From Chiloscyllium plagiosum (Eukaryota), in contig NC_057753.1 in assembly GCF_004010195.1 (NCBI RefSeq), positions 11,344,049 to 11,408,048 on the forward strand: DNA of 64,000 nucleotides, written 5' to 3'. Below the pieces are notes generated by a model. It ran no database searches and was not told where the DNA came from. It was given only the letters and a program-made list of their open reading frames with translations. Of this stretch, positions 1 through 64,000 are shown one piece after another. The translations under genes and the position numbers were made by a program. How positions within the stretch are numbered: the stretch's first letter is position 1; the number at the start of each line of letters is the position of its first letter.

Positions 1-459
1 TGACGACCAGATATCCTAAATTAATCTGGTGACCCATTTGCCAGCATTAGATTAGATTAGATTACCTACAGTGTGGAAAGGTCCACATATTTATCTTTCC
101 CCTCTTACCCTAAACCTTCCTGTTCATGTACCCATCCAGCTGCTGCAAATGTTGCAATTGCACCTGCCTCTACAAATTCCTTTGGCAGTTTGTTCAATAC
201 ACGTACTACCCTCTGCATGAAAAAGTTGCCTCTGAGGTCCCTTTTAAACCTTTTCCCTCTTACCCTAAACCTATGCCCCTCTAGTTTGGGACTCTGTACC
301 CTGGGGAAAAGACATACAAAGGTTGGGCAGCCAACCAACATGCAAAAGGAATAAAATGTCGAGCCAAGAGGGGAGAAATTTGTGGCTCCAGCTTTTTCTA
401 CCCGATTGGCGTTTGGACCCTTAAAAATTTGTCGATAAAACCAGCCTCTCAACAAAACA

Positions 460-765
460 TACTGAGCATGCTCCTCGGTGTCAGTAAGGAGTGCGCATGT
501 TCGCCGGTGTCAGCAAAGCAATGCACATGCTCCTTGGTGTCCGCAGAAATGGCACGCGACCGTCTTTCCATGGGCCAATTGGAAGCCCTGGAGAACCGGA
601 AGGAGCCTGGTCTTCCTGCCAATCAGATTCCCCCCCCCACCACCCATTGTCTAAATGCGGAAGTTGGTCCCTGAGCTTCTGAAGCTGCTGCTGCTCCTCT
701 CTCTGAATGAAGATTGAGCTTCACCCCAGACTGCAACTTACTTCCTCTGTCCAACATCGGTGAGT
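460..765 (+). promoter_or_regulatory. Promoter and short first exon of ZNF-A (paralogous module, copy 1)
   Basis: CCAAT boxes (575, 619), ETS-type GCGGAAGT (657), ATG at 707, and donor CATCG|GTGAGT at 759/760. Near-identical modules lie upstream of the other two ZNF genes. Confidence 0.7.
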
Positions 766-1144
766 ACAGCACTCTCTTTTCTCACCCCCTTTTCTATTTC
801 TTTTTTTTCATTCTGGGGTTGAATTGTTGACTTGCAACAACTGAAAGGAAAGGGAGTGAATCCAGGGAGGGGACAGACCCTGGAAAAGTTGGTCCAGGTC
901 TGTGTTTCAATTAGCACAGACACAGCAAATCTAGTACCACATACTTCCTCTGTCCAACATCGGTGAGTACAACACTTACTTTTCTCACCCCCTTTTCTAT
1001 TTCTTTTTTTTCATTCTGGGGTTGAATTGTTGACTTGCAGCAACTGAAAGGAAAGGGAGTGAATCCAGGGAGGGGACAGACCCTGGAAAAGTTGGTCCAG
1101 GTCTGTGTTTCAATTAGCACAGACACAGCAAATCTAGTACCACA
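739..1144 (+). repeat. 203-bp tandem duplication containing the exon-1 splice donor
   Basis: 739-941 and 942-1144 are nearly identical; second donor at 963. Confidence 0.95.
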
Positions 1145-1216
1145 AGGTAAAGTTATAGGCTTTGCTGTGGGGAAAAAAATAAGCAGAAAGGTGCATTGTT
1201 TAAATGGTGATATATT

Positions 1217-4200
1217 GAACATAGAACATTATAACACAGTGCAGGCCCTTTGGCCCTCGTTGTGCCACCCTGTGAAATCAATCTGAAGCCCATCTAACAC
1301 GATTCCATTCTCATCCATACGCCTATTCAATGGTCATGTAAATGCCTGTAAAGATGGTGAGTCCACAACTGTTGCAGGCAGTGCGTTCCACACCCCACTA
1401 CTGAATAAGGAAACTACCTCTGACACCTGTCCTATATCTATCACCCCTCAATTTGAAGATATCTCCCCTCGTGCTAGCCATCACCATCTGAGGAAAAAGG
1501 CTCTCACTGTCCACCCAATCTAACCCTCTGATTATCTTACGTCTCAATTAAGTCACCTCTCAACCTTCTTCCCTCTAATCAAAAACATCTCGAGTCCCTC
1601 AACCTTTCCTCGTAAGACCTTCCCTCCATACCAGGCAACATCCTGGTAAATCTCCTCTGAATTCTTTCCAAAGCTTCTGCATCCTTCCTATAATGCGGTG
1701 ACCAGAACTGCATGCACTACTCGCAAGTGCTGCCACATCAGAGTTTTGTACAGCTGCCACATGGTTCCATGGTTGTGGGCGGCACGGTGGCACAGTGGTT
1801 AGCACTGCTGCCTCACAGCGCCTGAGACCCGGGTTCAATTCCCGCCTCAGGCGACTGACTGTGTGGAGTTTGCATGTTCTCCCCGTGTTTGCGTGGGTTT
1901 CCTCCGGGTGCTCCGGTTCCCTCCCACAGTCCAAAGATGTGCAGGTCAGGTGAATTGGCCATGCTAAATTACCCATAGTGTTAGGTAAAGGGGTAAATGT
2001 AGGGGTATGGGTGGGTTGCGCTTCGGCGGGTCAGTGTGGACTTGTTGGGCCGAAGGGCCTGTTTCCACACTGTAATGTAATCTTAAAAAAAAAAAACTCG
2101 ATCCCTTTACTAATAAAAACCGTATGCTGCCTTAACAGCCCTTTTAACCTGGGTGGCAACTTTGATGGATCTATGTACATGCACACCGAGATCTCTTTGC
2201 TCATCTACACCACCAAGAATCTTACCATTTGCCTGTATCCTGAATTCCTGTTACTCCTTCCAAAGGAATCACCTCACACTTTTCTTCATTAATCTCCATT
2301 TGCCACCCGTCAGCCCAGCTCTGCAGCTTCTCTCCGTCTCCCTGTGACCTACAAGATCTTTTGGCATTCTTCACAACGGTACCAACCTTCATTGTTATCC
2401 GCAGATTTACTAGCCCATCCTTCTTCACCCTCATCCATAAAATGACAAACAGCAGTGGACCCAAAGCAGATCCTTGCAGTACACCACTAATACCTGAACT
2501 CCAGGATGATCATCTCCCATCAACCACTACCCTGTGTCTTCTTTCAGCTAGTCAATTTCTGATCCAAACATTCAATCCCATGTCTCTGTATTTTCTGCAA
2601 TAGCCTACAGTGGGGAACCTTATCAAACACCTTACTGAAATCCATATACACCACATCAATGGCTTTACCCTCATCCACCTGTTTGGTCACCTTCTCAAAG
2701 AACTCAATAAGGTTTGTGAGACACAATCTCCCCTTCACAAAACCGTGTTGACTATCCCTAATCAACTTATTCCTATCGAGACGATTATAAATCCTATCTC
2801 TTATAATCTTTTCAAACACTTTACGCACAACCTAGGTAAGACTCGCGGACCTGTAATTACCGGGTTGTCTTTACTCCCCTTGAATAACGGAACAACACTT
2901 GCTATCCTCCAGCCTTCTGGTACTACTCCTGTAGACAATGACAACATAAAGATCAAAGCCAAAGGCTCGGCTATCTCCTCCATGACTTCCAAGAGAATCC
3001 TAGGATAAACCCCAACTGGCTCGGGGGATTTATCTATTTTCACACTTTCTAGAATTTCTAACACTGCCTCCTTGTGAACCTCCATCTCATCTAGTCTCGT
3101 AACCTGTTTAACAGTATTCTGCTCAACAACATTGTCTTTTTCCAGTGTTAATACTGATGAAAAATATTCATTTAGCGCTTCCCCTATTTCCTGTGACTGC
3201 AGGCACAACTTCCTGCCACTGTCCTTGATTGGCCCTAATCTTACTCAAATCATTCTTTTATCCCTTTATATATCTGTGGAAAGGATCAGGGAAAACCCGA
3301 AAGCTATCTGCCAACAACTTCTCACGTCCCCTCCTCACTCATCTCCGCTCTCTTTAGGTCTTTCCTGGCTATCTTGTAACTCAATTGCCCTAACTGAGCC
3401 TTCATATCTCATCCTAACATAAGCTTTCTTCCTCCTCTTGACAAGAGATTCAACTTCCTTAGTAAACCACGGCTCCTGCGCTTGACAACTTCTCCCTGTT
3501 TGACAGGTACATACTTATCAAGGACACACAGTAGTTGTTCCTTAAGTAAGCTCCATATTTCTATTGTGCCCATCCCCTGCAGATTCCTTCCCCATCCTAT
3601 GCATCCTAAATCGTGTCTAATTGCATCGTAATTGCCTTCTGGTCTATACCTATCCCTTTCTATTGCTAAAGGAAACTAACTGAATTGTGGTCACTATCAC
3701 CAAAGTGCTCACCTACCTCCAAATCTAATGCCTGGCCAGGTTCATTACCCAGTACTAAATCTAATGTGGCCTTGCCCCTTGTTGGCCTGTCTACATACTG
3801 TATCAGAAAACCCTCCTGCACACAATGGCCAAAAACTGATCCATCTAAAGTACTTGAACTATAGTATTCCCGGTCAATATTTGGGAAGTTGAAGTCTCTC
3901 ATAACAACTACCCTGTCACTCTTGCTCTTATCCAGAACCATCTTTGCTATCCTTTCCTCTAAATCTCTGGAACTATTTGGAGGCCTATATAAAACTCCCC
4001 AAAAGGGTGGCCTCTCCTTTCTATTTTCTAATCTCAGCCCATACTACCTCAATTGATGAGTCCTCAAACGTCCTTTCTGCAGCCGTAATATCGTACTGGA
4101 CTAACAGTGTCACACCCCCACCTCTTTTACCATCTTCTGTATTCTTACCCCTCTGGTTTAGGTGTAGACCATCCTGTTTGTAGAGGTCCCACCTACCCAG

Positions 4201-4460
4201 AAACAGCCTCAATTATTGAGTAATCCAAATCTCCTTCCCCCGCCCCATTCCTGTAGCCACATGTTCAACTGCTCTCTCACGAGCACGTGGCATGGGCAAC
4301 AAGCTAGAGATAACAACTGTTTGTCTGAGGTCTAAGCTGCCACCCTTGCTCCCTGAATCTTTGCCTTAAACCCCCATCTCTCGCCCTGTCTGTCGTTGGT
4401 GCCTATGTGGACCACTACTTGGGCTGCTCCCCCTCCCCTGCAAGGATCCTGAAAACATGA
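1217..4460 (-). mobile_element. Degenerate, long CR1-clade LINE (ORF1 esterase remnant, APE endonuclease, RT)
   Basis: Broken ORFs carry DGLHLN (4021-4212), DFNFPNID/LDLVLGNE/SDHN (3666-3941), SQHGFVKGR/YMDFSKVFDKVPH (2544-2828). Confidence 0.85.
1777..2096 (+). mobile_element. HE1/V-SINE-type tRNA-derived SINE nested in the CR1
   Basis: A-box TGGCACAGTGG, B-box GGTTCAATTCC, V-domain-like TGTGTGGAGTTTGCATGTTCTCCCCGTG, and a 3' tail. Confidence 0.9.
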
Positions 4461-5699
4461 TCATAGAACATAGAACATAGAACATAGAAGAATACAGCGC
4501 AGTACAGGCCCTTGGGCCCTCGATGTTGCGCCGATCCAAGCCCACCCAAACTACACTAACCCACTATCCTCCATATACCTATCCAATGCCCTCTTAAATG
4601 CCCATAAAGAGGGAGAGTCCCCCCCCCCCCCCCCAACAACAGTATCCAAAATGGTATACTTGTTGAGGGGATGTGGAGAAAGTGAGGGCTGCAGATCAGA
4701 GTCGAAAGGTGTGGCGCTGGAAAAGCACCTCAGGTCAGACAGTATCAGAGGAGCAGGAGAGTCGCTGTTTCAGGCCCTTCAGGAATGATGTGTGGATGTA
4801 CAAAGGGGCCTCAGCGTCCTTCTACACCAGTCACTGCCAGTTGTCAGACAGGTACAGCAAGCAATCAGCAAGGCAAGTGGTCTGTTGGGAAGAGGTATTG
4901 AGTTGAGAAGTGGGAATGTCTTCCTGCAGTTAGGGGGTCATTGAATATCTCCAAGACTGAGTTCATTTGATTTTTGAACAACAAAGAAGTGGATGGTTGA
5001 GGGAAGGCAAGAAAATGGTTTTAAGACCAATACAGAACAGTTACAGAAACAGACCCTTCAGTCCAACTCGTCCCTGCTGACTGGTCCTCAAACTAAAGTA
5101 GACCTACGAGCCTGTGTTTAGCCCATATCCCTCCGAACCTTTCCTATTCACGTACTTATCTAAATGTTTTTTAAACATTTTAACTGTAGCTGCATCCACC
5201 ACTTTCGCTAGACATCCATTCAACTCGTGAACCACTCTGCATGAAAAAAGGTGCCCCTCGTGTCTTTTTAAAATCTTTCTCCTGCCACCTTCAAAATTTG
5301 CTCCAAATCTTGAAACCCCCCACCCTAAGGGCAGAGGACATCTGCCATTCACCTCCCCTATATCCCACATGATTTTTAATGGTCTATAAGGTCACACCTC
5401 AACCTCCTAGGCTGGGAATTTTTTCACTGGAGCATATCTCTCTGGCTGAAGAGGTTTCTCCTTCTCTCCATTCTGAAAGGTCTTCCCCTTACTCCAAGAC
5501 TGTATCCTCATCCTCAGGTCCTGGTCTCTGCTGCTAATGGAAACATCCTCCCAACATCCACTCTGTCCAGGCCGTTCTGTCTGCTTCAATTAAATCCCCC
5601 CCCCCGCCCACCAAACCGAGTGTGGCCCTGTTCATTAGCATGAACCAGCCCCTTCAGGATGAGGTACAGCAGGGATTAGGTTCAGCAAAGTGAGGGTCC

Positions 5700-6970
5700 G
5701 AGGTGTGGCAGGTGAAGTTTAATTTAGATAAATGAGGTGTTGCATTTTGGAGACATAAATTGTACAATATAGGATGTAGACAGTTAATGGGAATGTTGCA
5801 GAGCAAAGAGACCTTGCAGTGCAGGTTCATAGTTCCTTGAAAGTACAGTTGCAGATAGATAGGATAGTGAAGAAGACGTTTGGTATGCTTGCCTTTATTG
5901 GTCAGTATATTCAGTATAGGAATGGTGGTCACAGCGGCTGGACATTACATTGATTAGGCCACTTTTGAATACTGCGTTCAGTTCTGGTCACCGTGACAGG
6001 AAAGATGTTGCAAAACTTTGAAAGCATTTGGAGAAGACTTACAAGGTTGTTGCCAGAGTTGGAGGGTTTGAGTAATAGGAAGAGGCTGAATAGGCTGGGG
6101 CTGTTTTCCCTGGAGCATCGGAGGCTGAGGGGTGACTTTATACAAGCTCATAAGGGCCATGGATAGGGTGAAGAGCTGAAATCTTTTCTCCTGAGTAGGG
6201 GAGTCCAAACCTAGAGAGTATAGGTTAGAGGGGAAGGATTTAAAAGGGACCTGAGGGGCAACCTTTTCGTGCAGAGGGTGGTGCGTGTATGAAATGAGCT
6301 TCCAAATGAAGTGGTGGGGGCTGGTACAATTATAACATTTTAAAAAGCATCTGGATTAAATTTGAATAGGAAGGGTTCAGTGATATGGGCCAAATGCTGG
6401 CAAATGGGAGTAGATTACTTTCGGATATCTGGTCAGCATGGACGAGTTGAACTGAATGATCTCTTTCTGTGCTGTGTGACTAATAGTCTTTGGTGAAAGC
6501 AGATGTGTCATTGCAAAGACTGGACTTTCAGAGCAGTTTTCAAAGATGCTTTGCCCTTACTGGGAGCGGAAGGAGTTACAATGAAACCTTTCATTTGTGA
6601 GACAGCAACCTTAGAGGTCTCTCAAAATTGAGGGGCATGGATAGGGTAAATAGGCAAAGTATTTTCCCTGGGGTCAGAGTCCAGAACTGGAGGGCATAGG
6701 TTTAGGGTGAAAGGGAAAGATATAAAAGAGACCTAAGGGGCAACTTTTTCAGTGGTAAATGTATGGAATGAGCTGCCAGAGGAAGTGGTGGAGGCTACTG
6801 TAACAATTGCACCTTTAAGAGGCATTTGGATGGGTATATGAATAGGAAGGGTTTGGAGGAATATGGGCCGGGTGCTGGCAGGTGGGACTAGATTGGGTTG
6901 GGATATCTGGTTGGCATGGACGGGTTGGACCGAAGGATCTGTTTCCATGCTGTACGACTCTCTATGACTG
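5700..6970 (+). mobile_element. CR1-type LINE 3' fragments (two)
   Basis: Matches the recurrent CR1 3' end (GGCTGAGGGGTGACC...GGGCAACTTTTTC...GGACCGAAGG) seen throughout the window. Confidence 0.8.
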
Positions 6971-7255
6971 AGTGAGCAAGCATATCTGGGATTTTAGTGG
7001 AAATTGGGAATTCATTGCACTGTGGGGGTGAAGTGCTCTAAGGTTTACCAACAGTAAGTAAAGTTTGCTGAGTGGGGACCCAGTGAGGGGTTAGGTGGGT
7101 TTTTGTTTTAAACTGCCCATTTCTTTCAGCCTCCAACACTGTTTCCAATGCTGGGCATCAGAGGGAGCGGTGAATCAGTAACTGGTATCGATGGAAGCCT
7201 TACAATTCTCAGTGCTGTAGGTATTGCGTTGTTTCATCAGCATTGTAAATGTTAC

Positions 7256-7912
7256 TGTCACGAGAAATGATTAAGCAGATAGATAACACAAATACGAGGG
7301 CAGGGTGGGACTGAGGATCTGAAATCTGAATACAGGTTGTTAGGAGCAACCATTTAATACATGCTCTTACTAACATAAGCAGCAACAAAATGGCTTCTTA
7401 TTGCACGTAACATGACAATATGGCTCAAATCGACAATTCTGCTTAAAAGCTGTATAAAATGGCTTTTAACCCTACTAAAAGCTGCATTCCGGATTTAACC
7501 ATTGTGTGCTTTAGCAAAGATTAGCAGACAATGCTTCCTTTGCAGCATAGAAATAACTAGACATGATAAGATATTACTAGCCATCCTAACTGATCTTGCA
7601 AGTGCAGATGCGGTGCTTAGATGTGTAAAGCAAGGTTGGTTCCCAGGAAATATCTTTGGGTTAAGTTGCTGTCAATAATGTCATTTTATTAAATTTGATT
7701 GGTAATTGTTTGAATCTGCTGTGTAATTGTGGCTGTACTTTTCAAAAAAGATATAAAAATGTCTTTGTCTTAAGCCATGTGTGCAGTTTCTCTGAGGGAC
7801 ACAGAAGTGTTTAACCTCTGTTGCTAGACAACCAGTACCTGGCCGTAAAATAAAGTGTGAAATCTTACAGAACCAGTCTGAATTGCTAGTGTTTATTGAC
7901 TGATTGTGGAAC
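7256..7912 (+). mobile_element. Candidate solo LTR
   Basis: TG start (7256 or 7338), TATAAA near 7753, AATAAA near 7849, ends GGAACA at 7912. No TSD found. Confidence 0.4.
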
Positions 7913-10229
7913 AGAGAGATTAGATTACTTAGTGTGGAAACAGGCCCTTCGGCCCAACAAGTCCACAACGACCCACCGAAGCGCAACCCACCCAGACCCA
8001 TTCCCCTAATGCTACGGGCAATTTAGCATGGTCAGTTCATCTAACCTGCACATTTTTGGATTGTGGGAAGAAACCCACGCAAACACGGGGAGAATGTGCA
8101 AACTCCACACAGTCTCGGGAATGGAACCCGGGTCTCTGGTGCTGAGGCAGCGGTGCTAACCACTGCATGCCACCATGCCAGGGGAGTCCAGATCTTCAGG
8201 ATCTTGTCGATTGATTTGCAGAAGGTGGGTGGCTCTGGGTGCTGTGATCCAGGGCAAGTACAACTGCGGTAAATCTCCGAAGCCCTATAGTGTGGAAGCA
8301 GGCCATTCGGCTCATCAGGTCCACACTGACCCCCCTCCGAAAAGCATGCCAAAAATAAAACCCTGTCCTCCATTGATCTCCCTGTTCCCACAGAGTAAGA
8401 TATCGGTCTGTTCTCAGCTCGGTTGGATTTCTGCTGAAGCTTTGACCCCCTTTTTACACCTTCCAGAACAATAAAACATTTAGTCGGTCAGGACCGAACC
8501 TTCAGTCTCCCAGCCTGTCAGCGATCCAGGCAGTGTCATTGTGGTGGGGAATAAAACAAGAAAAATGAAACAAAATTAGAAATAAATGCTCGGTTGGTGT
8601 TTGTGGTTAATGTTTATTCATTAGAAAGTAAACCAGAAATAGGGGTCTCCCAGGATTCTTATATGCCCGATGTGAGGAATTCTCTCTCCCTTACATCTAA
8701 GTAATAGTACTGAGCTATGATTTATAACAATACAGTATTTACATTAATAGAAATACATCATCTGTTAACAAATAGACAGCAAGATATGTAGACAGGCCAA
8801 CAAGAGGTGAGGCCATACTGGATTTGGTTCTGGGTAACGAACCAGGCCAGGTGTTAGAATTAGAGGTAGGTGAGCACTTTGGGGATAGTGACCATAATTC
8901 GGTGATTTTTACACTCGTGATGGAGAGGGAAAAGTGTGTACTACAGGGCAAGAGTTAAACCTGGGGTCAGGGAAATTATGATGCGGTGAGCCATGACTTA
9001 GGATGTGGACCTTGCAAGTGCAGATGCGGAAAATAGTGTCGGGAGATAAAGGTGCTTGGATGTGTAAAGCAAGGTTGGTTCCCAAGAAATATCATTGGGT
9101 TATGCTGCTTTCAAAAAAGATATAAAAATGTCTTTGTCTTAAGCCATGTGCGCAGTTTCTCTGAGGGACACAGAAGTGTTTAACCTCTGTTGCTAGACAA
9201 CCAGTACCTGGCCGTAAAATAAAGTGTGAAATCTTACAGAACCAGTCTGAATTGCTAGTGTTTATTGACTGACTGACTGGCCGTAAAATAAAGTGTGAAA
9301 TCTTACAGAACCAGTCTGAATTGCTAGTGTTTATTGTGGAACAGAGAGATTAGATTACTTAGTGTGGAAACAGGCCCTTCGGCCCAACAAGTCCACACCG
9401 ACCCACCGAAGCGCAACCCACCCAGACCCATTCCCCTAACGCTACAGGCAATTTAGCATGGTCAGTTCATCTAACCTGCACATTTTTGGACTGTGGGAAG
9501 AAACCCACGCAAACACGGGGAGAATGTGCAAACTCCACACAGTCTCGGGAATGGAACCCGGGTCTCTGGTGCTGAGGCAGCGGTGCTAACCACTGCGTGC
9601 CACCATGCCAGGGGAGTCCAGATCTTCAGGATCTTGTCGATTGATTTGCAGAAGGTGGGTGGTTCTGGGTGCTGTGATCCAGGGCAAGTACAACTGCGGT
9701 AAATCTCCGAAGCCCTACAGTGTGGAAGCAGGCCATTTGGCTCATCAGGTCCACACTGACCCCCTCCGAAAAGCATGCCAAAAAAAAACACTGTCCTCCA
9801 TTGATCTCCCTGTTCCCACAGAGTAAGATGTTGGTCTGTTCTCAGCTCGGTTGGATTTCTGCTGAAGCTTTGACCCCCTTTTTACACCTTCCAGAGCAAT
9901 AAAACATTTAGTCGGTCAGGACCCAACCCAGAGTCTTCCAGCCTGTCAGTGATCCAGACACAGAATGTCATTGTGGTGGGGAATAAAACAAGAAAAGTGA
10001 AACAAAATTAGAAATAAATGCTCGGTTGGTGTTTGTGGTTAGTGTTTTAGGTTAATGTTTATTCATTAGAAAGTAAACCAGAAATAGGGGTCTCCCAGGA
10101 TTCTTATATGCCCGATGTGAGGAATTCTCTCTCCCTTGCATCTAAGTAATAGTACTGAGCTATGATTTATAACAATACAGTATTTACATTATGTATTTCT
10201 ATTAATCTGTTATCAAATAGACATCGAGA
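7595..10229 (+). repeat. ~1.2-kb direct segmental duplication (7595-8788 / 9011-10229) separated by a CR1 endonuclease fragment
   Basis: Long near-identical runs, including the same HE1 SINE (ORFs 8063-8272 and 9493-9702 translate identically). Confidence 0.95.
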
Positions 10230-10647
10230 TATACAGCACTGAAAGACTTTTTGATCTAACATATCCATGCAGACAAGGTGTTAATCTAGTTACATTTGCC
10301 AGCATTTAGCCCATATCCGTACAACCCTTCCTATTCACATACCCATCCAGATGCCTTTTAAATGTAATTGTACCGGCCACTTCCTCTGGCAGCTCGTTCT
10401 GTACACGCACCACTAGCTGTGTAAAAATGTTGCCGCTTAGATCCCTTTTAAATGGTTCCCCTCCCTCGCCTAAACCTCTGGTTTTGGACACCCCCACCCT
10501 GGAGAAAAGACCTTGCCTATTTACTTTATCCATGCCCCTCATGATTTCATCAAGTTTTATAAGGTCACCCCTCCACCTCTGATGCTCCAGGAAAACAGCT
10601 CTTTCGTATTCAGCCTCTACTTATACCACAACTCTCCAACCCAGTCA

Positions 10648-10925
10648 GGGTGGCATGGTGGCTCAGTGGTCAGCACTGCTGCCTCACAGCGCCAGGGACC
10701 CAGGTTTTATTCCAGCTTCTGGCGACTGTCTGTGTGGAGTTTGCACATTCTCAGTGTCTGCGTGGGTTTCCTCTGGGTGCTCTGGTTTCCTCCCACAGTC
10801 CCAAAATGTGCAGGAAAGGTGAATTGGTCATGCTGAATTGCCCGTAGTGTTAGGTGCATTAGCTAGGAGGAGTGGGTCTGGGTGGACAAGTTGGGCTGAA
10901 GGGCCTGTTTCCACACTGTAGGGAA
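10648..10925 (+). mobile_element. HE1-type SINE
   Basis: GGTGGCTCAGTGGTCAGCACTGC head, V-domain-like core, GGGCCTGTTTCCACACTGTAG tail. Confidence 0.85.
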
Positions 10926-12054
10926 GCTAGTCAAAAAGCCCTGGTGACATCCTTCTCAATCTCTTCTGCACCCTTTCAAATTTCACAACATCCTTCCTAT
11001 CCTCTAGCAGGGAGACCAGTATCAAATGAAATATTCCAAAAGTGGCCTAACGAATGTCCTGTACGGCTGCAATCCAATGCAATCGATGGGACAAAGACCC
11101 TCTTTCTGCACTGCAAGGATTTTGTGACTTTATTCTGTGTCCCAGTCAATTTTAGTCACTATCTCTGGTGTATGGTTTGTCAAGATGGGATCACTGGTAC
11201 CAGCATTGCACACAATACTCCAAAAAGAAGCCTAACTCATTTCCTGTACAGCCACAACATGATCTCCCAACTGACCAATAAAGTCAAGTGTACCAAACAT
11301 CTTTCACTATCCTGTCTAATTGCGACTCTACTTTCAAGGAACTATGAACCTGCCAGATGAGTCATTCAGCATGAAACAGACCTTCGGTCCAACCAGTCCA
11401 TGCCAACCATAATCCCAAATTAAACTAGTCACACCAGCCTGCTGCTGACCTTTTCTCCCTATTCACATACTTGTCCACATGGCTTTTAATTGTACCCTCA
11501 TCCACCACTTCCTCAGGAAGTTCATTCCACGCATGAATCACCCTTGAGAACATGGAACAATACAGCATGGAACAGGCCCTTCGGCCCACGATGTTGTACT
11601 GAACATTTGTCCTAGCTTAAGCACCCATCCATGTACCTATCCAATTGCCGCTTAAAGATCGCCAATGATTCTGACTCTGCCACTCCCACAGGCAGCGCAT
11701 TCCATGCCCCCACCACACTCTGGGTAAAGAACCTACCTCTGACATCCCCCCTATACCTTCCACCCTTCACCTTTAAATTTATGTCCCCTTGTAACACTGT
11801 GTAAAATTAGTATTTGAACGGCTAGGATGAGGTTGAATTGAAATGGTTCATAAAATAAACAGTTTCTCCCAAACCCCCGACAGCAGCTATGGTAGCACCT
11901 CCAACTCTGGGTCTTCCCCTCCCCATGTGCTTCAGCTGCAGGGCAGCACAGGCCCACTGCCTGCCCTGCCCCCATTGATCCATTGTGATGTCACAATGCG
12001 GAGGTAGCCCTGTCAGTTTCAGAGTGAAACTCCCTCCCTCCCTCTGGGCAACAT

Positions 12055-12885
12055 GGAATCCCTATAGTGTGGAAACAGGCCCTTTGGCCCAGCAAGTCCA
12101 CACCGACCCTCCAAAGGATATCCCACTCAGACCCATTCCCCTATTATTCTACATTTACCCCTGACTAATGCACCTAACCTAGACATCCCTGAACACTATG
12201 GGGCAATTTAGCATGGTCAATTCACCTAATTTGCATATCTTTGAATTGTGGGAGGAAACTGGAGCAAACCCACGCAGACATGGGGAGAATGTGCAAACTC
12301 CACACAGGCAGTCGCCTGAGGCTGGAATTGAACCCGGGTCCCTGATGCTGTGAGACAGCAGTGCTAACCACTGAGACACCGTGCTATCGTCCATTTGGGA
12401 GCAAAGCAATGTCTCCCCTTTCCATTCCTCATCCTGAGAGAGAGATTGGCACTCTGATATAAAATGTAGACACATGTTGCTTCATATGGTGTATATCTGA
12501 TATTGTTGGCTGTTGTAAAAGCTTCTTTGCAATTATTCTTCTAATTACCTTGTAAAGTAGTAATGGATTTTTTTAGATTAGATTTCCTACAGTGTGGAAA
12601 CAGGCCCTTCAGCCCAACCAGTCCACACCGACCCTCCGAGTAACCCACCCAGACCCATCTCCCTCTGACTAATGCACCTAACACTATGGGCAATTTAGCA
12701 CGGCCAATTCACCTGACTTGCACATTTTTGGATTGTGGGAGGAAACCAGAGCACCCGGAGGAAACCCACGCGGACACAAGGAGAATGTGCAAACTCCACA
12801 CAGACAGTCACCCGAGGCTGGAATCAAACCTGGGACCCTGGTGCTGTCAGGCAATATTGCTAACCACTGAGCCACCGTGCTGCCC
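12055..12885 (-). mobile_element. Two HE1-type SINEs (12055-12384, ~12575-12885)
   Basis: Reverse-complement HE1 head, core and tail motifs. Confidence 0.85.
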
Positions 12886-13565
12886 ATGTAATGGAGTTAC
12901 ATATTGTATTTCTTGTCTTTTTTTTAATTTAATAGAACAGCAGGAAGTCATTCAGCAACTTTACTGACTTTCTTTTCTCAAGTAGCCTTGACATTTCATT
13001 ATCATGTCCCTGATTCAGCTCCATTGCCAGCACCTTTTGTAGGAAGGTTGTCCCAGGTCATTGTCACCTAAATGACGTTTTCCTCCATTCACACCTAAGA
13101 CTATCTGGCTGCATGAGGGTTTTCTGGTTTCTGTATGCTGGGTAATATGTGATCAGCAGGCATCGGGCAATCTATAGCAATTGCCAACTATGTTATGTTA
13201 ATTTAAGTGTACTGATGGTTGTCACTTACGTTGTGAAGTTTTTTTGCAGGCAGACATGCGGAAAGAAATCTGAAAGCAATTGCTACATCGACTTTTGATG
13301 GAACCACTTGATTCATTGGAACTTGAATATCAGCAGCCATTCAAATCGAGAAGAAATGTCTGTTTGAGATTTTGGATGCTGGTGTGGCAGGAAGAATACT
13401 GAGATACCCGAGTGAGGGAGATTCGGTGTGCTGACTGTGAAAAGTGCTTCAAACCATTTACTCAGTTTGGAGGAATCAAAATCTCACCCCTCATGGTGGG
13501 GAAAGACTGTGTACCCGTTCTGTTTGTAATTTCAAACCCAGAGTGACACAAGGAAAGCTCTCCCC

Positions 13566-14432
13566 ATGGGGAAACCGTGGAAATGTGGGGAATGTGGGAA
13601 AGGATTCCCTTCCCCCTCGGTGCTGGAAATGCACAGACGCGTTCACACCGGGGAGAGGCCATTCACCTGCTGTGTGTGTGGGAAGGGATTCAGTGATGTG
13701 AGCAACCTGCGGAAACACGAGCGGGTCCACACGGGAGAGAAGCCCTACACATGCTTGGTGTGCGGGAAGGGGTTCGCTCAGTCAGCTGCCCTGCTGATCC
13801 ACAAGCGGGTCCACACAGGGGAGAGGCCGTTCTCCTGCCCTGAGTGTGGGATGACCTTTCGTCATGTGAGCAACATGCGGAAGCACGAGCGTGTCCACAC
13901 GGGGGAACGGCCCTACAGGTGCCCCGACTGCGGGAAGGGGTTTGCTTGCTCGGCTAACCTGCTGATCCACCAGCGGGTCCACACGGGGGAGAGGCCGTAC
14001 ACCTGCTCAGAGTGCGGGAAGGGATTCATTGATTCTTCAAGCCTGCAGACCCACAAGCGGGTCCACACGGGGGAGAAGCCATTCACCTGCCCTGACTGCG
14101 GGAGGGACTTCAGTCACGCGGGCAACTTGCGGAAGCATCAGTGGGTCCACACCGGGGAGAGGCCATTCACTTGCTCCGAGTGCGGGAAGGGATTCATTGA
14201 TTCTTCTGGCCTGCTGACCCACCAGCGGGTCCACACCGGGGAGAGGCCATTTGTCTGCTCCGAGTGCGGGAAGGGATTCATCGATTCTTCCAGCCTGCTG
14301 ACCCACCAGTGGGTCCACACTGGGGAGAGGCCGCTCACCTGCTCTCAGTGCGGGAAGAGATTCACCAGCTCCTCCCACCTGCGGAGGCACCAGCGAGTTC
14401 ACGTGCCATCACAGGGGGGATTGAAGGAGTGA
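13566..14432 (+). CDS. ZNF-A: tandem C2H2 zinc-finger protein, 288 aa, 10 fingers, no KRAB/SCAN/BTB domain
   Basis: Intact ORF with 10 C-x2-C-x12-H-x3-H units and TGE[R/K]P linkers. Acceptor TTTTTTTGCAG|G at 13249/13250; AATAAA at 14995. Confidence 0.93.
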
Positions 14433-14459
14433 CAGCCGTGTGCCATTATCGACTGGACT

Positions 14460-14830
14460 ACCAACCCAGTTCTGGGGACAGCCCGGTTCCAATCCCGGCA
14501 TGGCCCGATGGCGGAATTGGAATTTGGACAGAATCCTGGAGTATGGAATCTAATGATGAAACCATATTCTGGGAAAAAGAAACCCCATCTGATTCACTCT
14601 TGTCCTTTTTCAGGGAAGGAAACTGCCGTTGCGGAAAAGGATTCACTCAGTGGTTTCAGCTGCATCTTTTACCTGGTCTGGCCTACACGTGACTCCAGAC
14701 CCACAGCAGTGTGGTTGAGACCTGACCAACGCCGCCTCCTCCCCCCACACACAGTGCAAATCTGCGGGGAGAAATTTAGTTGGATGCAGTGTGTCGGTTG
14801 AAATTGCTGAGTAGGGCAATACTTTCTGCG
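14460..14830 (+). mobile_element. Old tRNA-derived SINE-like repeat in the 3' UTR, shared with ZNF-B (~33260-33605, -)
   Basis: B-box-like GGTTCCAATCC here and GGTTCGAATCC in the ZNF-B copy; shared CTGGCCTA..GTGACTCCAG.CCCACAGCAGTGTGGTTGA. Confidence 0.5.
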
Positions 14831-15264
14831 TGTTTAGGCTGTACCAAGGATCCAATTATAAAGGGACAACTCAGCTGACCAATAGTAACGGCAGTGGGGT
14901 TGGAGGGGGGAGTGTGTGAGCTGATTGGAAAAAAAAAATTTTCGTACACCTTTTTTTGCTGGGGTGATCAGAAGCTGTAACAAAGTTGGGTCGCAATAAA
15001 GGTTACTTGAACTTATCGCCTGGCTCAGACTCTCATTGAAAGCTGTGAGATCCAAATTGTTTTTGTTTTAAAGCTGCTGATTTCTTTCAGCCTCCAGCAC
15101 TAATTTTCCAATGTCGTGTATCAGAAGGAGCAGTGAATGAACAGCTAGTATTGTTAGAAACTGTAATTTTTTCAGGAGTGCCGGTACTGCATCGTTTCAT
15201 CAGCATTGTAAAGTTTACTGCAGCACTGGGAGGTGTGGGCTGTGTTCACTAGACACGATGTGGA

Positions 15265-15771
15265 GGAGTCGATGTTGGACTGGGGTGGACAAAGTTAAAA
15301 ATCACACTACACCAAGTTGTAGTCCCACAAGTTTATTTGGAAGCGCTAGCTTTCAGAGCGCTGCTCCTTCATTGGGTAGCTGTATAGCAGGATCATAAGA
15401 CACAGAATTTATAGCAAAATATCACAGCGTCATGCAACTGAAACAATATATTGAACAAACCTAGATTGCTGTTAAGTCTTTCATCTTTTAGTATGGGTTG
15501 CAAGTTTCAGTTCATTAATATGTCAACCTCAGAGGTTCTTTTAAGTCACATCCTCAATGTAACTTAAGGCTTTATTTAAAAAAAAGTTAATTCTCAGCTC
15601 AGACAATGCATGAAAGGTGTGAGGTTAGAGTCTGTGTACCCCAATTTTGAGTCAGACTGGTTCTATTTCCAAGTAGGAATTTTATAAAATATTACATGGA
15701 TTGACTGCCTGCAGATTGTGCACTTTTTCAGCAAAATAGGATGTATCTGTAAATTTGCCCCATAGACTTAG

Positions 15772-15808
<37 letters not shown>

Positions 15809-16010
15809 CAAGCAAGTGAACGTGTAAGAGAGTGTCCATGCTTGGTAAAGTGTGTGTGTGATGGAGTATAAGCTTGTGAGAGGGTATGTACATGGGTGAG
15901 AGTGTATAGTGTACTGTATTTGGGTCATCTGTAGTGTGACATCAACCCAAGGTCCCGGTTGAGGCCATCCTCACGGGTACCCAACTTGGCTATCAGCCTC
16001 TGCTCAGCTC
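15265..16010 (-). mobile_element. Penelope-like element 3' end with (GT)n/(GA)n tract
   Basis: Homologous to the 3' part of the RT-bearing PLE at 40390-42620; degenerate hammerhead at ~15345-15378. Confidence 0.7.
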
Positions 16011-16682
16011 CGAGAAACGATGAAGCAGTTACACAACACACATTGGAGAGGGCAGGGTGGGACTTGTCTCTTGATTTCCAGAAGGTGGGAGGCTCTGGAT
16101 GCTGTGATCTAGGGCAAACACATGCTGGAGGACCTTTGGCTCAGAGAGATGGAGCTGGAAGCCAGGCTGCAGACACCTTGGAGGGGGGAAGTTAACCAGA
16201 CACTTTATTCCAGCAGACGGTTATTCCCCTCTGGATAGACCCTTCTGATGGGGTCAATGGACAGGGTCAGGAGGGTGTGGGCGCAAGTCAGGCAGGTAAA
16301 GGGCCTCTGAGCGAGGGCTGCACGTGGGTGGAGCTAACTGGCTTGGTGGTGGGAGTTAGACCAATGTTAGGATGGGGGAGGTGGTGGTAAGGGACAGAAT
16401 AATGACCGGGATTGTCTCTGTTCTCTGCAGTTGGCAGCAGGGGGCCAGATGGCGTCTGTGTCTTCTAGGAGAAAGTGAGGACTGCAGCTGCTGGAGATCA
16501 GATGTGTTTCCAGCATCACATTTTCAGTTGATTCCTGAAGAAGGGCTCATGCCTGAAACATTGATTCTCCTGCTCCTTGGATGCTGCCTGCTGCGCTTTT
16601 CCAGCAACACATTTTCAACTCTGGCATCTGTGTCTGTCTGGTACCAGGATTCAGGAAATGATGTGCTCAGGGCTGGAGAAGT

Positions 16683-17743
16683 CCTTTTATAGAATGATTT
16701 GGATATGAAAATAGGAGGTACAGTTAGTAAGTTTGTAGATGACACCAAAATTGGAGGTGTAGTGGACAGTGAAGAAAGTTACCTCAGATTACAACAGGAT
16801 TTTGATCAGATGGGCCAATGGGCTGAGGAGTGGCAGATGGGAGTTTCATTTAGATAAATGCGAGGTGCTGCATTTTTGGGAAAGCAAATCTTAGCATAAC
16901 TTATAATGGTGAGGTCCTAGGGAGTGTTGCTGAGCAAGGAGACCTTTAGAGTGCAGGTTCATAGCTTCTTGAAAGTAGAGTCGCAGGTAGATAGGACAGT
17001 GAAGAAGGTGTTCCTTTATTAGTCAGAGCATTGAGTATAGGTATTAGGATGTCATACCTTTTATTCCTGATGAAGGACTTTTGCCCGAAATGTCGATTTT
17101 GAAGCTCCTTGGATGCTGCCTGAACTGCTGTGCTCTTCCAGCACCACTAATCCAGTATTAGGATGTCATGTTGAGGCTGTACAGGACGTTGTTAGGCCAC
17201 TTTTGGAATATTATATGTAATTCTGGTCTTGTTTTTGGAAGGATGTTGTGAAACTTGAAAGGGTTCAGAAAAGATTTAGAAGGATGTTGCCAGGATTGGA
17301 GAATTTGACCTACAGGGAGAGGCTGAACAGGCTGGGGCTATTTTCCCTGGAGTGTCAGAGGCTGAGGGGTGACCTCATAGAGGTTTGTAAAATCGTGAGG
17401 AGCGTGGATAGGATAAATAGACAAAGTCTTTTCCCAGCGGTGGGGGAGTCCAGAACTAGAGGGCATGGGTTTAGGGTGAGAGGGGAAAAACATAAAAGGG
17501 ACCTAAGGGGCAACTTTTTCTCACACAGGGTAGTGCATGTATGGAATGAGCTGCTCGAGGAAGTGGTGGAGGCTGGTACAATTGTAACATTTAAAGGCAT
17601 TTGGATGGGTATATGAATAGGAAGGGTTTAGAGGGATATGGGCCGGGCGCTGGCAAGTGGGACTAGATTGGGTTGGGATATCTGGTCGGCATGGACGGGT
17701 TGGACCGAAGGGTCTGTTTCTGTGCTGTACATCTCTATGACTC
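16683..17743 (+). mobile_element. 5'-truncated CR1 LINE with 5-bp TSD GAAGT
   Basis: RT C-terminal ORF 17248-17616. GAAGT at 16678-16682 and 17744-17748. The paralogous empty site is at ~44055-44075 (-). Confidence 0.9.
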
Positions 17744-18724
17744 GAAGTGGGAAAGGGAGGTTGCAGCGGGTGTGGTCCAACAATGTCAGGAGGAGAGAGT
17801 CTGTGCTGAGGGCACATGAGAAGTTAGAAGCTACAAAGACAAAGCAGAACCTGAAAGCTCTGGGTGGCGCGGTGGCTCAGTGCTTAACAACTTTGGCATG
17901 TTCTCCCTCTTGTGACTGTGTGGATTACTTCAGGTCCTCCGGTTTGCTCCCACAGTTTAAATGTCTGCAGTTTCGGGTGGATCAGCCCTGCTCCAGTGTC
18001 CAGGAATGTGCAGGCTCGTGTGGGTTAGCCACGGGGAACTACAGGGCTGTCGGGTAATCAGGTGGGTCTGGGTGGGATGGTGTTTGGAAGGTTGTTGTGA
18101 ATTCAATGGGCTGAATGGCCTGTTGGGATTAAGTGATTCCACTGCCTTAGCGACATGTATATTGACCCATGATTGCCCCAAGTCTGCTATGGGAGGACTG
18201 GGTTTCAGTCACTGAGACGCTGACACTGGTCCTGGGGAAGTTAGACTTTGTGCTGTCTATCCCTCCACCCACTGCACCCCTTCCATTCTCTCTCTGCCAT
18301 CTCATTTTTTGTCACCCACCCCAGTCTTTCTCTTCTCTTTCCCCCCACATTCTGTCTCCATGTCCATTTTCTCTCTCTCTTATTCCCTCTCCCTTCTTCC
18401 ACCTCCACCCCCCCCCCCCCCCCCATTCCCGTCCTTTCTCTTGCCTCAAGCCCTTCTAAGAGACAGAGAATGGATGGTGGTTATTCTGCATGGGAGATGG
18501 GGGTGCATGAGAAATGGCTGATCGTTAAAATTGACAATAGCAAAAATGATAGTGATGTTTCTGAATATTATCAATTTTATAAAAAAGCTGCAGACAGCTT
18601 TCTGGAACTTGTTGAAATGTATGCAGTTAGGCCACGGTTGAGGACAGGCCGTAAGAGATGAATGGTCTACTCTTAGTCTTGTGAAATTGGTTTTGACTAT
18701 GTAGAAATAGAATCATAGAGTTTT

Positions 18725-19278
18725 GAGAAGACTTGTAGCTCAGGTTGAGGTTCTGTTTATAGGTTTGCTCGCAGAGCTGGAAGGTTCATTTCCAGACGTT
18801 TTGTCACCCTACTAGGTAACATCTTCAGTAGGCCTCAGGCGAAGCAGCCTGCATGATTCCTTTGTATTTTGTAAATGACATTAGTTTTGCTTGTTGTAAA
18901 AAAAAAACGCATAATAATTGTAACAAACAATGCTTTGGACAAACAGACAGAAAACTAGCCACCAGGATACATGAACACCAACTAGCCACAAAACGACCTG
19001 ACCCCCTCTCACTCATATCCTTACGTACAGATAAGGAAGGACACCACTTCAACTGGGACAACACATCCATCTTAGGACAAGCCAAACCGAGACACACACG
19101 AGAATTCCTAGAAGCATGGCATTCCACAGGAAATTACATTACCAACCCAAATATGTAAATAGAAAGCAGGAATCATGTACACTGCTTCATCTGATACCTA
19201 CTGAAGATGTTACCTAGTAGGGTGACGAAACATCTGGAAATGAACCTCCCAGCTCAGTGAACAAACCTACATAGAACC
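18725..19278 (+). mobile_element. Truncated Penelope-like element: GIY-YIG fragment between inverted pseudo-LTRs
   Basis: ORF 18853-19158 (GQTDRKLATRIHEH...LEAWH). 18745-18860 is the reverse complement of ~19169-19278. Hammerhead-like core at 19201. Confidence 0.85.
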
Positions 19279-19959
19279 ATAGAGTTAGAGAGCATGGAAA
19301 CAACCCGTCTGTCCGTGCTGACCAGATATCCTAAATTAATCTAGTGCCATTTGCTAGCACGTAGCCTATATCCCTCTAAACCTTCCTATTCACATACCCA
19401 TCTTTAATTTTACCAGCCTCCACTATTTTCCATGGCAGCATTCAATACACACACCAACCTATACGTGAAAACGTTGCCCCTTAGGTCCTTTTTGAATGTT
19501 TCCTCTAGTTCTGGACTCCCCCGCCCCAGGGAAAAAAAATCCTATCCATGACTCTCCATAAGGTCACCCCACAGCCTCCGACGCTCCAGGGGAAACAGCC
19601 CCAGCCTGTTCAGCCTCTCCCTGTAGCTCAAACCCTCCAACCCTGGCAACATCCTTGTAAATCTTTTCTAAACTCTTTTAAGTTTCACAACATCCTTCCT
19701 GATTAGTCAGTAATAGGCTGTGAACAATCTATATTGTTCAGGTGCTAAGACAGGGCTTTTCTGGAGGTGAATTAACTTTCACACTTTTTTTTTCTAATCC
19801 TTAGTACCTTTTTAAATCTTTCCTCCCCCTAACCCTGTGCCCTCTAGTTTGGGATTCCCCCTAACCCTGTGCCCTCTAGTTTGGGACTCCCCCTTCCCCT
19901 GAGGAAGAGACAGGCAAAAGGAGTGAGATGTGCAGTCACAGGGACAGAAACAATTGTGG

Positions 19960-20760
19960 CTCCCGCCTTTTTTATCCCAGATTGGCAATTGGACACAAAA
20001 CCTGTCAGTCACACCCAGCGCCGGCTGCCATTGGTCAGGTGGAGTACGGTGCGTTCTGATTGGAGGGGGCGCGGATGACGCGCGTCACTGCAGGAGGAGA
20101 CGTAAAGTAGAAGAAAAACAAAGATGGCGGCGCGAGGTGGATGGAGGTGACAGGTCGGAGCGGAGGCTGAAGCCCTCTCCACCAATCCCAACACCTGCGG
20201 TCAGTGCGGACTAATCGGAGAGCGACATTCGGCGGGGTGGGGTGGGACAAACGGCGACCGCAAAGTCGGCTGCCATTGGTCAGGTGGAGTAAGGTGTTTT
20301 CTGATTGGATGGGGGCGCGGATGACGCGCGTCACTGAAGGAGGAGACGGAATGGAGAAGAAAAACAAAGATGGCGGCGCGAGGCTGCGGTTTTCTCATCG
20401 ACTCAGCGGGCGGTTTCTGACGGAGGGAGGGGGGGCAGACAGGCACCGTTTACCTCAGAAAATACCTTTAAAATACATTTCAAATTGAAGCCGGAACTTT
20501 CCGAACGAAAGTTGTGAAGAAAAGGAGACGGTCCCCGGTGGGGTTTATTGTTTATTTGTGTATAATTCCCGGGGCCCGGGAAGGGGGAGGTGACGGTTAC
20601 CGGGTGAACGAGGAAAACAAATTAAAAATGTCGGCGGTGGAGGAGAGGGAGCCGGCGCCCCGCGGCTTCCGGAGCCCAGGAGCTCAACAACCCCCCCGGA
20701 GCTGGAGGAGGGTCCGAGCTCCAAGAAGCGGGGGGTCCGGCTGGAGGCTGGATTTGCTCA
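19960..20760 (+). promoter_or_regulatory. CpG-island promoter with a duplicated CCAAT / TGACGCGCGTCA / YY1 module; target gene not identified
   Basis: Dense CpG. Module copies at 20022-20137 and 20267-20383, each with two ATTGG, a 12-bp palindrome and AAGATGGCGGC. Confidence 0.7.
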
Positions 20761-20869
20761 AGGCTTGTATCTATTAACTTATTTAAATGGTACCTACTGT
20801 GTATGGGGCTGTGGTTTACATTAAAACCGGAGGGTCCTGTCAGAGTGTTTGTTTATATTGAGCAGGTGT

Positions 20870-22125
20870 AGTCGGTGAAATACAAGATCCGGAGATGCCG
20901 GTGTTGGACTGGGGTGTACAAGGTTAAAGATCATTCCTGAGGAAGGGCTCATGCCCGAAACGTCGATTCTCCTGCTCCCTGGACGCTGCCTGACCTGCTG
21001 CGCTTTTTCCAGCAACACATTTTCAGCCAGGTTAAAGATCACACGGCACCAGGTTATAGTCCCCAACAGGTTTCCCGATTCCTCCGCCCTCCTGCAAAAA
21101 TGCCATCCCGTATTCCCCGATTCCTCCGCCTCCGCCGTATCTGCTCCCTTGGAGGACCGGTTCCACCACAGAACACACCAGATGGCCGCCTCCTCCTCCT
21201 CCTCCTCCTTCAGAGACCGCAGTTTCCCTTCCCACGTGGTTAAAGATGCCCTCCGACGCATCTCGTCCACATCCCGCACCTCCGCCCTCACACCCCACCC
21301 CTCCAACCCGTAACGAGGACAGGACGCCCCCGGTGCTCACCTTCCACCCTGCAAACCTCCGCATAAACCAAATCATCCGCCGACATTTCCGCCACCTCCA
21401 AACAGACCCCACCCACCAGGGATATATTTCCCTCCCCACCCCTTTNNNNNNNNNNNNNNNNNNNNNNNNNNNNNNNNNNNNNNNNNNNNNNNNNNNNNNN
21501 NNNNNNNNNNNNNNNNNNNNNNNNNNNNNNNNNNNNNNNNNNNNNNNNNNNNNNNNNNNNNNNNNNNNNNNNNNNNNNNNNNNNNNNNNNNNNNNNNNNN
21601 NNNNNNNNNNNNNNNNNNNNNNNNNNNNNNNNNNNNNNNNNNNNNNNNNNNNNNNNNNNNNNNNNNNNNNNNNNNNNNNNNNNNNNNNNNNNNNNNNNNN
21701 NNNNNNNNNNNNNNNNNNNNNNNNNNNNNNNNNNNNNNNNNNNNNNNNNNNNNNNNNNNTGTCCCCATGACTTGTCCTACCTGCCTATCTTCTTTTCCAC
21801 CTATCCACTCCCCCTCCTCTCAACCTATCACCTTCATCCCACCTCCATCCACCCATTGTACTCATTGCTACCTTCCCTCCTCTCCTCCCTGACCTATCAC
21901 CTTCATCCCCATCCCCACTCACCTATTGTACTCTATGTTACTTTCTCCCCACCCTCCTCTCCTTTATCTCTCCACCCTTCAGGCACTCTGCCTGTATTCC
22001 TGATGAAGGGCTTTTGCCCGAAACATCGAGTTTACTGCTCCTTGGATGCTGCCTGAACTGCTGTTCTTTTCCAGCACCACTAATCCAGAACACTAGCTTT
22101 CGGAGCGTCGCTCTTTCATCAGTGG
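20870..22125 (+). mobile_element. Nested Penelope-like fragments and hammerhead cassettes spanning an assembly gap
   Basis: PLE-like translations (FRDRSFPSHVV, PPVLTFHP...IIRRHFRHLQTDP). Hammerhead motifs at 20937 (+), ~22000 (+) and 22092-22123 (-). Confidence 0.75.
21446..21759. other. Assembly gap (N)
   Basis: Run of N. Confidence 1.
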
Positions 22126-22879
22126 AGGAGCATCTTCTATGATGCTGCATTTCCTGCCTTCTGCCCTTCCCCCATTTGTTATCTTGATTTTAAACTTTTT
22201 CTTAAGTCAAATTTAATCTCATTTTAATCAGACTTGGTGTGCTATTAGCTTGTTTGTCAGACTAGTGTAAGACAAAATTTAAGGTGAAACTTCATTTCTG
22301 ATGAAGTCAGAGTTTGACATTGAATGCGCAGGTGTGAATACCATTAAGTTGTGAAAATAAATCAAGAGCTTGTGCCTTTAACAAAAAAAAAGCAGTTCAC
22401 TGATATTCATGGCTTTGTCTCATTTCAGGGTGCTGATTCAAGTCTGACCAACAAACCGTTTCATCCCATCACCCAATTTAATTAAAATCTTTTAGAAAAT
22501 AACTCTGGCAAGCTAAGATTTATCCAATTTATTTAAAAGATTTATTTATGTGTCAGTTGCTCTCCATGTGGTCTTCTCTGCATTGGGGAGACTGGACGCC
22601 AACTTGCGGAATGTTTGTGGAACACCTCTGGGACATCTGAACTAAATGATCCCACCGCCCGGTGGCTGAACACTTTAACTACCCCTCCCACTCAGACAAG
22701 GACATGAGTCCTGCGCTGCCTCCATCACCAAACTCAAGCTACCTGACACCTGAAGGAAGTACACTTCATCTTCTGTTATGGGACCCTCCAACACATGGGA
22801 TCAATATAGATTTCACCAGTTTCCTCATTTCCACTCTCTCCCTCCCGCTCCCCATTAACAAGCTTTAGTAATGGACTCA

Positions 22880-25800
22880 CCAAAGTATGGGATCTGGTAA
22901 TATTGCCATCTCTGATCATGCTCCAGTGTACCTCATGGTTAAGATTAAGGATGTTACAGTGGATTCAAGGTACTGGCGAATGGACCCCTTTATTCTCATG
23001 GACAGTAAGTTTGTGGAGTATTTTTCTAGGGAATTTCGGGCATTCCTAGACATAGGCTCGGTTGATAGCTCATCTGTTCTCTGGGAAACTGCCAAAGCTT
23101 ATGCCAGGGGGTTAGTTATTTCATATTCCACAAGTAGGAAGCGGCAGAAGGGTGAGCAGCAACGTCTCCTTGAAGCAAGGTTGAAGGCAGCTGAGAAGGC
23201 CAATTTTGACAGACCCTCGTTGGTCAAACTACAGAGGATTACGGCACTGCGGTCTGCACTAAATTTCGTGCACATGCAGATGGCAAAGAAGGAGCTGGCT
23301 TTTGAAAAGCAAAGGTTATATGAGCATGGTGACAAGCCAGGCAAATAATTAGCGTACCTTGCCAGAAAGAGAAATGCCCCACAAACCATTACAGCGATTA
23401 GGGAAGGGTCTGGGAACCTGACATGTGATTCTAAAAAGATTAATGTGGCGTTCCAGAGATTCTACTCTAAGTTATATCTGTCTGAGAATTGTGAGGAGGG
23501 ACAGGCCAAAATGGAATCCTTTTTTTAGAGATCTGAAGCTCCCGGGTATGACTCCCGAACAACAGTCCTTTCTCAATGCCCCATTATCACAGCAAGAAGT
23601 GCAGGAAGCTGTGAGGCAGCTTCAGAATGGAAAGGTGCCCGGTCCTGATGGACTTCCCAGTGAATTCTATAAGGAATTTATAAGTATACTGTCAGGCCCG
23701 ATGCTGAATATGTTTACTGATTCATACAGTCCTGGTTGTCTCCCACCATCTCTGAGAGAGGCCAATATTTCACTTATTCTTAAAAAAGGGAAGGATCCGG
23801 AAGACTGTGCTTCGTACAGGCCCATCTCGCTGTTAAATGTGGACTTTAAGATCCTCTGTAAGGCTCTAGCGTTAAGGCTGGAGACTGTGTTGCCCTCTAT
23901 TATTAAAGAGGATCAGACGGGCTTCATAAAGGGTCGCAGATCTTCTAATAACGTTAGGAGGCTGCTTAACGTAATTCAAGCCTGCCAACAGCAGTCAATA
24001 CAGGGATTGGTGATTTCTTTAGATGCAGAGAAGGCATTTGACCGAGTTGAGTGGCCATACCTTTTCTATACTCTAGACCGGTTTGGTCTGGGCGAAGTTT
24101 TCAAAAGATGGGTAAAGGTTCTCTACAGTGTACCTCTCGCTGCGGTAATTACCAACGGGGTACGATCAAGCAATTTTAATATTTCTCGGGGCAGCAGGCA
24201 GGACTGTCCCCTTTCACCATTATTTTTTACGTTGGTGATTGAACCGTTGGCAGAGGCCATTCGTGGGGATCTCAATATATCAGCTCCAGAAGTGGGGTCA
24301 AAATTACATAAGATCTCGCTGTATGCAGACGATGTTCTAATTTTCTTGACAAATCCATAAGTTTCAGCTGATACAATGCATTCACACGTTTGGTGCTTTT
24401 TCAGGGTATAAGATTAATTTTGCTAAATCAGAGGCTTTGCCTATGGGTGGTCTTACGAAAGACATGGCTCTTGAGAGTGACTATAGATTCCCATTTAGAT
24501 GGTCACAGGGGGGTTTTGTGTATTTGGGCATATTCATTTCTCCAGGGCTTCATTCCTGAAGAAGGGCTTATGCCCGAAACGTCGATTCCCCTGTTCCTTG
24601 GAAGCTGCCTGACCTGCTGCGCTTTTCCAGCAACACATTTTCAGCTCTGATCTCCAGCATCTGCAGTCCTCACTTTCTCCTCGGACATTAAAAATTACCA
24701 ATTAAGCTCGCTTTTAACCTACGTGAGTGATTGGGTTTGTGGGGACCCTTTTTCAATATGGCTAGATATCGAAGCCTCCCAGGCAAGGTGCCCCCTTACC
24801 AGTTTGCTGTTTTTGGACAAGATGAGTTAGGAAATATTGCCATAACCCAATAGTCATCAATACTGTTAAAGCATGGAGGGCAATTCGGCAGAGGGAACGC
24901 AATATTGGCAAAACATCTTTGTTTACACCTTTAGTGGGTATGCCGGGTTTTCAACCGGGTATGATAGATTCAGGATTTAAACGTTGGGCAGCTAGGAGTA
25001 TATCTTACATGGAGTATATCTTACATATATCATTCCTGAAGAAGGGCTTATGCCCGAAACATCAATTCTCTTGTTCCCTGGATGCTGCCTGACCTGCTGC
25101 GCTTTTCCAGCAACACATTTCCAGCTCTGTATATCTTACATGGGTGATTTATTTGAAGGAGATATAATGATGTCCTTCGATCAGTTAGTACGGAAGTACG
25201 AGTTACCTAATAGAGACCTCTTTCGTTTTTTTCAAGTTAGGGATTTTATTCAAAAAAAGACCACACTTTTGACTGATCCCTACAAATCTGACATAGGAAG
25301 AGGGGTACTAAGGGCTAAGAGTACACCCTCTGTCAGTACTTTATATCACCAATTGGGGGGTGCCACCTCAGATGAGTCTGATCGACTGTGCAAGATGTGG
25401 GAAAGACAGCTGGGTGTTGAAGTTTCTTCAGAGGCATGGGAGGATATTTGGGAGAATGCAAGGAAGATATCAATTTGCAATAGGACCCATGTTTTACAGT
25501 TGAAGATTCTCCACTTAGCCCCAGACTGTTTGTCAAAATTTAAACCAGGGGTATCTTCAGCATGTCGCAAGTGCAAGGTCTGCACGAGTACTCCTACCCA
25601 TTGTCTTTGGTCTTGTGACAGGCTTCAAACATATTGGAGCGCTGTGGTGGGTGCAATGGGGAGGATTTTAGGTTAGGGGTGGAGAAGGACCCTATTTCGC
25701 TCCTTTTGGGCCTACCCATTGTATTTCCTGCAGACTCGCATAAGAAAAAACCTTTCAATATTCTTACGTTCTGTGCAAGGAAGAATATCTTGCTCGGTTG

Positions 25801-26312
25801 GATATCCGAAAACCCCCCAGGCCTGTCAGGTTGGCGGAAGATTGTTATGGAGCATATTCCCCTGGATTTTCTCACAAGTATGGTACACCACAAAACTGAA
25901 AATTTTTACAAGACATGGCAACCCTTTTTGAAATACCTGGACACAGATTTATCTGCCACACTAACAAGGGCTTTTATATAGCCGTAACGATTGTGTTTCA
26001 TGAGTCCAATATCCAGGGAGGAGGAACTGTGAATGTATGAGTGTTTTGTTTGGCTGGGCTGAGTTAGTACTATTTATTTGTTTGTTGTTAGGTATTTATT
26101 TATTTAGTTAAATAGCTAGTTTAGTTTTTTAAAAATTTTATACTTCTCTATATATGTTTATACATTCGTATAGGAGGGTGGGTTGGGGAATTTTTTTATT
26201 ATTTGGGTTTAGTTTTGTACTATTTTTGTACTGTTTTGAATTGCATTGTTTTGTATTTGTTGTAATATTTAAAAATCTATTTTTTCCTAAATAAAAATAT
26301 ATTATAAAAAAA
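22880..26312 (+). mobile_element. 5'-truncated, disrupted L1-clade LINE ORF2 with 3' UTR and A-rich tail
   Basis: ISDHAPV (endonuclease end); PGPDG, YRPISLLN, LDAEKAFDRV, YADD (RT); C-x2-C...H..W.C C-terminal motif. Stops and frameshifts, plus two hammerhead cassettes inserted at ~24550 and ~25030. Confidence 0.92.
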
Positions 26313-27084
26313 GGCTGTGATTAAAATACAACCAAAGAGAGGAATTTAGGATAACACCACAGACTGGAAACTTAATAGACACACAGTAACTGTTACTAAC
26401 TATGTATTCTGATACAGTAACGTCCCATTAAACACACACCCTTTGACAAAAAGGCAATTCCAACACAGATTTTCACATCAAGTTCTCCAGGAGGAACAAA
26501 CCAACAAGAGCAAATTCAGAGAGAGTAGCAGTCAAGAGACATGCACTGAAGCTTCCAACTCCTCCTGCTTAAGGCAAAAATCTAAAATAAAAGTAGAAAA
26601 TGTGGTCTGAGTGTGCTGGCCACACCCAAGCTGTTCCCATTGGTCCATTCTGAATTTTGTGGTTGTGCTGGCCTCCACCACTTCCTCTAGTGGTTCGTTT
26701 TGGGTGGTGGGGAGGGGGAGTGGGGGTTGCCCATTGTGTCCCTTTTGCGTCTTTCCTCTCTGGCATTGGATCCACACCCCATGGTTCTGGACTCCTCCAT
26801 TCTGGGGGGGGGGGGGGGGAAAGGACCTTAATTATTCATCCACACCCCTCATGATTTTGTAAACCTGTATAAGGTCACCCCTCTTCTTGTAAATCTCATT
26901 CATAAACCGTATTGAAAAGCCAAAGATTTGTCAACGTCTAACCGACAGATATCCAGCTCCCAAAATAGCCTCTAATATTAATTTCCATCAGAAAGTGGTG
27001 ATGCCAAGGCCATGTCTTGCTCCCTCTGGGGTAGGGACTTGGCCACTTCATCCTGCCGATGGGTGTATGAATTGTAGAAGAATC

Positions 27085-27385
27085 ATAGAATCTCTACAGT
27101 GTGGAAACAGGCCCTTTGGCCCAACAATCCATACTGATCCTCTGAAGAGTAACCCACCCAAACCCATTCTCCTATCTTATTGTTCTACATTTAACCCTGA
27201 CTAATGCACCGCACCTACACATCCTTGAACACAATGGGACAATTAAGTATGGCCAATTCACCCTAACTAGCACATCTTTGGGTTGAGGGAGGGAACTAGA
27301 GCATTCGGAGGAAACCCACACAGACACGGGGGATAACTTGCAAATGGCACACAGTCGGTTCGAGGGAGGAATCGAACTCGGACTC
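27085..27385 (-). mobile_element. Degenerate HE1-type SINE
   Basis: Reverse-complement HE1 tail and core. Confidence 0.75.
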
Positions 27386-29492
27386 GGCTACCAATCAAGA
27401 CCCTGGCAATTTCCACTTACTTCCAGCCTCTTGTCTCAAACGCCACTGGAATTGAAAGATTCCCTCTGAAATTTTATTTCACGTCAGTTCCGAACTTCAC
27501 TGTCGGTCAATGAATCTCTGTTCCCATTGTTACAATTCTGACAACCTTACAGAGGGGAGGGAGAAACTGGAGCCAATCCTTACATGGTCTAGATTTATTT
27601 CCAGAGCAAAACATGACAGGTGTATGCCAATTACGCCAGTTCATGCTGTGTCGGTCGGTTGCCCTTAGTATGATCAACCTTACCCATGTCGTCTTTTTCC
27701 CCAGGGATGGGGAATTGAAGACTAGAGGGGATCGGTTTGTGGTGAGAGGGGAAAGACTCAGGAAGGACCTGAAGGACAATCTCTTCACGCAGACGGTGAT
27801 ATGTGAAGTGGGTTGTCAGAGAAAGTGGTTGAGGCAGGTACAATAACAACATTTAAAAGGTATATGGATGGGTTTTTGGATCATAGAATCTCTACAGTGT
27901 GGAAACAGGCCCTTTGGCCCAAAGCATTCACACTGACTTCTGAAGAGTATCCCACCCAGACCCATTCCCCTATTACTCTACATCTACCTCTATAAGGGTA
28001 CCCTTCAGTTTCCACAGGAAAAACGTCCCAGTATATCCAGCCTCTCCCTATAACTCAAACTTTCCAGACCCGGTATCATCCGAGTAAATCTTTTCTGCAC
28101 CCTTTCTAGTTTAATGACATCTTTTCAATATTAGGGTGACCAGAACTGCAGGCAGTACTCTGAAAGTGGCCTCACCAACGTCTTGTAAAGCTGCAATAAG
28201 ATGTCCCAACTCCTGTACTCAATAAATACCAAGAAAACTGTACACTGGAAATCAGAAACAAAAACAGAAGCTGCTGAAAAAGCTCAGCAGGTCTACCAGC
28301 ACCTGTGGAGAGAAATCAGAGTTAACGTTTTGGGTCCAGTTTTGAGGAATGGTCACCGGACCCGAAACGTAAACTCTGATTTCTCTCCACGGGATGGTCC
28401 TACATTCAGCGCTCTGACCAGTGAAAGCAAGCATGCCGAAAGCCGTCTTTGCCGCCCTGTCTACCTCTGAGTCCACATTCAAAGAACTATACACCTGCAC
28501 CTCTAGGTCTCTAACAATTCATGTGTACATCCTGCCCCGGTTTGATCACCAAAATGCAACACGTTGCATTGATCTAAACTCCATCTACCATTCCTCAGTC
28601 CATGGCCCAGTTAGATTCATAGAGTAAGACAGCATGGAAACAGGCCCTTCGGTCCAAACTGGTCCATGGTGCCCACCCAGCTAGTTCCAATTAGAGTCAT
28701 AGAGATATACAGCGCAGAAGTAGACCCCATGTGTTAATGGTAGCTCTGCAACTTTGAGCCAGTCCACCCTTGTAAAGAAACTTAATGGAGATGAATGACT
28801 TTGATTTTTTTTAAAAATCTTGTCATCTCTCACAACAACTAGAGTTAGTAATCAGCTCCTTCTCTGATTTTATTCAAACTTATGGAGAGGTTTGGTTCAG
28901 TCTAAAGCTTTGGATACTTAACTGAATTCTGTTGGAATCTGACGTAAGTTATTAAGATTTCTTTGCTTCTGGCTGAAGGTTGCTGCGAGTGCCTCAGCCT
29001 GATCTTTTTGTGCTGATGTGCTGGGGTCTTCCATCATTGAGGATGGGGTTATTGGTGGAAGCCACCTCCTCCAATGAGTTGGTTAATTGTCCGCCACCAT
29101 TCATGACTGAATGGGGCAGGACTGCAGAGCTTAGATCTGATCCATTGGTTGTATTATTATTCACAATTTATACTGATGGTTTGGAGTTGGGGGCCATGGG
29201 TCGCAGGTCAAAGTTTGCAGGTGACACTAAGAAGAGTGGCAGAGTAAAATGTGCAGAGGACTGTGAAACTTTGCAGAGGAACATAGATGCTTTGAGTGAG
29301 TGGGCAAAGGGATACAATGTTAATAAATATGAAGTCATCCATTTTGATCGGAATAACAGTAATGACTTGATGGTAAAGAGTTGCAGCATGCTGCTGTGCA
29401 GAGGGACCTGCGTGTCCTTGTGCATGAATCAGAGGGTTGGTCTGCAGGTGCAACAGGTAATTAAGATGACAAATGGAATATTGTCCTTCATT

Positions 29493-30760
29493 AGAACATA
29501 GAACAATAAAGCACAGGACAGGCCCTTCGGCCCACGATGTTGTGCCGAACATTTGTCCTAGCTTAAGCACCTATCTATGTACCTATCCAATTGCCGCTTA
29601 AAGGTCACCAATGATTCTGACTCTGCCACTCCCACAGGCAGCGCATTCCATGCCCCCGCCACTCTCTGGGTAAAGAACCCACCCTTGACATCCCCCCTAT
29701 AGCTTCCACCCTTCACCTTAAATTTGTGTTCCCTTGTAACACTCTGTTGTGCCCGGGGAAAAAGGTTCTGACTGTCTACTGTATCTATTCCCCTGATCAT
29801 CTTATAAACCTCTATCAAGTCACCCCTCATCCTTCGCCGTTCCAATGAGAAAAGGCCTAGCACTCTCAACCTATCCTCGTACGACCTATTCTCCATTCCA
29901 GGCATCCACCTGAGTGGCAACTTTCAAAGAGCTACGAACATAGACCCCAAGATCCCTCTGCTCCTCCATCTTACTAAGAACCCTACCATTAACGCTGTAT
30001 TCCGCATTCTTATTTGTCCCTCCAAAATGGACAAACTCACACTTGACAGGGTTGAACTCCATCTGCCGCTCCTCAGCCCAGCTTTGCATCATATCTAAAT
30101 CCCTTTGCAGCCGACAACAGCCCTCCTCACTATCCACAACTCCACCAATCTTCGTATCGTCTGCAAATTTACTGACCCACCCTTCGACTCCCTCTTCCAA
30201 ATCATTAATAAACATTACAAACAGCAGAGGACTCAGAACTGATCCCTGCAGAACTCCACTTGTAACTGGGCTCCAGGCTGAATATTTACCATCTACCACC
30301 AAACTCTGACTTCGACCGGTTATCCAACTGGCCAAATTTCCCACTATCCCATGCCTCCTGACTTTCCGCATAAGGAAAGGCCTAGCACTCTCAACCTATC
30401 CTCATACGACCTATTCTCCAGTCCAGGCAACATCCTGGTAAATCTCCTCTGCACCCTCTCCAAAGGATTATTAAAGGGATTGAGTTTAAAAGCAGAGAGG
30501 TTATGTCAGCCATTCCGACAATCAAGTCCACGCCAGCCCCTCTGAACAGCGTGCCACCCTTCACCTTAAATTTATGTCCCCTTGTAACACTCTGTTGTAC
30601 CCGGGAAAAAGTCTGACTGTCAACTGTATCTACTCCCCCTGATCATCTTATAAACCTCTATCAAGTCACCCCTCATCCTTTGCCGTTCTAATGAGAAAAG
30701 GCCTAGCACTCTCAACCTATCCTCATACGACCTAGTCTCCATTCCAGGCAACATCTTACA
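29493..30760 (-). mobile_element. Rearranged CR1-type LINE RT/3' fragments
   Basis: VLQGSVLSPLLF, SKFADDTK (29886-30371); [15 protein letters not shown] (29558-29920). Confidence 0.88.
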
Positions 30761-32149
30761 GATCCACCCTACCCATTCCAGCTATTTCTGCTGGTGGGTG
30801 AGACCAGGATATGGGGTATAGGCCTCAAGATTGGGGGAGTAGATTTGGACAGAGATGAGGAGGAACTGCTTTTCCTGGAGAGTAGTAAATCTTTGGAATT
30901 CTCTGCCCAAGGAAGCGGTAGAGACAACTTCGTTAAGTATATTCAAGACACAGTTGGATGAGGTTTTTGCATAGTAGGGGAATTAAGGGTAGTTGAGATA
31001 GTGCAGATAGGACGAGCTGAGACAATGAATCAATCAGGCATGATCTTAATGTACGGCAGAGCAGGTTCAATGGGCCAAATAGCCTACTCCTATTACTGTG
31101 AACTCTAACCCTGCATTTCCCATGGCTAACCTGTATATGCCCGGACACAATGGGCAGTTTAGCATGGCCAATCGGAATGGAGGCCGGTAAGCGATGTAGT
31201 GATGTGGAAAATGAATGTCAGGAAACGATAGGGACAAGGAGGATAAATGTACCGGCAATCGAAGCTGGATTGAAACGATCATTTAAAAAAAAACTAAAAT
31301 CTCAGTATCTGAATATGTGCTGCATTTTAACAAAACTGAATGATTTGATTGCATACATTGAATTATGATCTGAGACTCCTTACAGGATGACAAGGATTGG
31401 ATCCTGAATATCGAGGGGGTACGTGCCATTCAAGTCGAATAGGAAGCTAGGTAAAGGTAGAGAGTTGGCACTGCTAATCAAAGCACTGATAACATGGTGG
31501 TATTGCCCTCTCACCCTAAACTAATGCCCCCTGGTTTTGGACTACCCCCCCCCCCCCAACCTGGGGAAAAGACCTTGCCTATTTCCCCTATCCGTCCCAC
31601 TCATGATTTTATAAATCTCTTCACGTCTACCCTCTGCCTCTGATGGCCAAGGGACAACAGCCCCATCCTATTCAGTCTCGCCTTATACCACAAACGTCCA
31701 ACCCTGGCGACTTCCTTATCAATCTTTTCAAGTTTTACGATATCTTTCCTATCCGGTAGGAGGGTGACCAGAATCGAATGCAATATTCCAAAAGTGGCCG
31801 AACCAATATCCTGCACAGCTGCAACATGACCTCCCAACTCCTACACTCAATGCATTCAATGGGCCAAGTGGCCTCTTTCTGCACTGCAGAGGTTTTATGA
31901 TTTTAATTGATGTAAAATGTCGACTTATGTAAAATATAAATTGCTTCATATGATGTAGGTTGCTGTATTTCTTGTCATTGATTTTATTTAAAAAGGTCAG
32001 CATTCAGCAACTTTACCAGCTTTCTTTTCTCAAGTAGCTTTGAGAAAAGTAATGGACCCAGCGCCGATCCTTATGTTGCACACTGGTCACAGGCCTCCAG
32101 TCTAAAAAGCACCCTTCCACCACCACCCTCTGTCTTCTACCTTTGAGCC

Positions 32150-32820
32150 AGAACTTGCAGAACTATTTTTGCAGATACATTTAATTTTGCTCGAAGTGCA
32201 CAATCTGCAGGCAGTCAATCCATTAATATTTTATAAATTCCTACTTTGGAAGTAGAACCAGTCTGACTCAACATTAGGAGAGAGACAGGCTCTAACCTCA
32301 CACCTTTAATACATCGCCTGAGCTGAAATGTCATCTTCAAGTTACGTCGAGAACGTTACCTTTAAGTAGTTCTGGGATTTACATATTAATGAACCAAAAC
32401 CCACAACCCATTCTAAAAGATGAAAGATGTAACAGCAATCTAGATTTGTTCAATTCAGTTGTCTGACATTAATTTTTTGCTACAAATTCTATGTCTTGTG
32501 ATCCTGCTCCACAGCTACCTGATGAAGGAGCAGCCCTCCGAAAGCTAGTGCTCCCAAATAACACCAGGTTATATTCCAACACATTTGTATGATTTTTAAC
32601 TTTGTTGCTCGTGAACACAGCCCACACCTCCCGCTGATGCCAGTAACCTTTACAATGCTGATGAAATGATGCAAAGATGAAAAACTTAAGTTTTAATTTT
32701 AATCCTGTGTCTTACGATCCTGCTCCACAGCTACCCAATGAAGGAGCAATGCTCCAAAACCTAGTGCTTCCAAATAAACCTGTTGAACCATAACCTGATG
32801 TTGTGTGACTTTTAATCTTT
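32150..32820 (+). mobile_element. Penelope-like 3' end with tandem pseudo-LTRs
   Basis: Mirror of 15265-15760. Intact hammerhead core at 32519-32547 and a degenerate second copy at ~32735. Confidence 0.7.
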
Positions 32821-33641
32821 GTTTCTCGGGAATATAACCCACACCTTCTGCCGCTGCCAGTAAACCTTACAATGCTGATGAAACAATGAACCTGCACTCC
32901 AGAAAAATTGACAATTTCTCAGGATTCTAGCTACTCATTCACTGCTCCTTCTGATACATGACATTGGAAAATTGGTGCTGGAGGTTGAAAGAAATTAGCA
33001 GCTTTAAAGAAACAAAAAACCTGTTGGATCTCACAGCTTTCAATGAGAGTCAGAGTCCGACAATGAATTCAAGTAACCTTTATTGCGACCCAATTTCATT
33101 ACAGCTTCAGATTTTCCCAGAAAAAAAAGGCGCACGAAAGCTAGCATTTTTTTTTAAAATAAAGCTCAAGGTCAAAGTGCACACACTCCCCATTCCCCCA
33201 ATTTCTTTACTATTGGTCAGCACCAAATGATCCCTTTGTTATTGGATCCTTGGTACAGCCTTCACCTGCAGGAAGTATTGCCTCACTCAGTAATTTCAGC
33301 CTACATACTGTATACAAGTTAGTTTCTCTAGCTCATTTGCAGGAGGGGGAGCTGCAATCAAGAGTCAACCACACTGCTGTGGGACTGGAGTCACACATAG
33401 GCCAGACTGGGTATAGGATGCAGCCGGGATGACTGAGTGAATCCTTTCCTGCAACAGCGGTTTCATTCTCTAAAAAGAACATGAGTGAATAAGATGCGTC
33501 TTTTCTTCCCCTGAAAATGGTTTCATTGATTCGGAACTGCAGATTTCAATTGCGCCATCTGCCATGGTGGGATTCGAACCTCGGACCTCCCCAGAACTGG
33601 GTTGAAAGTCTAATCGAAAATGGCACTTGTCCGTCGCTCCT

Positions 33642-35003
33642 TCAATTTCCCTGCGATGGCGCGTGAACTCGCTGGTGTCTCTGGAGGTGGGAGGAGCGGG
33701 TGAAGCCTTTTCCGCACACGGAGCAGGTGAATGGCCTCTCCCCGGTGTGGACCCGCTGGTGAGTCAGCAGGCTGGAAGAATTGATAAATCCCTTCCCACA
33801 CACGGGGCAGGTGAACGGCCTCTCCCCTGTGTGGACTCGCTCATGCTGCCGTAAATTGCCCACATGACTGAAGCCCTTCCCGCACACAGAGCAGGTGAAC
33901 GGCCTCTCCCCGGTGTGGACCCGCCAGTGGGTCTGCAGGCCAGAAGAATCAAGGAATCCCTTCCCGCACTCTGGGCAGGTGAATGGCCTCTCCCCGGTGT
34001 GGACCCGCTGGTGGGTCAGCAGCCCGGAAGAATCAAGGAATCCCTTCCCGCACTCTGGGCAAGTGAACGGCCTCTCCCCGGTGTGGACCCGCTGGTGGGT
34101 CAGCAGCCCGGAAGAATCAAGGAATCCCTTCCCGCACTCTGGGCAGGTGAATGGCCTCTCCCCGGTGTGGACCCGACGGTGGGTCTGCAGGCCAGAAGAA
34201 TCAAGGAATCCCTTCCCGCACTCTGGGCAAGTGAACGGCCTCTCCCCCGTGTGGACCCGCTCGTGATTCCGCAAGTTGCGCAGATGATGGAATCTCTTCC
34301 CACACTCGGTGCAGGTGTACGGCCTCTCCCCAGTGTGGAGCCGCTGGTGCTTCCGCAGGTCGCCCACATGACGGAAGGCCTTTCCGCACTGGGGGCAAGT
34401 GAACGGCTTCTCCCCCGTGTGGACCCGCTGGTGCATCCGCAGATTGCCGACATTACGGAATGCCTTCCCGCACTCGGGGCAGGTGAAGGGCCTCTCCCCC
34501 GTGTGGATCCGCTCGTGATTACGCAGGTCACTCATCTGACTGAACCCCTGCCCGCACTCGGGGCACCTGAAGGGCCTCTCCCCCGTGTGCACCCGCTCGT
34601 GCTTCCGCAAGTTGCTCGTACGACGGAAAGCCTTCCCGCACTCGGAGCAAGTGAACGGCCTCTCCCCAGTGTGGATCCGCTTGTGGATCAGCAGTGTAGA
34701 TGAATGAGCGAACCTCTTCCCGCATACCAAGCACGTGAAGGGCTTCTCTCCAGTGTGGACCCGCTGGTGTGCCCTCAGGTTGGAAGAATTCGCGAATCCC
34801 TTCCCGCACACTGAGCAGGTGAACGGCTTCTCCCCGGTGTGAACCCGCTGGTGTGTCTGCAGCTGAGACAACTGAATGAATCCTTTCCCGCAACAGTGGC
34901 AGACAAACGGCTTCTCCCCGGTGTGAACACGTCTGTGAATTTCCAGCACCGAAGGGGAAGGGAACCCTTTCCCACAGTCCCCACATTTCCACGGTTTCTC
35001 CAT
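33642..35003 (-). CDS. ZNF-B: tandem C2H2 zinc-finger protein, 453 aa, 16 fingers, no effector domain
   Basis: Intact ORF starting MEKPWKC. Acceptor TTTGCAG|G at 35322/35321; AATAAA at 33084-33079. 5' and 3' flanks are homologous to ZNF-A. Confidence 0.93.
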
Positions 35004-35589
35004 GGGGAGAGCTTTCCTTGTGTCACTCTGGGTTTGAAATTACAAGCAGAACGGGTACACGGTCTCTCCCCACCGTGAGGGGTGAGATTTTGATTCCCCC
35101 AAGCTGAGTAAATGGTTTGAAGCACTTTTCACAGACAGCGCACCGAATCTCCCTCACTCGGGTGTCTCCGTATTCTTCCTGCTGCACCATCTCTCAAGCA
35201 GACCAAAGCAAACATTTCCTCTCAACTTGAATGGCTGCTGATATTCAAGTTCCAATGAATCAAGGAGCTCTGTCAGAAGTTGATGGATCAATTGCTTTCA
35301 AGTTTCTTTCCGCAGGTCTTCCTGCAAATATAAATTCACAAAATAAGTGATCACTGTCAGTACAGTTAAATTAACATAATACAGGTGGCAATTCCTGTAG
35401 ATTGCCAGATGCCTGCTGATCACATTATCCAGGACACAGAAACCTGAAAACCCTCATGCAGCCAGATCGCCTTAAGTGTGTATGGAGGAAATCTTCATTT
35501 AGGTGACAATGACCTGGAATAAGCTGAATCAAGGTGTGAAAATAAAATATCAAGACTGGTTGCAGAAAGAAAGCCAGTAAAGTTGCTGA

Positions 35590-38500
35590 ATGAGTAAGGT
35601 GGGGAATGGGTCCCAGGGAAATAGTGAGGAGAGAGATTAACCTGTACAGTTGGGAAAGGGAGCGAGTCAAACAGCCAGGGCAGGAAGGAATAAAGCAGAG
35701 AACAAGGTAGGACTGATACATTATACTGCATTTACTTCAATGCAAGAGGCCTAACAGGGAGGGCAAATGAAATCAGGGCTCATTGTTAGGAACATGGGAC
35801 TGAGATATCATAGCAACTACAGAAATGTGGCTCAGGGATGAACAGGACTGGCAACACAATGTTCCAGGATACAAATGCCATGGAAAAGTTAGAAAGGTGA
35901 GGGGGAGGGGAGTGACATTTTGATAAGGGCATCGTATTTCAGCTGTACTTAGGGAGGATATACCTGGGAATACATCCAGAAGAGTTATTTAAGTAGAACT
36001 TAGAAATAACAAAGGGATGATCACTTTATTGGGATTGTAATATAGACCCTCTAATAGTCAGCGGAAATTTGAGAAACAAATTTAGAAGCAGATTTCAGTT
36101 ATCTGTAAGAATAATAGGATGGTTATGGTAGGGGATTTTAACTTTCCAAACATAGACAGGAGTTGCCATAATGTTCAGGGTTTAGATTGAGGGGAATTTG
36201 TTCAGTGTGAACAAGAACATTTTCTGAGTCAGTATGTAGCTGTTCCTACTACAGAAGGTGCAAAACCTGACCAACTTTTGAGAAATAAGGCAGGGCAGGT
36301 GACTGAGGTGTCAGTGGGGGAGCACTTTGGGGCCAGTGACCATAATTCCACGAGATTGAAAATAGTGATGGAAAAGGATAGACCAGATCTAAAAGTTGGC
36401 GTTCTAAATTAGAGGAAGGCTAATTTTGATGGCATTAGGCAAGAACTTTCAAAAGCTGATTGGGGGCAGACGTTCGCAGGTAAACGGACGGCTGGAAAAT
36501 GGGAAGCCTTCAGAAAGGAGATAACGAGAATCCAGAGAAAGTATATTCCTGTCAGGGTGAAAGGGAAGGCTGGTAGGTGTAGGGAATGCTGGTTGACTAG
36601 AGAAATCGACGTTTTGGCTAACAAAAAGGAAGCATTTGACAGTATAGACAGGAGAAATCGAATGAATCCTTAGAAGAGTGTGAAGGTAGTAAGAGAGTAT
36701 ACTGAGAAGGGAGATCAGGAGAGTGAAAAGAGGACATGAGATAGCTTTGGCAAACAGTGTTCGAGTGAATTAGAAGAGTTTTTATAAATATGTTAAGGAC
36801 AAAAGGGATGCCTTTTAAATGTTGTAATTGTAGCAGCCTCCACCACTTCCTCTGGCAGCTCATTCCGTACACGCACCACCCTCTGTGTGAAAAAGTTACC
36901 CCTTAGGTCCGTTTTAAATCTTTCCCCTCTCATCTCAAACCTACGCCCTCTAGTTTTGGACTCCCCTACAACGGGGAAAAGATTTTGCCAATCACCCTAC
37001 CCATACCCCTTATAAACACCTATTAGGTCATCCCTCAGTCTCCGATGCTCCAGGGAAATTATCCCTGGCCTATTCAGCATCTCCCTATAGATCAAACCCT
37101 CAGCTCTGCTAATGTCCTTGTAAATCTTTTCTGAACCCTTTCAAGTTTCACAACATTCTTCTATAGGAGGGTGACCAGAATTGCACGCAATATTCCAAAA
37201 GTGGCCTAACCAATGTCCTGTGCAGCCGCAACATGACCTCCCAACTCCTGTACTCAATGCTCTGACCAATACAGGAAAGCATACCAAATGCCTTCTTCAT
37301 TATCCTGACTCCCTGCAATTCCACTTCCAAAGAGCTTTTAACCTGCAAGATCCATTTATTCGGCAACACATCCCATTAACTGTGTAAATCCTGCCCTGAT
37401 TTGCCTTACCATAATGCAACAGCTGACATTTATCTAAATGAAACTCCATCTGCCACCCCTCGGCCTATCAGCCCATCTGATCAATTCTAATTTATATTGA
37501 ACTTTCTTTCCCCTCTTATCGCTAACTGCTGATAATCTCCATCCCGCACACACTCTCTCCATTCTCACTTTGCTGAACCTAATCCATGCTGTACCTCATC
37601 CTGAAGGGGCTGGTTCATGTTAATGAACAGGCCCATACTCAGGGGGGGATCTAATTGAAACCACACAGAATACTGAATGGCCTGGACAGAGTGGATGTTA
37701 GGAGGATGTTTCCATTGGTAGGAGAGATTAGGACCTGAGGACACAGCATTAGAGTAAAGGGAAGATATTTTTGAAAAAAGATAAGGAGAAACCTTTTCAG
37801 CCGGAGAGTGGTGAACATATGGAATTCACTGCTACAGAAGGCTGTGGAGGCCAGGTCACTGAGCATATGTAAGATGGAGATAGATAGGTTCATGAGTATC
37901 AAGGAGAATCAAGGGTTACGGGGAGAAAAGGGATTGAGAAACTTATCAGCCATGATTTAATGGCGGAGCAGTCCTGATGGGCTGAAAGGCCTAATTTCTG
38001 CTCCTATGTCTTATGGTCTCTTGCTGTCCTGGACTAGGAGTGTGAGAATTGGGAGCAGGAGTAGGCCATTTAGCCTGTCAAGCCTGCACCAGCATTGAAC
38101 AGATCATAAGTGAATAGGCTGGAAATTTTTCCACTGGAGCAGAGGAGGTTGACTGGTGACCTTATAGAGGATTATAAAATCACGAGATGAGGTGACTGGC
38201 AGTTATCCTTTGCCAAGGGTGAGGGTTCAAGATTAGGGAGCAAATTTTGAAGAGAGGAGACAGATTTTAAAAAGACATGAGGGGCACCATTTCTTTCCCC
38301 CACAGAGTGTGGTTCTTGGGTGGAATGAATGTCCAGAGGAAGGGGTGGATGCAGGTACAGTTAAAACATTTAAAAGACATTTTAATAAGTACATCACTGG
38401 AGGCGGCACAGTGGCTCAGTCGTTAGCACTGCTGCCTCACAGCATCAGAGACCCGGGTTCAATTCCCGTCTGTGTGGAGTTTGCACATTCTCCCCGTGTC

Positions 38501-39470
38501 TGCGTGGGTTTCCTCTGGGTGCTCCAGTTTCCTCCCACAGTCCAAAGATGTGCAGGTTAGGTGAATTGGCCATGCTAAATTGCCCGTAGTGTTAGGTGGA
38601 TTAGTCAGGGGTAAAATGTAGAGGGGGGGGGTTCTCTTCGGAGGGGCGGTATGGACTTGTTGGGCCGAAGGGCCTGTTTCCACACTGTAGGTAATCTAAT
38701 GACAAAGTTTAAATTTAGATAAATGTGAGATGCTGAATTTTGGAAAAGCAAATCAGGGCAGAACTTATACCCTTTATGGTAAGTTCCTGGGGAGTGTGCT
38801 GAACAAAGAGACACCTGGAGTGCAGGTGCATAGCCCCTTGAAGGAAGAGTCGGAGGTAGATAGGATAGTAAAGGCAGCATTTGGTATGCTTTCCTTTATT
38901 GGTTAGAGCATTGAATAAAGGAGTTGGGAGGTGATGTTGCAGCTGTACAGGACATTGGTGAGGCCACTTTTGGAATATTTTGTGCAACTCTGGATTCCTT
39001 CCCATCAGAAGGTTGTTGTGAAACTTGAAAGGGTCCAGAAGAGATTTACCAGGATGATGCCAGGTTTGAAAGATTTGAGCTCTCAGGTGAGGCTGAACAG
39101 GCTGGGGCTGTTTTCCCTGGAGCATCGGAGGCTGAGGGGTGACCTTATTGAGGTTTATAAAATCATGAGGGGCACAGATAGGGTAAATAGACAAAGTCTT
39201 TTCCCTGGGGTGAAGTAGTCCAGAACTAGAGGGCATAGGTTTAGGGTGAGAGAGGAAAGACATAAAAGGGGCAGCTTTTTCACATGGAGAGTGATGCATG
39301 TATGGAATGACCAGCCAGAGGAAGTGGTGGAGGCTGATATAATTACAGCATTTAAAAGGCATCTGGATTGGTCTGTAAATAGGAAGGGTTTAGATGGATA
39401 TGGGCCAAGTGCTGACAAATAGGAATAGATTAGGATAACTGGTCTGTTCATGCTGTACATCTCTATGACT
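35590..39470. mobile_element. Intronic stack of CR1 fragments (35590-36805 + endonuclease region; 36810-37480 -; 37660-38020 +; 38705-39470 +) and an HE1 SINE (38402-38700 +)
   Basis: GDFNFP/SDHN-like codons, LYRTLVRPLLEY and [11 protein letters not shown] translations, HE1 A/B boxes. Confidence 0.8.
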
Positions 39471-39903
39471 CCAATAGGAAAGGCTCAGAGGGATATGGGC
39501 TAAACACAGGCAGGTGGGTATACTTTAGTTTGAGAACATAGTCAGCATGGTCAAGTCAGACTAAAGGGTTTGTTTTTGTAAAAGGTCTCCAAACCTTTTT
39601 CTTGCCTTCCCCTATAACCATCCACTTCTTTGTTGTTCAAAATTCAGATGAACTCAGCCTTGGATATATTCCATGACCCCCTAACTGCAGGAAGACATTC
39701 CCACTTCTCAACTCAATTACTCTTGCTAACAGACCACTTGCCTTGCTGATTGCTTGTTGCACCTGTCTGACAACTGGCAGTGACTGGTGTAGAAGGACAC
39801 CGAGGCCCCTTTGTACATCCACACACCATTCCTAATGAAGGGCTCGTGCCCATAACGTCAATTCTCCTGCATTTGCCTTGTGTTTTTCAACTGAGACACA
39901 GAC

Positions 39904-40012
39904 CTGGGTTCACTCTCCCAGGGTCTGTCCCCTCCCTGGGTTCACTCTCCCAGGGTCTGTCCCCTCCCTGGATTCACTCTCCCAGAGTCTGTCCCCTCCC
40001 TGGATTCACTCC
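39904..40012 (+). repeat. 32-bp minisatellite, ~3.4 copies, in ZNF-B intron 1
   Basis: CTGG(G/A)TTCACTCTCCCAG(G/A)GTCTGTCCCCTCC at 39904, 39936, 39968, partial at 40000. Confidence 0.95.
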
Positions 40013-40085
40013 CTTTCTCTTCAGTTCCTGCAAGTCAACAGCTCAACCCCGGAATGGAAAAGGGGGTGAGAAAAGAGAGTGTTGT

Positions 40086-40380
40086 ACTCACCGATGTTGG
40101 ACAGAGGACGGAAGTTGCAGTCTGGGGTGAAGCTCAATCTTCATTCAGAGAGAGAGGAGCAGGAGCAGAAGCTCATGGACCAACTTCCGCATCCAGACTG
40201 TGGGTTTAATGTGATTGGCAGGAGGACCAGTCTCCATCCGGTCCTCCCATTGGTCCAGCGAAACAAAGTCGTGGGGCGTTTCCGTGTGTTACATGAGCAT
40301 GCGCAGTGTTTTGCTGACACCGAGTTGTGGCTGCTGACACCGAGTAGCATGCGCAGTATGGAGATGCTGGTATTACTGAC
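40086..40380 (-). promoter_or_regulatory. Promoter and first exon of ZNF-B (module copy 2)
   Basis: Two NRF1-like GCATGCGCA, two CCAAT, GCGGAAGT, ATG at 40144, donor CATCG|GTGAGT at 40092/40091. Confidence 0.75.
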
Positions 40381-40389
40381 AGATTTTCT

Positions 40390-42615
40390 AAGTTAAAAAT
40401 CACACACCGCCCAGGTTATAGTCCAATAGGTTTGTTTCAATCACTGGCGTTCGAAGCGCTGCTTCTTCATCGGATGGTTGTGGAGCATAATCATAAGACG
40501 CAGACATTACAGCAACAGGATTGCAGTGTCATGGAATGTAATATTAAACAAATTTAGCTCACATCTTTTAGAATGACCACTTTAATTTCGGATCCTTCTA
40601 ATGTAAATTCCAGCACTTTTTTTAAAGTTACATGCTCAAGACAGCCGAGATGACACATATTGTTAAAAGCTCAGATAATGCATTGAAGGTGTTAAGTTAA
40701 AGTCTGTCTTGTGTCCCAATGTTAGGTCAGACTGATTCTATTTCTAAAGTGATATTACAGAATCTTACGTGTATTTATGCAGTTTTTGAGCAAAATAAAA
40801 TGTAATTCTGCAAGTGCAAATTCATCCCATAAACTCAGGGAAACTGAGTGCATGGATGTGTGGGGGGTGTGCGCGCGTGTGTGAGTGTAATGGGGTATAA
40901 GTCTGTGACAGGGTGTGTGTGTGAGAGAGAGAGCATATGAGCGCTTGTGCATGAGAGAGGGTGTGTGAGTGTGTTGTTCTGGAGGAGCATGTGTTTGTGT
41001 GAGTGCGCACTTGTGTGCATGTGTGTGAGAGAGAGAGAAAGCATAATGTAGTGGGGTCACCTGGACCGTGACATGATCCCAAGGTCCCTGTTGAGGCCAT
41101 CCCCATGGGTACCAAATTTGGATATCAGCCTTTGCTCATCCACTTTCCATTGTTGCCTGTCCTGAAGTCCGCCTTGGAGGATAGTCACCCGAAGGTCCGA
41201 GGCTGAATGTCCTGGACTGCTGAAGTGTTCCTCAACTGGGAGGGGACACTCCTGCCTGGTGATTGTTGTGCAGTGTCCATTAATCTATTGCTGTAGCCTC
41301 TGCTCGGTCTCGTCAATATACCATGCCTCAGCACATCATTTCCTGCAGCACATGAGATAAACAATGTTAGCCGATTCACATGAGTACCGAGTAATCGTGT
41401 CGACTCTCTGACATGTCTTGCAGCATCTACCATGACAAGGTTGCATCATGTTGTCCTGAAGGCCAGGCAGTTTGCTGCAAACAATGATCTGTTTAAGGTT
41501 TGGCGGTTGTTTGAAGGCAAGACGTGGAGGTATGGGGAAGGTCTTGGTGAGGTGCTCATCCTCAATGATAATATGTTGCAGGCTGCAAAGAACATGGCGT
41601 GGTTTTTCAGCTCCCGAGAAGTACTGGACACAAAGGGTTGCAGCTTATGTCTGTCTCCTGAGGAGGTCATTACGATTTCTCACTGTGACACATTGGAACT
41701 GGCAGTTGATGAGTTGAGCATTGTACCCCGTTCTTATGAGAGCATGCTTGTGTACTTCCGAGTGTCTGTTACGTTCCTCCTCACCTGTATGTGAAGGGCT
41801 TGTCCATAGGGGATGGCTGTTTTAATATGTTTCGGGTGGAAGCTAGAGAAGTGTAGCATTGTCAGGTTATCCATGGGTTTGCGATACATGGAAGTGCTGA
41901 GATGCCCATCCTAGATAGAGATGCATGTGTCCAAGAATGAGACAGATACATGGTGAGTGTGATGGTGGGATGAAACTTGTTGGTATCACTGTGTGGTTGT
42001 TTCAGTGACTCCTCGCCATGGGTCCAGAGGAAGAAATGTTGTCAATATATCTGGTGTATAGTGTTGGTTGGAGGTCCTGTGCAGAAAAGAAGTCTTGTTT
42101 GAACCTATGCATGAAAATGTTGGCATACTGGGGTGCAAATTTGGTCCCCATGGCTGTTCCAGTTCTTCGTCCAGACACATGGTTGTCAAAGGTGAAAATG
42201 TTGTGGTCAAGGATGAAGCAGATATGTTGTAGGACAGTGTTCAGAGATTGGCGGTTGTTGGTATTGAGTACTGAGGCTGTCACCGTGATGCCATCATCGT
42301 GGGGAATGCTGGTGTAAAGTGCTGAAATGTCCATTGTGACAAAGAATATTCCTGATTCAACTCGTCCGTGGTAGCTGAGTTTCTGGTAGAAATCTGTAAT
42401 GTTGTGACAGAAGCTTGGGCCCCCCTGCACAATGGGTTTCAAGATGCCTTCAACATAGCCAGAGAAGTTCTCACACAGGGTCCCATGGCCTGATACACTG
42501 AATGTCCTAGTGTGTTGGCTTTGTGTATCTCCGAAAGGCAGTAGAAGTCGCTTTCGTGAGAATACGTGGGATGAGGGCATGTAGAGAACTCTGAAGGATT
42601 GGATCGAAAGTCTTA
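40390..42615 (-). mobile_element. Degenerate Penelope-like retroelement (RT, GIY-YIG region, 3' pseudo-LTR)
   Basis: ORF 42002-42664: FVTMDISALYTSIPH, GTAMGTKFAPQYANIFM, RYID(N)I, typical PLE RT motifs. Confidence 0.9.
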
Positions 42616-43029
42616 GAACATAGAAAGGTACAGCACAGCATAGAACAGGCCCTTTGGCCCACAATATTGTACCGAGGATTAATCCTAATATAAAATAAAA
42701 TAACTTAACCTACGCAGCCCTCAATTCACTGCTGTCCATGTGCATGTCCAGCAGTCGCTTAAATGTCCCCAATGACTCTGCTTCCACCACCACAGCTGGC
42801 AACGCATTCCATGCATTCACAACTCTCTGCATAAAGAACCTACCTCTGATGCCCCCTCTATACCTCTCCACTAATATCTTAAAACTATGACCCCTCGTGC
42901 CAGTCAATCCTGCCCCAATCTCTGGCTATTGACTCTATCTATTCCACTCATTATCTTGTATATCTCAAATCAGGTCACCCCTCTTCCTCCTTCTCTTCAG
43001 AGAGAAAAGTCCGAGCTTATCAAAGAGTA

Positions 43030-43293
43030 ACCTATCCAGATCCATTCCCCGACTACTCTACTTTACCCCTGACTAATGCCCCTAACATACACATCCCTGA
43101 ACACTATGGGCAATTTAGCACGGCCAATCCACCCTAACCTGCACATCTTTGGACTGTGGGAGGAAACCGGAGCACCCGGATTAAACCCACGCAGACACAG
43201 GGAGAAGGTGCAAACTCCACACAGTCGCCCCAGGCTAGAATTGAACCCAGGTCCCTGGCATAGTGAGGCAGCAGTGCTAACCACTGAGCCACC
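43030..43293 (-). mobile_element. HE1-type SINE
   Basis: GGTGGCTCAGTGGTTAGCACTGC head and GGTTCAATTC B-box on the minus strand. Confidence 0.88.
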
Positions 43294-43305
43294 TGATAAA
43301 GTAAA

Positions 43306-43377
43306 TAGCAGAAGATGCTTTCGATCCATCGACCTCTGGGTTATAGGCCCAGCAGACCTCCGCTGCACCACTCTGCT
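43306..43377 (-). tRNA. Initiator tRNA-Met-derived copy, probable pseudogene, anticodon CAT changed to TAT
   Basis: Minus strand reads AGCAGAGTGGTGCAGCGGAGGTCTGCTGGGCCTATAACCCAGAGGTCGATGGATCGAAAGCATCTTCTGCTA: 72 nt, 7 differences from the conserved vertebrate tRNAiMet as I recall it. Confidence 0.85.
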
Positions 43378-43939
43378 CCACTAATGATCAACGTTGTTAG
43401 TTCACGGGTGTGCTCTTTGGTCGGATCAGCCAGTAGTGTTCCTGGTCAGTTATCTGTACACTTCCTTGCAATTGTCCATTCTATTCTGAATTGCTCAAAA
43501 ACTGCATAAATTCATGTAAGATTCTGTAACTCCCACTCTCGAAATAGAATCAGTCTGACATAACATTGGGACACAGACAACTATAACTTCACATCTTCAA
43601 TGCATTGTCTGAGATGATACCTATTGTTAAAATCTATTTTGAGAACGTAACTTTAAAAATGTTCTGGGATTTACAAATCAAGGAACTGAAGCTAACATGG
43701 TCATTCTCAAAGATGAAAGATGTAAGCTAACCTGCACATCCCTGGGCACTTTAGCACAGCTGATCCACTCTAATGTGCAGATCTTTGGACCGTTGGAGGA
43801 AACTAGGAACACCCAGAGGTAACCCACACAGACACAAGGGGGAGAACGTGCCAAACTATACACAGACAGTCGCCCAAGGGTGGAATCGAATCCAGGCTCA
43901 TGGCGCTGTGAAACAGCGGTGCTAACCACTGAGCCACCA

Positions 43940-45400
43940 ACTACCCAGAGCTTTGAGGTTCTGTTTTGTATTTGTAGCTTCTACCTTCTCATGCGCCCTC
44001 ACCAGAGGCCCTCTCCTCCTGACATTGTTGGACCACACCCGCTGCAACCTCCCTTTCCCACTTCTCCAGCCCTGAGCACATCAGTTCCCGAATCCTGGCG
44101 CAGACAGATACCGATGCCATCTGGCCTCTGACCGCCAAGTGCAGAGATTGAAAACAATCCCTGTCACTATTCTGTCCCTTACTTCCCCCTCCCTGACATT
44201 GTTCTTACTCCCACCACCCAGCCAGTTAGCTCCTGCCCCCTTCAGCCCTCTGTCAGACTGCCTTTATCTGCTTGACCCAGGCTCACACTCTCCTGAACCT
44301 GTCCACTGACCCAATCAGAAGGCTCTGTCCGGAGGGAAAGACCATCTCCCAGAATTAAGTGTCTGCTTCCCCCCAACGTATCTGCAGTCTGGCTTCCAGC
44401 TCCATCTCTCTGAGCCGAAGGTCCTGAAGCATGTGTTTGCCCTGGATCACAGCATCTAGAGCCTCCCACCTTCTGCAAATCGAAAGACAAATCGCACCCA
44501 CCCCTCTCCACTGTGTTTTGTGTAACTGCTTCATCATTTCTAGTGGCCGAGCAGAGGCTGATAGGCAAGTTCGGAACCCAGGAGGATGGCCTCAACCGGG
44601 ACCGTGAGCTCATGTTACACTACAGGTGATCCTGCTACACTGTACACATTCTCCCTCTCACACACACACACAGTCTTGCACACTCATACACTCACGCAGA
44701 CCCTCTCTCAGATGCATACACACATACACCCCCCACACTCTCACCCACGCACACACCCTCTCACAGGCTTATACTCCTTCACAGATGGAAATGTGTTGCT
44801 GGAAAAGCGCAGCAGGTCAGGCAGCATCTAGGGAACAGGAGAATCGACGTTTCGGGCATTAGCCCTTCTTCCTGAAGAAGGGCTAATGCCCGAAACGTCG
44901 ATTCTCCTGTTCCCTAGATGCTGCCTGACCTGCTGCGCTTTTCCAGCAACACATTTCCATCTCTGATCTCCAGCATCTGCAGACCTCACTTTCTCCTATA
45001 CTCCTTCACACTCACACTTTACCAAGCATGTACACATGCAAACACACGCTCTCTCACATGCACTCACACGAATGCACACACTCACTCACTCTCTCGCATG
45101 CACACGTACATATAAGTCTATGGGGTGAATTTGCACTTACAGATACATTCTATTGTGTGATTTTTGAGCCCAATTTGCAGGCACTCAATCCATTTAATAT
45201 TTTATAAATTCCATATTTGGAAACAAAACCAGTCTGACTCAAGACAGACTCTTACCTCACATCTTTCATGGCATTGTCTGAGCCAAGATGTCACGTCTTT
45301 TTATAAAACCTTAAGTAATCTCCAGACTGTGACTTTAAAGAGGTTCTGGGATTTATATATCAATGAACTGAAACCTGCAATCTATTCTAGAAGATGACAG
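43940..45400 (-). repeat. Paralogous copy of the ZNF-A downstream flank (~15540-17870) with no finger exon
   Basis: ORF 44242-44613 mirrors 15959-16195; 43945-44110 mirrors 17745-17865 and 16630-16680. Confidence 0.85.
44783..44996 (+). mobile_element. Palindromic hammerhead cassette (inverted PLE pseudo-LTR dimer) with 14-bp TSD
   Basis: 89-bp arms 44783-44871 and 44874-44962. TATACTCCTTCACA at 44770-44783 and 44997-45010. Confidence 0.92.
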
Positions 45401-46185
45401 GAGTTAGAGACCATGGGAAAAATGTTTTCTTCATATAGTTCTGACACGTAAAACAGTAGTAACTCCAAGTAAGAGAACTGGGATAGAATGTGCAACTGTA
45501 ATTGTTTATGCATAAAACATAGATAGGACCATTTCACCCCAATTTGTTGTGTCTCTGGAATCATTTACTCAATCTGATACAATACTAAGAGTAAGTTTCA
45601 GTTAAGATCCTTCAAATAATCATAGATATAGATTCCACAGTAGTTACAAATCTAACTATACACAAAAAAAATCACTTAAAGCATTATAGAAAAAGATTCC
45701 AACCAGTTTCAGACAATAAAAGCAGCCCCCGTCTCATTACAGAGAGGAATGAATCACTGAGACAGAAATAGGCAGACATTGGAATGTGAGATGAACACGT
45801 TATAAAACACCCAAGGATAAAGATAGAGGTGTCTGGTAAATATGGGAAGCAACAACTTGTTAGCTGAAGAATTCTGACATTAGGTGTAACCACATAACTT
45901 GGCTGGAACTTATCGAAAACTAATGTCCTTTTGGATCGCCTGTAATGAGGAATTTAAAAGGTTCCTGAAGTGATGGCCAAGTATCCAATGAATTGGCAGT
46001 TAACACGGTGCAGCTGGTAAATGTTACTTGAATACAGGATCCAGTGTGAAAAAGCCTCAAGGAGGGAGATAAGAGAGTCGGGGAAATGTCACAAAGCTCC
46101 GGGGCAGGACCACAAGCCTGTCCATCTCTTTGTCATTCCATGAAACGATTAGTTTCATTGGGAATACATTGAGGTCAGCTGAAAC

Positions 46186-46436
46186 TGTATAAGACAGTTA
46201 TGGTCCAGAGAGCCAATTACAAAGGGATAACTGGGCGGCTCTGACCAATAGCAATCAAGAGGGGTCTGGGGGTGTGTGCTCTAAGTTGAAACTGTTTAAG
46301 TTAATACACCTTTTGGCTTTCGGTGTGCCTTATTGCTCTGGAGAAATGAAGCTGTACTGAAAATGAAGCTGCAATATAGATTAGCTGAAACCGCCTCCGT
46401 GACTCAGACTCTCATCAGAAAATACAAGATCTAACA
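46186..46436 (+). mobile_element. LTR-like repeat related to the poly(A)-bearing segments of ZNF-A and ZNF-B
   Basis: Shares CCAATTA.AAAGGGA, CTGACCAATAG, TACACCTTTT, CTCAGACTCTCAT and a GATC.AACA end with 14840-15056 and 33022-33257 (-). The 5' boundary is uncertain. Confidence 0.5.
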
Positions 46437-46789
46437 TTTCCCCAGGGTAGTGGAGTCCAGAACTAGAGGTTATAATGTTCAGGTGAGATTTAACAGGGAC
46501 CCAAGGGGTGGCGCGTGTGTGGAACGAGTTGCCAGAGGAAGTGCAGGATAGAAATTCATAACAGACTGTTCTAGTCCAGGAACATCTATGCCCTCTCTCA
46601 TTCACTAAAAGCTATAAAGCTCCATCCCACACCCTCTTCCCTCCATTCTCACTCTGCTGTACCTAATATCCCTCCCCATTCTCCTGCAGGGTCTGACTGA
46701 CAGACCCACACTCACCTCCTTCCCATCCTGGATACACAGTGTATGAATTATAACCAATCATGTTTCAGTAGAGCATAATAAAAGGAGCA

Positions 46790-47930
46790 GAAATGGGCCA
46801 TTCAGCCCATTGGGTCTGCTCCATCATTCGATCATGGCTGATATGTTTCACAACCTCATGCTCCTGCCTTCTCCCTGTAACCCTTGATCCCTTCACTAAT
46901 CAACAACTGATCTATCTCTGTCTCAAATGGCTTGCCCTCCACATCCCAACCCCACCCCCACCTCGGTGAGTGTTACAGATTAACCACTGTCTGGCTGAAG
47001 AAATTCCTCCTCACCTCAGGGCCCTCCCTTCACTCTGAGGCTGCGCTCTCAGGTCCTGGGTCTCTCCTACAAGTGAAAACATCTTCTCCACATCCACTCT
47101 ATCCAGGCCCCTCAGTCTCCTGTGAGACTCAACCTCTCCCCCTCCATCCTTCTAAATGCCACCTCATCCAGACCCAGAGTCCTCAAACGCTCCTCATTTG
47201 GCAAGCTCTTCAACCCCATGGTCATTCTTGTAAACCTCCTCAGATACGGAGCCCAAAACTGCTCACAATGTTCCAAATGTGGTCTGACCAGAGCCTTATA
47301 CAGCCTATGCAGTACATCCCTGCTCTTGTATTTTAACCCTCTTAACAGTGAATGCTAACATTGCGTTTGCCTTCCTAACTGCTCACGGAACCTGCTGGTT
47401 AACATTAAGAGAAACCTGAGCTGGGTCTTCCAAGTCCCATTGTGTTTCACATTTCTGAAGTCTTTCCCATTTTGAAAATAGTCTCTGCTTCTCATCTTCC
47501 CACCAAAGTGGATAACCTCACATTTTGCCACATTGTATTCCATCTGCCCCTTCTCTGGCCATTCTCCTGGCCTGTCCATGTCCTTCTTTCAGCTTCCCTA
47601 CTTCCTCAATGCTCCCTGTCCCTCCACCTACTGTTGTGTTATCTGTGTTAGACAACAATGCCCTCAGTTCCCTTTGTCCAGATTGTTTGCACCTAACATG
47701 AAGAGTTGAAGTTCTAGCACACACCCCTTCTGGAATTCCGCTTGCCCCGTCCTGAAAAAGACCCCTTTATCCCCAACTCTCTGTCTTCTGACAGTCAGCC
47801 AATCCTCTATCCGTGCCAGTACCTTGCCCCTAACACCAAGGACTCATCCTATTGAGCAGCCTCCTGCATGGCATTTTGTCAAAGGCCTTCTGGAAATGCA
47901 AATCGGTCATGTCCATTGGCTTTCCTTTGT
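46790..47930 (-). mobile_element. Degenerate CR1/L2-type LINE 3' region
   Basis: QMEYNVAKCEVIHFG translation (47355-47579) and LINE 3' UTR motifs. Confidence 0.75.
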
Positions 47931-47943
47931 CTAACTTATTCTT

Positions 47944-48268
47944 CGAGGAGAAAGTGAGGACTGCAGATGCTGGAGATCAGAGCTGAAAATGTGTTGCTGG
48001 AAAAGCGCAGCAAGTCAGGCAGCATCCAAGGAACAGGAGAATCGACGTTTCGGGCATAAGCCCTTCTTCAGGAATGTTCATTAAAACATAATCAAGTTTA
48101 AAGATTTAATATCATGCATGTACACTATCTTTGCCCCTCATAATATCTTATCCTTCTAAAGAAGTCCTTCAAAAATTCCTGAAGAAGGGCTTATGCCCGA
48201 AACGTCGATTCTCCTGTTCCTTGGATGCTGCCTGACCTGCTGCGCTTTTCCAGCAATACATTTTCAGC
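47944..48268. mobile_element. Inverted hammerhead-cassette dimer enclosing a captured 101-bp local sequence; 14-bp TSD
   Basis: TCTAACTTATTCTT at 47930-47943 and 48269-48282. Spacer 48075-48175 is identical to 48441-48541. Confidence 0.9.
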
Positions 48269-48629
48269 TCTAACTTATTCTTTACCTGCTCAAATAATCC
48301 TAACAGATTAATCAGACAATGACCTCCTCTTGTCAAAGCTGTGCAGACTCAGTCCTGTTTTACCACGCAATAAATACTTTGCACTCTTACCCTTCATAAT
48401 GTCTGTTCAGTTTACACATTTTACCATAAAGAAGCTGTTCTGTTCATTAAAACATAATCAAGTTTAAAGATTTAATATCATGCATGTACACTATCTTTGC
48501 CCCTCATAATATCTTATCCTTCTAAAGAAGTCCTTCAAAAAGATTAGCACAAGGTATGAAACTGTGCGACTGCATCAAGTAAAGGAGTTAGTAAGAATGA
48601 GAAAGGAGCAGCTAAATATCTAAACCTAC

Positions 48630-49130
48630 TCATGCAACAGTCAAGAAGGCACAACAATGCCTTTTCTTCCTCAGGAGGCTTAGGAAATTCGGCATGTCCA
48701 TAAGGGCCCTCACCAACATTTACAGATGCACCATAGAAAGCATTGTATCTGGGTTCATCACGGCCTGGTACAGCAACCGCTCTGCCCAGGACCGGAAGAA
48801 ACTACAGAAGGTTGTGTGCACAGCACAGTCCATCCTGGAAGCCAACCTCCCATCCGTGGAATCGATCTACACTTCTCGTTGCCGCAGAAAGGCTGCCAAC
48901 ATCATCAAAGACCATTCCCACCCCCACTACACCCTCTCCCGCCTGGCAGAAGATTCAGAAGCTTGAACACATGCACCAGGTTCAATAATAGCTTCTTCCC
49001 TACCATCATTGACCTCTCAAATGTCAAATCTAATGTTGACCTTGCCTTTGTGCACCTTCTGTGCAACCTTGCGTTTTGCCTCACTGTCTCTAAGAACTGT
49101 ATGACCTACATGTCCTTGTTTGCTAAGGTC
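48630..49130 (+). mobile_element. Rex1/Babar-like LINE 3' fragment
   Basis: LTNIYRCTIESIVSGFITAWY...KAANIIKDHSHP translation. A related fragment lies at 63380-63550 (-). Confidence 0.75.
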
Positions 49131-49179
49131 TGACTGTACTGCTCACAAAACCAAACCTTTGTCTGAACTTGGGTACATA

Positions 49180-50025
49180 GAACATAGCTCAGCACAATAC
49201 AGGCCCTTCAGTACTCAATGTTGTGTTGGCCTTTTATCCTACTCTAAGATCAGATTAACCTACAAAGCCTTCATTGTACTAACTTCCACATACCTATCCA
49301 AGAGTTGCTTAAATGTCCCTAATGTATCCGACTCTCCTACCACTGCTGGCAATGTGTTCCATGCACCCACCACTCTCTGAGTAAAAACCCTACTCTGACA
49401 TCTCCCCTAAACCTTCCTCCAATAACCTTAAAAATATGCCCCCTTATAATAGACATTTCTGCCAAGGCTAACCACTCTGTCTATGTGTCTCAATATCTTA
49501 TACACCTCTATCAAATCACCTCTCAACCTTCTTCGCTCCAATGAGAAAAGCCCCAGCTCCGTCAACCTTTCTTCATAAGACATGCCCTCCAGTCCAGGCA
49601 GCATCCTGGTAAATCTCCTCTGCACCCTCTCTGAGCTTTCACATCTTTCCTGTAATGAGGCGACCAGAACTGAACACAATATTCCAAGTGTGGTCTAACC
49701 AGGACTCTATAGAGCTGCAGCATAACCTCACAGCTCTTAAACTCAATCCCCTTGCTAATGAAAGCCAACACACCATATGCCTTCTTAATAACCCTATCAA
49801 CTTGGTAACAACTTTGAGGGATCTGTGGGCATGGACCCCAAAATCCCTCTGTTCCTCCACACTGCCAAGAATCCTGCCTTTAACCTTGTATTCTGCATTC
49901 AAATTTGACCTTCCAAAGTGATGGTTGAGCACCATCTGCCACTTATCAGCCTAGTTTGGCATCTTGTCAATAGCTTGTTGCAACCTACAACAGCCCTCCA
50001 TACTATCCACAATTCCTCCAACTAA
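49180..50025 (-). mobile_element. CR1 LINE 3' fragment
   Basis: [34 protein letters not shown]. Confidence 0.88.
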
Positions 50026-50174
50026 TTGTGGTACATGTGGCAATAAATCAAATCAAATCAACAAGCTCTCACAAGAGCCCTCAGAGGGAATCTGACCTGT
50101 TTCTCATGCCGATTCAACATTCTTGCATCTGTCCTGATGGCAGATCAAGAGGCCATCCTTTTTGACAGACAAAT

Positions 50175-50525
50175 ACATGTGTCAAGCTGAGGAAACAAAG
50201 CCTGTCAATCTCTATAATGAACACAGATCTCAACCAACCTGTTCCAGAGTCTGTCCCCTCCCCTGGATTGACTTCCTTTCCCTCCAGCTCCTACAAACCA
50301 ACAGTTGAACTCCAGGATGAGAAAAGGAAGGGAAGGTGAGAAAAGAGAGACATTGGAGGGAGGAACTTGCAGTCTGAGGTGAAGCTCAATCTTCATTCAG
50401 AGAGGAGCAGCAGCTTCAGGAGCTCATGGTCCAATGTCCGCATTCAGACAATAAGAGGGCCTTGATTGGCGGGAGGACCAGTGCTCTCCGGTCCTCCAGG
50501 GTTTTCTATTGGTTATCTCCGCTTC
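50175..50525 (-). pseudogene. Orphan copy of the ZNF promoter/first exon lacking the splice donor (module copy 3)
   Basis: CCAAT boxes; ATG at 50396 encoding MKIELHLRLQV. The CATCG|GTGAGT segment is deleted and the ETS site is altered (GCGGACAT). Confidence 0.75.
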
Positions 50526-51364
50526 CATCAGAACAATAAGGGGCATAGAACCACACCGATCTCACATGTGCACTTGCAGCACCCTCACCGCTTTCACTGG
50601 TACTGCCTGCGGCCCATAGAGCGGTGTCTGGAGTGCATGGGATTGTGGGAGGTAAAGCTGCCATTACCCTCTATCTCCAGTACCACACGACCGCACTGGA
50701 TTAAAGTAATGAAAGCAAGTGTCCCATCTACCTTCTTAACCTTCCTATTCACGTGTTAGTGAAGTACACACGAGACAATCTTTAATTGATTTTAGATTTG
50801 AAACACTACAGATGTTTAACTGTAAACTCTATTTTCACTTCAATACATCACTCTTTATCTGTCCTCAAATAATGACCGAATCAATACTCTCCATCTCTCC
50901 CTCCTTAACGCTGATTTTTATTTTAGTTTTCAGACTCTGTTTCCATAATTTATTAAAAGTTACTAGTGGTACAGGGGCATCGCTGGCTGGACAGCATTTA
51001 GTTCCCTTTGAGAAGGTAGTGGTGAGCTGCCTTCTTGAACCGCTGCAGTCCTCGCGCTGTACGGTGACCCACAATGCCACAAGGGGAGCGAAATCCCAGG
51101 ATTTTGACCCAGCAAGACTGAAGGAAGAACAATATATTTTCAAGTCAAGATGGTGAGTGGTTTGGAGGGGTACTTGCAAGTGGTTGTGTTCCCAAGTATC
51201 TATTGTCCTGGCCCTTTGAGATGGAAGTGGTTGTTCATTTAGAACATATTGTTTAAGGATCTTTGGTGGCTTTCTGCGGTGCATATTGGAATACATGTGT
51301 CAAGCTGAGGAAACAAAGCCTGTCAATGTTGATAATGAACACAGATCTCAACCAACCTGTTCCA

Positions 51365-52110
51365 GAGTCTTGGAAGAGGGAGTCGAAGGGTGGGTCAGTA
51401 AATTTGCAGACGATACGAAGATTGGTGGAGTTGTGGATAGTGCGGAGGGCTGTTGTCAGCTGAAAAGGGACTTAGATATGATGCAGAGCCGAAAATGTGT
51501 AGCTGGAAAAGCGCAGGTCAGGCAGCATCCAGGGAACAGGAGAATCGACGTTTCGGGCATAAGCTCTTCTTCAGATATGATGCAGAGCTGGGCTGAGGAG
51601 TGGCAGATGGAGTTCCACCCTGTCAAGTGTGAGGTTGTCCATTTTGGAAGGACAAATAAGAATGCGGAATACAGGGTTAATGGTAGGGTTCTTAGTAAGG
51701 TCTACGTTCATAGATCTTTGAAAGTTGCCACTCAGGTGGATAGAGCTTGTAAGAAGGCCTATGGTGTATTAGCATTCATTAGCAGAGGGATTGAATTCAA
51801 GAGTCGTGATGATCAGAGGCATAGATAGAGTAGACAGTCAGAAACTTTTTCCCCGGGCACAACCGAGTGTTACAAGGGGACATAAATTTAAGGTGAAGGG
51901 TGGAAGGTATAGGGGAGATGTCAGGGGTGGGTTCTTTACCCAGACAGTGGTGGGGGCATGGAATGCGCTGCCTGTGGGAGTGGCAGAGTCAGAATCATTG
52001 GTGACCTTTAAGCGGCAATTGGATAGGTACATGGATGGGTGCTTAAGCTAGGACAAATGTTCAGCACAACATCATGGGCTGAAGGGACTGTTCTGTGCTG
52101 TATTGTTCTA
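51365..52110 (+). mobile_element. CR1 LINE RT/3' fragment with an inserted hammerhead cassette (51490-51572, -)
   Basis: SKFADDTKIGG. TSD AGATATGATGCAGAGC at 51474 and 51573. Confidence 0.88.
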
Positions 52111-52498
52111 TATTGTAGATGGTACACTACTGCTTCTGAACATTGGTGGCAGAGGGAGTGGGTGCATGTGGATATGGTGTCAATCAAGCAGACTACTTTG
52201 TCCTGGATGGTATCAAGCTTTTTGAGTGCTGTTGAAGTTGCATTCATCTAAGCTAGTGGGACAGTATTTTGTCACACTGCTGACTTGTGCCTTTCAAAGA
52301 TGGACAGATTTTGGGGAGTCAGGAGGTGAGTTACTTGCCACAGTATTCCTGGCCTCTGACCTGCTCTTGTAGTCACTTTGGTGAGTCTAGTTGAGTTTCT
52401 CCTCAATGGTAAACCCCAAGGATGTTGATAGTGGGGTATTTAGTGACAGTAACACCAATGAATGTCACGGGGCAGTGGTCAGATTATCTATTTTGGGA

Positions 52499-53190
52499 TG
52501 TTATGATCCGGGTTAAACCCTCCTGCTTAATTTAAACCAGCAACACAGAAAAAAATTATCCCACGCTGTAATCTGTGAAAATTCAAAAGGCCAAGAACTA
52601 TTTAAAGGAAAAATTAACCATTTTATTTCTTAAAGTATAACAGAGAACCATTAACTATCAACTATTTACAACTTCTTCCTCTATCCTGTCTTTTACCTTC
52701 CCTTCTATAGTACTTATCCAATAAAATCTCCCAATTGAGATTTATCAAAAATTTAAGTTTTGAAAACCAGCCAGCTGTCAAATCTTCTATTTGGATCTTC
52801 CTGTGTCTTCTTTTCTTCTTGGGAGATTCTGCTTCACAGGTCACAAATTGATAAAGGTACCTTTAAGAGAGGTATTCTCCAGCAGTCTGCAGATGTCGTT
52901 AGCTTGGCAGTTTCCCTGGTCTTATGCCCCCAAAGAATTGGATTGTGTCATTGGCTTTTAAGATTTTCAATATACTAAATTCAAACTTGATTGGAGTTTG
53001 GTTTTTTTTGGAGTGTCATTTAACTGAATGGCTTAATTCAAATCTGATTTGTTGTTTCCAGGCAACCCAGCTAATTTCAGTTTCAACCAAGTATGACATT
53101 GTTACTTTATTCAGAACGCTTGATGCTGTCAGGTAGCTCTGCGGCCTTTTAACTCTCTTAAAGTTACAGTACCCCCACATCTTTGTAACA
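52499..53190 (-). mobile_element. Solo LTR (Gypsy-like), 692 bp, inserted in an old LINE
   Basis: Termini TGTTA...TAACA; 4-bp TSD GGGA at 52495-52498 and 53191-53194. Strand is tentative (minus-strand AATAAA near 52622). Confidence 0.85.
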
Positions 53191-56099
53191 GGGATGAGTC
53201 ATTGCTTGGATGTATGTTACTTGCTACTCATCAGCCAATTGGATATTGTTAAGATCTTGTTGCATTTGAAACTGAACTGCTTCAGGATGTGAGGAGTTGT
53301 GAATAGTGCTCAATGTTGTGCAATTATTGGTGAATATTTCCACTTCTGACCTTATGATGGAGGAAGGTCATTGATGAAGCAGCTGAAGATGGTTGGGTCT
53401 CGAACAATACCCTAAGGGACTCCTACAGAGACGTCCTGTAGCTGAGATGACTGACCTTTAACAACCATAGCCATGACTTAACCAGTAAGACACACCAACA
53501 ATATTTCAAAACTAATTGAAGAAATATGTATGAGATGCCCCTCTTCTGGGTGTCTCCAGTGCCAGCTTTTCTGTTCGAGAAACAATCTGATAAGTGTTGA
53601 CTTTCATCTGGGCAGTTTCCTTTCTCTCCAACATTTGTTTCACGTTAGCAAGATCAATCCTTCTTCACTTTTCGGGAGAATGTAATATGCTTAATATCTG
53701 TGAACATTCCGTGGGAAAACTGTAGTCCGCCAGCTATAGAGAATTTCTCTGAAAATATTTGACAAATGTCCTGCTTCCACAAGACCCAGTGTTCCCAAAG
53801 TTAAAATACTTTTAACAGCCCCTTTAGATTTTCCAGAATTCTCAGGAAAGGGGGACATGTGCCACTTTTACCCACCACAAATCTCCTGAAACTGGGTGTA
53901 CTAACAAAAATCCAGGCAGGAAGATTATCAGTTAAAAAAAAAGTCTGGTTTCAGACATAGAGTTATCGAATTATAGAGTCACACCGCACAGAAACAGATC
54001 CTTCGGTTCAACTCATCCATGCTGACCAGATATCCCAATCCGACCCAGTCCCAATTTCCAGCATTTGGTCCATATAAACCCAAATTATTCAGCCAGATGT
54101 CTTCTAAATAATTGTACCCATCTCCACAACTTCCTCTGGCAACTTGTTCCACACACACAGATGAAAATGTTGTCCCTGAGGTCCCTTTTAAACCTTCTCC
54201 TTCTCACCTTAAAGATATGCCCTCTAGTTTTGGACTCCCCCATCTTGGGGAAAAAGACATTGGCTATTCACTCTCTCCATGCCCCTCATGATTTTATAAA
54301 CCTCCATGAGGTCATCCCTCAGGCTCTGATGCTCCAGGGTGAAAAATCCCCAGCCACTCACTATAACTCAAAACCTCCAGTCCTAGCAACATCCCTGTAA
54401 ATCTTTTGTGCATCGTCTCAAGTTTAACAGGGTTCTTCCAAATGAATGGTGACCAACCTTCTGCACAGTCTCACCAATGTCCTGTACAGACACAACATGA
54501 CATCCCAACTCCTATACTCAAAACTGTGACCCATGAAAGCAAGCACTTTCTTGCTTTCACGTCTTCTCATGATTCCACTTTCAAGGAATTAAGCGAGTGC
54601 CCTTCTGGGACTATTTGTTCAGCAACACTCTACAGGGCTCTACCATGCACTGTGTAAGTCTGTCCTGCTTAGTCTTCTCCAATTTTCTTCCATTTTCCCA
54701 CACAGCCTTGTCTTGTTGACTTTGTCTGAGCAGAGTGAACACTTTCTCTTTTTCACAGCCTCATTAACACCCATACAATATCTCAATCGCTCCTTCACCA
54801 TCGTTAGCAATCTATGCCTTTGGCTCTGGGTACTCTCACCGTGTGCTCCCCTCGCTCTTACTCCCCACTCGGTCTTCAGCATTTTCCAACCCCTTTCAGT
54901 TCTGAACAAGAGTGAAATCAGACTCTAGACATTAACTGTTCCTTGCTCCACACACATTTCCTGATCTGAAGACTTCGTCCAGCACACAAGGATAGAAATG
55001 TCAGTATCTATTTCTCCAAATGTCATGTTTGATTTGCCCATGACACATTCCTTGAATTTGGAGTGTTCAATTGTAGTGTTTAATTAGGGTCCATCAAAAG
55101 CTTGTCTTGTCCTAGTGCAGAACCAACTCAACTGACTGAACAAGCTGCACAGTTCTCTGTAAGCTCTTTAGATGTGACATCCTCTCTCTCTCGTTAATCC
55201 AAACGAGGACTACAGAGACAGGAAGTACCATTCTCTCTAAACACTATTGCTGATCCACAGTTATTCCAGACTTACATGCGTAACATCTAAACCTAAATAG
55301 TTAATGTTCCTCAGCCTGAACTCCCACAAAGTATAGAATGGCTTCAGCACAGAAGGAACATGCTCTACTGGAATGATGTCTGTTCTTAAATTCCACATTA
55401 AGTTTATTATTGTATTAATCTGTTATAAATGCTGTATGTTTTTGAAAGGCACAGAGAGGCATATTTCTTCTGGAACCCTATTAGAGATTTCTGATCACAG
55501 AATCATACAGTACAGAAAAGGCTCTTTGGCCCATCAAGTCTGTAATACCAAGAATATATTATCACTTACACTAGAGTCATGGAGCTGTACAGCATGGAAC
55601 CAGACCCTTTGGTGTCCAAAACTAGAGGGCATAGATTGAAGGTGGGCGAGGAAGGGGACCTAAGGGACAACGTTTTCACACAGAGTCGTGCTTGTATGGA
55701 ATGTCCTGCCAGAGGAAGTGGTGGAAGCTGGTACAATTACATTTCAAAGGCATCTGGATGGATACATGCATTGACAGAGATATGAGTCAAATGGGACAAG
55801 ATTAATTTAGGATATCTGGACCATGTTGGACTGTGTCTGTGCTGCACAGCTCTATGGTGGGGACATAACCTATACCCACATTCCCCCCTCCATCCTACCA
55901 CTTGTGTGGCTCAGACCCTGGGAACATCAGTGGGTCAGCAGACCCTAACAATTTCTAAATACCCCCAGGCATTTCTCGCAAAAGCCACTTGGATTGTAAG
56001 CTGTCGTCAGAAACTTTAGTTTTCCTTTTTGTCCGACCTTCAGCACTGGACAAGCACGGTCTGTTCCCGTCGTGGGATCGTGTTCATATAGCGACCAAA

Positions 56100-57056
56100 A
56101 TCAGTGAGTGGTGAAAATAGCCTCTTTATTCAGCAACTACAAGGAGTACAAGTTTGTGGTGGTGATGGACTCCTGAAATACCGTCCTTACAGCAGCCTCT
56201 TTACACACAGTTCTGACATATATTAAAATTCTATCACTCTGGAGTTACATTGTTTTATCTATTGTACACAGAGGCTTGGGTGACGTCTGTCCTGGGGAAA
56301 CAGAAGATGGTTTAAACGTGTGCTAAATACTGCCTGCTACTCCCAATAGGATTGAGAGTGTCTGTGTGGTCTGCTGCATAATTCAAAGGAGTTAGTCCTT
56401 TTGTCTTTTAAGTTAGCAAATGTCAGTAAAAAAATCCTGGGCCTGTATGATCTAAATACATTAGAGATTGTACCTTCACTGAATAAAAGAATAAAGGATA
56501 TTAAACAGCTTACCCCGGCTGGATTGTTTACTATTTGCCAGCATGAATTTCATTCATTTATGCAATTTCATGGAAGCACAGTCTAAGTTTCTTAAAGAGG
56601 ATAGTGGCTACGAGTTGGAGAAAACGTTTGATGTTCTGTATCTATTCGGGTCCCGAGAGATGGATGGTAAGGGCCGATTAATATTATAATCGTTTGTGGA
56701 GACTTGGTGGTGCTTTGAATATGTTCTGATATTAAGTTATTCAGAGTTAGCTTTTGACGTAGAAATAGACCTAAACACTGCTTGTAACAAGAGGTGATAA
56801 GGATTGAAGGTGTGAAAAAGCAGGAATGAGTTGAAAAGAGTATTTTAATTTAGTCTATCTTGCAATAGTAAAATATACTACAAAAGTACAGTTTTATGAA
56901 TGAAGGAATAAAACCGCGTTATAGGAAGGAGTTATGAATGAAGAAATGTGGTGTTATTAGATAATGAGCTATTGTCAGCAAGTTAGTAAAGACCGATGTA
57001 AATATAAAGTGTTTGTGAGTGGGTTAGCAAGAGACCTATAATACAATATCTCACAC
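56100..57056 (-). mobile_element. Candidate LTR (AT-rich, ~0.95 kb) with short downstream leader
   Basis: Starts TGTGAG where homology to 27525-27630 ends; TATA-like at ~56220, AATAAA at ~56127, followed by TTTTGG. I cannot match a PBS to a known tRNA. Confidence 0.35.
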
Positions 57057-57234
57057 CATGTTACCGTCCTGACAGCTTTGCGGGGAAGGGAGTAACTGGA
57101 GCCAATCTTAACATGGGGTAGATTTCTTCATAGAGTCAAACATGACCGTTATACACCTCCACTGCATGTTCCAAATTAGTAAGTGTGTCCTAATCGGTCC
57201 TCAACTGACCAGTGAATGTATGCCCTCTTGAATA

Positions 57235-58149
<915 letters not shown>

Positions 58150-58157
<8 letters not shown>

Positions 58158-59247
58158 TGTGGACCCGCTGGTGTTTCTGCAGGACGGAGGACTGAGTGAA
58201 CCCCTTCCCGCACACGGAGCAGGTGAACGGCCTCTCCCCAGTGTGGACCCGCTGGTGTCTCTGCAGGTTGGAGGACTGAGTGAACCCCTTCCCGCACACC
58301 GAGCAGGTGAACGGCCTCTCCCTGGTGTGGACCCGCTGGTGTTTCTGCAGGGCAGATGAATGGGTGAACCCCTTCCCACACACGGAACACGTGAACGGCC
58401 ACTCCCCGGTGTGGAGGTGCTGATGTGTCAGCAGATCGGACGAATTAGTGAACCCCTTCCCACACAGTGAGCAGGTGAACGGCCTCTCCCCACCGTGGAC
58501 CCACTGGTGCTTCTGCAGGTTGGAGAACTGAGTGAACCCCTTCCTGCAGACAGAGCAGGTGAATGGCCTCTCCCTGGTGTGGACCCGCTCGTGTCTCCGC
58601 AGGGCAAATGAACGGGTGAAGCCCTTCCCGCACGCAGAGCACGTGAACGGCCACTCCCCAGTGTGGAGGTGCTGGTGCATCAGCAGGTCGGATGAATTAG
58701 TAAATCCCCTCCCGCATATGGAGCAGGTGAATGGCCTCTCCCTGGTGTGGACAAGCTGGTGTTTCCACAGGGCGGATGAATTGGTGAAGCCCTTCCTGCA
58801 CACAGAGCAGGGGAAAGGTCTCTCCCCGCTGTGTACCCACTGGTGGGTCAGCAGTTTAGATGACTGAGTGAACCCCTTCCCACACTCAGAGCAGGTGAAT
58901 GGCTTCTCTCCTGTGTGGACCCGCTGGTGCGTCTGCAGGTTGCCCATTCGCGTGAACCCCTTCCCACACACTGAGCAGATGAACGGCTTCTCCCCCGTGT
59001 GGATCCGCTGGTGTGACTGCAGATGGCCAATCTGACTGAATCCCTTCCCGCACACGGAGCAGGTGAATGGCTTCTCCCCAGTGTGGACCCGCTGGTGTCT
59101 ATGCAGGGTGGATGAGTTGGTGAAGCCCTTCCCGCACACAGAGCAGGGGAACGGTCTCTCCCTAGTGTGACCGCACCGATGGCATTCAAGCAACGACAGC
59201 AATTCAAATTCCTTCCCACAGTCCCCACATTTCCACGGTTTCTCCAT
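58150..59247 (-). CDS. ZNF-C: tandem C2H2 zinc-finger protein, 365 aa from MEKPWKC, 13 fingers
   Basis: Open frame with 13 fingers; ATG at 59247 is homologous to the ZNF-A and ZNF-B starts. Acceptor TTTTACAG|G at 59591/59590. The stop is TE-derived. Confidence 0.85.
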
Positions 59248-60774
59248 CACGTGGGAATCCTCGTCTCTCTCCAGCTTCGACAATCAGTTGAAAGACTACT
59301 CACCCACACAATGTGTTCTGTCTCTTGCTGCTGCGAATGGGGTGTTGCTATTTCAGACTGCGTAACCGATTGAAGCTCTTCCCACAGTCAGTTCACTGGG
59401 ACACTCTCAGTCAGGTCTGTGTGCCTCAGTCTCACTGATATTTGAAACCTTTCGAAGCAGGCAGGACAGAAGAGAATTAAAAAATCCTGCAAGATTCAAA
59501 GGCTGATGAGACTCCCGTGCCAATGAATTGATTGTCTCTATCGGATCTTGTTTTGAGATTTCTGGCTGCAATTCCTTCCTTTCTCGTATCCTGTAAAAGG
59601 AGATTACACAAGATAGAAACTCCAAAACAGACAGTTCTGGTTCTTGTGGAACGTTCTTTCTCCTCTCCTTCCCTCAAAATTGTGGATCTCAACACTACAG
59701 TTTCCCTCCATTCTCACTCTGCTGTTCCTATTACTGCCCCACTCCAAATTCTCCTAAAAATACTGAAAAATGTTGACTGACAGTTCTTTGCTTGCATCGT
59801 CCTGCCCTGAACACAGTTTGTCACAGATTGGACCATTCAGCTCATGGGGTTTGCTCTGCAATTCCTTAAGATCATGTCTGTTCTGCTGTGGCCTTATCTC
59901 CATTTCCGACCGGTTCTCCATACCCTTCCATCTCCCTGTCACTCAAAACTATGTTCAATTCAGCCTTGAATACTTTCCATGAACCAGTCTCCATTACTCT
60001 TGGTGGGGGAGCATTCCACCAGCTAACAAGAGAGAATAAATTGCTCATTTCCACCAGATATGGGAGAGCCCTTATTTTTAATCTGTGTCAGTGAGTTCGA
60101 GATTCTCTAACAAAGAAGTATTTTAACCAAATCTGTCCTGACAAGCCCCCCTCAGAATTCTATTAGTTTAAATAAGGTCACCTCTCAGTCATCTAAACCC
60201 AAGGACTAGAGACTCATCTGCCATAAGGAAAGGGTGGGACCTTTTTCACTGGAGCATAGGAGATGAGCGGGCACCTGATAGAAGTTTATAAAATAATGAG
60301 GTACAGATGCAGTTGATGGGTGCTTTCTCTTCCCTAGAATGGGGCATTTCAAGACTGGGTGGCACATTTTTCAGGTTTTTAAAAAACATAGATGGTTCAT
60401 GTGTGGTTTGAAATTCCCAAGGAAGAGGTGGGATACGGGTACAACTGCAACATTTAAAAGTAATTTGGATAGGGGATTGATTAGGAAAGGATTGGAGGTA
60501 TAAAGGCCAGGAGCATGCAGGTGAGGACGAGTTAGTTTGGGATCATGTTGAGCATGGACTGGTTGGATTGAAGATTCTGTTTCTATGGTGTATGACTATG
60601 ACTCTACAACTGTACTGCCAAGCAGCTAGTGATAATATGCCATCCTGTTAAATGTTAACCATCTCCTGGGGAAGACAGCCCCTTTCATTGACAGCATTAA
60701 CCAAACAAATGAATCGATCAAGTTAAGGAAGCGAAGCCTGTCAATGTCTACAATAGAGAGACCAAATCAACCGT

Positions 60775-60901
60775 TGTTTAGATCAGAGTGTTGCTGGAAA
60801 AGCACAGCAGGTCAGGCAGCATCCGAGGATCAGGAAAATCGAAGTTTCGGGCAAAGGTCCTTCATCAGGAAGAGAGGGGGGCGGAGATGACGACCTGGGG
60901 G

Positions 60902-60936
<35 letters not shown>

Positions 60937-61145
60937 AAGAAAGAGAGACTTCTTCAAGGCAGGCATCCTTGCAAGAGGATTCGCAGTAGGGTTAAAATCA
61001 ACTAGGTAAAAACAAGGATTGCAGATGCTGGAAACCAGAGTCTGGATCAGAGTGGTGCTGGAAAAGCACAGCAGGTCAGGCAGCATCCGAGGGGCAGGAA
61101 AATCGACGTTTCGGGTAAAAGCCCTTCAATCAGGAAGATGCAGGA
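60775..61145 (-). mobile_element. Tandem (direct) dimer of the hammerhead cassette with internal spacer
   Basis: Two cassettes 264 nt apart. Flanking AGACCAA(A/G)TCAACCGT at 60759-60774 and 61146-61161. Confidence 0.8.
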
Positions 61146-61247
61146 AGACCAAGTCAACCGTCCGAGCCTGCCCTCTCCCTGTATTCATTTGCTTTCAATT
61201 CATGAAAATGAGCATTTTAAGCCCAGGCTGAGAACAGAGAGTGCTGT

Positions 61248-61650
61248 GCTCACCGATGTTGGACAGAGGAAGTAAGTTGCAGTCTGGGGTGAGGCTCAAT
61301 CTTCATTCAGAGAGAGAGGAGCAGCAGCAGCTCATGTTCCAACTTCCGCATTCAGGCAATGGGTGGCTCTGATTGGCAGGAGGACCAGATTACTTCTGGT
61401 CCTCCGAGGATTGGCAATTGGCTCACAATGGTCTTGTGTGACGCACGGGCGGTTGGCCATTAGGAGGGCAAGCGGTTTGGTACACGGGCTCGTCACTGGC
61501 CGGCTCCGTGAAGCCCCCGCCCCTTACCGTTGACGTCACAATGCGGATGCAGCCCTGTCAGTTTCAGAGTGAAACTCCGCCCCCTCTGGGCAACATCTGG
61601 GAGCAAAGCAATGTCTCCCCCCTTTTCCACTCCTCATCCTGGGAGGAAAC
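61248..61650 (-). promoter_or_regulatory. Promoter and first exon of ZNF-C (module copy 4) plus an adjacent CRE/GC-box module
   Basis: Donor CATCG|GTGAGC at 61254/61253, ATG at 61306, GCGGAAGT, several CCAAT, TGACGTCA at 61531, GC boxes. Confidence 0.75.
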
Positions 61651-62277
61651 ACTGTTCATTTGTAGCAGCTCGGTAAAAACAATGACTGCAGATGCTGGAA
61701 ACCAGAATCTGGATCAGAGTGGTGCTGGAAAAGCACAGCAGGTCAGGCAGCATCCAAGGGAGAGTATTAATGCAGTTGTTGAACTGCATCCGCTGCAGCC
61801 GGTGTGGCCTCCTCTATATTGGGGAGACAGGCCGCCTACTTGCGGAGCGATTCAGAGAGCACCTCTGGGCCACCCGGACGAACCAACCCAACCACCCTGT
61901 GGCACAGCATTTCAACTCCCCCTCCCACTCCACCGAGGATATGCAGGTCATTGGACTCATCCACCGCCAAACCACAACAACCCGACGGTCGGAGGAGGAG
62001 CGTCTTATCTTCCGACTGGGAACCCCCCAACCGCAGGGGATGAACTTGGACTTCACCAGTTTCTTCATCCCCCCTCCCCCCACCTTGTCTCAGCCGGATC
62101 CTTCCAGCCCGGCACCGCCTTCCTGACCTGCAGTCTTCTTCTTGACCTCTCCGCCTCCACCCTACTCCGACCTATCACCCTCACCTTGACCTCTTTCCAC
62201 CTATCACATTTCCAACGCCCCTCCTCCAAGCCCCTCCTCCCTACCTTTTATCTTCTCCTGCTGAACACTCTCTGCTC

Positions 62278-62313
62278 ATTCCTGAAGAAGGGCCTGTGCC
62301 CGAAACGTCGAAT
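62278..62313 (+). ncRNA. Minimal type-I hammerhead ribozyme motif (best-preserved copy)
   Basis: ATTC-CTGAAGA-A-GGGC(CTGT)GCCC-GAAACGTC-GAAT: stem I ATTC/GAAT, both core boxes, stem II, and palindromic ACGT in place of stem III. Confidence 0.8.
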
Positions 62314-62379
62314 CTCCTGTTCCCTGGATGCTGCCTGACCTGCTGTGCTGTTCCAGCAATAAAGTTTCAACTTTGATAT

Positions 62380-62831
62380 NNNNNNNNNNNNNNNNNNNNN
62401 NNNNNNNNNNNNNNNNNNNNNNNNNNNNNNNNNNNNNNNNNNNNNNNNNNNNNNNNNNNNNNNNNNNNNNNNNNNNNNNNNNNNNNNNNNNNNNNNNNNN
62501 NNNNNNNNNNNNNNNNNNNNNNNNNNNNNNNNNNNNNNNNNNNNNNNNNNNNNNNNNNNNNNNNNNNNNNNNNNNNNNNNNNNNNNNNNNNNNNNNNNNN
62601 NNNNNNNNNNNNNNNNNNNNNNNNNNNNNNNNNNNNNNNNNNNNNNNNNNNNNNNNNNNNNNNNNNNNNNNNNNNNNNNNNNNNNNNNNNNNNNNNNNNN
62701 NNNNNNNNNNNNNNNNNNNNNNNNNNNNNNNNNNNNNNNNNNNNNNNNNNNNNNNNNNNNNNNNNNNNNNNNNNNNNNNNNNNNNNNNNNNNNNNNNNNN
62801 NNNNNNNNNNNNNNNNNNNNNNNNNNNNNNN
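62380..62831. other. Assembly gap (N)
   Basis: Run of N. Confidence 1.
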
Positions 62832-64000
62832 GTCGAATCTCCTGTTCCCTGGATGCTGCCTGACCTGCTATGCTGTTCCAGCAATAAAGTTTCAACTTTG
62901 ATCTCCAGCATCTGCAGACCTCACTTTCTCCTCAGAGTATTAATGCAAGGGAAGTGAGATTCTCGCTCACAAGGTTTTCAGATCCTCGTGGCATTTATCA
63001 GGACTGGAACTTGAGAAGAGTCGGAGATATGTCTAGTGTTATTCAATGGTTCAATATTCAATGTGCTATTCGTGGTTCTCTAAGATTCGGTTATGATTAT
63101 TTGTTGTAATATTGTATTGTAGCTATGTCACATATTTCTAATTATACTATTATTGAAGGGGATGGTAAGTGGGCATTGGACAGAGAGCCACAGAGATGTC
63201 CAACATGGAAACAGATCCTTTGGTCTAACTCGTTCACGCTGACCAGATATTCTGGATAAATCTGGTCCCATTTGCCTGCACTTGTCCCATATCCCTCTAA
63301 ACGCTTGCTAAGTCGTACACCCATCCAGATGCCTTTTTAATGTTGTAATTGTACCAACCTCCACTATTTATCTGGCAGATCACTCTGTATACATTGAGTA
63401 TATTCATCATGAGGGAAGAAGCGATTTCTGAACCTGTTGGTGTGTGCGTTCAAGATCCTGTATCTTCTGCCTGACCGAAGAGGTTGTAAGAGGGCAGTAC
63501 CAGAGTGGGAGGGGACTTTGATGATGTTGGCAACCTTTCTGCGGCAACATTGGTCACATCCTGACAACGAGGGCCTACACATTATCCCTGTTTCGGGTTG
63601 TCAACCCTGCCAGTAATTTGTTCTCAGTTTTGTGGGCTTGGACTCTACGTTAGCAGCCTCTCAGAGACTTTATCAAATGCCTTCTGAACATACATATATA
63701 CAACATACATAGACATTCCCCAATGCAGCACCTTAGCCACCTAGGGCATCACAGTAGCTCAGCACTGCCACTCACAGCACCAGGGCCCCAGGTTTGATCC
63801 CACTCTCAGGCGATTGTGCACATTCTCCTGTGTCTGTGTGGGCTTCCTCCGAGAGGTCAAAGTTTCTCCCAGAGTCCAAGGTGGAGTCATAGAGATGTAC
63901 AACATGGAAACAGGTCCAACCCGTCCATGCCAACCAGATATCCCAACCCAATCCAGGCCTACCTGCCAGCACTCAGCCCATATCCCTCCAAACCCTTCCT

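Follow-up and report, generated by a model that had tools for sequence, protein, structure and literature searches.

A conserved first-exon cassette of tandem C2H2 zinc-finger genes in a shark: probably a regulatory DNA element and not a micropeptide

Three zinc-finger (ZNF) genes lying within a 64-kb stretch of DNA from the shark Chiloscyllium plagiosum (the window, as we call the whole stretch analysed) carry, upstream of their finger exons, a nearly identical short stretch, predicted to be a first exon, in which an ATG stands at a fixed distance from the predicted splice donor. The question that this locus raises is what has been conserved there: a short peptide, an upstream open reading frame (uORF) whose position rather than product matters, the remains of an N-terminal effector exon, or the DNA itself. 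An earlier note on this DNA had proposed either a family-wide regulatory uORF or micropeptide, or the relic of an effector exon of cartilaginous fishes. In the account given below, the conserved block is in all likelihood DNA with a regulatory role and not the code for a micropeptide; "family-wide", as applied to it, stands for four copies in a single 64-kb window.

The window contains three intact tandem C2H2 finger ORFs, designated A, B and C, each preceded in its exon by a leader that reaches back to a predicted acceptor:

13566..14432, + strand: gene A finger ORF, 10 C2H2 fingers
33642..35003, - strand: gene B finger ORF, 16 fingers
58150..59247, - strand: gene C finger ORF, 12-13 fingers, terminating at a repeat insertion
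13250..13565, + strand: gene A exon-2 leader, with predicted acceptor at 13250, a uORF stop ending at 13298 and decayed finger remnants
35004..35321, - strand: gene B exon-2 leader, with predicted acceptor at 35321 and decayed fingers (E 3e-5 against the gene C fingers)
59248..59590, - strand: gene C exon-2 leader, with predicted acceptor at 59590 and decayed fingers (E 7e-5 against the gene B fingers)

All three ORFs score far over the cut-off with the Pfam models zf-C2H2 and zf-H2C2_2 and, as single-exon arrays with canonical linkers, are tandem C2H2-ZNF genes. The ESM Atlas contains a sequence identical to the gene B protein from its finger Met on, an entry that is compatible with a gene B model starting at this residue and is not proof that the protein is made; an exact look-up in a protein collection returned none of four proteins from the window. 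The predicted acceptors consist of T/C-rich runs with CAG at the end. Between the acceptors and the finger ORFs, the leaders of A and B align with 282 matches, 32 mismatches and 5 gaps, as against 206 matches, 79 mismatches and 30 gaps for A and C, in agreement with the earlier description of the second exon of gene C as much more diverged.

In each of the three genes the first-exon module lies upstream of the finger ORF and on the same strand, and its reading frame runs from the upstream ATG to the donor as follows:

707..759, + strand: gene A upstream ATG to predicted donor, 17 codons plus 2 nt
40092..40144, - strand: gene B upstream ATG to predicted donor, 53 nt
61254..61306, - strand: gene C upstream ATG to predicted donor, 53 nt

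The ATG (707, 40144 and 61306) thus stands 53 nt ahead of a GT donor in three of three genes, the predicted donors being GTGAGT in A and B and GTGAGC in C, and the three 17-codon peptides match those reported previously, with no indels among them. When joined at the predicted acceptors, the frames encode 33 (A), 28 (B) and 78 aa (C) and end, as had been stated, ahead of the finger ATGs at 13566, 35003 and 59247, leaving 267, 284 and 159 nt, respectively, between the uORF stop and the main finger ATG. The argument that the earlier note drew from the missing indels survives only in part: their absence is true of A to C, but at the indel rate of the A and B leaders it would arise with P ~0.44 and carries little weight. 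Points absent from that note are a fourth copy of the module (D), an in-frame TGA directly 5' of every upstream ATG, a duplication in gene A and the wider homology of the flanks.

Exon 1 proves to be the best-kept portion of a promoter/exon/intron cassette of ~330 nt, in which homology among the four copies reaches ~130 nt upstream of the ATG and ~150-200 nt into the intron. Its parts, and those of the fourth copy, are:

567..706, + strand: promoter-like part of gene A, with CCAAT boxes at -132 and -88, GCGGAAG at -50 and, leading up to the ATG, a run of pyrimidines
698..739, + strand: near-invariant 42-nt core in gene A (-9 to +32), 38 of 42 columns identical across the four copies
736..1141, + strand: tandem duplication in gene A, 203 bp, 98% identical, repeating the 3' end of exon 1 and the donor
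50220..50512, - strand: cassette copy D, with its ATG (50396) and promoter motifs retained, the donor deleted and the 3' half of the exon diverged
46544..46668, - strand: remnant near D, homologous to the pre-acceptor intron of gene C (70.5%, E 2.5e-9) and followed by a dispersed repeat, with no exon 2

The order of elements is the same in all four copies: two CCAAT boxes (~-130 to -70), GCGGA (-43 to -50), the pyrimidine run and the exon. Going by consensus motifs, we take the gene A elements at -132 and -88 to be CCAAT boxes, its GCGGAAG at -50 (GCGGA in the cassette at large) to be an ETS-like site and the gene A repeats farther upstream, at 463-546, to be NRF1-like. The duplication in gene A supplies a second donor at 963, with an additional donor-like site at 1147. 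A 21-nt core occurs four times in the window, compared with a mean of 0.00 across 100 shuffles. No conserved fold was found in the core by an RNA structure test (z-scores 0.88, -1.35, 1.03 and -0.09), the three Rfam matches (E 0.46-0.63) each fell far under the gathering score, and a DNA pattern search found no loci in metagenome or viral contigs, collections unlikely to include this animal. A possible ZNF143 SBS1 site within the exon was set aside, agreeing by eye at 9 of 18 positions with a probe among the ZNF143 site probes printed in PMC3627581, which is too weak a likeness.

What kind of selection, if any, holds the exon can be approached by comparing it with its surroundings. The expectation that the exon should be more constrained than neighbouring sequence is borne out: A and C differ at 1 of 53 exon positions versus 56 of 210 in the flanks (p=1e-5), and A and B at 2 of 53 versus 30 of 210 (p=0.035), in segments that were in both cases picked after viewing the alignment. 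When the exon-2 leader of A and B (32 of 314) serves as the reference, the A-B exon difference of 2 in 53 is not significant (p=0.2). Over the 16 codons that follow the ATG, with 11.7 silent and 36.3 replacement sites, genes A, B and C show three changes, two of them replacements (Thr/Pro and Leu/Pro) and one silent; copy D contributes two more replacements in codons 2-11, bringing the replacement share to 4 of 5, where 0.76 is expected under neutrality. The few peptide changes are mostly to or from proline. With 3-5 substitutions, an omega of 1 is not rejected and neither is 0.2 (P=0.33 for A to C; 0.075 with D), and since the replacement share lies near its neutral value, nothing in this weak test points to selection on the protein.

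The silent sites, in contrast to those of the fingers, appear frozen. Between A and C none of the 11.7 silent sites of the exon has changed, compared with 71 of 193 for the arrays of fingers (pS 0.37; p=0.009), and between B and C one has (p=0.066); third positions in codons 2-10 are invariant across the four copies (9/9), and the invariant columns of the core include non-coding bases 5' of the ATG. Selection on a protein could not produce frozen silent sites together with frozen non-coding bases, whereas selection on nucleotides or gene conversion could, and either of these would also explain why the ATG persists, why it stays 53 nt from the donor and why indels are missing. The constraint on the exon thus looks to be at the nucleotide level, and for a core of 40-70 nt the alignments show statistically that it is so held. 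Additionally, copy D retains the core despite the loss of its donor, and all four copies have retained another ATG, at -45..-52, whose frame shifts among them, from which it follows that conserved DNA motifs in this cassette yield conserved ATGs. A conserved stop-start pair involving the ATG at -45..-52 was considered and rejected, the two being in frame in only two of the four copies. The proposal of a conserved micropeptide is consequently not supported, its silent sites being as fixed as its replacement sites and the non-coding bases 5' of its ATG equally invariant.

The continuation of the frame into exon 2 tells the same way. The start of exon 2 in C is homologous to that of A and B (scores 66 and 67 against shuffled maxima of 38 and 40), but the register of C is offset from theirs by 13 nt and then by 1 nt, and exon-2 mismatches fall on the three codon positions without bias (19/25/22 and 19/19/18). 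Frame and stop position are not shared among these homologs (33, 28 and 78 aa, with C in a different register), and beyond codon 18 the uORF peptides are no family. The peptide itself has 17-18 aa, with one acidic residue and three K/R. A profile of 19 positions built from the four copies, sensitive enough to report an identical peptide at E 1e-7 to 1e-9 within proteins of up to 600 aa, found no match at E 0.001 among 1,835,955,588 protein representatives (representatives at 50% identity, which cluster by fingers and whose coverage of cartilaginous fishes is uncertain) and none among 121 retrieved proteins. In word-index protein searches, none of 15 candidates scored for the 60-aa exon-2 frame of C, the N-terminal 42 residues of C gave one candidate, and the first 60 residues of B drew 7640 generic ZNFs, with one skate protein among the 120 matches listed; the 63-aa ORF of copy D has no usable match in the ESM Atlas. 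With the exon-2 continuation of C out of step with that of A and B, and no protein representative found to carry the peptide, a conserved peptide or effector lacks support. Of the family-wide element first proposed there remains an exon that beats its flanks and travels with ZNF genes (three genes and one relic).

If the peptide is irrelevant, the uORF might still be selected as a family-wide translational brake, for which the ATG and its position matter. Such a brake would lower the ribosome load on stall-prone finger arrays and would allow the exon-junction mark to be cleared without decay. It would accord with the presence of the ATG in four of four copies, with its fixed distance from the donor in three of three intact genes, and with the placement of all three predicted stops in the last exon, well ahead of the main ATG. 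A precedent for the problem to be solved exists in zebrafish, where, according to PMC11620358, translation of tandem C2H2 proteins leads to ribosome collisions and mRNA decay, and blocked initiation stabilises those mRNAs. Against this, a brake leaves the frozen silent sites and upstream non-coding bases unexplained; the context of the upstream ATG is weak, with the TGA just ahead of it, T at -3 and A at +4 where the finger ATGs have G at +4; and the leaders contain additional ATGs in numbers (five in A, two in B, none in C) which indicate that upstream ATG content is not tightly tuned. We regard a selected brake as unlikely.

Gene conversion, the other process able to freeze silent sites, would act through recent short-tract conversion or exon exchange among the paralogs and would leave the core without special function. 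The exons of A and C differ at one position and those of A and B at two, yet elsewhere A is much closer to B; silent and replacement sites have been homogenised equally; and the region is prone to local duplication. However, the same peak of ~40 nt recurs in four copies that lie 10-60 kb apart in both orientations, with flanks that differ by 15-35%, and conversion alone would not be expected to choose an identical short tract repeatedly. As a full explanation, conversion seems to us very unlikely.

It could also be that the cassette is a dispersed repeat, the remains of a transposon whose association with ZNF genes is loose. Copy D, one of the four, has no finger exon of its own, as such a repeat would allow. 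Yet three of the four copies are followed on their own strand by a finger exon, a search for terminal inverted repeats at the four copies gave none, and D is followed ~3.7 kb downstream by the C-type pre-acceptor remnant listed above. Because this remnant runs into a dispersed repeat where exon 2 would be expected, we read D as probably a dead paralog of the finger genes; D might nevertheless act as an alternative promoter for gene B, 10 kb further on. The linkage on which the original proposal depended therefore holds within the window, for three intact genes and one relic with a pre-acceptor remnant: the cassette has been copied with each ZNF gene duplication, and a free-standing repeat is extremely improbable.

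There remains the relic of a longer protein. Under this proposal, exon 1 is a former first coding exon, or one that is elsewhere still in frame, of an ancestral protein resembling the FiNZ-ZNFs or KRAB-ZNFs, in which a short N-terminal exon would be followed by a spacer and the fingers. One ground for it lies in the leaders, in which frameshifted finger remnants are recognisable not only in B and C, at the E values listed above, but also in A (E 0.004); because the leaders are decayed fingers, the ancestral protein was longer and had its start farther upstream, either within exon 2 or in exon 1. The two-exon layout is moreover that of FZNF genes as described in PMC10547256, the upstream ATG shares its frame, modulo 3, with the fingers in two of three genes, the frame of C is open for 60 codons of exon 2, and in a skate ZNF model (P0029) an open extension at the N-terminus leads up to a similar first finger. 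Set against these points, agreement of frame in two of three genes has a chance probability of 0.26, and stops intervene: with the predicted acceptors, no gene of the three has a stop-free in-frame run from exon 1 to the fingers, and acceptors that would keep the path open and in frame occur solely as AGs of poor context immediately 5' of the finger Met. Compared with the skate N-terminus, the exon-1 peptide (p=0.70) and the C frame show no significant likeness, and homology to the skate spacer was discarded as well, a single one of nine frame comparisons having reached p=0.036, which is not significant after nine tests. The peptide, with its single acidic residue, is also unlike the 28-aa Glu-rich FiNZ domain, and no protein matches it.

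The genes do appear to be KRAB-less, as had been assumed: a profile of 51 KRAB boxes, which recovered 86 of 121 retrieved proteins as a positive control, detected no KRAB box in the window (best hit E 0.44 among 858 six-frame pieces), and SCAN was absent among the best 25 Pfam families for each finger ORF, the search having covered the finger ORFs. A more far-reaching version of the relic would hold that elasmobranch tandem-ZNFs possess a short N-terminal effector exon of their own, a third solution beside KRAB and FiNZ, which is in frame in many paralogs elsewhere and was turned here into a family-wide uORF in the course of the decay of the first fingers and a downstream shift of the start. 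Were a relic or in-frame exon to be real, it would give cartilaginous fishes a candidate effector with which to silence transposons independently of KRAB, and would be of real interest. The idea is kept alive by the decayed fingers and is weakened by the missing stop-free frame and protein match; we judge a relic to be decidedly unlikely, and the elasmobranch effector exon is an equally doubtful proposition.

We return to a DNA-level element, a shared core promoter with a short first exon and an incidental or leaky uORF, to which we assign a somewhat better than even chance. Promoters with CCAAT and ETS motifs have a characteristic geometry relative to the start of transcription, and in the present cassette these motifs would place the start near the pyrimidine run. 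The core (~-10 to +35) would then likely comprise an initiator together with a downstream core-promoter or factor-binding element, with a strong donor or exon-definition signal after it. Translation of the protein would begin in exon 2, at the Met of the finger ORF. Weak in context and probably close to the cap, the upstream ATG should be passed over by most scanning ribosomes; those that did initiate would make a short, non-conserved peptide across the junction and, with 159-284 nt still to go to the main ATG, terminate in the last exon. Ribosomes can reinitiate after a short uORF, and reinitiation could follow here. At most, such a uORF would exert ordinary damping, its peptide sequence being irrelevant. 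If gene A used its duplicated donor, the frame would instead stop at the TGA of the first donor, 200 nt before the junction, which would likely make the transcript a target of nonsense-mediated decay. Several observations sit less well with this DNA-level reading: short-tract gene conversion would likewise freeze silent sites, the decayed fingers in the leaders demand an older upstream start, and CpG o/e close to the exons is merely 0.47-0.53. On the same reading, the cassette marks a candidate shared regulatory element and offers a handle, whereby one probe, primer or morpholino could serve to annotate, count or knock down many members of the family.

How does this arrangement compare with known systems? 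Sequence-independent regulatory uORFs typically consist of a short frame in weak context that terminates far enough ahead of the main start for reinitiation. The frames described here, which are predicted uORFs, share that form, whereas their conservation at the DNA level exceeds what a uORF alone would need. Like tetrapod KRAB-ZNF genes, the shark genes form clusters of tandem C2H2 arrays whose linkers read HTGE[KR]P. The literature found describes the KRAB-ZNFs of tetrapods and the FiNZ-ZNFs of cyprinids, and PMC11603059 deals with KRAB-like proteins, FiNZ proteins and TRIM33. No paper was found on the 5' architecture of shark tandem ZNFs; ZNFs of cartilaginous fishes may be treated in the supplements of PMC10547256. 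In the latter paper, FiNZ is a 28-aa Glu-rich domain encoded on a single exon that lies upstream of the finger exon. The shark genes resemble these cyprinid FiNZ-ZNFs (PMC10547256) in combining a small upstream exon with one finger-array exon in a lineage without KRAB-ZNFs; they differ in that FiNZ is in frame with the fingers, whereas the shark peptide has no in-frame connection to them and no sign of constraint at the protein level.

A close parallel is with the znf genes of zebrafish chromosome 4, whose 5' ends and 5' UTRs are highly conserved, to the extent that a single morpholino has been directed against the 5' UTR of >200 of them, as reported in PMC6370886 and PMC11620358. The likeness is one of arrangement: in both fishes, paralogous tandem-ZNF genes carry a near-identical segment at the 5' end of the known or predicted transcript; the zebrafish UTR precedes a coding FiNZ exon, whereas in the shark the frame opened by the ATG of the conserved block stops before the fingers. 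Given the conservation of 5' ends among the zebrafish chromosome 4 genes, family-wide conservation of this kind is already known in fish tandem-ZNF families, and the shark exon looks like another instance of it.

Gene C, one of three tandem C2H2 zinc-finger paralogs (A, B and C), carries a repeat at 57803-58159 (-) that breaks its finger array and is 73% like 61773-62130 and 22553-22841, both within the window. Past this repeat the fingers go on in frameshifted form (57218-57778, -), which indicates that an insertion truncated gene C. The window also holds two reverse-transcriptase fragments belonging to retroelement remnants:

23422-24357 (+), reverse-transcriptase fragment (Pfam RVT_1, E 8.5e-30)
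42005-42709 (-), reverse-transcriptase fragment (Pfam RVT_1, E 7.7e-6, below cut-off)

A weak tRNA-like match at 43306-43377 (-; 32.1 bits) is possibly the head of a SINE. Elsewhere, the stretch 20001-22000 is CpG-island-like (o/e 0.93-1.06) and is adjoined by an assembly gap at 21446-21759.

In gene A, a 203-bp tandem duplication (736-1141) supplies a second, identical predicted donor at 963 and has left a third donor-like site at 1147; further into the intron, 7839-8787 and 9277-10232 form a local duplication of ~950 bp that is 93.7% identical. Across the gene A donor, a 14-nt imperfect inverted repeat pairs 723-736 in exon 1 with 806-819 in the intron, whose counterpart was looked for but not seen in genes B and C or in D, a probably dead fourth copy of the promoter/exon-1/intron cassette. 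The first intron of gene B contains 3.4 copies of a 32-bp unit (39903-40011), itself a piece of the intron segment that is conserved. Three places have a purine-rich intron patch in common, at 70-78%:

37510-37583 (-), gene B intron
46544-46668 (-), D remnant
59609-59733 (-), gene C pre-acceptor region

What the first reader, a model, noticed from the sequence alone, without database searches (positions are those of the whole stretch)
16531..62933. About 20 minimal hammerhead-ribozyme motifs in short mobile PLE-derived cassettes, from at least three families
Seen: a ~100-140 bp cassette with TTC-CTGANGA-A-GGGC-N4-GCCC-GAAACGTC-GA(A/T)T. Intact cores at 20937, 24556, 44872, 48179, 62282 (+) and ~48040-48074 (-). 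Degenerate copies near 4765, 16533, 17066, 22000, 25036, 39830, 51545, 60840 and 61105. The loop varies (TCAT, TTAT, TAAT, CTGT, TTTT) while stem II is mostly kept. Family 2: CTGATGA-AGGAG..CTCC-GAAAGCTA (32519; 22092-22123 -). Family 3: CTGAAGA-TGTTACC..GGTGAC-GAAAC (19201, inverted copy ~18790-18830). A possible fourth is at ~28320-28378. Established: Penelope-like elements carry minimal type-I hammerheads with a palindromic ACGU/AGCU in place of helix III, thought to work as dimers. Inference: many copies here have no RT or endonuclease sequence yet have their own TSDs, so they may be a non-autonomous, retrozyme/SINE-like family in sharks.
Basis: partly seen in the sequence, partly recalled or inferred. 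Interest (0 to 1): 0.78.

Follow-up and report, generated by a model that had tools for sequence, protein, structure and literature searches.

The report
Penelope retroelement stubs carrying minimal hammerheads
The self-cutting-RNA motifs are real but sit in short end-pieces of ordinary, very abundant Penelope-type jumping genes, and their sharp shared start point and mirror-image pairing likely record how the full-length element copies the front of its own RNA, not a separate small mobile element.

Summary
Observation confirmed: 11 hammerhead core + stem II motifs (chance 0.24), 7 complete minimal hammerheads, and 31 pieces of four families in the window. The 'non-autonomous retrozyme/SINE family' reading is not supported. 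Families 1 and 2 are the pseudo-LTR ends of autonomous Neptune-type Penelope-like elements (RT + Zn linker + GIY-YIG); families 1-3 have coding remains upstream in this window. In 1.33 Mb sampled genome-wide, 248 family-1 pieces show: 112 of 218 5' ends within 8 nt of the core's first base (the -8..0 stop rate is 21 times the upstream rate), none enriched at the cut site; two 3' start sites; and 66 head-to-head pairs. Of 55 classifiable pairs, 50 combine one arm of each site, and pairs typically sit inside one 15-16 bp TSD. Short and long copies share every sizeable subfamily, and short cassettes form no tandem arrays. Best model: RT primes inside the 5' pLTR of the full-length RNA and runs off its 5' end, often from both target strands. 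The ingredients are published, and this scan noted the same pattern before, in this and other genomes. Ribozyme activity is untested.

The parts
61773..62099 (+). GIY-YIG endonuclease coding remnant of the family-1 autonomous element
   Evidence: tblastn 92% aa identity to the L190 protein; translation; Pfam GIY-YIG E 0.009, below the curated cutoff
62100..62377 (+). end of ORF, 3' UTR and family-1b cassette; intact core at 62282, helix I 4 bp, ends near site 1 at an N gap
61672..61759 (-). inverted pLTR arm with tail at the 5' end of the 61773-62377 copy
62832..62931 (+). family-1b cassette piece with tail, directly after an N gap (5' end censored)
20980..22085 (+). decayed family-1c copy: RT-thumb/linker remains, N gap, 3' UTR, cassette at 22000 (helix III palindrome broken)
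20931..21027 (+). short family-1a cassette, intact core at 20937, ends at site 1, 13-bp TSD, inserted into a family-2 copy (20891-20933 and 21031-21073, minus strand)
24550..24680 (+). short family-1a cassette, intact core at 24556, with tail (site 2)
25030..25129 (+). short family-1a cassette, site 1, 15-bp TSD, helix III palindrome broken
44779..44996 (.). head-to-head pair: minus arm ends at site 1, plus arm (intact core 44872) ends at site 2; 14-bp TSD; folds as one long hairpin
47947..48271 (.). head-to-head pair with ~100-nt spacer: minus arm (core 48071) with tail, plus arm (core 48179) without; 14-bp TSD
16468..16623 (.). unit of an inverted tail-only piece (16468-16502) and a degenerate plus cassette (16531-16623); 14-bp TSD
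17060..17158 (+). short family-1d cassette, stem II broken, 15-bp TSD
51484..51580 (-). short family-1a cassette, stem II mismatch, 16-bp TSD
60787..60877 (-). degenerate family-1 cassette, site 1
61005..61136 (-). degenerate family-1 cassette with tail
39827..39869 (+). degenerate family-1 5' fragment
32410..32821 (+). family-2 3' UTR with intact core at 32519 (helix III AGCU, helix I 3 bp) and a second, degenerate head-to-tail copy (32688-32821)
40359..42496 (-). decayed family-2 autonomous copy: RT and endonuclease remains, CA-rich 3' UTR, degenerate hammerhead
15257..15526 (-). family-2 3' UTR plus degenerate cassette with tail
22087..22122 (-). family-2 hammerhead fragment
18900..19278 (+). 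family-3 copy: open frame resembling a Penelope/Poseidon endonuclease C-terminus (motif recalled), then hammerhead 19201 with 7-bp stem II and broken palindrome
18712..18861 (-). inverted family-3 pLTR arm with tail
28245..28402 (.). family-4 head-to-head pair, cores degenerate

Best explanation
The cassettes are the hammerhead-bearing pseudo-LTR ends of abundant, autonomous Penelope-like retroelements, and the short copies are likely run-off cDNAs made from the front of the full-length element's RNA. Shown: the family-1 cassette is both the 3' end of RT-endonuclease copies and, in a partial tandem, the sequence directly before the ORF. Copies end at two fixed 3' sites about 35 nt apart and mostly begin a few bases before the hammerhead core. 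Inferred: transcription starts at that point. The protein binds the two-site region, which occurs at both ends of the RNA. Priming at the 3' occurrence gives ordinary 5'-truncated copies; priming at the 5' occurrence reaches the RNA end after 95-130 nt and leaves a stub. The endonuclease likely nicks both target strands about 15-16 bp apart, and each strand likely primes at a different one of the two sites, which gives head-to-head pairs with a tail on one side. The template is likely uncut RNA; the inserted stubs are predicted to be inert.
For: Autonomous partner: ORFs with RVT_1 above cutoff and GIY-YIG just below cutoff end in the cassette. The CX4CxxC linker matches the Neptune/Nematis Zn-finger-like motif (PMC8557442, passages). 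L204 is a partial tandem of 3425-bp unit in which cassette + tail run into the ORF start. 5' ends: 112 of 218 uncensored copies at -8..+8; stop rate 0.093/nt at -8..0, against 0.0044 at -230..-9 and 0.007 at +9..+39; 0.005 around the cut site. Families 2 and 4 repeat the pile-up (29 of 68 and 31 of 66 at -12..+8). Pairs: 66, of which 50 are site 1 + site 2, 4 site 1/1, 1 site 2/2, 7 site 2 + shorter arm and 4 censored; p about 8e-11 against random pairing; family 2 gives 12 of 13. TSD of 10 bp or more in 43 of 61 pairs (control 5 of 183, mode 15-16) and 15 of 45 solo stubs (control 2 of 135). Short and long copies share subfamilies. In vitro, a lizard PLE cuts and extends both strands, starts RT at two internal sites that define the tail, makes shorter products from 5'-shortened RNA, and uses uncut RNA (PMC11167929, parts 1-2 of 4 read). 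The D. virilis and Adineta pLTRs carry the promoter or Inr-like motifs (PMC2377424 and PMC3846280, passages).
Against: The RNA start is not measured; the two read lays show no place where many molecules begin or end. The extra-G cap signature is weak in my sample: 9 of 14 at -4, but only 3 of 6 unambiguous cases, p 0.19. Family 3 has a TATA-like sequence upstream yet no pile-up (1 of 27). The 5' ends spread over about 16 nt, not one base. In vitro, the lizard protein showed no difference in start site between the two strands, so the strict one-of-each pairing is not explained by that paper. Seven pairs with an arm shorter than site 1 fit fold-back synthesis better. Family-4 pairs could not be classified cleanly (4 same-site, 2 mixed, 1 short of 7; site boundary uncertain). 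End positions come from local alignment to only four reference copies.
Confidence: 0.72

Rival explanations
1. Non-autonomous amplification: ORF-less copies (stubs with an internal promoter, or 200-500 bp truncated copies that keep the upstream promoter) are themselves transcribed and mobilised in trans, as a SINE-like or retrozyme-like family.
For: Stubs outnumber long copies (120 against 46), have discrete ends and their own TSDs. pLTR sequences suffice for mobilisation in trans in Adineta (PMC3846280, passage). A 2026 preprint derives animal retrozymes from pLTRs (10.64898/2026.07.22.740005, parts 1-3 of 5 read).
Against: No short-only subfamily among clusters of 11 or more; label test not significant. 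Pair junction distances vary from -10 to 248 nt, so pairs are not copied as a unit. No tandem arrays of short cassettes: 10 same-strand neighbours under 400 nt among 248 copies, 9 of them involving a long copy. Stubs lack the upstream TATA-like region. The test cannot exclude many truncated copies each acting as a minor source.
Confidence: 0.14
2. The stop is structural, not a transcript end: RT stalls or folds back on its own cDNA at the hammerhead (or, as proposed in 2013, self-primes on an antisense template), producing both the stubs and the palindromes.
For: The stop coincides with the 5' edge of the motif in three families. Junctions often show microhomology and near-perfect palindromes. 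7 pairs have a very short inverted arm. Self-priming on an antisense template was proposed in PMC3846280 (passage).
Against: RT moving 3' to 5' should stall at the 3' side of a structure, but ends lie at its 5' side. The monomer fold is weak (z between 0.3 and -1.0). Site 1 is also used by 52 solo copies, so it behaves as a start site, not a fold-back end point. Family 3 has a stronger stem II and no stop.
Confidence: 0.11
3. The stubs are products of ribozyme self-cleavage or circular RNA intermediates.
For: Core, stem II, palindromic helix III and a short helix I are kept across families with different sequences. Two copies co-fold through the palindrome. One contig of a related run joins the cut position back to the cassette start (table 5c; single record).
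Against: Stubs contain the whole core upstream of the cut, and 5' ends are not enriched at the cut site (7 ends at +25..+31, rate 0.005/nt). Minimal hammerheads cleave poorly even as dimers (PMC4209133, Results read). 8 of 9 Xenopus dimers did not cleave. Cleavage was dispensable for insertion in vitro.
Confidence: 0.03

Closest known systems
Minimal hammerheads (min-HHR) in pLTRs of metazoan Penelope-like elements (Cervera and De la Pena 2014, PMC4209133; abstract, Results, Discussion read; 2 supplements searched, 1 not readable)
   Same: CUGAnGA/GAAA core, one extra base before stem II, G-C closing pair, palindromic helix III, short helix I; mostly single motifs from truncated PLEs; opposite-strand pairs; reported in Neptune and Poseidon of fishes
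   Different: Stem II is 4 bp and helix I often only 2 bp in family 1. Density is far higher: 70 complete motifs in 1.33 Mb, about 190,000 if extrapolated, against 4,000-9,000 reported for coelacanth and Xenopus with a different descriptor. Sharks are not named in the searched supplements.
Neptune-clade EN+ Penelope-like elements and their complex insertions (Craig et al. 2021 PMC8557442; Arkhipova et al. 2013 PMC3846280; passages read)
   Same: RT, Zn-finger-like linker, C-terminal GIY-YIG; partial tandem; inverted 5' pLTR; 30-40 bp tail at one end; TSD
   Different: Here most insertions are reduced to the hammerhead-to-tail stretch, with a sharp 5' stop and 15-16 bp TSDs. The passages read give neither the stop nor the 50-of-55 site pairing as numbers, and the 2013 paper favours antisense self-priming.
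Anolis Poseidon element PAc (Frangieh et al. 2024, PMC11167929; parts 1-2 of 4 read)
   Same: Two internal RT start sites downstream of the hammerhead defining the tail; both target strands cut and extended; uncut RNA as template
   Different: Different clade. In family 1 the long reading frame opens after the tail, not at stem II. No strand preference for start sites was seen in vitro, whereas the genomic pairs here use one of each.
Non-LTR (animal) retrozymes (preprint 10.64898/2026.07.22.740005, parts 1-3 of 5 read; PMC7229834, search listing only)
   Same: Short, non-coding, pLTR-related, type-I hammerhead
   Different: Defined as head-to-tail tandem units, each with a hammerhead; here the copies are solo or head-to-head and share subfamilies with autonomous copies.

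Membership tests
Minimal type-I hammerhead of PLEs | Conserved core CUGAnGA...GAAA...UH around stem II | tested here: met
   11 motifs against 0.24 by chance; 7 complete against 0.02
Minimal type-I hammerhead of PLEs | Palindromic positions 15.2/16.2 allowing a dimeric helix III | tested here: met
   ACGU in families 1, 3, 4 and AGCU in family 2; co-fold pairs through it in 2 of 3 segments' minimum-energy dimers and as part of the third
Minimal type-I hammerhead of PLEs | Helix I of 4-5 bp | tested here: inconclusive
   4 bp in 6 of 17 intact family-1b copies, 3 bp in family 2, only 2 bp in 24 of 33 intact family-1a copies
Minimal type-I hammerhead of PLEs | Self-cleavage as a dimer or with protein help | not testable with these tools
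   No assay; read lays show no end at the site but cannot test it
EN+ Penelope-like element, Neptune clade (families 1, 2) | Single ORF with RT and C-terminal GIY-YIG | tested here: met
   L190 and L196: RVT_1 above cutoff, GIY-YIG 21.2-21.5 bits against cutoff 22.6; family 2 RT and EN remains by tblastn
EN+ Penelope-like element, Neptune clade (families 1, 2) | CX2-5CxxC linker before the endonuclease | tested here: met
   Seen in the translations; motif from PMC8557442. It is shared with Nematis.
EN+ Penelope-like element, Neptune clade (families 1, 2) | RT phylogeny placing it in Neptune rather than Nematis | not tested
   No tree with reference PLEs was built; the preprint reports Neptune and Poseidon as the vertebrate groups
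EN+ Penelope-like element, Neptune clade (families 1, 2) | pLTR, partial tandem, inverted 5' copy, one-sided tail | tested here: met
   L204 tandem; 66 pairs, 50 with tail on one side
Non-LTR retrozyme | Head-to-tail tandem units, each with a complete hammerhead | tested here: not met
   No short-cassette array among 248 copies; the one family-2 tandem in the window has a broken second core
Non-LTR retrozyme | Circular RNA from double self-cleavage | not testable with these tools
   Only poly(A) single-cell reads and contigs were available
SINE-like non-autonomous family | Own lineage with diagnostic changes, distinct from autonomous copies | tested here: not met
   Five of five clusters with 11 or more members mix short and long copies; 70 of 300 shuffles reach the observed clustering
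SINE-like non-autonomous family | Discrete length and own TSDs | tested here: met
SINE-like non-autonomous family | Independent transcription from an internal promoter | tested here: inconclusive
   94% of 2408 laid reads run on into unlike sequence on both strands, as expected for read-through

The most novel reading that the evidence does not exclude
These several hundred thousand stubs are a genomic record of the missing steps of Penelope integration. One RNA, held by a protein dimer, is copied from two staggered start sites onto both nicked target strands; both cDNAs run off the capped 5' end just before the hammerhead and are joined head to head. This would explain the inverted pLTR with a one-sided tail from a sense template, without antisense self-priming. 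It would also map the promoter of Neptune elements to the hammerhead's first bases, with Neptune and Poseidon families differing in whether they prime at the 5' copy.
Probability: 0.45. Interest if true: 0.55.

Novelty: new member of a known kind. Interest (0 to 1): 0.32.

Why it matters
As a ribozyme or new-element discovery it is ordinary: minimal hammerheads in PLE ends, their scattered single copies and opposite-strand pairs were described in 2014. Its value is as a very large natural data set on an unresolved step of PLE transposition. The sharp 5' stop and the one-of-each use of the two RT start sites give direct predictions for the existing in vitro PLE assay, and they separate sense-template twin priming from antisense self-priming. 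It also shows that these motifs should not be counted as active ribozymes or retrozymes when annotating such genomes.

Tried and rejected
Rfam scan: no hammerhead family; the miRNA hits are artefacts of the palindromic pairs. Cleavage-made 5' ends: no enrichment at +25..+31; several apparent cases are microhomology with the inverted arm. A hidden different upstream sequence behind the 'stop': only 2 of 48 solo stubs share an adjacent flank. Extra G from the cap: suggestive overall, not significant in unambiguous cases. Arms of a pair are the same subfamily (median distance 0.046 against 0.166) but not closer than the nearest other copy (0.036), so this does not separate one template from two. 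Spacer origin in 14 pairs: mixed, one copied from nearby DNA, several being element sequence or two unrelated neighbours. The first family 2-4 end maps were distorted by inverted arms, masking and family-1 contamination of family 4, and were redone, where 6 of 68 family-2 alignments still missed the cassette. No RNA holder listed on record. Two read lays gave no start or end pile-up and cannot test a start site or cut; X21 and X22 laid nothing. Folding z-scores of monomers are unremarkable. Literature searches that found no description of the stop or of shark PLE stubs: (open-licence library only; Repbase/Dfam and subscription journals not searched; one supplement of PMC4209133 unreadable, bioRxiv supplements closed).

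Full report
1. Observation. A descriptor for CUGAnGA, stem II and GAAA finds 11 motifs, including all six family-1 cores, family 2 at 32519 and family 3 at 19201. 100 Markov controls give a mean of 0.24. With the palindromic helix III and H17 base, 7 remain against 0.02. The full catalogue has 31 pieces of four families, and 7 insertion units carry 13-16 bp TSDs. Rfam has no matching hammerhead model at E up to 1. The window is not special: 139 stretches of 10 kb at round coordinates on the 30 largest contigs (1.327 Mb without N) hold 248 family-1 pieces after 7 family-4-like hits were dropped from 255. That is 187 per Mb against about 300 per Mb here. They also hold 70 complete minimal motifs against 0-1 in each of 5 controls. 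Extrapolated, this is roughly 650,000 pieces and 190,000 complete motifs.

2. The cassettes are ends of autonomous elements. Upstream of 62282 lies a GIY-YIG frame preceded by an inverted cassette arm. Related loci at 99% identity extend it into RT. L190 and L196 score RVT_1 above cutoff and GIY-YIG just under it and carry the Zn-finger-like linker that marks Neptune/Nematis (PMC8557442, passages). L204 is a partial tandem: a truncated copy ending in cassette plus tail runs straight into the ORF start, and the unit ends 3425 bp later in a second cassette without tail (the frame is interrupted and has an N gap). So the cassette is both the last and the first stretch of the element. Family 2 has the same organisation, with a decayed RT-EN copy in the window at 42496-40359. 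Family 3 follows a frame that resembles a Poseidon endonuclease end (recalled motif). No coding partner was sought for family 4, which shares family 1's downstream motif.

3. Length distribution. Positions are given relative to the first C of the core. Of 218 family-1 copies with an uncensored 5' end and a 3' end at +70 or beyond, 112 start at -8..+8 (79 at -8..0). The stop rate is 0.093 per base at -8..0, 0.0044 at -230..-9, 0.007 at +9..+39 and 0.005 around the predicted cut. Upstream of the stop, truncation is an ordinary continuum. 3' ends fall at two sites, about +76..+96 and +125/126 (89 copies). Families 2 and 4 repeat the 5' pile-up (29 of 68, 31 of 66). Family 3 does not (1 of 27).

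4. Pairs. 132 of 248 copies form 66 head-to-head pairs: 50 combine one arm of each 3' site, 4 are site 1/1, 1 is site 2/2, 7 have a shorter arm and 4 are censored. Solo copies use both sites about equally (52 and 61), so random pairing is rejected (p about 8e-11). Family 2 gives 12 of 13; family 4 is unclear. One TSD, mode 15-16 bp, flanks the whole pair in 43 of 61 cases (control 5 of 183); 15 of 45 solo stubs have one (control 2 of 135). If transcribed, a pair folds into one long hairpin that buries the motif.

5. Is there a separate non-autonomous family? Among 166 copies covering the cassette (120 short, 46 long), all five clusters with 11 or more members contain both kinds. Nearest-neighbour label agreement is 0.636 against 0.594 in shuffles, reached by 70 of 300. 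There is no tandem array of short cassettes. The retrozyme definition (tandem units; preprint read) is not met, and neither is the own-lineage criterion of a SINE. Occasional mobilisation of truncated copies in trans is not excluded.

6. Mechanism. In vitro, a lizard PLE cuts and extends both target strands, starts RT at two internal sites that define the tail, yields shorter products from 5'-shortened RNA, and mainly uses uncut RNA (PMC11167929). PLE promoters lie in the pLTR (PMC2377424, PMC3846280; passages). Here the stop sits on an Inr-like sequence in families 1 and 4 (consensus recalled), with a TATAAA 38 nt before the core in family 2 and a weaker T-rich motif at -36 in family 1 (read from the sequences). 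I infer that the RNA starts there, that priming at the 5' copy of the two-site region runs off after 95-130 nt, and that both target strands prime, one per site. Against this: the start is unmeasured, the extra-G signal is weak (9 of 14; 3 of 6 unambiguous), family 3 has a TATA-like motif but no stop, seven pairs fit fold-back better, and the in vitro study saw no strand bias. RNA data do not decide it. 2408 single-cell reads laid on a family-1a stretch come from both strands, and 94% run on into unlike sequence; no start or end pile-up was listed. Depth falls from about 300 on the cassette to 5 or less in the ORF start. Ribozyme activity is untested. Conservation of the architecture across families suggests selection in source elements, but helix I is only 2 bp in the commonest subfamily, and published minimal motifs cleave weakly.

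7. Comparison and novelty. Minimal hammerheads in Neptune and Poseidon pLTRs, scattered single copies and opposite-strand pairs are in PMC4209133; inverted pLTRs with a one-sided tail are in PMC8557442 and PMC3846280. I did not find the 5' stop or the strict site pairing in the searched open library, which omits Repbase, Dfam and subscription journals. Earlier notes of this scan reached the same reading on other stretches of this genome and in other genomes; my reading was formed before that call, and those notes are not independent evidence. Verdict: new members of a known kind, real and above chance, with a modest mechanistic lead. Interest 0.32.

Noticed in passing
window 13380-14432 (+), 33642-35189 (-), 57260-59298 (-): Three arrays of 84-bp C2H2 zinc-finger repeats; open frames of 300, 465 and 377 aa. 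The 57260-58150 part looks broken and holds a PLE endonuclease fragment at 58149-57830.
   Followed up: no
window 20891-21073; L010; L138; L028: Family-1 copies repeatedly sit in or next to family-2 sequence, and in L028 a family-2 arm lies head-to-head before a long family-1 copy: possible target preference or template switching between families.
   Followed up: no
window 22540-22853 (+): Another PLE endonuclease remnant with no cassette after it.
   Followed up: no
window 43306-43377 (-): tRNA-like Rfam match just above the gathering score, probably a SINE head.
   Followed up: no
L204:2072-2083 (run X3): Contigs of a related organism join several ORF positions, the tail end, and once the predicted cut position back to the cassette start; likely genomic insertions or tandems, circles not excluded.
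   Followed up: no
L190 (oriented 2686-3203): A 120-bp unit repeated about four times in frame at the 5' end of a truncated family-1 ORF.
   Followed up: no
window 739-1144, 7903-8202 and 9333-9632: Local duplications (203-bp tandem; 300 bp at 98% identity, 1430 apart next to a 69-bp tandem); could be assembly overlaps.
   Followed up: no
random sample, family 3 versus families 1, 2, 4: The Poseidon-like family lacks the 5' stop and is seldom paired (5 of 29), unlike the other three: a possible clade difference in priming.
   Followed up: partly
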